DNA of 64,000 bases from Rhizophagus irregularis (Eukaryota), in assembly GCF_026210795.1 (NCBI RefSeq), contig NC_089429.1, positions 3,534,001 through 3,598,000 of the forward strand. The letters are read 5' to 3'. The notes under the pieces are model-generated. The model did not search any database. It was not told where the DNA came from and worked only from the letters and a program-made list of their open reading frames with translations. A program made the translations under genes and the position numbers. How positions within the stretch are numbered: the first letter of the stretch is position 1; each line of letters opens with the position of its first letter. Shown here piece after piece: positions 1-64,000 of the stretch.

Positions 1-1326
1 GCCAATTTCTTAAGCAATCCCTCACTTTGAGGATAGCGATGAGCTATTAGCAATAAATGAAATTAAAGACTACTGAACTGAGAAACTGCCTAAAAAACAT
101 ATTCATGTCTTAGTCTCTTTGCCAGATAGAGTCTACCGCCACTTCAAGCCGTGAGCAGGAACTGCTTGAGGAGATCGCCTCATTGAAGGAGAAACTTAGC
201 AAGTCTGAATATGGTACATATTTTTTCCTTACCTGAGGTTGCTAAAATCTTCAGGTCATGAGGCTGTTTGAACTTTATTAACTCGTCTGATACATTACAG
301 AGTTCGACATTATTGTCAGCAAACTAAAACAGAAGGCAAATAAGTGGACTGTAAATATTGAGCAAGGAACTCTCAGTGATTTCAAAGATTATATACGTGA
401 ATTGTATAAACTACCAGTATTTGAAAATGATGGGGCAGTGCTCAACTTCATGAATAATGAGAGGAAATATTACCCTAGGAATGATGTCACATTCCAGAAA
501 ATGTTGCAGTTGCTAGTATCAAAGAATAATCTCAAGTTTACTGTATTCATTGAGACTCCCTTGAAACCATTCAACAAGTGGACCTTCCCAAAAGTGTGTC
601 AACTCTATGGGCTTAGTGATAATCCAAATCCTAGTATTGATGTTTATCCCGTTTTTAAATTTAGTTGTGTGGACACAAAGAATGAAAAGTATGGAGAGGT
701 ATTACAAAAGCTTTTTGATAAATTGGAGACTCATGTCACAATAACATTTATTGACGTATCTTACAAGGTCACAAAAAGTATCTATTCATATTCCTTTCTC
801 ACTTCAGCAACTTTTCCATTTAAAAGCCAAATAAAAATAGTACCCAAAAAGTTGGTCGAAGGAAAAAACAAACATGGGAATCTTGATTTTGGAATTGAAT
901 CATGTACAACTGGGAGAACAGTTGGCCTGATCGAAATCAAAAAAATGATTTTAAGCAGGGCTTGGCTCAAGCCACCATACAGATGGAATCTTCACTAGGC
1001 CATAAGCGCAAAGCAAAAGAAATAGATAATGAATATAGTTTGGATAAAGTATGGGAGATTGTAATAGATGTAGAGAAATGGTACTTCATGAAATATACGT
1101 AAGACAGTAAAAGAATCATATATCATTTAAGTTGTCGAAGCCCTTATTTGTTATATATGATGGTGAGGATATGAAAGGCATGGTGGAAAACTTTCTTGGT
1201 CACATTTTATAGTTACTTGAAAAAGTGCAGAAACTGGTGAAAGCTTTAGAAGAATCGAGAAAAATAAAAAGAGTAAAGTCAGGCGAGTTACCAAAGGTAA
1301 CCAATCTTAAGGGGAAAACGAATTAG
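1..1326 (+). pseudogene. Crinkler (CRN)-family effector-like pseudogene with C-terminal PD-(D/E)xK nuclease-like domain; 5' end outside window
   Basis: Frame at ~32-114 reads DSDELLAINEIKDY*TEKLPKKHIHVLV, the HVLV motif that ends the CRN N-terminal domain. GT-AG intron at ~213-300. C-terminal part reads GNLDFGIE...GLIEIKK-(frameshift)-DFKQGLAQATIQMESSL. In-frame stops and a frameshift near 945. Confidence 0.75.
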
Positions 1327-1511
1327 AATTTAGGAATAGAAATTTTATCATATACCACAGGCAATGTTCTGAACATTTGTATTTATTTTTTGCATATATT
1401 AATAAAAATTTATTCTTGGCAAAATTTCAGCTAAAGCACCCTGGCCAAAAAACACGTTTTTTTTATTTTGAATACTTATATACAGTATATTAGTTTTATA
1501 TATTATAAATC

Positions 1512-2013
1512 ATGTCATCAGAACTTGAATTATTGAAATAGCGTATCACTGAACTTGAGGCTGAGAATTCCGGTTTTAGAATCAAGCTCTTAGTGTCTGA
1601 AGTCTGATGCTGAAATAGCTGAATTTAAACGCAAGAATACTGAGTTTCTAAAAGCGAATAAGAAATATAATGAGAGGTATGATGCTGAAAATGCAAAACT
1701 CAGGGTTAGAATCAAGGAGATGGAATCTGAGTTTGGAGATAGAATCACGAAAGTGGAACAGAATCAGTTGCAAAACGATAATTCAGTTACAAAGCAGTTA
1801 CCTATGGTAGCACATTATGAAAAGCCATTGGTGGATAAAGAAATGGATACTTCTTTACCCGAAGAACCAACACCAGAAGTATCACCTACCAATATACCTG
1901 ACTCTCAGTTTGAGCAATGTAAGCCTGTTTGCAAAATAAATAATGCAGTATCAAAGGTACCTGTCAGCTCTAAGATATCAGAAGAAAGAGAAACTGGACT
2001 TGGATATGTGTAA
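1512..2013 (+). pseudogene. Coiled-coil 'MSSELELLK.RITELEAEN' multigene-family member, disrupted and 3'-truncated
   Basis: ATG at 1512 gives MSSELELLK*RITELEAENSG..., continuing into ORF 1720-2013. The reading frame runs directly into the micro-exon array at ~1993. Confidence 0.55.
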
Positions 2014-2400
2014 AGAAAAAGAAAAAAGAATTTTTTTTAATATTAAGAAATGTACTAACGTTTCTTTCTTTATTTTTTTGTAAGGCTAGGACGCCGAACT
2101 CTTAAAAACGAATCCAGACTTAAAAATGTAAGGAATAGGGGAGGGAGAATTGATTTTTAAATATATATTAAAGAAATGTACTAACGTTTCTTTCTTTGTT
2201 TTTATTGTAGGATTAAGACGCCAGACTCTTGGAAATGAATCTGGACTTGGATAATGTAAGGAATGGGAAGGGAATTGGTTTTTTAATATTATTGTAATTT
2301 TATTTTTGTTTTTTTTTTAGGTCAGACTACTATTTTTTGTAGAACGCCAAACCCGGACTTGAAATATAAGGAATATGGGAAGGGAAAGATAAAATTATTT
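1993..2400 (+). repeat. Micro-exon/intron tandem array A (~4 units, ~125 bp period)
   Basis: Repeated exon core GACGCC..ACTCTT..AA.GAATC..GACTT, GTAAGG donors, TACTAAC at 2053 and 2179 inside AAGAAATGT-ACTA-ACGTTTCTT, then poly-pyrimidine tract and AG. Confidence 0.75.
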
Positions 2401-2479
2401 ATATTTCTGAACTTGTATAATATTTAGTTAGATCTTTTCAATAACGGGTTTAATAACATGATTTAAAATATTTTTTTTT

Positions 2480-3145
2480 ATACAGTTTTTAAAACTCTTT
2501 AAACTCCATATGGGAAGGGTTCATATGCCGGGATATCTAATAGAAAATTTTTTTTAAGAGATTTCCTAAGATTTGTATAGGATATTTTTGATAAATAAAG
2601 ATTTTTTTTTTTGAAACTTCTAAATTTCATATGGGAAGAGTTTGTATGGGATATCTGATAGAAAATTTTTTTTTTAAGAGATTTTCTAAGAGTTCATATA
2701 GAAAGGGTTCATATGGGATATCTGAGATTTCCTAAGATTTGTATAGGATATTTTTAATAAACAGAGATTTTTTTTTTTTGAGATTTCTAAATATTCGTAT
2801 AGAAAGAATTTGTATGGAATATTTTGATAAAGATTTTCTAAGAGTTTGTATGGAAAGAGTTTGTATGGGATATTTTAATAGAGATTTTTTTGTGAAATTT
2901 TTTAGGGTTCATATGGGATATCTTTGATTGATAGAGATTTCTTTTTTGTAAAATTTTTTAGAGTTTGTATGGATGTTTTTGATAGAAAATTTTTTTTGAG
3001 ATTTTCTAAGATTCGTATAGAAAATAGAGATTTATTTTTTTGAGATTTTCTAAGATTCGTATAGGAAATAAAAATTCTTTTTTTAAAATTTTCTAAGAAT
3101 TTGTATGAGATATTTTTAATAGAGAATTTTTTTATAATTCGTAAC
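2480..3145. repeat. Degenerate minisatellite (units about 45-60 bp)
   Basis: Many imperfect copies of GAGATTTTCTAAGA(G/T)TT(C/T)GTAT(A/G)GGA...ATATTTTTGATAGA. Confidence 0.7.
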
Positions 3146-3904
3146 ATTAAATAAAAAATAATATACTTTTTATTAAATTTATATTAAATAAATTAATATT
3201 ATTAAACAATTTTAAAAAAATTTAGGTCTCCGAAAATCAAGGTAAAATTTGATACAAATTTAAAAGGTCATTATATATAAGGTAAAATTATGAGACGAGT
3301 AAATTCGATATTTATCTATTATTAACCAATTAAAATTCGGTCTGATCTTTATGCACGTGACCTGATCTTAACATGCATATAAATTACCAAACTAGAGTTT
3401 GTTTATTTTTCAAAAAATATACACGCTTTTTCTTTTCTGTTTTTTTCTTACTCTTTTTACATTTTACAGGTATATTTTTGTCATTAAATTTATTGTACTG
3501 ACTATATTTTATTTTATAATATTAACTTTATCATTTTTTAATATTACTAATGTTTCTTTTTTTTTATATTACTAATGTTATTCTTTTTTTTATATATTTT
3601 ACTAATATCATCATGTATTTTTCTTTTTTTTATCAAACTCTTCATAATACTAACTTTGTATTTGTACTTTACTATGATTACTAACTTTTATATTTACACT
3701 TTACTATTTATTAAATATTACTAACTTTATCAGTTATATACTAACATCTGTCTTCAAATATTACATCATTTTGTAGTATAAAGTATTTAAAAAAGATTAT
3801 GAATGGTTTTTATTTTAAATATTAATAAATAAAGACACTATGTATTTTATTGTTTGTAAAGTTTATAATTTTAATAAATATTATAATGTGCTGTAATAAA
3901 TTTC

Positions 3905-4250
3905 ATAAATTAACCCATAAATTGACTATCAATATAATTGACCATAAATTGACTATCGATTGACCATAAATTGACCATTGATTGACTATAAGTTGACTAT
4001 TGATTGATCATAAATTGACCATCAAATTGACTATCAATCAGTCACCAATCTGACACCAATCAGTCACCAATCAGTATATCAATCTGTCATCAATTGAACT
4101 GCCCAGTTGGTGTCAGATTTTGGCAGAAATTGGATGCCAATCGGGCAGCCCGATTGGTATCTGATTGAGACAATCAGTTACCAATCAGTCACAAATCGGA
4201 TACCCAATTGATGACTGATTGATGACTGATTTGACATTTTTTAACTTGTG
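3905..4250 (-). mobile_element. CACTA-like element end with subterminal repeats
   Basis: Runs of ATTGACCATAA and CACCAATCAGT ending in ...TTTTTTAACTTGTG. Reverse complement CACAAGTTAAAAAATGTCAAATC resembles the terminus-like TACTAGTCGAACGATGTCAAATC at 9111. Confidence 0.5.
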
Positions 4251-4821
4251 AAAGAAGCATTTCTGGGCGAAATATTCAGACCAGTATTTAACAATATTGT
4301 AATGTTAAGTAATATACTTGACTTAATAGTTGAATACTACATGGCAAGCTACGAAATGATGGAATTTCAGAAACTATTTGGAAAGCAAAGGTGCAGAAGA
4401 TTTGATAATAGTTCAAGTTAAAATGAATCAATTTGGAAGATGCCGAATTAGTTCTGAAATATTCAGCTCTTCGATATCATCACATAATGTAAAAAGCTCA
4501 TTTATCTTGGCAAAATTTATGACAGAAAGTGGTGATATCGATTGCTATTCTAGACAAGTTTAATACTTCTTTACACATGCCGTTAATTTGCCAGATGAGT
4601 TATCCAAATATAATCTAGCATTTATTCACTGATATAAACCTGCAGAATTATCAAATATTCAGTATCATTTTAGAGTTAGAGATGATAAAATATGCAATGA
4701 TATTGAATTATGGGATACCAAGTTTTACTTAGAATTCCGTGACTGTATTATTCCAGTTCATCATATTCTTGGCCGATTTATATCAACGAAATACCAAATT
4801 TCAGGCAGAAGAAGTTCAAAC

Positions 4822-7376
4822 CAGGGCCGATGATTTTATTTGATCATATAATTTCACATTAAACGCATAATTTATGTGATATCACATAATTCCTGTATAT
4901 CAAATCATAAAATCACATAATATAGGATCTTCCTATGTTAAATCACATAATCCGCAGTAAATATAAATTCAGCTTCAGATGATTATCAATTATCTTCGAT
5001 CTCTTTTTTCGTTATAAATATTATGCCGCCAAAAAAAAGCAAAGTCGTTTCAGTTTACACCAGATGTAATGAATATAAAGACATTTTTCATGTTGATGAT
5101 AATATTCTCTTCTGTAATTACTGTAATGTTTCTGTGGAATGGAAGCATAAATCTGTTGTAGATAACCACTGTAAAAGTCAGAAACATATATCAAATGTGA
5201 GAAGTCAAGAAGAAAGCCACAATAGAACACAGCAACTTACTCTCTCGTCTACTCGAGCAGCTTCTGAGTCAAAGAACCAACTTATTGAAGACCTTATAGA
5301 AGCATTTGCAATAGCAGACATTCCTCTTGAAAAAGTCAATTCTTTACTTCCATTTTTTAAAAAACATGTTAAAAATGGAGGCTCTATTCCCCACGCTCCT
5401 ACTCTTAGACAAAATTATTTACCTAATATTTTTGACAAGTATTATCAATCTCTTAAATTACTTTTTGATTCAAAACCCGTGGCTATAATTATGGATGAAA
5501 CCACTGATGATTGTGCTCGAAGCGTTGTTAATACTCTTTTTTGTTATTGTCATGAAACAAAATTAGTTTCAGTCGATTTTCTTGAACGCGTAACAAATAC
5601 TACAATGGGATAAGTTCTTACAACAATTCTTACTCATTTCAATATATCTTTTAATTTGCCACGTTTATTTCTATCAGATTCAGCGGCTTATATGAAAAAA
5701 TGCTATCGTGAAGTCTTGTTACCATTGATGCCACAATTAATTCATGTTCCGTGTTGTGCACATATTATAAATCTTATCGGGTATGTTTATCAAATTATTT
5801 TCGTGAGTATAAAAAAATTTAATAGGATAATTAGTTTTTCTTATAGAGATTTTTGGTTTGGGTTTTGTTACAATCACTATTATTATTATTTTTGATTCGA
5901 TAATAATTATTTTACATTATATTAATTTATTACGATAATAATTAGTATATCATTAATTTATTATATATTTATTACATCATTTTTCATAATAATTAGTATT
6001 ATTATTACATCATTTTGCCTATATAGTTAAATTATGAATAGATTAGACAGAATTTTTTGAATAATAAAAAAAAACATTTGAATTTTGATCTTATAATATT
6101 GTTTTGTTCTTTGACCTCCTTTTTTTTGTTGCTTATTTGATTTTTTTGAGTTCGTTTTGCTGAGATTTGATCTTTCTTTTGTTGTACTAAATTAATAGTG
6201 ATACGTGGAGAACATTATCTCAGTTTAATATTTTGAAAAGTTTATTGGATAAAATTAAAGAGGTTTTCGTCCATTCTCCTGCCTGAAGAGGCCGATATTT
6301 AGCTTATTTGAAAATGCATGGAATTTTTTCACCATGCAAAATTCCTTTATATAACAAAACTCGTTGGAATTCTTGGTTTCGGATGGTAATTTATGCAAAG
6401 GAACACATCATCTATTGGCCTTCTTTTTTTAAAGAAGAATTTGATAATGACAAGAAACACGTTATATTGATGGCCATTAATTCTTGTCTACAGAATGAAA
6501 AAGAATCAGGCATCATTACCATTTATCTTAATTTCATTTCTTTTTACGCTAAAGAATTCATTCAAGATCTCGATTTTTTCCAGTAATTAAATAAACCTAT
6601 TTTTCCTCTTGTTGAATTACGACTTCAACAGTTCACTTCTTATATCGAAATGTATAGGAATTCAAACGATTTTGGCCCTTCTTTGGAAAATTTAATAATC
6701 CAGCTTCGATTTAATCCAAACGATTTCTATGCTATTTTCAGATTGGCCTTTGAAACAGCTTACAGCAAATTTTCTGCCCATATTTCTAATCATCCAACTC
6801 GACCACTCTTTCATGCATGCCAAGTTTTTGATCCTAGATATATTCATGCTGGAGACCTTTTACGAAAGAACATTCGGCAGTACAATATAATTAAGGAATT
6901 CGCTAACCCATCAGATGAATTATTACGAGAATGGGGAATTTATTGTGGCTTAGATAATGAATTTTTAGGTGAAATCAAATTGGATCAATATTGGTTAAAT
7001 AAGGCAACGCAATTGCCAATCCTTTCTAATATTGCTTTGGATTATATTTGGCTGCCGATATCAAGTTGTACTGTTGAACGGAGCTTTTCTATGTACAATT
7101 CTCTTTTGGATAATGATCGGCAAAGTTTGTCTAAAGATTCTCTTAAGGGATTAAGTATGTTGTACTTTAATGGTGTTTAAAATATGAGGAATTAAAATTA
7201 AATGATAAATTTTATAAAATTATCACATCTTTATTATACATAAAATCAAATAATTATATAAATTTATCAAATAATATCACATAAAATAATAAAAATTAAA
7301 AAAAATCTTATCACATAATTTGGTTATAACACATAAATAATCTATGTTATATCACATCATAAAATCATCAGCCCTG
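4822..7376 (+). mobile_element. Full-length hAT DNA transposon
   Basis: 18-bp TIRs CAGGGC(C/T)GATGATTTTAT with 1 mismatch. Perfect 8-bp TSD GTTCAAAC at 4814-4821 and 7377-7384. Subterminal ATCACATAA repeats. Confidence 0.93.
5023..7180 (+). pseudogene. hAT transposase with CGGBP1-type BED zinc finger; one intron; three in-frame stops
   Basis: LFCNYC...DNHCKSQKH zinc finger; IIMDETTD, LSDSAAYM, CCAH and TRWNSW motifs; C-terminal SSCTVERSFS dimerisation region. Stops at 5611, ~6285 and 6584. Intron at ~5782-6198. Confidence 0.88.
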
Positions 7377-8339
7377 GTTCAAACGTCTATTTAGCGGTAA
7401 ATCCAATCAATAGAAAATTTTATATTCGCTGAAATTAGTATCTTTTTTGAACTTTATTTTAATGAAATGACATATAATTTCAAATAATACAAATATCGAA
7501 ATTTATTAAATGTTAACAGTTAAAACAATACAATACAAATATCAGAATTTATTAAATGTCAAATTTACATATAATATAATTATCAAAATGTCAAAATATT
7601 ATAATGCGCAAACATTGAAATTTGAAACAACTAAATATCAGAATTTTGCACCACAAATCAGCTATGCCAAATGTCATCTGTTATGCAGCCGATTATCAAT
7701 CATATCCAAAATTGGAATTTTGCACTGCAAATCAGCTATGTCAAATGTCAGCTAATTATTGATCATATACAAAATTTAGCCAAAATTTAACCAAAATTTG
7801 GCCAATTTGTCTTACTTCTGATTTGCCTTATTTCAACTAGTATTTTTTTTATTATTTTTTTTTATTTATAGTATGACTGGTCAAAACTTTATGTTAACAT
7901 TGTGTCTGTATAAGATTCAAGTAAGAGAAGTTCCCCATTTCTGCTGTGCAATGAGAATATCTAGGCATACTTGTGTCAAATAACACTTCATACCAAAGAG
8001 AAATAAAACAAAAACAAAAAAAAATGAAAAATAAAAAATAAAAGGTAAAAGCCGATAACGAAACCCTATAATATAACTACTACATTCCTAAAACTAGGTC
8101 CCACTGATCATTCTGTATAGAATTCCTCAAAATACTCCTAATTTTCTTAGCATTAATCTAATTTCAGCTAAAACAGTTAGTTTCACTGGTCAAAATAAAA
8201 ACTTTCAATCATGTGACAAATCGGCTGATCTGTCATACATTTCGGCCAAATTTTGAAAATTATTAAAAATTGGCCAAATTTTGACATATATGATTTATGG
8301 TTGATTTATTGAATTATTTAATCAAACGTTATACGTTAT

Positions 8340-9110
8340 GCGTTACGCATATTAAAAGTTTAAAAAAGAATCATCTTATACATCCTTTTTTAAACTTTTT
8401 TTAATTTTTTTCTTTCCCTCCCTTTTCCTTTCCTTCATTCCCCTTCTCTGTTTCCCCTTCTTCCTCTTTCCCTTCCTTCCCTTTTTCTTCCTTTCCCTTC
8501 TCCCTTTCACTTTTTTTACTTTTTTTTTATAGGTTCGGCTTTCAAGTGGGCTTCCAAAGTACTGAAATTCCAAAGATTCGTAAATATGAATACTTTGGAG
8601 TTTATTTTATTTTTTTAATATGAACGGTTACTAACCGTTCTTTTTTCTTTTTTTTTAGGTTTGGCCATTCAGATAATTTCTGAAGAATGGAAAAAACCAA
8701 GTTTTATAAGTTTGGAACTTGGTTTATTTTTTTTTAATATTATGAATGGTTATTAACCGTTCTTTTTCTTTTATTTTTTATAGGTTTGGCGTCTCAGGTA
8801 GGGCTTCTGAGTTCTGAAGAATGAAAAAAACCAAGATTTGTAAGTATATATGAATCTTGGTTTTAATTTTTTTGTTTTTTTAATTTTATTAATGAATGGT
8901 TACTAATAACCGTTTCTTTTTTTATTTTTTAGGTTTGGGTGGGCTTTTAAAGAACAAACCCCCAAAGATAAAGATTCGTAAATATGAATCTTTACTTTTT
9001 TTTCTTTTTCTTTTAATTTTATTAATAAACGGTTACTAATAACCATTCTTTTCTTTATTTTTTTAGGTGCGGTGGGTTTCTGATAAATGAAAACCTAAAG
9101 ATAAAGATTT
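8340..9110 (+). repeat. Leader hairpin plus micro-exon/intron tandem array B (5 exons), ~150-350 bp inside a CACTGGTCAAAA terminus at 8184
   Basis: Exons of ~45-56 nt (GTTTGG...GGGCTTC.GAAGAA.GGAAAAACCAAGATTC), GTAA(G/A)T donors, GAACGGTTACTAACCGTTC branch palindrome, poly-T and TAG acceptors. Confidence 0.8.
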
Positions 9111-9445
9111 TACTAGTCGAACGATGTCAAATCGAGGACCAATCAGGTGACCGAATTCCACCTGATTAGTTCCTATTTTTTAAAAATTTTCATCAATCGG
9201 TAACCCTGATTGCTGCCAAAAGATGGTGCAAAAGGAAGATACTCAGGTACTAATCAGGATATTCAATAGAGTACAATCGGGTATTAATAGTTACCAATAG
9301 AATATTTACTATTTAACATATCAGTATACCGATTTATAGCTTTTTGATAAATTTATAACAATAAGAAATCTTCTGATTGCCATACATTTTTATTTAAAAA
9401 TTTACAAAAATTTACGATTTTATTTAAAATATTTAAAATATTTAA

Positions 9446-12400
9446 TTCGTGATTTGCCGATTACGGGATGTTGATCATATATGCATGTAATAATCAAGGC
9501 GGGGATAATCAATATATTTGAACGAGTATACTTGTAACAATCTGACAACGCGTTATTAAATATTATAACAAACTGTTTAAACATGTCAAAACGGTGGAAA
9601 CCTTCAGTAACATTGATTGCTACTGGTATAATTATTCCCGACTTACACTTTGGGCCTTTTTTAAGAAACTGGTGGCATGTTAGATCGTTACAGGAGAACG
9701 GAATGAAAGTAGAACAATACTATCCTTTTCGAATTGGTATGAAAACACAGGTTGAGCTGAAAAACAGACCTTTTATTATTCGAATAGTTCAAGGAAATAA
9801 ACATAACAATTTGTTACCGGGATTTTTTTGTGAATCTTTATCTGAATCTAATGAAGAAGTTGAAAATGACCCTACTAGTGCTATTTCAAACCTCTATAAA
9901 AAAATATTTCAAACTGAAACGCGCTTTTCTGGAACATTGGTAATGGGTATGGATGACAATGACATTCTAAGTGAAATTGTATCGGACTTGTCCTTTCTAC
10001 CTTTTTCAATAAATATGCAAAAGATCAATATAACAATACATTCAATTAGCGCGTCAACAAACAAAGGAGTTGGAAGTGGATTCGCATCATCCTTTATCTA
10101 TACCAGGTCTAAAGAACGTGCATTATTTTTCCAAACTGTCAATGAGAATGAAAGTTCCATTTATATTTACAAAGAAAACCAACTATCTGAAGAATTTCAT
10201 GGATCAGATCCTAATAGTGTGTGGAAAAAAATGGGCATGTTAAAAGAATGGTTAGGCGAGACTTTATTTGGCTTAGATAATTCTAACGTAAAAAAAAAAC
10301 TAGAACAATTGAAAAAATTTGTATGTTTTTATAATGAATGGCACGATTATTCAAAAATGGAGCAAATATTCAGATATCATTTACAAAAAAGAACATGTAG
10401 TCAAGTTGATTGGTATTTATTATTTCGGGAATGGAAAGAAAATAATTGTCCAATAATTGAATTACATAGTCAATTAGCTTCGTTATATCCAAATGGTTAT
10501 ATTTTCTCAGAAAGAGAAATGAGAGCATGGCGGGCGATGTTACGTGCTACAGGATGTATCAATATAATACCATTTGATAAAGAAGAATCAGAGGTAAGCT
10601 TTTAAACAAATTTATTACTTTCAATAGCAAAAATCTCACATTAATATTTCACGAATCTGGTGGTGATGGTAATAACTAATGATGGTGGTATATCGTGATA
10701 TAAATTCTGTGATGAACAGCACATGTTAAATTTTGTTCTATTATAAATAAAAAATAATGTTCAACTAATAAATTTTCTTACCAATTATTATAGTATGAAT
10801 TTTGGACGCGATCATCTCGATCCTGAATCAGATAAAGCAATGATAAATATGCTTTATCAAAATGGTTTTTTACGAACAATACCAAGTAATATGTTCAATG
10901 CTACAGAAGTATTCTGGAAAAGTTTTGAGCATAGTTTGAGTTTAAATAAACGTGGCGCTAATGGAAAACAAAGAATACTTTCAATAATTGCAGATAAGTT
11001 TCCTTATAAGGAATTACAAACTAGACTTCATGTAATTATTTTATAATTACCTTTGAATAAATTTTTCGCTAGTTAATTCATTATCTTTTGTAGGTTTCTT
11101 CACATACAATTCACAATGCAAAAATACATGGACGTATATTTGGCAATGGATGTCCAGCTGCACCTAAGCCACCAATGCGAAAAAAAATTATGCCTCAAGA
11201 GCATGAAGATCAATTCGAATGGTTCATGAGCAGTAAAGAAAATGTGAATTTAAGTTCTTACAAGGTCGATGCCAAAACAGGGTTGCCATTAAAATACCTT
11301 AGTGATCAGAAAGAAGCTCTTTGGGAAAAATTTCACAAATTGTACCCTGAAGGAATGAAGAGATCAGCATTTTTGGAAAGATTGAGAAATGGACCATTTG
11401 TATATCAAGAGGATTTGGGCGGACTTTGTAGTACTTGTAGTACATATGGATATGATGTATTTAAGGATTTGGCAAATCTAATTATACAAAATATTGAAAA
11501 TCAAGAACTACAGGTATTATTCCGTCCAATTTTTGTTTCTATAATTATAAATATTCAAAACTAATAACAAAATTGTAAATTAGACGCGTTTACTTAAAAG
11601 TATTGAAAATTCTAAACGATTTCTCAAACGTGATTATCCAAAACACTTACATGTGACATGTGATGGAAAAGTATCGCATGACCCTTGTATTAATCATTGC
11701 CTACCATTTGCATTTGGTAATTGTAATGAGGATCATATATCGAGTGTGTTGAATGTAACGAAATCTTCAATTTATTTGAGGAATTGCGATTATTACTTGG
11801 AGATGAACAACAAGAAACATTGAGAGAATTTCAGGAAATGCTAGAATACTACCTTGCGCACCTAACAAGAAAAGGGTATTTGAACAGTCAATTCAATGCA
11901 AATCTTTTGCAACTTAATAACGATGGTATTCTTATTGTGGTGGACTATAAGATGCGAATACTACCAAAACGAATTCGAGAAACAAAACAAGACTTCTATG
12001 CAAAACGTGGATGGGCACTGCATACTGTTTTGGTATATTCTAAAAATCAAGAAAGCAACGAATTAGAAATTCAAGCATTTGACCATTGGTCAAATGATAA
12101 TAGACAGGACGCATGGTTTACTGCTTCATTCTTTGATGCAGTATTTACCTTACTCGATCCAAAGCCAAAATGGGTTATCGTAATGAGTGATAATGGCCCA
12201 CACTACCATTGTTCAGAAACAATGGCATTGGTTTCAAAATGGGCAGAATGGTATAATATTGAATGTAAAAAGTGGTGTTTTTTAGAGGCAGGCGAAGCTA
12301 AAACCTCAATTGATAGTCACCATGCACAAGTAATAATCATATTTACTTTGCTTTTTTTGACAAATATATTCATTCGAGCAATTCTCATCTCTTTTAATTC

Positions 12401-13980
12401 AATCAATCTAAGATCTCACATGCTATTAAGAGATATGTTCGATTAGGGTTTGATTTAACTACTGGTGAAGATATTGAAAAGGCATTAGATGGTTTAAGTG
12501 GTACAGCAATAGCTTATTTGAAACCTAATCGTGATCAAAGGAGTCAAAGTAATGTTAAAACTATACCAGGAATTTCTAATTGGTTTGAATGGTCTTGGCC
12601 AACGGAGGGTCCCTTAGCTGGATATATTTGTGCACGCGACCTTCCCAATTTTGGAGAAATGATGACTTTTTCTGTGAGTAAATTTACTAAAACAGAACTT
12701 GTACAGCCTGAACCAATGGTGGGTGAACATTCCAAGGCTTCTTTAAAATGGACAATGCCAATATATCGAGCTTCAGGCAAGCTTATTTTTTCAATGGCAT
12801 TAATGGCGTTTCAATTTAATAGATCACACTTATTGTATGATTCATTTGAACAATTTTCATTTGGTAGTGACAAATACTAATCATTGGGATTTAAGAAGAT
12901 GGACAGTTGATAAATTAAAAGATGAATTGAACAGAAGAAATATTCATTTTAATATTGGTATGGGACGAGGTGAATTAGTGAATTTGTTGAAGCAAGAAAT
13001 AGGAGAAGAATCACAAATTGGTGAAGAATCAAGAGAAGATTTCTCAAAAACAGATATAGATGAGTGAGTAAAAATTGGTTTTATTATGTAAAATAATTGA
13101 TCAAATGCTCAAAAACTTTCAAAATATAATAGGAATCAAATATTTCACCTACAACTTGGATGGGCACTTAAATGCAATCAGAAATATGGTAAAAAAGGCA
13201 GTGGAAAAAGACTAGTAAAAGAAGTAGTAACGGCGTTAACTCACTTTTTTATGGTTGGACAACGTGATCCTAGTGACCGATACACTGCAAAGGATATGCT
13301 GGATGGGTTGAAAGAAATGGCAGAGAATGGTGAAATTACAACTGAAGTAATACCTTCTCTAAAAACGATAGAAAATTGGATTACTAGATATTCAAGTTTA
13401 TCGAAAAAAGAACATGCAGAACGTTTTTAGAAGAATAAATGCATTGATAAATAAATTGCGAATAAAAGATTGTAATAAATTTTACATTTTAAAATTGGTT
13501 ATCCCAGACAACCAATAGTTTTGCTACAATGAAAAATACCTTTTTTGATAATATGAAATTTGCGTTTGACTTTCAGAAATTTCAATAAAAATTCGCCAAA
13601 AATAAACAAAATATGACTTTTTTATCTTTTTCTTTATTATTAGAACAAGTTTATTAAAATATAACCCCAAAATTTGAACAAATATTAGAATTGTAAAGAT
13701 CGAAATTATGAAAGAGCCTATATATTAGAGGCAACAATCTGACATTGTCCACTAATAAACTTTTTGAAATTAAAAAACAAAATTATCGAAAAGTCATTTT
13801 GATTGAAACAAACGTGGTTATGGTGACGTATTTACAAAAAGGAAGTGGCTGAAAATTGCATATAAATTTGTGTTACTTATTGGCTAATTTCCGTAATTTT
13901 CCAGAATTAATTAGTGATCAGCAAAATTTTTGCCCCACGTTACACTGAGAATTTTATGTTACTGATCGGCGAATCACGAA
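9446..13980 (+). mobile_element. Sola3-like DNA transposon, full length
   Basis: 16-bp TIRs TTCGTGATT(T/C)GCCGAT flanked by TTAA on both sides (9442-9445, 13981-13984), enclosing one multi-exon transposase gene. Confidence 0.82.
9583..13438 (+). pseudogene. Sola3-like DDD transposase (multi-exon) with FYR-like N-terminal repeats, SAP-like motif and C-terminal helical domain; frameshifted
   Basis: VVDYKMRILP..RETKQDFYAKRGWALH, MSDNGPHYH and EAGEAKTSIDSHH catalytic-type blocks; WTVDKLKDELNRRNI...GRGELVNLL; GWALK...FFMVG...IENWITRY. Apparent frameshifts near 10817 and 11741. Confidence 0.72.
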
Positions 13981-14034
13981 TTAATATACTAAAAAATCAG
14001 TTTTATTGAAATACCGATATTGCTAAAATTGTTA

Positions 14035-16150
14035 TTTATATAATTTGACTACTCCACTATTCGCTGCTGATACTATCATATTCAGAGGAAACAATACTAA
14101 CACCTCTTTTATTTTTATTCTGATCCTCTTCTTCGTCTTTCTGATTTTCATCAACTTCTTCTTGATTTTCTTTAACTTCTTCTTGATTTTCGTCAACAAC
14201 TTCTTGATTTTCATCTTCTCTGGCCTGATCATCTTCTTCTAGTAGATCCTAGTTTTCGTCAGCTTCTTCTGGAAGAGAGCATTTATTTTTACTATATTTC
14301 TCGATAAGCTGTTTTAGGGATCCATTGTAGCTGTCTTTAATCCATCATAGGGTGTTAATTGACGCATCAATTTCATTAGTTGCGTAATTACCATACTTCT
14401 GATTTCTTACACGTCGAGACTTTAATGAAGCTGCACTATCGACATAATTTCAAAGAAATGTACGTAGCTATACAAATAAAAATAGTATTAAATTAAGATA
14501 CACCGATTGGTAAAAATTACTCGAATACTTATGGAAGATGATCTCCATTTGAGATCCCGGATGACGATCTTATGTTTGTTTGAGTTGTCTTTATCGGTCT
14601 CCGATTTCTCTGAACTGTAGTATCGATTTTCGGTCTGAACAGGTCAGAGCTCGTCATTGTAGAATTTATCTACCAATCGGTCCTTTAACGTGGTTAGTTT
14701 GTCAATGATTTTTGATCTTCTTTCAAGTTTCTAAATAAATAATAGGAAATATTTATTAATAAAAAAAGGTAATATCAAATAAAATAATTTAATATTTACA
14801 TCACTTTATCGGGAATTTGCGTGCTACCTTCTTTTATCATTTTCTACCCAATTTGCATCTCGTCTTGCATTAAGAAGTTCCTCTCGTTAGTGCCGATAAC
14901 GTTCATAAATAACATGTTTAATGATGCTATCGGTCACCGAGAAGAACTTCTTATTAATTGATTTTTGAACAACCGGGATGATATTATTCACTTTTTTTTG
15001 TTGACTTTCAAAGGTTTTTTTTATATTTAGACTTTTATCGTCTGGAAGTCAGTCCATTATTCTGACTATTTCACCCTAATCGTGAGATTATCATAATTGA
15101 TTAGCAACAATTTGGATAATTAAAATGAATTAAAATAAAATACAGTTCATAATTGATTAGCAGCAATTCAGATAATTAAAACAAATTAAAATAAAATACG
15201 GTACTTTTAAAGTATTCCTCTAATCCCTATTCATTTTTTCGTAATGAAGAAATGATAATGAATTTGAGGATGGCGCTGAATTTGAGGATGGTGCCAATTT
15301 TGAGGATGGTGAGGATGAAGTTGATGAAGATGAAGAGAAAAAGGATGGGAATAGGGATGGAGATAGTCTGCTTTGCACACTTTTTGACAATTCTGGTATA
15401 CCGTATTTTTGCACATATTTAGGCTTATTCAATGACCTGGTCACGTACTGGTTCTTTCGGCTTTTTGAACCTTGAATTTCCAGATCCACGTTAGACCAGT
15501 CAATAATATTTTCTTTTGGATCAGTTATCTTCTGCTTTTCTTTCGTAACAGACTTAAGCAGGCGAGTTAACTCCTCAATCTGCATTTGTAAAGCTATAAA
15601 AGGAAATCAGGTTAAAACTAAATTGATTTGTGATAGTTTTTCATATAATTACATACTGGATTTATTGGAATCATTATTTCTCTCATTTTGTTGAGTCGAT
15701 TGGTCATTATTTCTCTTATTCTGTTGAATCGTATCATCATTTCCTTCATCGTTTTCGTTAACTAAATTAATAAAAATAGGCTTTTTGCCTTTCATTATTA
15801 TTTCACATCCTTTAGATTCGTGATATATTGAATTCAATCACACATGATTAACGTAAATTTTCAAAATATACCACTGTTTCTCTTGTCCTCAACAATGTCA
15901 ATTAAAGCGGGCTTTTGTTTTTTCGTAGATTCTAATCGTCATCTTATTGTACATCTTAACTCAGGATCACTTTCATTAGATATCAATTGTGAAAAATAAG
16001 TAATATATTGAGAAATTAAAGAATTTGATAAAAATCAACCAAATTAAATTACCCTTGTTTGATACTACTTTGCTTATCAGATTTTCTATCTGAATCACTA
16101 TCCGAATGGTGACGTTTTTTAGATTTTTTTGACTTTTTGACTTTTTTATT
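14035..16150 (-). pseudogene. CACTA-like accessory (second) gene, multi-exon, decayed
   Basis: Pieces read KKSKKRHHSDSDS, LQMQIEELTRLL, ERYRH*REELL...DKRR*HANSR, WRSSS|LRTFL and an acidic tail. Same block order as the genes at 52.3 and 59.9 kb. Confidence 0.6.
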
Positions 16151-16641
16151 TATATTAGTTATATTTGAATGTATTTACAATTTTGAGTAAATTTTTATAT
16201 ATAAAATAATATAGGATTTTTTTACAAAAATCGGTAACGAGTGAGAAAAAAAAAAGTCTGTCTAAAAATTAGACTTATATATATATATTTATTTAATAGT
16301 TTAAAAATAAACTTTTACGAACCATTAATATTTATGATTAAACTTTAAATAAATCAATTTCATCAATTTTCAATAGTATAATATAAAAATAAATTGTATC
16401 AAATTTTCGTAAGATTAATAAATTATATACTATTGATATATTTAGAAATAAATTGTATCAATTTTCACAATCTCTTTATTAACCGATTAAAATAAATAGT
16501 TTAATTTATCTAATTATGATAATATTCGCACAATTCAATTCTGATGTATACAATAATTAATCGCAAAGCCAATTGATCAAAATTTTGTGCGAACTAACTG
16601 ATTGATGTATTTTGAGGAAATTTTGATTACAAATTGATAGA

Positions 16642-17550
16642 ATGAAGATGACAAAATCAAAGAAAAATCGCATTAATAAAGATCGTACGAAAGTTACTGA
16701 TAGTGCACCTAAAACTAGAAAATTTGTCAAATGCAATTGTTTGTTGCATTGTGATAGTGGTAAGTTAGTGGATTCTAAAACATTCAGAAGACATCAAGAA
16801 AAAGTTAATCGACTTCAAACAATTGCTTCTGGATCTCAGAGTTCTTCTCAACTAAAAGGTACCAGGAACAAATTGTATAGTGTAGAATCATCTCCAGATG
16901 AAAAAGGAAAAAAAAGAATTAGAGTGGTAGAGAATACATCAGATGATGATGATGGCGATGATGATGATGATGGTGATGATGGTGATGAATCTTCTGATAA
17001 AAGAGGAAAAAAAAGAATTAGAGCAATAGAATATTCATCAGATGATAATGATGAATCACTTCTAAGCAATAATGAACCAATGCCAGAGAGACCAGAAAAA
17101 TGAAAGCGTACCAATAAGATTGATGATATGATTCCTGATGATGACAATAGTGATGGTTCTTTGACCGACAGGTCTCTAACAGAAAGTGACGCTAACGAAT
17201 CCTTGACAGAAGATGATGATGAGGCTTCTGAGGTATCTGAAGATGATGACCGTAGTTTAAGTGAAGATGAAGTTCTGATCAAACAATTTACAGCTCCTGA
17301 TTTTGATGACTATGATTATGAATCAGATCTTAGAAATCTTGACATAAACATTAACTTCAACGATTCGTGGATACTTTTGTGGATATTCAAATATCAGGCG
17401 AGATTTCGTCTTCCTGATGTCGCCATCGATAAACTTATTAAATTTTTTAAGATAGTTTTATCGGATGCTGATAAACGACGATTTGAAAAATTCCTTACAT
17501 TATTTTATTTGGCGAAAAAACTTTTAAAGATCGTTAGTAATGATCTATGA
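16642..17550 (+). pseudogene. CACTA/EnSpm-like transposase, N-terminal part only
   Basis: KFVKCNCLLHCDSGKLVD...RRH, an acidic tract, and NDSWILLWIFKYQARFRLPDVAIDKLIKFF align to the N-terminus of ORF 56432-57904. Stop at 17101; homology ends at ~17533. Confidence 0.8.
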
Positions 17551-17589
17551 TTATACAATATGCATGTTGGTCGAATATCTACATCACGC

Positions 17590-18410
17590 GTTACACATAT
17601 CAAAAGTTTAAAAAAGAATCTTATGCATTCTTTTTTAAACTTTTATTCCTCTTTTTCCTCGTCCTTTGGCTCTATAGGTGCAGGAAAAAAAATTTTTTTT
17701 TTTATTATTTATTTTTTAAATTTTAGTGGCTTCGTCTTTTCCTTCTCAGAATGCCAGTCAAAACTACACACCAGACTTTGGATAATAAGATAAATGGGAG
17801 GGGGAAGTCAGTTTTTTTATTTTAGAAACATTATAACGTTTCTTTTCTTAGTTTTTTTATTTATCATGAAGTCCATTTCGTCTGGAAATACTTGTAAGAA
17901 AAAGAAAGATTCGTAAGTCGAATCTTAGTTTTTTTTTAATATTATGGAACAGTTTGCTTACTTTGCTAACCGTTCTTATTTTTTTATAGATTTCGGGAAA
18001 ACGAAAAGGAAAGGGTAAAACGAAAGGGGATGGATTTCTGAAGGATATACTTTTAGAATTTGTAAGTATTAATCTTAAATTTTTTTTTTTATTATTATGG
18101 AACGGTTTACTAACCATTCCTTTCTTTTTTTATAGGTTTCAGTGTCTTGAAAGGGCTTCTGAAGAACGGAAAACCCAAAGATTCATGTACGAATCTTTGT
18201 TTTTTCTATTTTTTTAATATTATGAACGGTATTAACCGTTCTTTTTCTTTTTTTTATAGGTTCAGTGTCTCGGGAAGGCTTTCAAAGAATGGAAAAACCC
18301 AAAAATTCACATATGAATCTTATTTGTTTTACTTTTTTTTAATATTATGAATGGTTATTAATAACCGTTCTTTTCTTCTTTTTTTAGGATTGGGTGGACT
18401 TCCGCAAGTT
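17590..18410 (+). repeat. Leader hairpin plus micro-exon/intron tandem array C
   Basis: Leader homologous to 8340-8400. The first unit resembles array A and later units resemble array B (AAGATTC GTAAGTC GAATCTT; GAACGGT..TAACCGTTC). Confidence 0.78.
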
Positions 18411-18639
18411 CTTCAGAATATTCTTGTTGTAGTTCTTCCAAACGTTTGTATATAGCAGGTTCAAAGTCGGTAGCAGTTTAAAAAATGCTAGTCACACTGG
18501 TAATCCTAACAATCCACAATGTTTGTTCTAGTAAGAAAGCGAAAGTCTCTTTGTCAAGTAACTTGAGGAAGTTTACCAGTTCTTCTAAAGTAAAGTTGTT
18601 AGCAATAGAAGCCATTTTTTATAATATAATTTTAAAAAA

Positions 18640-19364
18640 TATCATTGCTGAAATTTCGTTAACAAATGGCCATGCAATCAGTGGAAAGAGTTCATCACTC
18701 ATTATAATGAATTAAATGGAATATTTCAAGGTTTTATAGATGAAAAACAGCTAAATTTACTCCAACAACAGACTATTAATAAAGAAAATATTGGACATAA
18801 TTATCAAGGAGATAATGAATCTACTATTATTTGTTCCAATCCAGTTACTTCAAGGTGGTGTGGACGTCCTTCAAATTGATATCTGAGCGAAGGTGAAGCT
18901 GCAAGACAAAGTAAGAAGCAAAAAATGACTAATTTAGGATTAGAATGTATTGCAGAAAATATTGAAACTATTAGTGGAAACAATAAAAAACAAAGAAAAT
19001 GTAAAGGGTGTCAAGGTATAGGTCATGATTTGCGAAATTGTAAAAGTAAAGCTCTTGGTGAAAGAAATTAGTTGTATTAAGTCTTAATAGAATTTTAATT
19101 ATAATTTACTGTATTTCGACTTTAATAATAAATTAATTGTATAACTGCGTTAAAATCATGTGATCTATTATATCAGTGAAATCACCTGCGGTAATTAGAA
19201 ATTTTTTTAATTAAATAAAACTATGAAATATATGTTATTTTTAACTAATTTATTTCTGTCATATTTCAATATTATACTTTTTGATATGACTAGATTAAAA
19301 TACAATAACTTTTAAATTTTAACCAAAAAATTCTTTTTACCTTGATTTTTCTGGATCAGTCCCC
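18640..19364 (+). mobile_element. 3' fragment of a MULE/FAR1-like transposase with probable terminus
   Basis: SNPVTSRWCGRPSN*YLSEGE...RKCKGCQGIGHDLRNC (CCHC knuckle), stop at 19070. End ...CTGGATCAGTCCCC (reverse complement GGGGACTGATCC). Confidence 0.6.
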
Positions 19365-19855
19365 TTATTATTTAGTTTAAGGATTATTTTGTACAAATGT
19401 GGCATTACATTTGACCTAAAATTTTCTATTTTAAAGTTTGCATTGCTCGATTAATCTCTCTGTATCTATATACAACTCTTGAAAAAATATGGAAATAAGA
19501 GAAATAACAATGCGTTAATGTTTTTTTGCGGGTCAAGAAAAGAACATTTTTATCACACATAATCATGCATATTTTGACCGGGTCAAGAAAGTAATGTCAA
19601 GAACGTAATTTTTGCACCTGAGATGGCGGCTAATAAATCAACTAAACAATCATAATTTTTCTATGGAATGCTACAAATTTTGAAAGATTTAACGTTATTG
19701 TCATCTTGGTCGGTTGTCTCATATTAAATCTATGTACGCATAACAATAATAATAAAAAACTATTGGATAAATACATTAGTTGTACCAACATATATTAAAA
19801 AGTATATAGAGCCATTGAATTTAATTAATACGCTCATTAATCATACTAACAAAAA

Positions 19856-22165
19856 TTAAAAATCTCGTTTCTTTTTATTTAACCCATTATCTTGCTTTTG
19901 ATCAGAATATCTTTTTACAGATTTTGATAACTTTAGCTTATTTCCATTAGTCCATTCAAAAAATTTACACCGACTTTCTTGAGAGTTTCCGACGGGTCTG
20001 TTTAAGAAGAAAACAATTAATTTATTTAATAATATATATTGAATCAGAAAACTTTGTTATTTATTACCTTGAACACAAGTAGAATCGTCTTCCCTGATTT
20101 ATCCCTGGTTTGTTGACTGTATATTCCTTACATGGCTCTCCATGTCCAATACAATTTGGAATAGGCCGTGGTTTAAACAAAGCGTTCCATTGAGATTGTA
20201 TATCACTTTTATTATTGCTGGAAGAAACTTCTATGCACTCATCTTCAACATTATTAATAATATCATCTAAAGATTCTTCAAAAGAATTTGAAGAATCTGA
20301 TATATTTTCTGAAATAGTACTCTTTTCTTGTAAACCTTGAGAGTCTTTCAGTTCTATCGATTTTGTTACTTCCTCTAACTTTTTTTCTGGTGGTGTATCT
20401 TGAGAAGCTTTTTTGAACAATGATATTAAAGATACTTGATTGGTTGGATATGATAATTTTGACTTTGCCTGTGCTTTGCTACTTTTTTCCTTAATAAGTT
20501 TGGAAGAATTAGCTTTAGCTTTTTGAACTTTAATAACCGAAGCTTGGCCTGACTTCCTTTTAATTTCCGATTGCTCTTTTAAACCTTCAGAGATGTCAAT
20601 TGATGAATCTGTTGGTATTGTATTACTAGTTAAAGTTTCAGGAATATTTTCAACAATGTTATCATTACTTGTCTTTACTGATTTCCTTTCCTGTGCCTCT
20701 TTTTCTTTTATCTCCTGTTTGATAAAAAAGCTTTTCAATGTTTGTTGCTTCCCAGAAAACCTTACCAAATTTTTTGCACAGAGCTTAGGTGTTAGGGTCA
20801 TTAAAGTATTTTCCTTAAGTAAGGAAAGTTTATTATCTCCTTCATATATTTCATCAAACAATTCACAAGAGACAGGACAATGATCTGACCCCATAATGTC
20901 TTGTTCTACATTGCATGACTTGAACCATTTAGTTAAGCCTTCACTAACAAGTATATAATCTAAACGTGTTCCTAAATACAATAAAGAGAAAAAATAAGCA
21001 TTAACTGTCATTAAATTTTTTTTAAAAAAAAGTTTTCACATTACCATAATTTATTGGCCTGGTATTAGTTTTAAAAATATTAAAAATATTATTAGTGAGT
21101 TTCTATTGAAAGAAGAGTCGTAATAATTATTATGAAATATTGCATCACCTTGCATTGATTAATGTATTCCAGCCTATTAACGAATAGAAATATACTTTTA
21201 CGTATATCCAATAATAATAATAATATACATTAATAATTTATAGTAATAAAACAACTTACATGTAAATAATCCTTCTTCATCCGGATGAAACTTCCTACAC
21301 AAATCAATCATTGGCCCGTTCGGTGAAATCCAACTGTCAAGCCATTTTCTTGCCGGATGGTCACCAAAAGATTTTAAACCATGTTCCTTAATTGATTTTT
21401 GAGGATCACAATGATCAATTACTCGATGTGTTACATTCAAATCTCCAACAATTATAACTTCTCTCCCAGAATCAAGTAGAGCTTCTGCACGTCTTTGTAG
21501 AATATTATAGAATCTTAGTTTGTAAGGAAGTCGCCCTTGGGATGATTCGTGTACACAGTAGACATTGAACAATACAAATATCCCAAAATCAAGGATAACA
21601 CATCGACCTTCTGAATCTATTTCCAACAATTCTTCAGTTGTAAATTCACTAATAATACTGGGTCCGATTCCTGCCGTCGTTACATCTTTCGATTTAGCAT
21701 TCGCTGGTACTTCGTTTAGAATACCGGAGATTCCTTCCTCAGCTGCAATAGGTCTTATGACACTTGTCTTTACATAGATGACGACCCCAGCATATCCACC
21801 TTTTCCTCTCGAAGAAGAAAAATAAGCATCATATCCTGGTACTATTGCCAATGAAGAATCTAACTTATCTAAAGTAATTTTTGTTTCTTGAAAACAAATT
21901 ATATCAGCGTTGAGCGTATCCAGTACTTGCTAAAATAAATTATGGCTTTAAAAAAAATTTAAAATATAAAAGTTATGGTATTTAAAAATTAACCTTATAA
22001 TCCTTATGCTTGCTCCATCTATACTTTATGAAAGCATTTCGAAAATCAGTTTGAAACACGTATTCACTCAGAAAGAACAATTGACCATTGGAATTTTTCA
22101 ATGACTTACGGATAATAGTTTGTAATTGACCTTATCCCATTAACATTCCACGTTATTATACGCAT
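19856..22165 (-). CDS. APN2: AP endonuclease 2 (ExoIII family, C-terminal GRF zinc finger), multi-exon
   Basis: MRIITWNVNGIR, DIICFQETK, GDLNV, FTCW...NYGTRLDYIL, GSDHCPV, and C..HGEPC...KPGINQGRRFYLCSRP...CKFFEW. GT-AG introns, including 14- and 25-nt exons. Confidence 0.93.
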
Positions 22166-23079
22166 ACTTTATGGAATATTAAGTGAAATTGTAGTTGATC
22201 TCACTAATATTGACTCGAAAAATAAAATATATATATAAATATTTTTCTACGAAAGTCCGAATTTAGACGCGTATCATTTTAAAAGTGATTCAGGTCTATA
22301 TTCTCTACTATATTCTGTACAACCAAATTGTTCATATACAGACAGTATCAGTCATTTTTTTTTTTATATTTTAAATTTATTTTGCTATTCGAAAGGAGTA
22401 TATATTATCAAATTTTTATTTTAAAAAGTATGCATTTATAATAAAAATAAATAAGTTAGAATATGCACAAGTGATTTATTAATGATTTATTAATTCTTTC
22501 ATACTTGCACAATTTTACAATTTTAAAAATTCACTGTTTTTATTTTTATTTTTTATTATTAGTTTTAAAGAAATATATATAAGTGATGTTTGATTTCCAA
22601 AATACCTGTATTCTTTTTAAAGAATTTGATATTTAACAATATATTTATTGACAAGTAATATATGCTATCTAAAAATTGTTGTGGTATTAAAGTAACATAA
22701 TAATTATATTAGAAATATAGAGAAGTATTTGCCATAACTAATAATATGATTTAAATAAAGAGGTATTCATACGACGAAGTTACGTCACTTACGTGTATAC
22801 GTGTATGATTAATTTATTAGAAAATTAGAAAATAAAAATTTTAGGATTATATACATTATACTGCATAATTATAGTAAAAAATTTGAAACAACAAATCAAC
22901 ATCTGATTAATTACCGAACGAACTAACCTTAACTTTTTAGACCATAGTAAAAAGTATCATTAAGACTTAATTACTGTTCCTTTAAAAAATTCGTTAAGAG
23001 TCTTAGTATCATACTTTTTTATTTCTTCTGCTAGCGTGAGGGCTTGTTTTCCGTTGACATAAATACAAGTTTTTTTTTT

Positions 23080-24603
23080 TTACAAGTATTTATTAAAAAA
23101 CTCATAAATTCTCTTCCAAGCTAAACTTTTAATTTCATCATTATCACCACCGACAAAACCAAGTTCTTTGCGCATTTTTAATGCCCATTCTTCATCATTC
23201 AAAAATGCGTGACCTTGTCCGTCATATCTATAAATTGCAATTTCTTTTCCTGGCTCATCAAATCTTTCTATTCCTTCTTCAAGTTGTCTTTCAAGAGAAT
23301 TAGCTAAATAGAAAAAAATAAAAATATCAAAAATTATACAGCTATAAAAAAAAAAGTTTCTTGCATGATTGCATGATTGCATACCAGCATTTAGATCACT
23401 AAACCCAGTCATATTATCTTCCTTTCCAAAATGACCCTAGATATTAAGTCCATTATTATAATTTCTAAAAATTATCTTTTCATAAGTTTATGTTTGAAAC
23501 CACGAACCTGCACGGGAGTTGTTACAGCAATAACAGACAAATCACAAATTGTCGGAGATGGAATACCATAACAAGTAACAGCCGCGCTCAAAGGTTTCTT
23601 TGGCTTCAAATGTGATGCAAGAGCAAGACTCATAGCACCTAATATTCAAATTCAAAAATTTTTTCTAAATGAAAAAAAAAAAAATAACTCTCATTTTTAG
23701 ATAAATAATTAATCTCACCTCCCATACAAAATCCGATGGATCCAATTTTTCTGAAATAAATCATCACTCACGTGGTTATTAAAATTCTCAATAATTATTT
23801 TTGATAATCATATCTAAAACCTACTCTCGATTTTCTTTATTCAAAGAGTCAACAAGTGACTCTAACTCCACTAACGCATGTTTCCAATCCAAATTCTTTT
23901 TATGCATATTAAATGAAATAAAATGTTATATTGACTCTATTGAAGACAAATACGTTTTGTATATGATTAAAAGATTCTTACAGTCATTAGATGACTCGCT
24001 TCCTAATAAAATTTAGAAACAAAAAATTTAAAACAAATCACGTTTTTTTTAAAAAAAATATTTCATTAATATGCTTACCTCTTGAGATAAGCCAAGTTTA
24101 CCTTTGTAAAGATCGGGAACAACAGTCAATGTATTTGTATTATCAGCAATACGTTGAGCATGAATTTTGATTTGTTCATTAATCCCCCACCTATTTAATT
24201 AATATAAATTCTTCGCGTATTATTCGCATTATTGCACATTTCAACACTTTTCACAATATTTACCAATTTACTTTTTATTTTATTACAATAAAGAACATAA
24301 ATAAACTTACCATTCTTGTAAGACTAATATAGCAGAATTCTTTTTCTCTTGTCCATTTTTTGGTAAAAATCTTAAAGTTTTAAAAGGTAATCCTTCACTA
24401 ACTTCGCTTTCAGGCTTAGTACTCATTTTTCTTGTAATTGGATAATTGTATTCAACTTTTAAAAAATTATTTTCAATACAATTTTTAAAGAATTTATTGT
24501 GTAATTTATTAATTTGATGAAAGGTATGGATTTTCTTTTGTTGAAAATAAATGGGTAGTTTAAAATTTAACTTTATAATATTAGAAAAAATAATTGGACT
24601 CAT
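23080..24603 (-). CDS. Dienelactone hydrolase (carboxymethylenebutenolidase) family protein, multi-exon, possible mitochondrial presequence
   Basis: VLQEWWGIN, VPDLYKG, GFCMGG nucleophile elbow, GHFGKED and YDGQGHAF. Alternative start at MSTKPESE (~24426). Confidence 0.9.
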
Positions 24604-25697
24604 CTGTAATAAATAAATAATTTTTTTTAAAAAAGTTGTACAAAACTTTCCAAACTCGTAAATATTACGATATTTTTTAAAAAAGAAAAAAAGATTTTGT
24701 TTGCAATCAAAGATTTTTTTATGCGTGACATGTTTTAATTAGGAAAATCTAAACCTTTCCTTTTACAGTATTTACATACAGTGTATAAAAAAAATAGTTT
24801 TCGATTATAGTAATTTTTTTCTTTTTTTTGAGTTTATTTTTATATAATCATTTTTTTTTCTATTTTGTAAAGAATTCCCTAATCAATAATAAAAGAATTT
24901 TTTTTAAAAAAAAAAAAAAATTTTTATGGAAAAAAAAACTAATCTAATAAAAACTACTTTTCAAAAGTGAAGAATTTTTTTTTTTTGCATGTTTCTTTTT
25001 TTTCATTGCATTCGTAAATTAATTAATGTCACTTAGATATAAGCAAAAAAAGAAATATTTACGAATCATTATTAGGAATAAAAAAAGAGAAATACTTTTT
25101 AAAATTAAAAAAAAAAAACCTTTGATTATTGCAATCATACCTTCTTGTCTTTTTCTTAAAGCAAAAGAAAAAAAAAGAAAAAAAAAGATCAATTATAATC
25201 AAAGATAAAAAAAAAATTTAAAAGGGGAAGGGGGAAATTTTTGTACAAATGCGCTTATTTCAGAGAATATATATTACACCAATTCAATCTATTACTATAT
25301 AGTAATAATACATAGCAATAAAATGAATCAAAATAGTTTGTGGAAAAAGAAACAAAATCCATCGTGTATTGTACACAACAGACCCCAATATGATTTATGA
25401 GAATGTAAAAAAACTAAACACAAATGTTCATTAAAGTGAATTAAATCCGCAATGATTAGAATATATAAAAGAAATGGGAATTATTAAATTTATGCAAATT
25501 AAATTGCGTGGTTTCTTGTTATAATTGCTCGGTTATTTTCCCTTAACATCAAAAAAAAAAGCTTGGAAAATTAAAAGCCATATTTGATTAAAAAAAGACA
25601 AATGTGTTACTATTAGTCAAGCTAATAGAATTCAACACATATTATTCTTTAATCACTGACAACTCTTGATAATAAAATATTATAAAAATTGATCAGT

Positions 25698-27038
25698 TTA
25701 AGGCTTTCTAAATTCAGTTAATACAGGATAGATGGATTCAAAAGCATCATAAATTTCCTGTCGTACCTATAAAGTGTAACAGAAAATCATTTAAAATTAA
25801 TTAACAGCGCCGTTTATACATGTTCGATAAAATTTTTATATCTACTTACTTTAGCACCAGTTAATACAATTTTTCCGGACACAAAGATTAAAAGTACAAT
25901 CTTAGGCTTAACCATACGATAAATAAGACCTGGGAATAATTCTGGTTCATACTAAAAAAAAGACAGAGAAAATATTAAGAACAAAAATACTCATGCTATT
26001 TATATTAAAAAATTTGTTAAATTCTTTTCTTTTGCAATACTTACACTGCTGAAATGTCCGTGAGAATAAGCTAAACCTTCCAAACGAATAGGGAATTTAA
26101 CATCACAAGATCCGACAATGTTTTGAATCTTGAAATCGGTAAATTTAGCAGCAAAGCCGAGTTTCTGAATGATACGAGCGTATTTTCTGCTTGCAAGTTT
26201 GGAGTCATCTTCAGATTTAGCACCGGTGACGACCATCTTGCCAGAAGCAAAGATCAGGGCCGTCGTTTTAGGTTCACGGATACGCATGATAACAGCAGCG
26301 AAACGCTAATAACATGGGTGGTTGTATCATTGTTTAGCATAAATATTCTTGATATAATTTTATATACCACAGTTGACTATGCTACTAACGCATGGAATGC
26401 GGTAGTACCTTTGGATTATACTCCGCGTTTCTGGCATGAAGTGCAATTGTTTTGAGGTCAAGTCTACAGTCAAGGTTGACAGTGGCGACGATGTTTCTAA
26501 AAACAAGGATCACGTGAAAATGTTTCACAAATGGAGCACAAGATATAAAGATAGAGAAAATCAATATAAATATAGACGAATTTTGGATTTTGGCTTGTTT
26601 TTTCGTTCTTACAACTCTTTCCACTTTTACGTTTAAAGAAAATTCATTATTTTTTTTTTGAAAAAAAAGGCGCTTTTATCTTCTTACCGGTAATTTTTTT
26701 TTTTACGAATAAATGAGAGAACGAAAAACCAAACCAAAAATCCATATAAAAGAGAAAAAAAAAAAATAGTTCTTTTCAGCTTTCACACTGAAAAACCATG
26801 AACCATCGACTGAAAATACTTACTGCAACGTAGGAACCATTCCAGCAACGCTTTGTGGTTGTGACTGGTTTGTTTGATCAGCGACACTACTGTTTTGTTC
26901 GTCAACCATCATGTTAGAGCCAGGATACGTTAACGCTCCATTTCCGATTGGAGTCGTTGGTACGGCAACAGGATGTACTTGAACAAAAGCAGCAGGTGCT
27001 GAATATTGAGTGTTGGGAAGGATAGCTTGATGGTTCAT
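25698..27038 (-). CDS. TBP: TATA-binding protein, 5 exons
   Basis: [59 protein letters not shown]...|[13 protein letters not shown]...|...[10 protein letters not shown]. Confidence 0.97.
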
Positions 27039-27371
27039 GACGAGATTTCAGAAGTAAATAAAAATTTCGTTTTGGTAAAAAGGTTGTATAAAAAAACTTT
27101 ATTTTTTTTTTGTTTCGTTCGTTCTTTTTTTTCTTTCGTTTCTTTTCAAAATAGAAAGGAAAAAGTTACAATAAAAGAAAAATATTTCAATGAAAAGGGA
27201 AAAAACGAGGCAATCAGTTATAGTGAACAAAAAGTATTGAGCTAATCCTCACTGAAGAGTTTAGGACAAAAGGTCGTAAAGACGTATAGAATAAAAAAAA
27301 TAATTTTGTTTATAAGGGTTTGTCCTATTTATGCTTTTTTCTGTATTTGTAATTAAGATGACGTAATAGTT

Positions 27372-27379
27372 TGACGTCA
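27372..27379. promoter_or_regulatory. CRE/ATF-type palindrome upstream of TBP
   Basis: TGACGTCA with an adjacent TGACGTAA half-match, ~330 bp upstream of the TBP ATG. Motif match only. Confidence 0.3.
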
Positions 27380-30243
27380 GTCTCGTCCAAAAAAAAAGAT
27401 CACAGGACCGAATGATTAGAAGAAAAACTAAAATATGATAACCTACTATCGTCAAGGAAAAAAAAAAATAAAAAACAGTTGGATTGATATGATTGGATAA
27501 TGGATAATGATTGGTGATTTTTTTGAAAAAAAAAAAAATTTTTTTTAATTTCTAAGAAAAAAATTTTTTTTTTAAAGGACGAGGCCGTTAGTCGGAAATT
27601 CGGGGAGCAAGTGGGGTTTGAGGGATATTTATACAGTTTTTGAAAATAGCCGAGTCATTATTAATAATTTCATAAATAATTTCACGGGATTAAGTATACT
27701 ACTCGCGATCATATTCCATAAAAAGTAGGTTTATTGGTTCAACAAACCAGACACAGCCATGCGGAATTGTAGACAAACAAGACAGCAATAAAAGAAACAC
27801 AAGCAATAAAATAAATATATATGTTATGTACTTTAAAAAGGATTCATATTGTTGTATATCATCACCATCATAATACATAAATAAATATTACAATATTATA
27901 TTTTGTATATATATAATATACTTACCGTGTATTGATTGACAATCAGTCATAATAAACTGTTGTATATTGCTTTATTTTCGGAGTGAATTTTACACTTGAA
28001 ACATATAAATTCCAACTAACTAATTAAAGACTAGAAGAAGAGCTACACAAAAATGGACATAAATTAAAATAAATACTTTTTTTTCAATGTATAAAAATAA
28101 AAAAAAAAAACTAATACGAAAAAAGAACAAAAAAAAAATTTTTTTTGGGGGGGCTTTTTTTTTCATTTTTCTCATTTGTCGCTTTTAAATATTATATATA
28201 CGGAATAAATCAATAATCTCGATAACGTTTCACTCACAAAATAAAAAATCAGAATTGATCAAGTATAGGTACAAAACTTGCTTATCGTCTCATTACTGAT
28301 GAATGGGTCCCTTATTATAATTATGATAATATATCGGGTCTTTGTTGGGCTGGTCTCCATACATTACTTTTTGGCGAAAAAAAAACGCGGGCTGAGTGAA
28401 AAGAAGTCGTAAAGGCGGCTTTTAACCTTTCAAGGTGATAGTAAAAAGCGAAAATTTTACTAGGACAATAAAAAAAAAAAAAGTTTTTATTGTTTATGCG
28501 CAGTAAACAGGAACTAAGAGAACTCCTTTCAAACTGAGAGTAATAACTTCTTCAACTACTGCGGTTGGTTACGGAATTTTGTCGAAAAACTCCGCACTTG
28601 AATTCTCATCATCTTTCTTTGTAACAGGAAACCTTTACTTTGTTTAATAAATAATAAAAAGTTGTTTCTAATAACATATTGGTTTCTTTGTAAAGTTTTA
28701 AACGTAATAAGGAAAAGGTTAAGAAATTAGCAACTGAAACATATTTGAAAAGACTTCTTTTTTGCTTGTTCAAAAGAAAAAAAAAAAAAAAAGAACAGAA
28801 CACAAAAAGCAACACAGAAACAACACTCAACGGGGTAAAAAGCAAATCATTATTTGAACATACCTTTTTGTGACTTATTTTTTTATAATTTGTTGCATAT
28901 AATTTAACTGTTTACAGCCCAATGTTACAGTGTCATGTGGGTTATTTGTTATCTTATTTACAAAATATTAGTAAATGAAAGAAAAGAATTTAGGAATCGT
29001 TACAAAAAATCTAATTTTACCTATTTAATTGAAACTAATAATCTCGGGGTACCCCGGCAATCATATTCCGATTCAAATGGTGTTAATGGTGTTCCTTTTA
29101 TAGTATAATAAAATGTTGTGTAAGTATTTATATACATGTTTCGAGTAAGTGTGATTTATTGATTGGTTTTCATTATCTGCAATGACAAATTCTTATTTAC
29201 AACAATTAGAAGCAGAAACCCCTTTGTCACTCTTACTAACCTTTTAACGGAATTTAAATGAATATCATATTATCATTGAATCTCCTAGACCTTCTAGCCC
29301 CCTACTAAAAGCTATACGCCACGTTTTACACTAAAAAGGGGACTAAAGATGGCGTGCAAAATACAAAGGCGTCTATATTCCCGTTTTTTTCCGATCAGTT
29401 TAGTAGTTTAACAGGTAGTTACATAAAACTTAATACAGATGTAAATGTACCTAGAAAGACGCTCATAGATCAAAAAAATTGTAAACTTGTAAAGTTTATT
29501 GAAAGTGAGGGTGAATTATTTTTAAAAAAACGTGTAAAATTGATTAAATAAAGGATAAAGTAATGACGAAATTTACTTTAACGGTTTACCTTAGAAGAGT
29601 TTGTTTTAAATTCTTGTATCTCTTTGATAACTCTATCTTTTTTTTCTTTTTTTACTTTGACAAGAAGGTAAAAATTTTTTTTTTTTAAGAAAGTTGGAAG
29701 AAAAAAAGAGAGTAAGGAACAAAATGAAAATGTGTAGAAATACAAGAAATACAAGAACTTTGGCTGATAAACTACTAATTTAACTAATTTATAGTGTGCA
29801 ACCGCCAATTTTTGTACAAGTACATTTTTTTATATAAATTACAGAGGTATTTTCAATCATATATACCTTAGTTTTAAGTGGTCCAGTGATTAGATTTCAA
29901 TAAAATTAAGCTCATTAGATTCGTCTCAATGAGAGGAATTTAATAGTATTTATTTTATCATAAATGAATCAATATTGACAGAGTTAGCATTTGAAGTAAC
30001 TTTATTAAATATATGGTATTTAAAATTTTAAGTACAATGATTTTTACGTACATTTCACATGATAAACACATGACTATAAATAAATTACGCAGTATCTTTT
30101 GATGTATTATAAAAAAAGCCTTTTTTTTCAAATAATTATGGTTATAGTACATACATAAATAAAATTATCAAATTGTCTTTCTATTAAAAAAAAAGAAAAA
30201 AGTTTTGAATTTATAATAATAATTGTAATTATAATTTAAGAAA

Positions 30244-32252
30244 TTACCCTGTCTCCTTGACATAATTACCTACGTGTTATATTTTAAAATAAAAATAAAT
30301 AAATATAACAAATTACCAATAAATGCAATAATTAAATTAAGTAAAGAATAAAAAACTTACCAGGGAATTCGCCTACAGTATTATTAACTCTTCCAACCCA
30401 CCAATCATTTGGCCCATCACCTCTCTCTAAAACTTCAATCTTATCACCTTTCCTAAAACTTAAATCATTTTCCTCTTTTCCTTCGAAATCGAACATTGCA
30501 GTGACATAACCACATGCAACAGGTATAACAGTGGTTGGAACAGCAAATCGATTTGGTGAAGAATCACATGACATTTCTGCATTTTTTGTTGCTGTATGAG
30601 ATCTCATAGTACTTTTAGAAATGGCACCGGCATCTTTGGAATTAAGAATATATTTTCTTCGGTACCAAACAAAGCAACTTACTACTAATAAAAGTAATCC
30701 TCCAAGAACTGCACCGACGATGACCCCAGCATTGGCTTTATGATTATCTAAAGGGTTTTTATCATCAGCATTAGTTGAATCAGTAGGATTTAAAGGAGAA
30801 GTTCCTTTACCTGGATTATTCTTAGTAGGAGGTAAATCAACTGGGGAGGATGGTAATTGATTACCGCGTATATAATTTAATAAACTATTTTTATCATCAT
30901 CATAACTAATATCAGATATTGAAACTCCTCCCACTGCTAACAATTTAGCATATAATGAACTAAAATCTTCATAAGATACATAAAAAATACTAAAATCTAC
31001 ATTAGAATTATAAGGATTATTATTATAAAGCCATGGAACAGAATTTGTTTGATCAAATTTACGCGTCCAATTATTTTTTGTATTACAGGAACCATAGGAA
31101 CCATTAGTTTGTGAATAATCAAGAGCATAAGCTGACAAATTCTTCCATGGCCATGAATATAATGCAGCGTTGGCTTGGATATTACAAAGATTTTTGATCT
31201 GAATTAATTGACCTCTAATTTCTTGTGGTATATCGTAAGGAACATATTTATATTCAACAGTCTGACTATCCATAATAGTTTTGTTAGTTACAACTTGAAA
31301 AGTATTCCCAAAATCTATCCCCATGATTATTTTTTCTTTGTTTTCTTTGCTAATTCTGAGACTCCAGATATCATATGCTTGTTTAAACCTTCCGTATGGA
31401 GAATTTGGATTTGTTGTAACATCATTTCCTACCGTGTTGAATTGGTTTGGGCTTGCATATAAACTAAAATGATATGTTTCAATATTAAGTAAATCAACAA
31501 TTTTATCATCAACCAGACTTATGATCTCTTCGCTAGGAGTAGGAGTGCTACCAACTGTTAACATTATTATTATTTTGTTCTGCAATTTAGTTTTCATATT
31601 CCTTATAAAAGCTCCAAAATCTGCGTCATTAACAGGTTTTTGATTACATGGAAATCCTCTCATTCCAGGATATTCAATATCCACCCCATCAAAGTTATTT
31701 TTTGTTATAAATTCACTTATATAGTCAAGAGCATCATAAAAATCTTTATCTTCCTTCCATGTTAAACGGTCATAATTTCTTATTGAAAGAAGAATCTATT
31801 ACAATAGAATAAACGTTAATGATTTAATTATTCATAATTATCAATTATATATTCTTATAATACATACTTTTACATTTTTTCCATTTGCATTTTTGGCGGC
31901 AATCAAAGCAGTATACTTCTCTTTATTTTTTTCGGGATTATTATAATCACTCACTATATTTCAAAATACAATTTGAGTAAAAAAAAAAATAAACTTTTGT
32001 ACGAAATGAAGCATCTTTTTTCCCCTTACCAATAAAATTTATATGACTATATAAATCCCATTGAATTGAATTAGGATCTATACTAGGTTGAACATAACCT
32101 ATTACTGGTCTATTAGTAAAATTTAAGGCACTCGGTTTACACCCATTATCCATTAAAGTGACTTGCGATGACACTATTGCTGCTATTGACAACAAGCTAT
32201 AAAAGACAAAAACTACAAACTTATTGAAAGGTGGAGGGTATATTTTACGCAT
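30244..32252 (-). CDS. Receptor-like protein: signal peptide, degenerate GH18 chitinase-like domain, Pro/Thr linker, single TM, cytoplasmic SH3; 4 exons
   Basis: VIGY, YSHINF, VKILLSI, NNFDGVDIEYP, KIIMGIDF, FDQTNSVPWLY, VSYEDFSSLYAK; TM GVIVGAVLGGLLLLVVSCFVW-YRRK; SH3 AMFDFEGKEENDLSFRKGD...DWWVG...GEFPGNYV. Confidence 0.85.
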
Positions 32253-33293
32253 ATTTATTATAAATAAAATTTTACGCTTCTTTCCCTCCCTTTTAAGTAA
32301 CTTATATAATACTTTTTTTGTTTTTTGATATTTATAATTATATGAAACGTTAAATGAAACACCTCACGAAAATTGTCGAGGTAAAAACAGAATAAATACA
32401 AAATTTCATAGAACAAAATACTCAGTAATACTATTTTTCTTTATTATAATAAATTAAATGAAACGGTCAAACTTTTTTTTTCTTTAAAAGAAAAATTTTC
32501 GGTAGTGACGAAATGACCTTCTTCTCCGAGCCACCAAGAAAAAAAGAGTACACTACAGTAAGAAGAAGAATACTCCTTGCATGAATTATATTTTATAAAA
32601 AAAAAAACTGGAGACGAACATGCTATACAAATTCTATGTTTGGCATCGTTAAACCGGTCTAAACTGTTTATAGCTGGCCCGTTTTATTTCATGTCACAAA
32701 TATTTAAAAAAGATACTTAACCGCAGCATTTAGAATATGGAATTTCTAAAATTGGATAAAATTATTTTATTCTTGTTTCATTAAAGTTCTTATAGTTTGT
32801 TTCACAAATTCATTCTTGTTTGATTTTCAGATATCCATTGGCCATTAGCGGAGCAATCAACTTATAAACTCCGTTATTATCAATGTCACAATATCAAAAA
32901 TAACCATTCTAATTATTCTAATTATAACTTACCTGTTACTATGATTTATTATTAGCGCATCAGTGATTGTCTGATTGTCAGATGAATCTTATGAATCTTG
33001 TGATCATTGTACGGAAAACACAAATATATTATTAGAAAGCCTAATACAATTTTAAATATAGAGTTTATTAATAAGGCATATATAATATAAATTAGGACGA
33101 AATTTATGGTTCTTTAATTCCGGCCAAAATTAATTATCCCGAAATGAAAAAAATCAGGTGATATTTGGTGTTGAATTATTAATATTAACGGACCAATTAA
33201 AAACTTGTTTATTCGCTTTGATATTTTTAAAAACCTTACGTCATACGCGTGCGATCAACAAGTACAAAACTTCTGATTTTTGTAAAAAAAACT

Positions 33294-34690
33294 ATGAACG
33301 CAACTAATTTTAATAACGAAAAGTTTGAATATATGGAAGATGTTAGTTGGGTCATGTCGGTAGCGTCAAGTGCTCAATCGCCACAAACAAAAAATTATTT
33401 AGCTAAAAAGAGCGGTGGATACAAGTAATTATTATAAATTTGAAGTGGTTTATCATACTTATCATATTATCATATTAACGCGTTTATAACAATATATATC
33501 TCGTCTATTAGAAAAGTGCGTTCGTACCAACAGTGTCAAAGCCTTTCAAATTTTATACTGAATCGCGGGTCAATAACTCTCATAATAAAGAAATTCCCCA
33601 AACCCACCATTTATTCCTTTAGCTCTCAGTGTACAACAATTTTTAGAAAATCCAACCAGATTCGATGCTAAGGTATCAGATGATAATATGTTTCAAAAAT
33701 CAACATCGTGATATTGAAGCTAACAATCGCAATTTTTCCTAAGTCCGGTAAAGTACGTTCAAATACCTTAACTGTACCGAAATCTCCACACTTGCGCACT
33801 AAACCCACTACAAGCCGGGTAATTAATTATTAATCACCACCACATGTCATCAAAGCTAATCCCGTACCCGATTATAAAGAACCATATAGACCGGTGATTG
33901 AACACCGGTTAATCGAATTACCAATGTTTAGTTTACCTGGTGAGGAAATTTCCAAGAGAAAATCACAAGAAATTGAATAAAGGATTCGTCAAGAAAAAGA
34001 GAAAATGGAAAAAATGCGTGAATTTAAAGCGCAACCACTTCATACTGGTTCTCCTGATGTATGTAACCATTAAATGTATTGTACGTACAAGAATAAAGAT
34101 AAATAAATAATTGTTCTCTTTTGTTTTAATGTTCCAAGTGTCTGCCTACACGCCCTTATTATCCACCAACTCACCCAAAACCATTTGCATTGTTAACTAA
34201 TGATCGTGGAGAAAAATATCAAAGAGAATTTTATGAGAAAGTGAGAAAAGAGCAGGAATATTACAAAGAAAATCGATTCCATGCACAACCTCTCCCCAAT
34301 TTTGAGCCCGAAATTCCTAGAAAACCTTAATGTCCTCCACCAACAGAACCAATTGGTTTTTTCTTTTTCACTGATACTCGTATGGAAGAACGTCATATTT
34401 ATGACGAACACAGAAGATTTCGAGAGAAGGAAGCTTAGGAACAAAGAATAGCAAAGATCAGGGAGGAAGAAGTAAGATATAAGAACTAATTCATGTTATC
34501 GATCTTTTTTTTGATATTTAACTTTTTATGCATTTATGTTAATTAAAGGTACGCAGTGCGCAGATTTAGTTCATCACGCTCAACCTATACGATATTATAC
34601 ACCGATAAATATACAACCATCGGATAAAAAAACCGACAAAACCAATTTCTCCCATGATCGGTGAAAAACTACTTAAATACATGATCTAAT
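33294..34690 (+). pseudogene. TPX2-like microtubule-associated protein pseudogene
   Basis: TVSKPFKFYTESR, LTVPKSPHLRT, IKANPVP, REFKAQP, PKPFALLT, FHAQP and DLVHHAQPIRYY motifs across GT-AG introns. Stops at 33831, 33978, 34328 and 34436, plus frameshifts. Confidence 0.75.
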
Positions 34691-35535
34691 ATGGCACAGC
34701 CCAATTGATCTAGATTGCTTATAAAAAGCCGATCATCCGACCCGTGTGGCGAAGTAAATTAAAAATTAAACAGGATAATTAGGAATTAAGACTATCTTTT
34801 TTTGAATTCTTCCGAATATATTACAAAACACTGCTTATTTCATTATTTCTTTATATATATATATACATATATATTTGCGTCTATAACAAAAAAAAGGATG
34901 CTTAATAATGGGAAAATACAGTAATTTCTTTCTGCAATTCCTTTCTTCTAATAAAATGTAATATTATACATTTTTATATACTTCTCTAATTTCTATTAAG
35001 TATTATACCAATTAAAGATAACTATTAATAAAACCATAAAGAAATCAATAATTTAATGTACTCGCGTGACTACAAAATGATATAAAAGACTTGACCATCC
35101 GCCCGACCGGCAGATGCGTACATTAAATAAGACAAACGTAACTAATGTGCAATTATAAAAACTAAACAAAGAAAAAAATTTAAAGAAAAAAGGGCTTTGT
35201 CCACATAAATATTCCTTCCTACGACTGATTCGCATAATGTCGTTTATATTTTTTATAATTAATTCTGATAAACAAATTAGTTAATTATTTATAGTGTTAA
35301 CTGACAACCCATTAATAGTATAATGTACATTTACCCATTCAAATCATGTGCGCATTCTGCAAAATCGTCTAGTTGGCACGTGATGATCTACATTAGTAAT
35401 ATAAATTCTGGGGCAAGATTTGATATAATGCTAGTCAAATTTAGATTAATGCTAGGGTCTAATGTCCAAATTCGTATTTATCAAGTGATAAAAAATTTTA
35501 AATTTCAACTTCGTTAAAAATAAAAGAAAAGAAAA

Positions 35536-38500
35536 ATGGATTTACGTTCTTGGGTTTCCGACAATGTGATGAAGTTACTTGGAATGTCCGAAAGGATCTT
35601 TGTAGATTATATTATTGCTGAAGCTCAATCTTGTAATACTCGGGAATCTTTACGAGAAAAGCTAACTGAGTTACCACAAACAGCGGAAGCTCAACGTTTT
35701 ATTGATAATCTGTTTGATCGAGTACCGAGAAAAAAGTCTCAAAAAGATGAAACTTATTTAAAAAGGAAAAGAGAAGAACAAGAAGCAAAAGAAGCTTTGG
35801 CAAAGTCAAAATCATATAAGTTGATTCTTGACGATTTTAGCGTTGAGGAACCATATTCAAAAAAATCTAAAAAATCTAAAAAGGATAAAAGTTTACGTAA
35901 AAAAGAAAAATTAGATACGTGGGAAAGTGATCAAGATGACAGAAAGTCTAAAAGTTCGTCGTCAAAGGAAAAGTCAAAGTATTCTGAATCTGAAGATGAA
36001 TACGAAAAAGAAGAGAAAGAAAAAATTAAAGATTTGAAAGAAAGAGATGAATTTGCTAAAAGATTAAGACAAAAGGACAAAGAGAAGACCAAAAATCTTG
36101 TTGAAGACAGATCGTCTAAAGCAGAAAGTGAAACTACTAAAAGACGTAATCTCGCCGATGATGCAGAAGCTCGTAAGAAGGTTTTACCAGATATTCGTGA
36201 GCGGTCTCGTCAAGAATATTTAAGGGATCGTACCGATAAACAAATGAAAATGTTAGAACTGGGAATTCTTGATGAAGATACTTTGTTCAAAGATGAAAAA
36301 CTTACTAAAAAAGAGAAAAAAGAACTTGAATTGAAAAAAGAAACTCTGAGATTAACAAAAGAAAGATTAAGTCTTTCTGGAAAAACTGATGATTATGCTA
36401 TGCCGGAAGATTATATCACAGAGAAAGGAAAAATAGATAAGAAAAAAAAGGAGTCGGTTCTTTATCAACGTTATGAAGAAGATCGCGATCAGCATAGGTT
36501 TGTTACAGATCAGGACCAATGGGAACAAAATCAGATCGTAAAATCACAATTAAAAGTCGGAGCTCAAGATAGAATTAAGCAAGAGGAACAATATGAATAT
36601 GTTTTTGACGATCAATCTATAGAATTTTTAAATTGGGATTGGAAATCAAATAGTCAAGATGATGAAATAATGGCCAAAATTGATGAAGCTGAAAAGAAAG
36701 CAAAGACTATTGAAGAAACTCGTAAATCTTTGCCAATTTATGCATTTCGTGATGAGTTACTTAATGCTATAGAAGAATTTCAAGTTTTAGTAATTGTAGG
36801 AGAGACAGGCTCTGGTAAAACCACTCAATTACCACAATATTTGTATGAATCAGGATATACCAAGGGCGGTAAAAAAGTTGGTTGTACACAACCTAGAAGA
36901 GTTGCTGCTATGAGTGTAGCGGCTCGTGTATCGGAGGAAATGGGTGTTAAACTTGGATATGAGGTTGGTTATTCAATTCGATTTGAAGATTGTACATCTG
37001 ATAAGACTATAATTAAGTATATGACAGATGGTATGTTACTTCGTGAATTTTTGACTGAACCTTTATTGGATGGATATAACTGTCTTATTATAGATGAAGC
37101 TCACGAGAGAACTTTACATACTGATGTTCTCTTTGGATTAGTTAAAGATATTGCTCGTAGTAGGCCTGATCTAAAACTTTTAATTTCTAGTGCTACATTA
37201 GATGCTCAGAAATTCGCAGATTATTTTGATGGAGCTCCGATCTTTTCAATTCCAGGAAAGCCTTATCCGGTCCAAATTTGTTATACAAAATCTCCTGAAG
37301 CAAATTATATTGGAGCTGCCGTAACAACTGTGATGCAATTACATATAACTCAGCAAAAAGGCGATATATTGGTCTTCTTAACGGGCCAAGAAGAAATCGA
37401 GACTGTACAAGAAAGTTTACAACAAGCTTGTAGGGTTTTAGGTAGCAAAATAAGAGAACTTATAATATGTCCAATTTATGCTAACCTTCCTCCCGATATG
37501 CAAGGAAAAATATTTGAACCAACACCGCCTGGTGCTCGAAAAGTGATATTAGCTACAAACATAGCAGAAACATCTATTACTATTGATGGTGTCTCATTTG
37601 TTATTGATCCAGGATTTGTAAAGCAAAACTTCTATAGTGCAAAAACACGTTTGGAAACATTAGAGGTTGTTACATGTTCAAGAGCTTCAGCAACACAGCG
37701 CGCAGGAAGAGCTGGTCGTGTCGGACCAGGACATTGTTTCAGGTTGTATACAAAACATGCATATGCAAATGAAATGGAAGAGAATAACGTTCCCGAAATT
37801 AAAAGGACTAATTTAGGGAATGTAGTATTAACACTAAAGAGTATTGGTATTCGTGATGTCATGAGTTTCGAATTTATGGATCCTCCTCACGAACAAGCTC
37901 TTATTTCAGCTCTTAAAGATTTATCAGATCTTGGTGCTTTAAATAATGAAGGAGAATTAACAAAATTGGGAAGAAGAATGGCAGAATATCCTTTAGATCC
38001 TATGTTATCCAAAACTATTATAAATTCAGAAAAATATCATTGTTCTGAAGATGTCATATCAATTATTAGTATGCTTAATGTTCAAAGTTCAGTTTTTTAT
38101 CGTCCAAAGGATAAAAAATTTCATGCTGATAAAGCGCGTCAAAACTTTACAAAGCCCGGTGGAGATCATCTCACCTTATTAAATGTTTGGGAACAATGGG
38201 TTGATACAAATTACTCATTGCACTGGTGTCATGAGAACTTCATCGTATATCGTTCAATGACACGAGCACGAGATGTTCGAGATCAACTTGTCTCATTATG
38301 CGAACGAACTGAAGTTAAGTTAGAATCGAATCCAAATCCTGCTGATATAGTTCCTATACAAAAATCTTTTGTTGCAGGATTTTTTATGAATACAGCGAGA
38401 TTGTTACCATTTGGTGATTCTTACCAAAAGATTAAATTTGGAGAAGCTGGAAGGAGAATATATATTCATCCAAGTAGTTCATTATTTCAAACACCACCAA

Positions 38501-38694
38501 AATGGGTGCTTTATTATGAATTAGTTGCTACCCAGAAAGATTATATGAGACAAGTTATGGAAATTCAGCCCCAATGGCTAGTAGAAGCCGCACCTACTTG
38601 TTATACAAAAGCTGAATTAGAAAAATTAGATTCAAAAAAGAAAATGCCGAAAAATCATCAAGCTGCAAGTTCATTATCCTCTTCAAGATCTTAA
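35536..38694 (+). CDS. PRP2: DEAH-box pre-mRNA splicing helicase of the Prp2/Cdc28/DHX16 type, single exon
   Basis: GETGSGKTTQ, TQPRRVAA, DEAH, SAT and QRAGRAGR motifs. N-terminal PWI-like region with ERDEFAKRL, RERSRQEYL and QWEQNQI blocks typical of DHX16. Confidence 0.92.
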   Translation: MDLRSWVSDNVMKLLGMSERIFVDYIIAEAQSCNTRESLREKLTELPQTAEAQRFIDNLFDRVPRKKSQKDETYLKRKREEQEAKEALAKSKSYKLILDDFSVEEPYSKKSKKSKKDKSLRKKEKLDTWESDQDDRKSKSSSSKEKSKYSESEDEYEKEEKEKIKDLKERDEFAKRLRQKDKEKTKNLVEDRSSKAESETTKRRNLADDAEARKKVLPDIRERSRQEYLRDRTDKQMKMLELGILDEDTLFKDEKLTKKEKKELELKKETLRLTKERLSLSGKTDDYAMPEDYITEKGKIDKKKKESVLYQRYEEDRDQHRFVTDQDQWEQNQIVKSQLKVGAQDRIKQEEQYEYVFDDQSIEFLNWDWKSNSQDDEIMAKIDEAEKKAKTIEETRKSLPIYAFRDELLNAIEEFQVLVIVGETGSGKTTQLPQYLYESGYTKGGKKVGCTQPRRVAAMSVAARVSEEMGVKLGYEVGYSIRFEDCTSDKTIIKYMTDGMLLREFLTEPLLDGYNCLIIDEAHERTLHTDVLFGLVKDIARSRPDLKLLISSATLDAQKFADYFDGAPIFSIPGKPYPVQICYTKSPEANYIGAAVTTVMQLHITQQKGDILVFLTGQEEIETVQESLQQACRVLGSKIRELIICPIYANLPPDMQGKIFEPTPPGARKVILATNIAETSITIDGVSFVIDPGFVKQNFYSAKTRLETLEVVTCSRASATQRAGRAGRVGPGHCFRLYTKHAYANEMEENNVPEIKRTNLGNVVLTLKSIGIRDVMSFEFMDPPHEQALISALKDLSDLGALNNEGELTKLGRRMAEYPLDPMLSKTIINSEKYHCSEDVISIISMLNVQSSVFYRPKDKKFHADKARQNFTKPGGDHLTLLNVWEQWVDTNYSLHWCHENFIVYRSMTRARDVRDQLVSLCERTEVKLESNPNPADIVPIQKSFVAGFFMNTARLLPFGDSYQKIKFGEAGRRIYIHPSSSLFQTPPKWVLYYELVATQKDYMRQVMEIQPQWLVEAAPTCYTKAELEKLDSKKKMPKNHQAASSLSSSRS

Positions 38695-40051
38695 TAAAAA
38701 CTTTATATTTTTTATTTAAGTTGTATTAACTTATGGTATTAATAGAATTTTATAAATAAAATAATAATTGTAATTTCTTAATCGGTTACTATTCAGAACG
38801 TAATTTATATTTCAATCTTCATTAACATTTATTCTGTTTTTCAGTAAGTTTAACAATTAGAGCAATATAAACAAAGTAAAATTTTTAATAATAAAAATAA
38901 ATTGATAAGAAAGAAGTATTTTTCTTGTATAATAAATACTAATTTAATTCTTTTCCATCTTTTCGACATTATTAAAATACACTTTGTAATCAACTTTAAC
39001 ATAATGACCGAGTAATTAAAGAGTTTTTCAAAATTTCTTATCCAAGAAATCTCCTGGAAATTGTACAGTTCAAGATAACTTCCACCAGCTCCATATACTC
39101 AAGCATGTGTACGGTTTGTTGGAAGTTTTATTAATGATGTTTGAGAATTCTATTCCAGTAACGATTTTCAGAAGAGATAAAGCAAATTTTGAATGGATTG
39201 TTAAATTGTTAAATTATTATCTATATCAAAAGGGTACAGTATTTGGACCTTTTATCATCCAATCAAGTTACTTAACCTCTCGTAAAGAGGATAAGAAATT
39301 GTGTATCGTTTTCTCTCTCAATCATTTATTGACCATAATTATTGAAGCATTTATAAATTTGTTCGGTTCGTAATTCAGATTGACGAAATTATAATGCCAA
39401 TAATAACTGCTAATATGTTATCCAATTCCAATATCTATTAGAAAGTTTTTATTGTCTTTCTTCAGCTAATTCATTCTAAAAACTCTTGGCATACTTATTA
39501 GAAAAGATTATATCATCGTGCAAAGAATAATTTGATATTACAGTTAAACAAGTTCGTTTTGTTCACTTCTTGGTTAAAATAAATTTGATGCAAGTCACGT
39601 GAAAGTATAAAAAGAAGGATTTTTTAAAGGTGGCTGTGTTTTATCATAGTAGATTGTAAATTATTTTATATTTGATATTGTGGAATTGCAAATTCTCGCA
39701 ATTCCAGGCAAGGAAGCTGATATTATTAAATAAAGAGCATAATGAAATATATCAAAATTACTAAACGATCCGTCATCGTATGTATGAAACTTTGATTCTT
39801 GGGTGAAGACGACCATGATTCGAATTTTTTGTAGGCCGTTTTGGCATTGCAGTCCTTGGCCAGATTTAGTCATTAGCTAAACCTAGTTAAAATGATGAGC
39901 CTCACTAAAAAAAATGTGTTAAAAATAGCAATTAAGCTGGTGAGTGACACAGCCACCCAGTAAATCCAGTAAAAAGTAAAAAAAAAGTAAAAATCAAAAC
40001 TTGAAAAATATTTAAATTCGAAACGATAATTAAAAAATTTTCACAAAGGAT

Positions 40052-42123
40052 ATGGACCAACTAAATAATATAACCCTTTGGGATGTTAAAGATGTATTTA
40101 ATAAAGTGTAAGTTTTTATTATAAACATTGTAAGTTAAGTTTCAACTAGATTGCTAAAAAGTATTTTTTTAGTAAGAATGTCGTGATGAACTATACTGAA
40201 ATGGAGGCCAAAGTACGTGAGGCCACTAATAATGAACCTTGGGGCGCTAGTAGTACTTTGATGCAAGAAATTGCCCAAGGTACCTATAATTAGTAAGTGA
40301 TAATGGTATAAGCTAGTTTGTTAGAATGAATTTTTTTTTATTTATACAAACCGGGAAATTTTTTGATTTATCTTCATTTTAATTGAAGCGCACATTTTAA
40401 TGAGATCATGCCAACAATTTATAAGCGATTTACAGAAAAGGAAGCGAGGCAATGGAGACAAATTTATAAGGTAGCCAATTTAATTAATTGATATTTCATT
40501 GGATAGGTAATTAATTCAAATTATTTTGTTAATTTTTTATTAACAGGCTCTTCAATTGCTTGAATATCTTGTGAAACATGGATCTGAAAGAGTTGTTGAT
40601 GATGCCCGAGCACATATGGGAACTATTAAAGTTTTGAGAAATTTCTCTTATTTTGACGAAAAAGGAAAAGATCAAGGAATAAACGGTTAGGAAAACATTT
40701 TTAGTTGGACATCGAATAAAAATGATTTTTTCATTTTATTTTATATATTTAATATTTAATATATACATATATTTAGTTCGTAATCGGGCAAAAGAACTTG
40801 CAGACCTTCTAAACGATAACGAAAAAGTTAGGCAAGAACGTAAGAAAGCAAAAGCCAATAGAAGTAAATTCACTGGCGTTAGTTCAGACGCAATCGGTTA
40901 TGGAGGTTTTAGCGGAAGCTTTAATGGTGGATCATCTCGTTATGGAGGATTCGGAAACGATTCGTATAGTTATTGTGAGTATCGTTAAGTTTTATATTAA
41001 CCAGTATTTTATTTACAAAAATTTAAAAAAATTTAATATATGAAAATATTTGTTATTGTTTAGCTGAGGAGAGATCTCGTTCCAGATATGATGATTACGA
41101 CATACAATGGCAAAGTGATTATAGGTCTGGAAGGATTTCCCCATCAGATGACAGAAGATCGAGTCTCGGAAATAATAATCGATCAAGTATATCTTCAATT
41201 AAAAAGACATCCGAGTCAGTCACTTCTAATTCCAACGGCTCATCCGAACAACAGAAAGAAGTAAATTTATTTGATTTCGATGATCCTTCTGTTACTTCAG
41301 CTACCTCCAATCAAACCACTTCCAATGATTTTGGTAAGAAAAGAATATGTTTTATTATTTTAATTCAAAATATGTTTATCTTTACCTTCTATCCAATATA
41401 TTTAAAAAAAATCATTTTTATAGATGATGATTTCCAAGATTTTCAAAGTGCACCACCTATGCCATCATCTCAAAGATCATCAATTTCTCAGTCATCAGGA
41501 CTTCAAAATAATTCAGTTCCTTCAATTCAACCAATCACAAATTTAAAATCAGTTCAGCCTATTTCAAATGTACAATCACCAACTCAACCTAATGTAAATG
41601 TTTCTTCTGGAATTAACAATAATTTACTTGACGATTTTCTTGGTCCTGTATCTGCACCACCATCTACAAATTTGCCAATTAACACACAAAAAGCTTCCTC
41701 TACATCATTAAATACTTCACAGCCTATTAATGCTTTCAATACAACAAAACCTATTTCACCAACTACACCGAAGCAAGTAAGCAATTTAGATGTTTTAAAA
41801 TATCTTTTTTTTTAATGAAAGCTGTTTTTTTAATATTTAAAAATTTACAGAACATTCCAAACCAAAATACTTCCTTTCCCAACTTGAAATCTAATGATAT
41901 ATGGGCATCTAATCTTGTATCTTTGGATTCATTGGGAAAAGAACCCAACAATACAAAACAATCTGCTAAGCCAACAATGAATTCTCTTGCACAAGCTGAC
42001 TCTACATCTTGGGCAGTTAAAGGAACCTGGACTACTGCACAGCCAGTACAACAGCCTATTCATCATAACACTCAACTTAATTCTCAACAAAAACAACAAG
42101 ATTCATTTGATTTGCTAATGTGA
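40052..42123 (+). CDS. ENT3: ENTH-domain epsin-related clathrin adaptor (Ent3/epsinR type), multi-exon
   Basis: KNVVMNYTEMEAKVREATNNEPWGASSTLM, WRQIYKALQLLEYL, GKDQGINVRNRAKEL; tail with NLFDF, DDFQDFQSA and LVSLD. Confidence 0.88.
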
Positions 42124-42619
42124 TTTTATATCATTATTATTATAATAGAAATATAGGAAGAGTTAAATTTTAGATGATTTAATAATTTATGATGATACAC
42201 CAAAAAGAAAAAATCCCAAAATATTTAATAATACAAGTATATTATGTAACAAGATTTGATTATATTAAATTATTATTTTTTATTATATTTCTTCTTAGAT
42301 TTAATAGTTACAAGTTTTGGATCAAATATTTATTTGAGAGTTTAATGGGTTTCATGTTATTATTAAAAAAATATACATTTTAACAATTATTTTATTGGTT
42401 ATATAGTTAATAATAAAAAATTCTATCTATTAAAAGTAGTAACTAAATTTCAAATTTTATAACCTATTTATTACTATCAGTTTAAGAATTCTGTAATTTT
42501 TAAAGTTTTACAAGTTTATAATTTTTTGTTAATTTTAAATCACTAAAATTCCATAAATTACTATTGGATTTTTTAAGAGATTTTAATAATTTAATTCATT
42601 ATATTATTGTTAAATATAA

Positions 42620-42913
42620 GGCCAAAGAAATAAAATTATTCGTTTCTCATGAAAAAAAATTGCTAAATTTGACCCGGCCGCCCGGAAAAAAATTTTATTT
42701 TCAAAAAAAAATTTAGTCGTTTCCTAGAAGATGATTGGTTGATTCAATAAATTTTTTGCCCGGGTTACTGGGTGGAAAAAAAATTATTTTTTTATGATTA
42801 TGATTGGTCAAACCCAAAATCACATGACCAAATAAAATAAATTTTTTTATCTTTTCGTAACATTTACATGACCCGCCCGGTAATGAGAAACGAATAAATT
42901 TATTTACTTGGCC
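42620..42913. mobile_element. PIF/Harbinger-type MITE (294 bp)
   Basis: ~31-bp TIRs GGCCAA..AAATAAA.TTATTCGTTTCTCAT with TAA on both flanks (42617-42619, 42914-42916). Confidence 0.82.
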
Positions 42914-42940
42914 TAATATATTAATTACAAAATTTTTAAT

Positions 42941-43040
42941 CTTAACCCTTTTTAACCATAATTTTAACTCTAATATTAATCCTAATCCTAACCTAACTTT
43001 AATTCTAACTAATTCTAACCTTTGGTAATTTAATTCCAAT
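42941..43040 (+). repeat. Degenerate (CCCTAA)-like hexamer tract
   Basis: CTTAACCCT, CTCTAA, TCCTAATCCTAACCTAACTTTAATTCTAAC. Confidence 0.45.
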
Positions 43041-43782
43041 TTTAATTATAAAAGTTTATATTCTACAAATATAAAACTTTTAAAATGTCATCAGCACAAT
43101 TTTAGGTACTTTCAATATAAAAAAACTGATACAATCAAAATAATGCTATAAAGCAAATATTTTATTTTATTAATACAGTTAACATATAATTTATAATATA
43201 TACAATTAGATAGTAATTTACATAATCTATTAAATTAATGAATAAATGGCATTTAATTCTATTTGCTAATATATAATCAAGTAAATCAACAATATATATT
43301 TGAAATAATTTATGCATTTTAATTAATAAATTTATATATTGCTTTATTATGACCTTTTTTCTCACAATTTTAATAAGTCTTTTGCTTGTCTTTTTATTAT
43401 TATTACTTCTATTTGTATTATTATTTGACATTTAGTTATTAACTTATCATTTAATAGTTGTAAATGTCAGAATTTTCTAGCATAGTGCCATAGTAATCTT
43501 GAATTTCAATACAACTCTTTATTTTTCTAATTAGCCTTCCTTTTCTTATAGTAATTATAGGATTTTTGATATTAAAATCAATTTCTTCTATATTCTAATC
43601 TAATTCTAAAAGTACAATATAAATCCATAGCAAAAACCTATAAATTTGTTATAAGAATTAATAGCAATTGCAATGTCAAACAAATGCTTTTTACATTAAA
43701 TCATATATTTTTTATTACGTACAGTTAATTTCTCTTAAATTTTAATTGTAAAATTCAGTACCACAAATTTGTTTAATATATT

Positions 43783-44090
43783 TTACTAAAAATAGCCAAT
43801 TTTTTGAAATGATTTTATAATAATTTAAAATATTACTAAAATATATTTAATACATCAAAATATTTTTATTATACTTTTGTTATTATTTTATAATTGTATT
43901 GTATCTAGGTTTATAAAAATAACTCAAAATAATATCACAATAATTTTTAATGCTTTTATTATTATTTTATTATTATAATATAATTGATTTTGATATTATT
44001 TTAATGCTTTAATTTCAAAAATACCTTAAATAAATTTTGATATATTTTAATATATTTTAAAAATTTTACAGAATAATTGTATAATTGTAT
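43783..44090. mobile_element. Truncated copy of the ~365-bp AT-rich MITE
   Basis: Starts TTTACTAAAAATAGCCAATTTTTTGAAAT and is colinear with 45790-46090. Confidence 0.75.
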
Positions 44091-44213
44091 AATTGTAGTA
44101 GTCTGATTTGTAGATATGAAATCTAAATATCTATACAGATATATGGATATTCAAATATAAATTTTAAGTAACAGATAGAAAATTACTGATATACAGATAT
44201 CTATTATGCATAT

Positions 44214-44854
44214 AGGACCCCGGACATCACATATATAACTCATAACTAATCTGCATGAATTTAAGTACTTTTTGCTCCTGCTAAAATAGACCTAATTTGC
44301 TAAAAATCAAATTATCACATTTCAAATCTATACTAATTTGCTAAAACTCAAAATATGAGTTAATAATTTTTTCTTTTATTATCAATAAAAAAATAAATGA
44401 TTAATATAAATTAAACTGCCAATTTTTATAATTAAAATATGTAGATTATAGATAAAATAATAATTAATAAAAATAATAAATTAAATAAATAATTATTAAA
44501 AAATAAAATGTTGCGAAACTAAACGGACGGTTTTTGGCCTGCATTATGCTTAAATTTGGCCGGAATTATACTTAATTTTGGCCAAAATATAACCTGGACC
44601 CCGAAACTAATATTTTTAAAAATATTATTTATAAAGTTAAAAAAAAAGGATAAATTAAATTTAAAAAAAAGTACCAATTTGCTCAAATATAAAATATGAC
44701 TTTGTAAAATCAATACAATTTGCTAAAACTCATAATTATAACTATTAATTAATTTTCAATCAATTTGCTCTATCTAAAATTATGAGTTTAACCTAATTTT
44801 GATTGAATTTGCTAAAACTCAAATGTGAGTTATATATGTGATGTCCGGGGTCCT
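44214..44854. mobile_element. Non-autonomous TIR element, AGGACCCCGGA family
   Basis: 29-bp perfect TIR AGGACCCCGGACATCACATATATAACTCA; 8-bp TSD ATGCATAT; internal TTTGCTAAAACTCA repeats. Confidence 0.9.
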
Positions 44855-45345
44855 ATGCATATTAACTAATTTTATATAATAGTTAATTAAAAAGCATAAT
44901 AAAATATAATACATCAGGAAATTTTTTTAGGCGTAATTTAGTGTAATATTTTGGAGGTAGTGTAAAATTTCAAAATATTACACTAAAAAATGTAATATTT
45001 TTTTTTTTTAATCACAATATATTTGATAGTTTATTAAATTAATTGTTAAAGCAAATTACATAAGTAAGTATAACTCTAAACTATAATTTAATATTATTAA
45101 CTACCAAACCACTCGTCATGCTGAAAAGCACCTCACGTGTATACTGTTGAGTGATACGTTTTGCTCAGAGGGTAAGAAATATTTGCAATGTCCTATTTTA
45201 GCATAAATGCCCTTTTTCTTCACAAGGCAATCACAGGATCCACTACATTACAAATAAAAATAAAAAAATAAAAAAAACAATTTTTAGAATTCCTGTAAAA
45301 TCAAAAAAATTAAACAATCCAGATCATTCCTTTTCCATAAATCTA

Positions 45346-45714
45346 CTACTTTACTAAAAATTGCCAATTTTTTGAAATATTTTTATAGACCTAGATACAA
45401 TAGCTTTCAAAACAATTGTGCAATTATTTTGTAAAATTTTTAAAATATATCAAAATATATTTAAGGTATTTTTGAAATTAAAATATTAAAATAATATCAA
45501 AATTAATTATATTATAATAATAAAATAATAATAAAAGCATTAAAAAATTATTGTGACATTATTTTGAGATATTTTTATAGACCTAGATACAATACAATTA
45601 CAAAATAATAACCAAAGTATAATAAAAACATTTTAATATATTAAATGTATTTTAGTAGTATTTTAAAATTATTACAAAATCATTTCAAAAAATTGGCCAT
45701 TTTTAATAAAGTAG
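45346..45714. mobile_element. ~365-bp AT-rich MITE, copy 1
   Basis: TIR ACTTTACTAAAAAT(T/G)GCCAATTTTTTGAAAT at both ends. No clear TSD. Confidence 0.78.
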
Positions 45715-45789
45715 CTCCAGTGTTGGACAAATCCATCTATCCAAATTGTAGGATCTTATGAGCGCACAATTAAAATCAAAACCCAACTT

Positions 45790-46153
45790 CTTTACTAAAA
45801 ATGGTCAATTTTTTGAAATGATTTTGTAATAATTTTAAAATACTACAAAAATACATTTAATACATCAAAATGTTTTTATTATATTTTTGCTATTATTTTG
45901 TAATTATATTGTATCTAGGTCTATAAAAATAACTCAAAATAATATCACAATAATTTTTTAATGTTTTTGTTATTATTTTATTATTATAATATAATTAACT
46001 TTAATATTATTTTAATATTTTAATCTCAAAAATACCTTAAATATATCTTGATATATTTTAAAAATTTTACAAAATAATTGCACAATTGTTTTGAAAGCCA
46101 TTGTATCTAGATCTATAAAAATATTTCAAAAAATTGGCCATTTTTAGTAAAGT
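45790..46153. mobile_element. ~365-bp AT-rich MITE, copy 2, inverted relative to copy 1
   Basis: Same TIR. The internal sequence is the reverse complement of 45346-45714. Confidence 0.78.
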
Positions 46154-46675
46154 TGCTGTAGATAGGAGAGTCTATACGCTTACTGGATATTGCTAGTTGA
46201 GAATAGATGAGGTCCTATTTGCAAAATGAAGTTTGAAAAGCGTAACGAGATAAGATATCTACTATAGAGTGTCTAGATGCACAACTATAAAATCCTAATA
46301 CTAGTAGTCTTCCCCATATCATAACGATTTGTAACTACCGTTTGAAAGCTCTATCTGAAAAAATATATAGGTAATAAAAAAAGACAAAAAAAGAAGTTGC
46401 AAAAAATTGAAAAAAAACTATATAAAAAAATTAAAGAAACACAAAAATCCTGGTATAGTATTAATCTACTGGTAGGTTTGTCACGATTCTTCTTTTTTCT
46501 TGGAGCGAAGAAACAACTAAAGATGAGACTCAGGCGAGTACATGATAGTTGCACAGGTCGAATGAAAAAAAATCGGATTTTGACCCTTTTAAAATAGCTT
46601 TGCCGATATTAGCATAAACATGCCGATTTTTGCGTATTTATGTATAGATGTACCCATTTATGCCGATTTTTAATA

Positions 46676-47190
46676 AAATCCGATACATCAGTCAGAAATA
46701 CCAGTTTTTAATGGCCGATCTTTGTTAATATTAAATTCAGATGTTGTATTATTATATAGTATTGCTCGCTTTTCATATCGGAGGTTTGATGTACAAATCG
46801 GAATTTGCTCCTTTAAATATAGCCATGCCAATTTCAGTATAGCTTTCGATGAAATCTGATACATCAGTCGGAAATACCAATTTTTAATGGCCGATCTTTG
46901 TTAATATTAAATTCGGATGTTGTATTATTATATAGTATTGTTCGCTTTTCATATCAGAGGTCTGATGTACAAATCGGAATTTGCTCCTTTAAATATAGCC
47001 ATGCCAATTTCAGTATAGCTTTCGATGAAATCCGATAATTCAGTCGGAAATACCAATTTTTAATGACCGATCTTTGTTAAATAAAACCGACATTAAATTC
47101 AGATGTTGTATTATTATATAGTATTGTCCGCTTTTCATATCGCAGGTCTGATGTACAAATCGGAATTTGCTCCTTTAAATATAACCATGC
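46676..47190. repeat. Three tandem copies of a ~177-bp unit, probably the interior of a CACTA-like derivative starting CACAGGTCGAA at 46552
   Basis: AAATC(C/T)GATA..TCAGTC(A/G)GAAATACCA recurs at ~46676, ~46853 and ~47028. Confidence 0.85.
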
Positions 47191-47540
47191 CGGTTACAGC
47201 ATATCTTTGTCAATTTAAAGTATAATACTGTCACGGTAATACTGCAGACTTAATAATTTTAATATATATATATATATACTAATGTACCGACTTCATAACA
47301 ATGAAAATTCGGATAGAGAAGAAAAAAAGGAAGTATTGGAAAATAAGTGAATTAAACCTTCATGATATACTTAAAGATAATAAACTTAGGACCTTAGGTG
47401 GAAAATTAGTTAAGTGCTTCTTAACTTAACAAATAGAAATATACTTATACCATAAAAGAAAAAGAGAACATAATTATTTAAAAAAAAATTATTTTGATTT
47501 TTTTTTTTATTATTATTATTATTAGGTAAGTTGGAGCGTA

Positions 47541-49016
47541 CAGTCACCCCTCTCTACAGCGAACCTCGATATAGCGAATAACATGATATAACGGATCATA
47601 CAGTGTGGTACCGATTTTAAATATGAAAAAAACCTTGATATAACGAAGTTTACTATTTATTTACCGTATAACGTAGTACGAAGTAAAGTGTGTGAATTTC
47701 TTATATAAAAATGCCTCTCGATATAACGGATTTTTTTTATAACGAATTTTTTTCAGTTATAACGAAGAATTTCTTTATAATTAAATGTAATTATTAATAA
47801 ATATTGATGCATTATGACATTAAATATCACCCCTGTGTTTTATATTTAAATTATGGATCAGGGATTGTATCAGGATCGTATCGGGATTAATAATTCTGGC
47901 TATTTTATTTAATATTTAGGCAGAATTACATTAATTTACATTAATTCAGTTGTATTAGGATTCGATGTGAATTGTTATTAATTTATATTTATCACAGGGG
48001 TAAGGACACTCCTAGTTAAATTAATATATCATTAATAATTTATTTATTATATATTCAGTTATTGTTAAACAGCATTCCTACAAAAAAAAGGAATTATAAT
48101 AAACATTTTTATATAGAACACTTCAGGAAGCATTCCCTATAATAAAAAAATAAAAAAAAAACATTAGTAAATGTTCTTAAACGAAATTAAAAGAAAAAAT
48201 TGAGTTGTGCCACTTACTTCTTGTCTCAAGCGTTCATTTCGAAGTCCCTACAATAAAAAAAAATAAAAAAGAATATTAGTAAATGTTCTTAAACGAAATT
48301 AAAAGAAAAAATTGAGTTGTCCCACTTACTTCGTCTCAAGCGTCCATTTCGAAGTCCCTACAATAAAAAAAATAAAAAAAGAACATTAGTAAATGTTCTT
48401 AAACGAAATTAAAAGAAAAAATTGAGTTGTCCCACTTACTTCGTCCCAAGCGTCCATTTCGAAGTCCCTACAATAAAAAAAATAAAAAAAGAACATTAGT
48501 AAATGTTCTTAAACGAAATTAATAAAAAAAATCGAGTTCCCCACTTACTTCTTGTCTCAAGCGTCCATTTCGAAGTCCCTACAATAAAAAAAATAAAAAA
48601 GAACATTAGTAAATGTTCTTAAACGAAATTAATAAAAAAAATCGAGTTCCCCACTTACTTCGTCTCAAGCGTCCATTTCGAAGTCCAGGAAGTTTCCTAC
48701 AATAAAAAAAATAAAAAAAGAACATTAGTAAATGTTTTTAAACGAAATTAATATAAAAAACCCCCAGTTCCCACTTACTTCTCATTCTAGGCATCTATTT
48801 TGAAGTTTAGAAAGCACCACTATAAAAAAAAGATTAAAAAAAATGTTAAATTATCGGTAATCAGATCAACAAGTCACATGATCTGTATAACCGATATTCC
48901 TATACCGAAGAATTCATTATACAATACCGAATAATTCATTATAGTGTTAACGAAGTTGCTTATAACGAAGCCCTGATCAGCTGGAACCTAGGGTTCGTTA
49001 TATCGAGAGGGGACTG
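47541..49016. mobile_element. Non-autonomous Tc1/pogo-type element
   Basis: TA TSD; TIRs CAGTCACCCCTCTCTACAGCGAACC / CAGTC-CCCTCTCGATATAACGAACC; subterminal GATATAACG repeats. Confidence 0.85.
48075..48830 (-). repeat. Micro-exon/intron tandem array D (~110-bp period, 6-7 units, near identical)
   Basis: Exon GGACTTCGAAATGGACGCTTGAGACGAA (e.g. 48330-48357), GTAAGT donors, ~82-nt introns with AAGAACATT-TACT-AATGTTCTT and TTTTATTGTAG acceptors. Confidence 0.88.
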
Positions 49017-49305
49017 TAATAAGTTTCTCAGATTTTTTAGAGCTTGATTTTCCGCTGAAATTAACAAAAGATATGTTAATGAAATAATATGAAATAATAG
49101 GACAAAGATATTTTTAAGTAATAAGGAAGATAGTACTTACATCGTAATTTGCGTATTTGCCGATGAAGAGTAGAAATTGATTCTACTTCATGGTTCTCCA
49201 GCTCCTCAACCCTATCTTCTGCGTCCCAGAGTGCATTAATAGTCCTTTGGTGAGCATTTTGGAGCTCTTGTAGTGCATTAGTAGTCCTTTGATGAGCATT
49301 TTATA

Positions 49306-49603
49306 AGGACCCCGGATATCTCCAAAACAGGTCATAAGTCACACTTTCGGCAGATTGGCCCATTTTTCAGGGGCTCAAAAAATCGTTTTTTGTAAATATC
49401 TCGGCATCCAGTAGTCCAATTTTGATGAACTTTTTTTTTAAATTGTAGAGCTAAATGAGGGCTACAAAATAAAAAAAAGTTCATTAAAATTGAATTACTG
49501 GATGCTGAGATATTTACAAAAAACGATTTTTTGAGTTTCAGCAAAAAGGGGTGTTTTTGGCCAAAAGTCCATTATGACCTTTATATTAGATATCCGGGGT
49601 CCT
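49306..49603. mobile_element. Fold-back MITE, AGGACCCCGGA family (298 bp)
   Basis: TIR AGGACCCCGGATATCT; 8-bp TSD ATTTTATA; interior 49375-49535 is a long imperfect palindrome. Confidence 0.9.
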
Positions 49604-50365
49604 ATTTTATAGCTCTTGTATCTTGGTTTGCGAAGCATCTAATGCAAGGCATGTTCCCAGGCCTCTGTTATAACAATCGACTTTCACTGAGCAATAAAAA
49701 AAAATACATAACATATATATAAAAATAATAATGGGTGGTTAGCAAAAGCTAAGTGAATAAGTCGATAGTCCATGGAAGCATTCTTCAGGATTGTTCCATT
49801 TAAGAACCGAGACTGCCTGGAGGTATAAGACCTCGTCTTCAGGTGACCCATCTAAGAACCGGACAGCTCTGGGAGTATAAAACTCCGTCTACAGGCGACT
49901 CCATTAGAGAAATACAACCATGAACCTTGCGTACGATACCTACTTTTCAAAAATTTTACGGTCATCATACGCTTCGCTTTGAGCGTCTTAAAACGCTCCT
50001 TAGATTTTTTCTGCGAAGTTGTAGAACGGCGAGAACCCATAATGGCGTTAATAAAATATAATTGATGAAAAGACAAAAATTATTGAGCGAAAGTAAAGGG
50101 TATGGAATGATGAAAGGTATATTTTATATAATAAAAATACGCGTCCTGAAAAATGCGAACAAGCTGATGAAAAATACACGTGAATTTTAGAATAATTATT
50201 TTTAGAATAAGGAGAATAGCAACTTTAAATTAGTAATACGTGATAAGTTACGTGATATATTATTTTGAGATTTGAGCCAATTTTTAATAATGTTATTCAA
50301 ATTTATAGAAAATTCATTCTTTTTATTAAAATGATATTTTTTTATTTAAAGGAATAACTGCCATA

Positions 50366-51397
50366 TAGAGCTCCGAACAGGTCAGCCAAATTCAGGTAAC
50401 CTGACCTGACCAGACCTGAAATTCAGGTCAGGTATGAGATTTTTAAAAAAAATTCAGGTCAGGTATGAAGATTGACCTGACCTGATTGACCTGTTGACCT
50501 GAAACTATTGATTCTACTATATAATAAAAGTGAGTTGCAGTATTGCGATTCACTTTTTTATATTGATTCTATATAAAAAAAGTGAGTTGCAGTATTGCGA
50601 TTCACTTTTTTATATAGATTCTATATAAAAAAAAGTGAGTTGCGGTATTGCGATTCACTTTTTTATATTGATTTTATATAATAAAAGTGAGTTGCGATAT
50701 TGCGATTCACTTTTTTATATTAATTCTATATAAAAAAAGTGAATCGCAATACCGCAACTCACTTTTTTTATATAGAATCTATATAAAAAAGTGAATCGCA
50801 ATACCACAACTCACTTTTTTTATATAGAATTAATATAAAAAAGTGAATCGCAATACCGCAACTCACTTTTTTTATATAGAATCTATATAAAAAAGTGAAT
50901 CGCAATACCGCAACTCACTTTTTTTATATAGAATCTATATAAAAAAGTGAATCGCAATACCGCAACTCACTTTTTTTATACAAAATCAATATAAAAAAGT
51001 GAATTGCAGTATTGGGATTCACTTTTTTATATGATTTTAATATAAAAATGTTGAATCGCAATATTTCGAGAAAAAACGTTGCGAAAACGTTTTTTCATAA
51101 TATAACATTTTTTTCATAATGTTATATTAAAAAAAACGTTTTGCAATATTTTTTTTCAATATTTTAATAAAAAATGTTGCAAAAACGTTTTTTTTCATAA
51201 TATTATATTAAAAAAAAAAGTTTTGTACCGTTTTTTTTTCAATACTTTAATAAAAATAGTCCTGAAATTTTTCAGGTTTCAGGTCAGGTCAGGTCAAACA
51301 GACAACCTGATATAACCTGACCTGACCTGACCTGAAAAAAAATTTCAGGTCAGGTTTATCAATTAACCTGACCTGACCTGACCCATTCGGAGCTCTA
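50366..51397. mobile_element. Non-autonomous hAT element with internal palindromic satellite
   Basis: TIR TAGAGCTCCGAA; 8-bp TSD CTGCCATA (50358-50365, 51398-51405); subterminal (ACCTG)n repeats. Confidence 0.92.
50520..51065. repeat. ~54-bp hairpin-unit tandem array that switches orientation at ~50730
   Basis: About 4 copies of AAAAGTGAGTTGC.GTATTGCGATTCACTTTT, then about 5 reverse-complement copies. Confidence 0.9.
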
Positions 51398-52289
51398 CTG
51401 CCATATAATTTTTTATCTTTCTCACTTCAACATTAAATTACATGTAATAAAATTTTCTAATACATTATATATTGGTATTATACTATCTCTATCCATAATT
51501 CTATATTACATGATTTTATGTCGTTATATACTTGACAATAAAATCTTATCTTGAGAATCATGAATCGGTTTATACCATTTAACTAGTGCAAGTAATTATT
51601 TAAGGTCTATAGGTCCGGAATGTCTAAAAATTTGCAAATCACATGGATTTTCACTCTGGACCCACAATGGTTAGTATACGGACACAATACTATCGGTATT
51701 ACGAGTGATAGTTTAGCCGTTTCCAAACTGATACAAACTGATACATACGCCCAATTGCAACAATCATGATTAAAAAAAATACTTTTGTCAATTGATTGGT
51801 TACTATAAAATCGCCTTATATTGTTCGACATTCCAATTGTCGAAAACGGCAATAATCATTGTATAATTATTTGTTAATATTTCACGTGAACAAACAAATC
51901 AATAATTTTTTATATAAAACTTTCTCCATCCCTTTATCGAATTTTAGAACGATGGTTGATGATTGTTTTGCTAAGTAAATTTCATTTTACGATTTTTAAT
52001 AGTGATATATACATGATAATTAATTAAGTGATATCGATGGTATTAATTTTTAGTTTAATTTTAATAGTGATATACACATGATAATTAATTTAGTTTAATT
52101 AAGTGATATCGATAATATTAATTTAATTAAGTGATATCGATGATATTAATTTTTAATTAAGAGATAACGATTATGATATTATTTTAATGATGTAAGTAAT
52201 GGTTAAATAGGTGACTTTTCACCTTTCTTTTCGTTTCAATCTTGTTTCTTTACATTATTAAAATGAAGAAAAAAAATAAATTGACGCTT

Positions 52290-54339
52290 AATCCTATTTC
52301 ACGTAGCGAATCACATCCTCGTTCTCCTTCTCAAGATCGCTCTCAGCAATATCATCAATCTCCTTCCTCTCACTCCCATCGACGTTGACGTCAACATCAT
52401 TCTCATTCTCTCTCCTCCTCTCCCTCCTCTCACTCTCGTCGATGTCGACGTCAACATCATTCTCGTTCTCTCTCCCCTCTCCCTCCTTTCACTCTCGTCG
52501 ACGTCGACGTCGACATCATTCTCATTCTCGACACCATTATTATTATCTCTCTTTCTCTCCCTCCTCTCACTCTCGTCGACGTCGACGTCGACATCATTCT
52601 CATTCTCTCTCCCCCTCTCCCTCCTCTCACTCTCGTTGACGTCGACATCATTATCATTCTTCTTCCATTTCTCATTCTCAACAATCCTCTCTCCCTTCTA
52701 GGGGGAGATCGTTAACAAAAAGTATTATTATTTATATTATTATTGAAATTATATTTAATATGACCTGTACTAATTACTTGTAAAATAATAGGAAATTTGC
52801 CAGATTTATCGGAAGGTGGTTATATATATATTATTATCAAATCAATTAAAAATATAATAAATTTATAATATCTTTATTAACTTCTGATAGGTGGATAACA
52901 GCAACATCATCAAGAAGAGCAATCTTCGCAATCTTTAGGTGAGGACCCATTCATATCATTGCTTCATCAACTTCGCGCTTCATTGCATAACTGTTTTTCC
53001 TATTATAAAATTATTAAATCAAGAAATTCAAGAACTAAAAAGCGCGGTATCACAATTGTCTAGTCGACTGGAGGCTTTGACAGGCAGTAACTTCAGCCAT
53101 TCCAGTGATAAGACGATCGCGAGTATAACAACAAGTGTTAATCGAAGTCTATCACCCATAATAAGCAGAAATAAAGGAAAAAACTATCACCAATGACTCC
53201 AATCTTTAAAAAAACACTTCGTGTAAGTTACACCTCTATTATAAAATATTTATCTTTTATAATCTTTAATCATATTCATTATTATTTTAAATAGGATGAA
53301 GTTGTTCAAATCATTAATAATTTAGGTTCCAGAATTTTGTTTAATGTTTCACAAACGTTTAGTGACCAGAAGAAATCAATAAACAAAAAACTTTTACCAG
53401 CGGTAAAAGCGGCAATGAATCCATCGATTGAAGTATACGATACCGAGATTGTTAATGTAATCAAACAGCTTCATAAGTCTCACCGAGATATTTGGAAAAT
53501 AACCCAGGATGGCAAATTAGATACGCACAGTAGACGTCAACATATGACTTCTTGGCGAGACCAAGTACGAAATTTAATAAAATGCAAAATTTGTCAATTA
53601 TTTCTAATTGTCTATGCAATCCATTAACATTATTAATTAACTATTAATTAACTTTTTAACAGAAAATAACGCGACGTAAACGCGGTTTACAACACATGAT
53701 TAACACAAAAGACAAGGTTTTAAATGACTGCAAACCTCAAGAAATTACCTGGGACGAGTACATGAAAGATTGTGAAAAAATTGTAGTGATCTCGGAACTT
53801 CATTCCGATGAGTGGTCATCAGAAGATGAAAATCTTGCCAATAATGAAAAAAATCTAGAGAAAAGACCAGAACGTTTAGATAAATCGAATTCTGTAATCA
53901 AAATACATGAAAAAAAATGGCAATCTACGAGAGTATGTAAAGTTATTTCTTTATCAATATAACATTTATAAATAATTTTTTTTTTAATTAGATTAGGAGA
54001 ATTCTAAGTAGGGCGGATGAAATCGGGGAGAGTATTGGAACTGGTCTAATCTGTATGCGTCATCGTTTAGATAATGTCATCGATAATAAAAGTAGACTGA
54101 CAGAAAAAATGCCAGACTGGTGGATTTCTTCCACCTGGGCGCCAGTTAGCGAAGACAGCGAAGACAGCAAAGACAGCAAAGACAGCAAAGACAGCAATGA
54201 AAGTCATAAGGAAGGTGGTGATAATAATGATGACAATAATAATAATGATGACAATAATAATAATGATGACAATAATAATAATGATGACAATAATAATAAT
54301 GATGACAATAATGATGATGACAATAATAATGATGAGTGA
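52290..54339 (+). pseudogene. CACTA-like accessory gene: RS/His-rich N-terminus, coiled coil, conserved C-terminal domain, D/N-rich tail
   Basis: SHSRRRRRRHHSHS repeats; EIQELKSAVSQL; LHKSHRDIW...RRKRGLQHM...HSDEWSSED...W.S.R...PDWWISSTW. Start uncertain; contains stops. Confidence 0.7.
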
Positions 54340-54386
54340 CGAATAATAATAATAGTGATTCAATAATAATAACAACGAATTCGATG

Positions 54387-54387
<1 letters not shown>

Positions 54388-54437
<50 letters not shown>
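54388..54437. repeat. (CAA)n microsatellite
   Basis: Uninterrupted CAA run of about 16-17 units. Confidence 0.9.
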
Positions 54438-54440
<3 letters not shown>

Positions 54441-54629
54441 ATAATAACCCTTTAATAGTTTTATAAATATAATATATGTAACAATAATATAATAATAATA
54501 TAATAAAAATATGATATATCTTTTAATAAAAAAAATTAGTTATAATTTAATCAAATACAAATGTTATATAATTCAAATTCGTCATTCCGATTTACATATA
54601 AACAATTTTATATAAGATTCATTTGTTTT

Positions 54630-57600
54630 TTAAAATGAAATTTTTTTATTTAAAGGAATCATGGCCATATATTCTTTTATCTTTCTCGTTCCAATATTAA
54701 AATCACATTTTATAAATTTTCCTAATATATGATGTACTGGTATAATACTATCTCGACTCATATCATGAAACCCATTTGTCCATAATTCTATATTACATGA
54801 TTTTATGTCATCGTCTACTTGACAAAAATATCTTGTCCTATGATCTTGGACCAGCCTGTACCATTTAACTAGTGCTAGCGAATGAGTTAATGATGATGAA
54901 TTTTTTAAATAAATAGTATGTTCAAAATAAAATTGAATTTGACCGGGATATGTGTCTATAGTTCCATCTTCCTGCTCAAAACGAGCTAATATGTATGATG
55001 ATTTCTCATGACGAGCTGCCTGAATGGAACTAAATATATCCGCCCCAATTCTTATTCTACCGTATTGTATAATTTTGGAAATTACAACAATATCGTTATT
55101 TGGACCCGTTATAGAATAAATGGGGACGAAATATTCTTTATACAAACTATTATAAAATTCAACCAGTAAGTCCAAGACGCGGTTTGGGAGACATGTTTCT
55201 TGGCGCGGTTTCATTAACAACCCGGAAAAATGTTTTGTTCCATAAGCTGATTCATTTTCGATAAGTGAAAGCCTCAGAAAATTTTGATACTCATCACTTG
55301 TAAAATCATCAAGTGCAGCCAAGCTTCCTGCAGATTTTCTAGGCTTTATAATGTCCAAAGTGGTGTTTAATATATTGCTATCGCAATTTGTGAGGTAATA
55401 GTTTAAAAAGAAACTTTCAACCATTATTTTTAATAACTCTGGTTCAATGTTACGTTTGCTATTTTTATAAGATCCTATGTTCTTAAGAAATAAATTGCTC
55501 AATCTGTATAAATTAAAAAAACAATACGATTTTCAAATCGGCGAAATTAATATATCATACCTAGAATTCCGTTCATTCGTTCAAAGCTAAAACACCAAAA
55601 TGAGGATAAAGGTCCATAATCTAAAGCGCATTTACATATGTGAAGGCATAAATGCAGATTTGGGCTTATTTTTTTTTGTCCGTATTTTTTTTCAATTAAT
55701 TTATTCATTTCGAGTAGTTTTGTAAATGCTTCGTTTAGCTCGCTTTTTTGTAATTCCCGATTTGTTAAAATTTTACAGGAACGTACGAAATAAGCAAGAA
55801 TTTTTTGATTGATCTCTCTCAAGAGATTCCATGTGATAGGTATTGCAAAAATTAGAACAAACGTTTTTCACATGTCCGCCGTAAAATTTGAAAAGCCGTT
55901 GCCAGTGGCTATTCTAACGGGACGGCGACTGAGGTCACTTGGAAATTTTATCAAGTCGGCTCACTCTTGCATTATTTTGAGCTTTTCATTATTTAATATA
56001 CCTTCGTCGATCTAGAGCTTCATTACAATCCACTTTGCTACCCCGAAAAAGAGGCAGTGCATGAGATCAACTACGCAAAAGCGCACAGAATTAAAATAAG
56101 GTAATTGGTATACTTCTGACCAACGAACATGATACTGTGAGACATGAGCCTTACGCGATTCTTCAGTTGCACATTTCTTCCATTCACGTGCCTTCTCCCT
56201 TATTAAATTAATATCTCTCTCAACAAACCAGTCGTTAATGTCTTCAAACCCACCAAAATTGGGTTGATTATTTACCAAGTTTGCTGATTTATAGCATCGA
56301 TAACATGCGATTCGAGCTGATATAAAACCACATAATTTTCGAGTCGCAGGAACGTCACTAGCACAACCTATTATCGCGCCATGGATAAAACGACCGTTGT
56401 TATATTCATAGGTTTTTATATGATACCCTTCTCATAACTGATTTAGCTGATTTATGATGGGGTATAAGTAATTGTTGATTTCATGTTTCTTTGGCTCTTT
56501 AGGACTGGGTATAACTGCTAGTGTGAGAATATTGTAGGGCTTGAAACGTTCGCTTTGGGGTAAGTTACAAATAACGGCATATATTACGCTGACAGAATAT
56601 TGTGAATTTATATAGGGTTGAAACCAATCCATGTTTAGCATTAATCCGATATGAGTTTTGGTGTATTCTTTTTTGAAGAATGGTTCTCCTTTGCCATCTT
56701 CAAAACTCATCCAAATCCTCCCATCATAGATGTCAAATAAGGCTTCAGTTTCGTTTTCCCTTTCTGCCCACTTTCGACATGTCACCTCAAAATCTTTGCG
56801 ACCGAAAAATAGGGTTAGTTGGCGCCTAATGTTAACTAATGGAAATGTCATTATCGGACGGATAATTGGATTATTGCCACTATCTTTATTACTGTCTATT
56901 TTTTTGACTAGAGGGTTATTACATTTTTGTCGAAATCTTTCTTTGCTATGATTCGAATAGTTTATAAAACTACATGTTGGTACTTCGGTTGTGTTTGATA
57001 TTTCATTTATGTCATACAATTTGTAACATTTATTACATGTGGCATATTTGATAATATTCGTTGATATTCCCAATATTTTTTTGGCTACGTACAGGGAGGA
57101 AGGAAAAGATGAAAATTTATTTTCATCTACCGTTAAAAGAAAAAACCTTAGAAATTTAAATAAAGAATCTATTGAAACATTACTAGGAAGCTTATATCTT
57201 TGTTGATATTGTAATATCCATAAGATAATCCAGGTATAATTATCATTGTTGATATTAGGAAGTTTTGGTTCATCATCGTCAAAATCTTTTGACGCAAAAT
57301 TGACTTCTTCCTTATCATCATCTTCAAAATCTTCAGAGTCTCTATATTCTTCATCGCTTTCAAATCCAAAATTACTGTCTTCGTCATCATCTTCAAAATC
57401 GCCAGAAACACCATCTTCATCATCATCTTCAAAACTTTCAGAATCTCTATTTTCATCGTCATAGTCTTCAAAATCTCTATCTTGATCATCATTCATATCT
57501 CTTCCGTTATCTGGTAATAAATTTTCAAGAACGTGATCAGATATTTTCCCTTTCTTTGTGAATTTATGTTTTGCCGATTCATGTATAGGTATCCTCTCGA

Positions 57601-57904
57601 GTAAAGGTTCGCATTCTATTGCATTATTATCATCAGTATATTGTCTAACATCAGAAGGCCCAGCCTCTTGATAATCATCACCAAAATCATTAGATGGATT
57701 AGCATTAGAAGGCTCAGCTTCTTGATAATTGTTACTAAAATTATTATTCGCATAAGATATATTATATTTTAACCCATGTTTAGTTTTCATTTTTGGGTCC
57801 ACTAACTTGCCATTACATTCTTTACAAAAGCAGTATACTTTAGTTCTTGTTCTTGTTGTCAGGTCAGTTCTATTAGATTTGGCAACAGCTTGAGGGTTAG
57901 ACAT
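54630..57904 (-). pseudogene. Near-complete CACTA/EnSpm (Transposase_21-like) transposase with one intron and four in-frame stops
   Basis: DIYDGRIW, LNMDWFQPY, CNLPQSERFK, SDVPATRKLCGF, VDLMHCLFFG, SPNLHLCLH, YGPLSSFWCFSFERMNGILG. Stops at 56432, 56012, ~55960 and ~55868. Confidence 0.9.
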
Positions 57905-58412
57905 TTTTTTATCTAGGAAAATTTTTTGAAAATTTTTTTTTATATAGGAAATTTTTTTGAAAAATTTAGATCCTGAATTAATATGTTATTTTCTTTAATC
58001 CGCATATATTATGTTTCATTAGGAGAATTATTTATATTAAAGATTCACAAAAAGCCGCTAGATACTTATTAAAGTGAAACAATCAGCCACATTTTTGAAG
58101 CACAGTGAATAAATATCACCATATTAGTATATGTATTTATTTAATTTGTATTAATCAAATATTTACTCAAAATCTTTCGGGATTTTAACCAATTATATAT
58201 ATATGATTGGAAAATACCACCTGACAGGCACTTTTGCGCCTCTCCCACCCCCTAAAATATAGCATAATGAATGTTATTAGCCATTTTTAGCAATAATACA
58301 TGCTTTATTCATCGAATTATAAATTCCGAGATTAGCCAGAAAGATTATTTTCGCAAACCATCGTTGAATTCTCGCAAATTCTCGCAAAATCGCAAAAAAT
58401 AGAAGAGAGCGA

Positions 58413-58720
58413 ATGCTAAAGGAATTAAAGGGAAAGGATGAGGAAGTTGCCGATTTGCAAGTCTAGTTGCAGGACTTTAAAAAAGTTGTGTACGATTCGG
58501 GAGAGAAATTACTTAATAAGTTGGAGAAAAGTTCCTGTGAAAATAATTTGGTGGAGTGGTTAAAAATATACGACGAAAAAATAAAAGACTGAAAAAGAAA
58601 TTTATGATTTAAATTTACGATTATATTTTTCGCAACAACATCAACAAACGCAGCCGCAATAACAACTGCAACAACAATCGCAACAACAACAATCGCAATC
58701 ACCTACATTTAGCAGCTTAT
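58413..58720 (+). pseudogene. Small decayed coiled-coil ORF between the transposase and the accessory gene
   Basis: MLKELKGKDEEVADLQV*LQDFKKVVYDSGEKLLNKLEK...WLKIYDEKIKD*, followed by a CAA-rich tail. No recognisable family. Confidence 0.35.
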
Positions 58721-59941
58721 CAGAATACTTCAAATTTCACAAGTCATGATTAATCAATTATATTTCATTTTTTCTTTTTTTTGGCTTTTGCATCTAGATA
58801 AATTTGAAAATTCCTTTATATTTTGTAAATATGATATTTTTTTTGGCTATTAAACCAGCTTCTTTTTCATAATACAAGATAAGATAATATTAATACCTTT
58901 AAAATCGATTTAAAATGTTATAAATTTTGTATAAAATCTAATAGTAATTAATCATCATACTGCATGTAACAAGTATCTCAACGAACGATTTGTCCATCAG
59001 CGCTAAATGATCGTGATAAACTTGCATCTATCATTTTAGTAGTTATACATATGAACTATAATTTAAACAAAAAAGTCAGTCTAGTATGGGATCATTCTCC
59101 CTATCGATATGGGGAACATCTCCTGTAGATGTTATTCATTATTGTAATGTATGCAGGCGCAATAACACGAGTACTTCGTCTCAAACTGATACGCTATTAC
59201 ATCAACGATGGTTAAAAATTAATTGATTGAGTTATTTTTAAATCAAAATATCAAAATCACGTATAAAAGTATAAAAAGTTATTCTTTTATTGCCCAATAA
59301 GTATAGGTCGAACTAATTTTACTAATTTTCTGCCTTGGGCGCAGACGCGCAGTTTGTTACTACCACGTGACTGGATGACGCATAAGTGTCACGCGCCAGA
59401 TGCATAAATCCTACAAAATCGGAGGTGCCAATCATGATATATTTGTGTATGTTTACCACGCTTTCTTCGACGATATTTATATCGCTTTTTTTCGTTCATA
59501 TCACAGTTCAAAAATATTTCCTCTCTCTTTTCGTTCACATCACAGTTTCGAAAATATTTTCTATCACTTTTTGCGTTCACATCACGGTTTCAAAAATATT
59601 TCCTATTGCTTTTTCGTTACGTATTGCTATTTCGTCGTGTCACAGATTTTCTACTGGAAAAACAAACTTCCGTAAGTAATTAATTTAATTAAGTTTAATG
59701 ATATTAATTGATTATTGATATATTTAATTGATGAATAGCGATGTAGTATAAATTTATTGATATGTGAAAACGAAGTTAATAATTTATTTTATAGTTTATT
59801 TTAATTAGGCAATTACGCGTTAAATGATAGGATGATTCAAAATATGTATATAAAGTGCCTTTTTATCTCTTGTTCGATCTTTAATAATAAATACCATAAT
59901 GAAAAGATTTAAAAGATTTAAATTTTTACAAATTTCTCGGG

Positions 59942-62153
59942 ATGCATAGGAACCTCAATACTAGATCTCAACAAAAAGAATCAGATTCCCGTTCTCACTC
60001 ACATCGTTCTCATCAATGATCCCATTCACGTTGTTCCCATCGTCGTTCTCATTCACGTTGTTCTCATCAACGATCTTATTCACGTTGTTCCCATCGTCAT
60101 TCTCACTCACATCGTTCTCATTAATGATCCCACTCACGTCGTTTACATCGTCGTTCTCATTCACGTCATTCCCATCGTCGTTCCCAACCTCGTAGTCGTA
60201 GTCGTTTCCAATCTCATAGTCGTAGTCGTTCCCAATCTCGTAGTTGTAGTCGTTCCCAATCTCGTAGTCGTAGTTGTTCCCAATCTCGTAGTCATCATTC
60301 TTATCCTCATTCTCACCAACAACATATCTCTTCATCCCATTCTAGTTCTCCTATCCGTTCACGTCGACATCATTGATCACATAAATCACAATCTAGATCC
60401 CGCAATTCTTACCATCATCGATCCTATTGTGAAGTATTTGATTCTAATGATCAATTTACCACTCTCTCATCCAAAGATTCATCACCACAAAATAGAGAAA
60501 GATCATTAACAAAAAGTAATATTATTTTAAATTAGTCTTAATTACATTTCAAAAAATATACCGATTTAACATAATTATTATAGGAACACTTACAAATCAA
60601 TCTTCGATATTGCAAAATCAACCTTCCTCTTCAATTACTCCGGCTCTAAATAGCGGTATTATTTCCCTCACGCTCCTATTTTGACTTACATGTAAAAAAA
60701 AAAATTTTCAAAATGAATTATATTAAATACTGACTTATAATAGGTGGCGTTGAAAACCAAGAAATTCAAGAATTAAGAAATGTAATCTTAAATCTCACAC
60801 AACGCTTAAATAACCTAACCGAAAAAAACGCTAGTCATGAAGAACCTTTAGTTAATCGTCCCAATAGAAGCTTATTACCTATTATTATTAGAGAACAGAA
60901 ACGTGAGCTGCCACTCATGTCAAGTAATTATAAGAAGACACTTCACGTAAATATACATTTTTATTAAAATTTATCTTTATTAAATATAAATATTTGATCA
61001 TTTAATGACTGTTTTATTAAATAAAATAAAGTAGTCCATATTCTCAATAATCTTAATCGGTCACTTCAATTCGACCTATCAAAGACGTACAGTGAACAAA
61101 AAAAGCAATAGAAAGAAAACTTTTGCCAGCAGTAAAATCGGCCATGAACCCTTCTATTGTAGCATATGATATAGAGATAGTAAAAATCATAAAACAATTG
61201 CATAAATCTCGCCGAGAGATTTGGAAACTGCAAAAAGAAGGTAAAATGCCAGAACATACCAAAAGACAACACATGATATCCAGGAGGGATCAGGTATAAA
61301 ATTCATTATTTAATAATAAAAACATATACAATTAATTAATTTTTTAATTTACTCTTCAATAGAAGATGTTCCAGCGCAAAAGAGGATTGCAACATATGAT
61401 ATCGACACGAGACAAACTTTTGACTGAATGCCAACCTCGTAACTTAAAATGGGAAGAATTCATCAAAGATTGTATAAAGGCGACTAATACTTCAGACATA
61501 CACTCGGACGAATGGTCCACAGAAGATGAGGAATTAGCAAACAAAGAACGCAGTAAAAATACAAGATCAGGCTGATTAATTAACAATAATTCAGTAATAA
61601 AGATTTACGACAAGAAGTGGCAGTCGTCGGGAGTATGCGAAGTCGTGATGTTATTAATGAATATAGCATTTATGCTTAATAAATTATAAATTTTTATTAG
61701 ATTCAAAAAATTCTACATCGATCGGAAGAAATTGGTATTAGCATCGGATTTGGTCTAAGTCGTCCACGTTACTGCTCAGATGAAAATTTTGACAAAAAAA
61801 GTAAACCAAAGGAGAACATTCCCAGTTGGTGGATTTCGTCAAGCTGGGTTATACAAGAATCCGACGAAGATGGTGATGAAGAGGATAATAGTAATGACGA
61901 TAACAATGATGATAACAATGACGACAATAACGACGAAGATAAAAACAATGCTAGTAATGATAAAAACGACAATAACGTTAACGATAATAATAACGATAAG
62001 AATAATGATGATAAGAAAACCGATAATAATGATTATATTCTTATCGATGATAGCGATGAAAAGGATGATCCATTTCGACTAGTGGTTCCAAAAGAAATTA
62101 TTAGGGGATCAACTACTAAAAAACGTTCTCTTTTAAAAAGTGAAAGAAAATAG
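59942..62153 (+). pseudogene. Third CACTA-like accessory gene copy with long RS/His-rich N-terminus
   Basis: MHRNLNTRSQQKESDSRSHSHRSH...RSRSRSQSRS; EIQELRNVILNL; LHKSRREIW; RKRGLQHM; HSDEWSTED; PSWWISSSW; acidic tail. Clear paralogue of 52290-54339. Confidence 0.75.
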
Positions 62154-62346
62154 TAAGATTAGTAAGATGATTATAACACAGTAATAATAAATATAGCAAG
62201 AATATAATAATAAATATATCATAAACTGCAAAATAAAAAAACGTATATTACAATATGTGTTCATATAAATTAAAATCGGTCAATAATAGAAAAAACGGGT
62301 AATGATGAATTACGAAAAAATCAAAAATAGAAAGATTCTGGCTTAC

Positions 62347-62753
62347 TCGAAATAAAAACAGGTATAGGTTATTTTAAGTATTGCTCTTACTGATCTATAA
62401 ATCGGATTTCTATTCAATTCTATTTATGATCGAAATAAAAACAGGCATAAGTTATTTTAAGTATTGTTCTTACTGATCTATAAATCGGCATTTCTATTCA
62501 ATTCTATTTGTGATCGAAATAAAAACAGGCATAGTTTATTTTAAGTATTGCTCTTACCGTTCTATAAATCGGCATTTCTATTCAATTCTATTTGTGATCG
62601 AAATAAAAACAGGCATAGTTTATTTTAAGTATTGCTCTTACCGTTCTATAAATCGGCATTTCTATTCAATTCTATTTGTGATCGAAATAAAAACAGGCAT
62701 AGGTTATTTTAAGTATTGTTCTTACTGGTCTATATATCGGCAATTCTATTTGT
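62347..62753. repeat. Five tandem copies of an 84-bp unit
   Basis: TCGAAATAAAAACAGG at 62347, 62430, 62514, 62598 and 62682. Confidence 0.92.
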
Positions 62754-63251
62754 GAGATGGCATGATTATCGCAGTCCGATTTTGGATGATTACTACATGA
62801 ATCTGCATGGCAGTATAAGTCTGTTGTGCCAATTTATAAATCGGCACTTATTTTTTGAAAAATTATTATATGAATCGGTACAATTGGCAGTCCGATTTGG
62901 GAAATTATTGAAGAATCAGCAGGTAATATAAAATGTTTGTTGTTCTGATTTATGAATCAGCATGTTTATTTTCATGCCAGCAGTTTGATTGTGATGATAT
63001 TTTGTAAATTTATTTACAAGTCGGCAGTCCGATTATTATTTGAATCGGCATGATGGTTTAAAATGTGGCATTCCTATTTTTTGTCATTAAAAAGAGGAAT
63101 TTCTATTTTTAGCAATTCGCGTCATAAAATCGGCTGAATAAAGCCACAAATCGGACAAATACAGCCAAAAATCGGCAGTCCGATATTTGACCGATTTTTA
63201 CTTATTTGACGTGTGTTGTTTAAAGATAAATCTAAGATTTGTTCTACAGTA
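62754..63251 (-). mobile_element. Subterminal region and probable end of a CACTA-like element
   Basis: Dispersed ATCGGCA/GTCCGAT motifs ending at ...TTCTACAGTA (reverse complement TACTGTAGAAC), followed by an abrupt change in composition. Confidence 0.45.
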
Positions 63252-64000
63252 TCAGGTAAATGTTGAGCTGAATGTAACACTGTTAAAATCATTGTGTAAG
63301 TCGTGATTGGTCAACCATTCCAGATATAAAAAAAAGGAGAAGGGTGAGTCACTTTTGGTAATTATTTGTTGTGTCATTGAAAGGTTTTGAAATGTTATTA
63401 AAAACGTATCTAAAAGGGCATGTGACTTGATTCAGAAATTTTTAGAAGGCTTTTTGATTGGTAGTTTTTGTTATTGCTTAATCAGAAAGAGTGGCTATGT
63501 GTTATTCATGATATTTGGCAAAGGACGTTGGTGAAGGTTGTGTTTAAAATGTTCCTGTAGACTAGTAAAAGTATCCCAGAAGAAAACTCTAAACAGGTGT
63601 TTCTTGTGTTGTGAAGCAGCCACGTGCTTCTTGATAGCCTGGTCAAATATCTTGAAAAATGAGGGCCTGTTGGTATATAGATAGAAAATTGTTGTGGAGA
63701 AATTCCACGAAATCTTCGTTAATAAGAAGTTCGTTGGTTGCTCTTTCCATGTCCAAAGTTTTGTTATTCCACTTAAAAAAGGTAGCTTAAAAATATCTTC
63801 ATCTTATCGTTGTCCCAAAGCTTGCTTATTCTAGGCGATACGCCTCTTCAGACCGAATTGAATCCAGAAACACCACAAAGAAAAAGAAAACACGTAAGAT
63901 AAGAAAAATAATATAGAAAAATAAAATTTCTACTATACTTCTCCGCTAATTAATTACGTTGTATTTCGGCGAACGGACCAATTCACTATTTATTATAAGG

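Follow-up and report, generated by a model that had tools for sequence, protein, structure and literature searches.

The stretch of DNA analysed here, a window of 64 kb, carries four tandem arrays in which a short exon and a GT-AG intron are repeated together as a unit (Table 1). The four arrays had been claimed in an earlier note on this DNA and all of them were found where it had placed them. By sequence reading they hold 18 units in total (3, 4, 5 and 6 in arrays 1 to 4), with exons of 28-56 nt, as previously described, and introns of 65-93 nt where about 75-110 nt had been given. The GTAAG donor once ascribed to every unit is present in 11 of the 18, three others having GTAAA and four a decayed donor. 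No Rfam match was obtained in the window at gathering score.

Table 1. Coordinates of the arrays, predicted branch-point hairpins and associated elements in the window
Feature	Position	Strand	Description
Array 1	1993..2400	+	sequence; predicted introns 2008/2010-2084(2090), 2128-2210, 2256-2320
Branch-point hairpin, array 1	2045..2066	+	predicted; 9-bp stem, ACTA loop
Upstream part of array 2	8184..8532	+	CACTG-type (CACTA-like) element end at 8184; shared block 8332-8412; C/T-rich tract; first acceptor 8532
Array 2	8533..9110	+	exons 8533-8579, 8659-8705, 8784-8839, 8933-8977, 9067-9110
Introns of array 2	8580-8658, 8706-8783, 8840-8932, 8978-9066	+	sequence
Branch-point hairpin, array 2	8620..8642	+	predicted; 8-bp stem, ACT loop
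Second CACTA-like end and broken transposase-like ORF set	9111..13430	+	cuts array 2; family unclassified
Upstream block matching that of array 2	17580..17657	+	blastn
Array 3	17727..18410	+	one decayed array-1-type unit, then introns 17913-17989, 18062-18135, ~18185-18259, ~18308-18387
Element carrying array 4	47541..49016		non-autonomous; imperfect CAGT... terminal inverted repeats; TA duplication 47539-47540, 49017-49018
Array 4	48078..48830	-	six introns of 80-82 nt (48778-48697 to 48217-48137)
Branch-point hairpin, array 4	48599..48620	-	predicted; 9-bp stem, TACT loop

Array 1 sits after a broken ORF (1505-2013); its third intron has no hairpin and a decayed donor lies at 2366. In array 2 the donor of the second intron is decayed at this copy, a G being found in most reads of the family, and the shared block upstream is a putative promoter. 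The CACTA label of the element end at 8184 is our assumption from its terminal motif only. The element that cuts array 2 showed no expression in the read runs examined, mapped up to position 10700; its ORF at 9538 has no Pfam match and Atlas neighbours that are unnamed, with DUF7869 in 38% of one cluster, and its relatives, loci L027 and L049, bear arrays of a different subfamily. The last two introns of array 3 have decayed donors. Array 4, whose units are 92% alike, has internal exons of 38, 30, 28, 28 and 30 nt and extra acceptors at 48820 and 48078. Its host, which from its terminal inverted repeats (TIRs) and TA duplication we take to be pogo/Tigger-like, is inserted in a predicted exon, the array having the same sense as the interrupted exon, and shares its end with locus L012, which bears a different array.

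The four arrays are not independent sequences, since array 3 is a homologue of array 2 (70-74% in blastn, lowest E 7e-47) and has a hairpin of the array-1 type at its start. The upstream block common to arrays 2 and 3 is also found in locus L065, where a unit type related to that of array 1 occurs. Homology between exons is found within subfamilies, between them and even across superfamilies, array 4 resembling exons borne by the hAT loci L033 (z about 7) and L016 (E=2e-25). The statement that unit sequences differ between the four arrays is not supported as it stands, arrays 2 and 3 forming one family.

Splice signals and predicted hairpins

The motif TACTRAY occurs in 87 of 115 unique array introns, and GGG lies near the donor in 69 of these 115 introns as compared to 1 of 27 host introns. 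Branch points and donors of the arrays are nearer to consensus than those of host introns, TACTAAY itself being present in 12 of 17 array introns of the window and 0 of 27 host introns. Across eight subfamilies the splice-site Gs were kept in 246 of 257 cells versus 2105 of 2565 for other non-CpG Gs, so that conservation is higher in the splice motifs than elsewhere in the unit. This count excludes subfamilies a, h, i, j, k and w1, whose alignments are unclear or small, and p-values for conservation overstate certainty because the units are related by descent.

Exon lengths do not keep frame, as had been proposed: they are multiples of 3 in 51 of 122 exons, and long exon chains contain stops in all three frames (6/5/4 in L070, 4/7/6 in L033 and 2/1/2 in array 4 of the window). 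A repeat gene made of coding micro-exons was rejected on this basis; some short chains are devoid of stops (the L009 group, 107 nt). Mirtrons, in which the 5' and 3' ends of an intron pair into one hairpin, were rejected as well, such pairing being found in only 10 of 115 array introns, which makes the lariat or hairpin small-RNA source imagined earlier unlikely in its lariat/mirtron form. The donor consensus of U12 minor introns is GTATCC-type, and this candidate was discarded, no such donor being present among the 122 listed. U12 introns are abundant in Rhizophagus (PMC10639083).

The three hairpin stems first quoted for these arrays are all present. TACTAAY lies within a predicted 7-9-bp hairpin in 12 of 17 array introns of the window and in none of its 27 host introns; under a looser criterion, the motif inside a 6-bp helix, the host count rises to 7 of 27 against the same 12 of 17. 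The set of 17 leaves out the first unit of array 3, and two of its coordinates are off by 1-2 nt (true values: intron 2256-2320 and start 8706). A pattern for two of the three stems gave 4 matches in the window and 0 in 100 dinucleotide shuffles. The branch A, by convention the sixth base of TACTAAC, is not at the hairpin apex, where it had been placed, but in the 3' arm just below a loop made of TACT or ACT/ACTA. In the array-2/3 family a second, stronger predicted hairpin covers the 5' splice site, 6 of 8 units folding at -9.9 to -16.8 kcal/mol against a host mean of -4.1 kcal/mol (27 introns), and predicted hairpins cover both branch point and donor in array 2. Folding of the whole introns gave mostly unexceptional values (z 0.0 to -2.4); the folding signal is local.

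The three stem types stay paired through two-sided length changes. Among 37 chosen representatives, 84.5% of stem cells are paired and two-sided changes occur in 2 of 9 pairs, with a covariation score of 0.132 that is similar to those of slid controls (0.125 and 0.123). Compensation at one pair (CMH p=0.003) lost significance on de-duplication (p=0.20), and at a second pair it was never significant when stratified; covariation of the hairpin, suggested by the earlier note as a check, was not established. The RNA-strand test was negative, with 53 G-U versus 68 A-C before de-duplication and 31 versus 35 after. The missing G-U excess and the p-value of 0.20 count against the leader proposed below. 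Most changes in the stems are CpG decay, and they are symmetric between strands.

Transposon hosts and transcription

A metagenome scan returned 71 loci, of which 35, partly redundant, carry intron-array units; the remaining 36 were dropped for want of intron context (L026, L036 and L045, and 33 that the relaxed finder did not pick). At least two units are found in 31 of the 35 loci. The observation of the arrays holds and reaches well beyond the window. One of the 35, L029, looks chimeric, with a bacterial TonB-type gene. A viral scan gave 2 matches only, both chance-like. The array-bearing transposons are likely from mycorrhizal fungi. Some arrays adjoin hAT, MULE or unclassified transposase genes or lie in a pogo-like end, in agreement with the initial view that they are transposon-borne with differing hosts.

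In the hAT locus L070 the terminus is followed by subterminal repeats, a first donor located about 300 nt inward, some 13 intron units and then the transposase ATG at 3842. The array is likewise in sense upstream of the transposase in L006, L024 and L028 and in the MULE loci L008/L042, and is therefore likely a 5' leader there; that arrays make a non-coding RNA, as previously supposed, is too narrow a description. The array moves with its element, since one hAT end is found in three different flanks (L070, L028 and L047). In two hAT families the array before the transposase start recurs inverted at the far end, and arrays point inward at both ends of L006, L024, L028, L070 and L027. The first four of these, with one outer terminus seen per contig, have long inverted ends with internal tandem repeats, and within one hAT family the two ends resemble each other as closely as do the units of a single end (exon z about 20 and 12, versus 4-7 between families). 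Other arrangements exist: the array is antisense or outward in L016/L033 and in the large array of L027/L049, it is in direct orientation in L033, and the array-4 MITE has a single array and short TIRs. Both L070 and L027 carry their own first donor inside the element.

Read evidence covers the array-2 family, mapped to the array-2 locus. This family is multicopy and transcribed: in the polyA run X21 depth was 55-202 in array bins versus 0-1.2 in the adjoining multicopy bins 9173-9468, over which the DNA-like run X15 reached 158-766. PolyA reads fall about equally on both strands of a library that may be unstranded. The X21 reads shown mostly run through the introns, and mapping favours the conserved intron half, so that splicing efficiency cannot be read from them. 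In run X24, classed as RNA by a software guess, an exon end is set directly against an exon start in three groups of loose ends, comprising 10, 7 and 7 of the 77 reads, and the joined exon-exon motif is absent from all 3 family DNA sequences checked. Junction-type reads thus amount to 24 of 77, in this one run, and none of the joints listed (15 of 17) is a GT..AG joint. Another loose end of X24, at 8801 and seen in 7 reads, places unrelated sequence next to an array exon. Only 20 of 1131 X21 reads match the locus at 99% identity or more; nearly all come from other family copies and do not therefore demonstrate splicing at these window loci. The arrays appear to be spliced in some copies, as yet thinly shown, and the interpretation given in the earlier note is partly supported, none of the three outcomes that it named as refuting having been obtained.

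A proposed intron-dense leader and its alternatives

We propose, at slightly less than even odds (about 0.45), that the arrays are an intron-dense non-coding leader licensing transposon RNA. Tandem copies of exon and spliceosomal intron inside DNA transposon ends would be transcribed from a promoter near the element end and spliced in some copies; the leader introns would load spliceosomes on the transposon RNA, which would be handled as host RNA rather than degraded or silenced, to the presumed benefit of transposon expression. Arrays may grow as their units duplicate in tandem, the two ends may be homogenised, which would produce antisense transcripts too, and units may pass between superfamilies through nesting or recombination. 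The predicted hairpin, with TACT in its loop and the branch A covered, would tune or slow splicing. Support for a leader comes from the position inside ends, mobility, strong conserved U2-type signals, frame loss, copy number and transcription. Introns are required for expression in Cryptococcus (PMC5851062), act as a hindrance to nuclear RNAi in C. elegans (PMC5554785) and counter HUSH (PMC8770142). More tentatively, the arrays could act as an "intron passport" independent of superfamily, a structured exon-intron module exchanged and amplified at the ends of unrelated DNA transposons of mycorrhizal fungi and controlling host splicing-coupled surveillance of their RNA, unit number and hairpin strength forming a dial between expression and self-silencing.

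A leader role leaves unexplained the antisense or outward arrays and the presence of array 4 in an ORF-less MITE. At array 2 it is disfavoured, as the ORF behind the array belongs to the nested element, silent in reads. In favour of a leader, sense arrays are ATG-poor, with 0 ATGs in 327 nt, 1 in 375 and 1 in 301, although two others have more (5 in 273 nt, 2 in 113 nt); the antisense/outward array of L033 has 19 in 476, a weak contrast, units being repeats.

Possible, if on balance doubtful, is a self-attenuation in which the hairpins would slow splicing and stalled spliceosomes, together with convergent transcription from both ends, would feed RNAi, the element limiting its own transposase in a SCANR-like manner. 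The branch A and, in the array-2/3 family, the donor are predicted to be paired, the polyA reads shown mostly keep their introns with both strands about equal, inward arrays occupy both ends of five loci, in Cryptococcus, siRNA is triggered by transposon RNA that is poorly spliced (PMC5851062, on Dumesic 2013) and R. irregularis has small RNA loci (PMC8647823); however, equal strands may merely mean an unstranded library. Suboptimal splice signals of the SCANR type were rejected, the primary signals of the arrays being nearer to consensus than the host's, although the predicted hairpins may still slow splicing. In SCANR (PMC5851062), EMB-4 intronic barriers (PMC5554785) and HUSH (PMC8770142), intron number or splicing speed decides RNA silencing, as would be the case here; these are host pathways, and the available portions of their texts describe no transposon-encoded intron array. 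Host systems that use introns and splicing speed to separate self from transposon RNA are thus known, and tandem intron units common to several superfamilies would, if the leader reading is true, be their missing transposon-side counterpart.

Rather unlikely in our view are foldback-type subterminal repeats free of selected RNA function, in which an ancestral leader intron and exon would have been tandemly amplified and spread between ends by recombination, the palindrome being a DNA-level feature and splice sites persisting as unspliced leaders are harmful or copies young. Foldback elements (FB, Galileo, Tetris; PMC4079207, in excerpt) have long inverted ends with internal repeats, as the hAT loci L006, L024, L028 and L070 do, and the similarity of the two ends of one hAT family is that of long modular inverted repeats; strand-symmetric CpG decay of the stems and decayed units (4 of 18 window donors) fit as well. 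The repeat here is nevertheless an exon plus a spliceosomal intron with conserved signals, in which Gs of the donor and acceptor are retained better than the other Gs and whose three stem types keep pairing through length changes, and the array can also be single (MITE) or in direct orientation (L033). Galileo repeats are described as extra transposase sites, in a paper that contains neither "intron" nor "splic" (PMC4079207); exon homology across superfamilies, which is not expected of transposase binding sites, argues against such a function here. Least probable, indeed improbable, is a gene trap or insertion camouflage in which acceptors would capture host transcripts reading in and splice through the element, reducing harm or letting host promoters drive it. 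Arrays 2 and 4 start with an acceptor that has no clear upstream donor, array 4 has the sense of the exon it interrupts and the loose end at 8801 joins unrelated sequence to an array exon, but in L070 and L027 the element supplies a first donor itself, and splicing would take out introns only, leaving frame-breaking exons.

The architecture fits no known family tested and appears to be new, less so if the foldback explanation is correct; no earlier description was found in the literature searched. Introners or ILEs (PMC9860276 and PMC12130899, in excerpt) are also numerous similar spliceosomal introns tied to transposons, and fungal ILEs have predicted structure (PMC3609843, in excerpt). They insert singly into exons of unrelated genes, whereas the present arrays repeat intron and exon as one unit, in tandem, within transposon ends; the introner/ILE candidate was rejected with the motif in 0 of 27 host introns of the window, at least two units in 31 of 35 loci and homologous exons. 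Neither Glomeromycota nor tandem copies are mentioned in PMC9860276 or PMC12130899. The arrays may account for some of the unclassified repeats that make up 24% of the Rhizophagus genome (PMC8647823), could mislead gene prediction and form a natural series for the effect of a branch-point hairpin on splicing.

Transposons of Blumeria hordei give spliced non-coding RNA, some of it antisense to element genes (PMC10648671, in excerpt); antisense-oriented arrays exist here too (e.g. L016/L033), with reads about equal on both strands, perhaps from an unstranded library. The Glomhopper Cryptons of Glomeromycota (PMC13465315, in excerpt) are intron-bearing DNA transposons from the same fungal group, but their introns are predicted, lie in the recombinase gene and occupy inconsistent positions; "tandem" and "UTR" do not occur in the part of that paper available. 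Expression of Glomhopper copies with introns is mostly lower, and a simple rule that introns raise expression is not favoured by this.

Exon-intron arrays in the window and in metagenomes

All four tandem arrays reported in the earlier note were present in the window, whose G+C content is 29%, and by our own count they hold 18 units, each consisting of one short exon and one spliceosomal-type intron, mostly with a predicted branch-point hairpin. The units have in common a branch motif of the TACTAAY type, a T tract and an AG acceptor, and their donors read GTAAG in 11 cases and GTAAA in three, the remaining four being decayed. A pattern covering two stem types matched four times in the window versus zero in 100 shuffles. 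Unit sequences had been described as differing between arrays; this was not borne out for arrays 2 and 3, which form a single family with an upstream block in common. By Pfam, the window genes encode a GH18+SH3 chitinase, a DEAH helicase, a dienelactone hydrolase and an exonuclease/endonuclease, all ordinary and intron-rich; from their sequence we take others to be TBP and an epsin-like gene.

Features of the window and of metagenome loci (positions without a locus name are those of the window)
Feature	Position	Strand	Remarks
Array 1	1993-2400	+	
Array 2	8533-9110	+	truncated at 9111 by another CACTA-like end
Array 3	17727-18410	+	
Array 4	48078-48830	-	carried by the MITE
MITE	47541-49016		TA-flanked, CAGT-ended
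Motif cluster	3480-3760		280 nt with seven TACTAAY motifs and T tracts; donors and acceptors do not occur regularly; may be a branch-point cluster that is decayed or of a different kind
Transposase-like family	9538-13430		unclassified; also in L027 and L049; no Pfam match; many Rhizophagus relatives, unnamed animal look-alikes in Atlas
Inverted repeat	45348-46153		367-nt arms, 94% alike, 72-nt spacer; more matching arms at 43779-44088
Small element	49300-49602		GGACCCCGG-type inverted ends, an 80-nt inverted repeat inside; the L012 array is cut short by an end of similar type
Palindromic tandem array	50517-51063		52-nt unit, 10.5 copies, orientation switch; surrounding element has ends resembling 54603-54878
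Different tandem repeat	L027:6990-7790		between upstream array and transposase-like gene
Fungal-type unit	L029:1193-1230		at contig end; the contig, probably chimeric in its assembly, also has a bacterial TonB-type gene

A single scan of metagenome contigs returned 74 stretches in 71 loci, of which 35, many of them redundant, had an intron context, with two or more units in 31 of the 35; about 13 unit subfamilies were grouped by eye. Because the scan pattern fixes the hairpin, arrays without one lie beyond its reach. A good donor was found in 122 of 143 unique units. In these 122, exons measure 20-63 nt and introns 59-96 nt, and the exon lengths modulo 3 (51/17/54) agree with the earlier remark that exons do not keep frame. 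L010, L011, L031, L034, L044, L056 and L063 carry a further repeat family, whose stem is likewise centred on TACTAA but which has neither T tract nor acceptor. No description of the array architecture was found in the literature searched, supplements, Repbase and subscription journals being outside that scope and possibly bearing on novelty; neither 'intron' nor 'splic' occurs in the main text of PMC8647823 or PMC11075540, both on transposons of R. irregularis.

Transposon hosts

We conclude that the arrays are real, widespread and transposon-borne, and that they fit none of the families tested. By Pfam, the metagenome loci L006, L024, L016 and L033 hold hAT transposases, and L008 holds one of the MULE type; L028, L070 and L054 group with L006/L024 (DNA identity 76-87%). 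In L006, L024, L028 and L070 a sense array lies 5' of the transposase start codon, with another array in inverted orientation 3' of the stop, the order in L070 being terminus, subterminal repeats, first donor, about 13 units and ATG at 3842. The array moves with the element, since L070, L028 and L047 share one terminus, which has three different flanks. Among the best 120 of 332 matches, the organism-named relatives of the L070 transposase belonged to Rhizophagus or Racocetra. Exons at the two hAT ends resemble each other as closely as do those inside a single end (z about 20 and about 12), likeness between families being lower (4-7), which points to homogenisation of array exons between element ends. 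In L008:1-260, opposite-strand intron-like repeats and the MULE array point away from each other, separated by a short spacer that contains TCACGTGA, an arrangement suggesting a bidirectional promoter.

The end of the MITE recurs in L012 with different units. Since the units of array 4, in this CAGT-ended element, resemble hAT-borne ones (L016, blastn E=2e-25; L033, exon-only z about 7), sequence likeness suggests that units may have been exchanged between transposon superfamilies. Array 2 begins some 350 nt inward of a CACTG end. In L065 its family stands behind a CACTAG end which is itself inserted into an array-1-type array. The broken transposase-like ORF at 9538, 3' of array 2, is homologous to the gene of the L027 transposase-like protein (blastn 68-71%), whose organism-named relatives are all from Rhizophagus, Diversispora, Gigaspora or Entrophospora.

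Transcription and probable partial splicing of the array-2 family

Reads from four of 24 listed sequencing runs were mapped on 8507-10700 (array 2 and the start of the ORF; likeness 85). In the DNA-like run X15 (689 contigs), depth was 300-3500 on the array versus 58 on the ORF, a summed depth and not a copy number; array depth lying so far above ORF depth, the family is multicopy. In the polyA run X21 (1131 reads), depth reached 55-202 on the array, against 0-1.2 in the multicopy subterminal bins next to it and 0-3 across the ORF; the family is therefore transcribed. Both strands were about equal, and only 20 of the 1131 reads were at least 99% alike to the window, so most come from other copies; at 8706, a decayed donor in the window, 120 of 147 X21 reads have G.

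The multiply spliced transcript proposed earlier is partly supported: transcription and junction-type read ends were seen, but no GT..AG joint occurred among the 15 listed of 17 joints over 8507-10700. The X21 loose ends among the 24 of 298 listed for all runs were unspliced or uninformative. In X24 (77 reads), whose RNA status was guessed automatically and whose profile has none of the subterminal signal expected from DNA, a family exon end abuts an exon start at the loose ends at 8940, 9072 and 9110 (10, 7 and 7 reads), and at 9061 (7 reads) one such exon start is preceded by its intron AG. The joined exon-exon motif is absent from the DNA of the window, L051 and L065. Some copies of the family are probably partially spliced, the reads coming mostly from copies outside the window.

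Splice signals, predicted hairpins and the proposed role of the arrays

Units for alignment were chosen by hairpin spacing and T tract, neither GT nor AG being required. Donor and acceptor Gs were kept in 246 of 257 cells, compared with 2105 of 2565 among the remaining non-CpG Gs (eight subfamilies, six small or unclear ones excluded), so that the splice motifs are better kept than the rest of the unit, as the earlier note's reading calls for. As the units are related by descent, this supports selection without proving it. Against 27 introns of window genes, picked by eye and including one from the gene interrupted by the MITE, the array signal stood apart: TACTAAY was found in 0/27 versus 12 of 17 array introns tested, and even the looser CTRAY in only 1/27. 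Host 3' halves fold as shuffles do (mean z +0.15, n=27), whereas array introns have a mean z of -3.2 (n=17; energies differ, p=1.4e-4); a loose helix criterion picked out 12/17 array and 7/27 host introns. The branch point had been placed at the hairpin apex; TACT is indeed displayed in the loop, but in the predicted fold the branch A is base-paired, immediately under the loop. In the array-2/3 family a second predicted hairpin covers the donor (-9.9 to -16.8 kcal/mol in 6/8 units), host donor regions averaging -4.1 kcal/mol with two values reaching -9.2 and -11.7.

The palindrome is conserved, since pairing is retained in three stem types despite two-sided length changes, and either RNA or DNA could be the level concerned: G-U was no higher than A-C (53/68; 31/35), compensatory change was lost once units were de-duplicated, and the covariation score of 37 representatives exceeded shuffles (1/500), yet not all slid controls. 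Hairpin sequence changes are mainly CpG decay. That the arrays are foldback-type repeats free of function seems to us unlikely, and gene trapping by them very improbable.

We infer instead, with a probability of about 0.45, that the arrays would act as an intron-dense leader licensing transposon RNA, because their signals exceed those of the host, are conserved and precede transposase starts. This role alone leaves antisense, outward and MITE arrays unexplained: in L033 neither array shares its strand with the transposase, and the upstream array points outward; in L027/L049 the large array follows an unclassified transposase-like gene in antisense orientation. The least doubtful of the alternatives is that slowed splicing, together with convergent transcription, would lead to self-attenuation, though we would not expect it.

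AGNN tetraloops are the type recognised by budding-yeast Rnt1p. Read on the opposite strand, the common hairpin has, perhaps by coincidence, an AGTA tetraloop of this type at 48599-48620.

Follow-up and report, generated by a model that had tools for sequence, protein, structure and literature searches.

In a 64-kb stretch of Rhizophagus irregularis DNA, here called the window, a series of very small exons and introns (array B, 8533-9110) carries hairpins over its donors and its branch sites. The hairpins are real, but we observed no sign that selection is still keeping them in array B. We lean towards the reading that array B is a decayed and truncated micro-exon/intron array borne by a transposon, whose hairpins are inherited palindromes that probably arose via template switching and would likely slow splicing. 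Most likely, array B is a fossil copy. An earlier note on this DNA had proposed that both the U1 and the U2 target sites are structurally gated; judged from the predicted folds, such gating appears unsupported for this copy.

Array B lies on the forward strand of an A/T-rich window with many transposons, and consists of four exon+intron units (~125-150 nt each) and a cut fifth exon, placed between CACTA-like ends. Its head (8332-8412) is 83% alike over 81 nt to positions 17580-17657 of a sister array, array C, contains a long A/T inverted repeat (~8354-8399, fold z -5.6) and is a possible promoter or first exon. A long pyrimidine tract follows (8414-8532), with the first acceptor AG at its end. 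The four complete exons measure 47, 47, 56 and 45 nt (8533-8579, 8659-8705, 8784-8839 and 8933-8977), and their introns 79, 78, 93 and 89 nt (8580-8658, 8706-8783, 8840-8932 and 8978-9066); exon 5 (9067-9110) ends one base before the donor position. The donor hairpins quoted in the earlier note were all found letter for letter. Hairpin 1 (8570-8598) holds a GT donor at 8580 with a +5 G>A change and a one-base bulge in its 3' arm, while hairpin 2 (8697-8722) carries an A:T to T:A double change around a dead donor, AT at 8706, so that the 5' splice site claimed for this unit is not a GT site. Hairpin 3 (8831-8860) has an intact GT donor at 8840 and an enlarged loop, and hairpin 4 (8969-8994) has GT at 8978, again with +5 G>A, and an outer-arm variant that also occurs in the metagenome contig L001. 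Altogether, the introns show the ordered signals of U2-type spliceosomal introns, with GT in three of the four, and a branch-like motif, a pyrimidine tract and AG in all four; one donor is dead (unit 2, AT) and two lack the +5 G (units 1 and 4, A).

A branch hairpin had been claimed for each intron. All four introns do contain one, but its two arms match perfectly only in intron 1 (8622-8640), where the branch A (8634) lies in the stem. The branch hairpins of intron 2 (8744-8762, branch motif C>T) and intron 3 (8894-8915) include G-U pairs, and the eroded one of intron 4 (9027-9048) has two A-C mismatches. Compared with 200 shuffles each, the four units fold with z-scores of -5.33, -3.35, -3.50 and -2.48, with 0, 2, 0 and 3 shuffles as good. 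On the minus strand the units fold with z-scores between -2.9 and -5.6, as palindromes should.

The description of the 5' splice sites as displayed in hairpin loops is half right. Predicted folds place the GU of the donor and the branch A in stems, and mostly +3 to +6 are left open. At the array B donors, predicted pairing is 1.0 at -3 to -1 and 0.9-1.0 at +1, and at +2 it is 0.8-1.0 in three of the four units, unit 2 being the exception; for the branch A it is 1.0 in units 1 and 2. In the least decayed form, found at 698-733 of L001, the donor sits at the centre of a near-perfect palindrome. A stronger occlusion of array donors, relative to donor-like sites elsewhere, was not supported: mean predicted pairing over -3 to +6 is 0.54 at the four array B donors, not above the 0.61 +/- 0.16 of 35 donor-like controls in the window. 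Among branch-like sites outside the arrays, 39 of 42 window candidates have stems of 2-5 pairs, compared with 4-9 pairs in arrays B, C and D.

Related arrays occur within the window and on two metagenome contigs, L001 and L002, which were the only loci retrieved by a metagenome scan with a 22-base branch pattern; a variant of this pattern had no match in viral contigs. Our family-level comparisons cover the window, these two metagenome loci and one RNA read alignment. Across the three contigs, 18 related introns are about 70-75% alike, and the flanking exons are homologous, having been duplicated along with the introns. Array C (17870-18400, forward strand) belongs to the same family as array B and shares its head; two of its four donors are dead. 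L001 presents nine donor hairpins of this family consecutively, with exon lengths of 46, 46, 37, 41, 45, 49, 31 and 45 nt. On the minus strand of L002, at 400-2270, about 14 small exons and introns, the last of which are array B-family units, precede a set of subterminal repeats and then a CACTA-type end. This block looks complete and non-coding, lies between an ORF of unknown nature and the CACTA-type end, has poly(A)-like signals downstream and shows branch hairpins in most of its introns. In both contigs, the last array unit (L001 1456-1490; L002 minus strand ~590-630) has a second donor 28-37 nt 3' of the hairpin donor, followed by another inverted repeat. Arrays A and D of the window differ from array B in sequence and have the same build. 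Array A (2040-2330, forward strand) comprises two or three exon+intron units of 126 nt, whose branch hairpin is of a third type. Array D (48140-48830, minus strand) comprises six 110-nt units that are more than 90% alike; the stem enclosing their branch motif is perfect, too, but of another sequence. Array D looks younger than array B and may be a better locus for expression tests. Among these other intron types (L002, array A, array D), at least three different stem sequences enclose the same branch motif.

The exon lengths of array B and L001 hold no shared frame, which argues that the array units are non-coding, and protein coding was ruled out on this ground. The unspliced 128-aa reading of L001 matched one unnamed metagenome protein among 103 candidates, which gave no confirmation that arrays of this kind have been annotated as hypothetical proteins. 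In an Rfam search for known RNA families, we obtained six weak matches (E 0.26-0.81), all far under the gathering scores.

According to the earlier note, both donor arms change together. Over 17 units, 5 of the 10 donor pairs do show two-sided change, but mostly in the outer pairs and as recurring variants. Both sides have changed in 13 of 170 cells of the 17 hairpins. Ten of these 13 cells fall in the three outermost pairs and represent few arm types plus one-base shifts; since the outer-pair variants recur in L001, a different genome, they look inherited rather than independent. The inner stem contributes three two-sided changes, namely A:T to T:A in unit 2 of array B and, in L001, A:T to G:C and C:G to T:A, the latter consisting of two CpG hits. 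The covariation score of the donor stem was reached by none of 500 shuffles and the number of covarying pairs by 8 of 500, with slid partners scoring lower; the shuffles ignore relatedness, and the sample is small and made of related units. The alignment omits unit 2 of array C, since the degeneration of its hairpin leaves no anchor, and one L002 unit with no recognisable donor; unit 1 of array B is misaligned past its bulge and was scored as unpaired there. The branch stem showed no two-sided change in any of its six pairs across 18 units.

In 14 units, non-CpG cells deviate from the majority in 17 of 335 cases in the arms, 100 of 396 in the exon bodies, where the alignment is noisy, and 64 of 357 in the spacer. 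Deviations are therefore about five times rarer in the arms than in the exon bodies, which indicates that the arms were kept, by selection or by arm-to-arm repair. The earlier conclusion that the structure is maintained finds partial support at the family level, in arm conservation and donor covariation, but none in the branch stem, which lacks covariation, nor in the degenerate donors of array B itself.

Selection on a transcribed structure was expected in the earlier note to leave an excess of G-U-compatible changes on the transcribed strand. We found no clear excess of this kind: 16 inner-stem cells are G-U and 11 A-C (p=0.44). At the eight CpG positions of both stems, in 17 donor and 18 branch hairpins, there are 16 C>T changes, which are G-U compatible, and 11 G>A changes, which are not. 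In the 14-unit alignment, the ratio of CpG changes is 12:8 in the stems and, with no difference, 11:5 at two exon CpG sites (Fisher p=0.73). These control sites may themselves be paired, as an L001 exon folds at z -2.0. A +1 G>A change is found in 5 of 17 donors. CG methylation of silent transposons has been described for Rhizophagus irregularis (PMC8647823), and template switching is reported to make and repair perfect stems in a single step (10.1101/2021.04.15.439925). As the G-U comparison has low power and sees mostly dead copies, it lowers the probability of RNA-level selection in active elements and does not exclude it. Neutral decay of dead copies would be the same whatever kept the hairpins of active copies, so the comparison is compatible with RNA-level selection in master copies.

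To RNA data we turned through four raw-read runs chosen by species label, representing three samples from two studies; 24-30% of each run was read and compared with window positions 8000-11300 at 85% likeness. The libraries are not stranded. In the three poly(A) runs, summed depth reaches ~60-240 over array B; starting at 9221 it drops to ~2 at most. Reads 99% alike to array B number only 34 of 1175, 27 of 1513, 9 of 710 and 0 of 99 in the four runs, so nearly all of the RNA reads derive from paralogues. At least nine reads skip 8839-8932, probably through GT..AG removal of intron 3 from a paralogue that has C at 8839. Loose ends that put an exon end straight next to an exon start are seen in run X21 in at least 9 and at least 10 reads; such paralogue reads connect the end of exon 1 to the start of another exon. 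Joins at the exon end are present in runs from both studies. At the donor position of unit 2, 364 reads run across unspliced, and 296 of these 364 paralogue reads have G at 8706. At five positions changed in array B, 63-83% of the paralogue reads have the intact base among the matches listed, which makes array B the derived, worn state. Within the family the donor is used in splicing, and most aligned reads are unspliced; these statements concern the family as a whole. The excess of unspliced reads may come about because short pieces of exon align poorly, or because the libraries contain some DNA, carry-over of a high-copy repeat being possible.

The surroundings of array B, as judged from sequence motifs, suggest that the arrays are likely carried by CACTA-type DNA transposons. 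Array B begins ~150 nt past a CACTA-like end at 8184-8195, a putative terminal repeat on the forward strand that differs by two transitions from the L002 end and is accompanied by subterminal repeat motifs at 8244 and 8272. It stops exactly at a second CACTA-like end (9111-9121, forward strand), which agrees in 10 of 11 bases with the ends in L002 and at window position 62084 and truncates the array, probably as a later insertion. The end at 62070-62084 is a right-hand CACTA-type end whose motif matches those of L002 and of 9111. In L002, array B-family units lie ~600 nt inside a CACTA-type end with similar subterminal repeats. Array C is located directly 3' of a truncated gene that resembles the Transposase_21-like protein of the window (43% identity over 86 aa), itself a PF02992-like match under the curated cut-off. 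A Transposase_21 gene was found neither beside array B nor in L002, and the upstream ORFs of L002 had no Pfam match. CACTA/CMC transposons have a matching second end and a 2-3 bp target duplication. For the 8184 end, the 64-kb window holds no partner at up to 2 mismatches in 14, and no target duplication was found at the CACTA-like ends of array B; the transposon link is weakened because these ends are motifs of 11-12 nt with neither partner nor duplication. CACTA-superfamily elements are described as prevalent in Rhizophagus irregularis, and about two thirds of Rhizophagus repeats as unclassified (PMC11075540).

The ORF adjoining array B is 97% identical to a Rhizophagus irregularis protein, with more matches in other Glomeromycota. 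The region 9538-13440 (forward strand) is an intron-containing gene with relatives across Glomeromycota and no Pfam match; its first part attracts hardly any RNA reads, and it is likely a transposon gene. The window also encodes a hAT transposase C-terminal dimerisation domain (PF05699; 6587-7180, forward strand), a GH18 (chitinase-like) domain fused to a C-terminal SH3 domain (30332-31795, minus strand) and, in a long uninterrupted ORF, a DEAH-box helicase with an N-terminal PWI-like match of the splicing-factor type (35524-38694, forward strand). At 50517-51063 a 52-nt unit, an inverted repeat in its own right, recurs 10.5 times in tandem.

A possible, if doubtful, alternative is that the hairpins are selected RNA gates that meter the access of U1 and U2 in a micro-exon lncRNA, with array B working or recently so; in variants of this idea, they would serve regulated intron retention, spliceosome stalling or the sponging of splicing factors. 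The donor-stem changes that exceed shuffles agree with it, but the branch stem lacks two-sided change within the family. Conserved arms, differing stems that hold the same place around the branch motif, and the short stems at nearly all branch-like sites outside the arrays speak for gates; yet the slight surplus of G-U over A-C cells is not significant, the array B donors are in part dead or weakened, and their net pairing is no higher than at controls. Family poly(A) reads are abundant and mainly unspliced, with a minority joined, as a gate would allow, whereas very few of them are near-identical to the array B locus. In its boldest form, which we consider unlikely, transposons of mycorrhizal fungi carry a class of tandem micro-exon ncRNAs in which each intron's branch site, and often its donor, is hairpin-locked, and the array acts to trap spliceosomes or to brake splicing to a tunable degree. 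If this were true, the array would set the retention, the export or the small-RNA silencing input of the element's RNA.

The inverted repeats could also be purely a matter of DNA, as pairs of transposase-binding subterminal motifs or as ssDNA hairpins promoting slippage and tandem duplication; that they overlap splice signals would then go back to an intron caught by chance in the unit and have no role. Near-perfect palindromes with very small loops that fold equally well on both strands fit this account, as do the inverted repeat of the head, which is unrelated to splicing, and the second donor beyond the hairpin donor in the last units of L001 and L002. Hairpins remain, moreover, in units with dead donors (unit 2 of array B, units 3 and 4 of array C, and two in L001). 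We nevertheless regard it as quite unlikely, given that the branch motif holds its place across differing stems, that spliced reads use the donor, and that the arrays sit inside the subterminal repeats and not among them. Hardly credible is an A/T-rich minisatellite with splice-like words by chance and reads from contaminating DNA. Most aligned reads are indeed unspliced, both directions are equally represented in the libraries, and DNA reads could be attracted by a high-copy repeat; but the donor, branch motif, pyrimidine tract and AG are correctly ordered in every unit, and the exon-end joins in runs of two studies, being junction-type reads, largely refute it.

We therefore return to the decayed, transposon-borne array with inherited palindromes. 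An ancestral exon+intron unit would have been duplicated head to tail within transposons. Short-range template switching, copying one arm onto the other, could then have produced whole Watson-Crick variants with no G-U intermediates, such as the outer-arm types, A:T to T:A, A:T to G:C and the paired one-base shifts. Arm conservation and the differing stems around the branch motif weigh against template switching as the sole account, and some constraint in active elements may have kept the hairpin arms. With the GU of the donor and the branch A inside stems, and the U1 site thus half covered, splicing would be slow, and introns would be kept in many transcripts. Once copied and CG-methylated, copies such as array B would erode alike on both strands.

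With four arrays in one 64-kb window, such arrays seem to be a common, transcribed and partly spliced part of the unclassified Rhizophagus repeats, and gene annotation is likely to be misled by them. Since a single intron exists here in many natural versions, each splice signal being covered by a stem, the arrays provide a test bed for U1 and U2 access, and they suit the separation of template switching from selection as the origin of compensatory changes.

Stems over a 5' splice site are familiar from yeast RPL30, tau exon 10 and SMN2 exon 7, and tandem branch-point motifs in a non-coding RNA from Gomafu/MIAT, all single-locus and experimentally tested cases. Array B may resemble them, with the difference that it repeats the intron as a whole and covers the donor as well as the branch site. 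We found no published account of these arrays in what was mostly open literature, and the supplementary repeat libraries of PMC11075540 and of a 2022 assembly preprint may hold them. The CACTA/CMC-EnSpm elements (including Plavaka) of Rhizophagus irregularis share with our loci the CACTA-like ends, subterminal repeats, Transposase_21-like fragments nearby and CpG decay (PMC11075540, PMC8647823); unlike here, internal micro-exon arrays are not described in the available text of these accounts. The hairpins generated by template switching in RNA likewise have perfect short stems, multi-base two-sided changes and altered loops; they are described, in the parts available, for rRNA and other RNA genes (10.1101/2021.04.15.439925), and the likeness of array B to them is tentative. 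Introners, which are intron-generating transposons, carry splice signals in their transposon sequence, as array B does (PMC12130899), but the array intron is not a mobile unit and its ends have neither terminal repeats nor target duplications; Rhizophagus, Glomeromycota and CACTA are absent from the main text of that paper. Closest are the fungal introner-like elements (ILEs) and introns duplicated within the same gene, which, as far as the available text of PMC3609843 and PMC4457414 describes them, are likewise multi-copy spliceosomal introns, with canonical signals, compensatory changes and fast degeneration. A stable predicted structure, a feature of ILEs in the same sources, is also found in array B (z -2.5 to -5.3). 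ILEs, in these descriptions, insert singly into unrelated genes, whereas in array B exon and intron were duplicated together, head to tail, in a non-coding setting. Its mode of duplication is thus closer to 'same gene duplication' than to that of ILEs, and its structure consists of two local hairpins, at the donor and at the branch site. The arrays apparently represent an undescribed variant of structured multi-copy introns.
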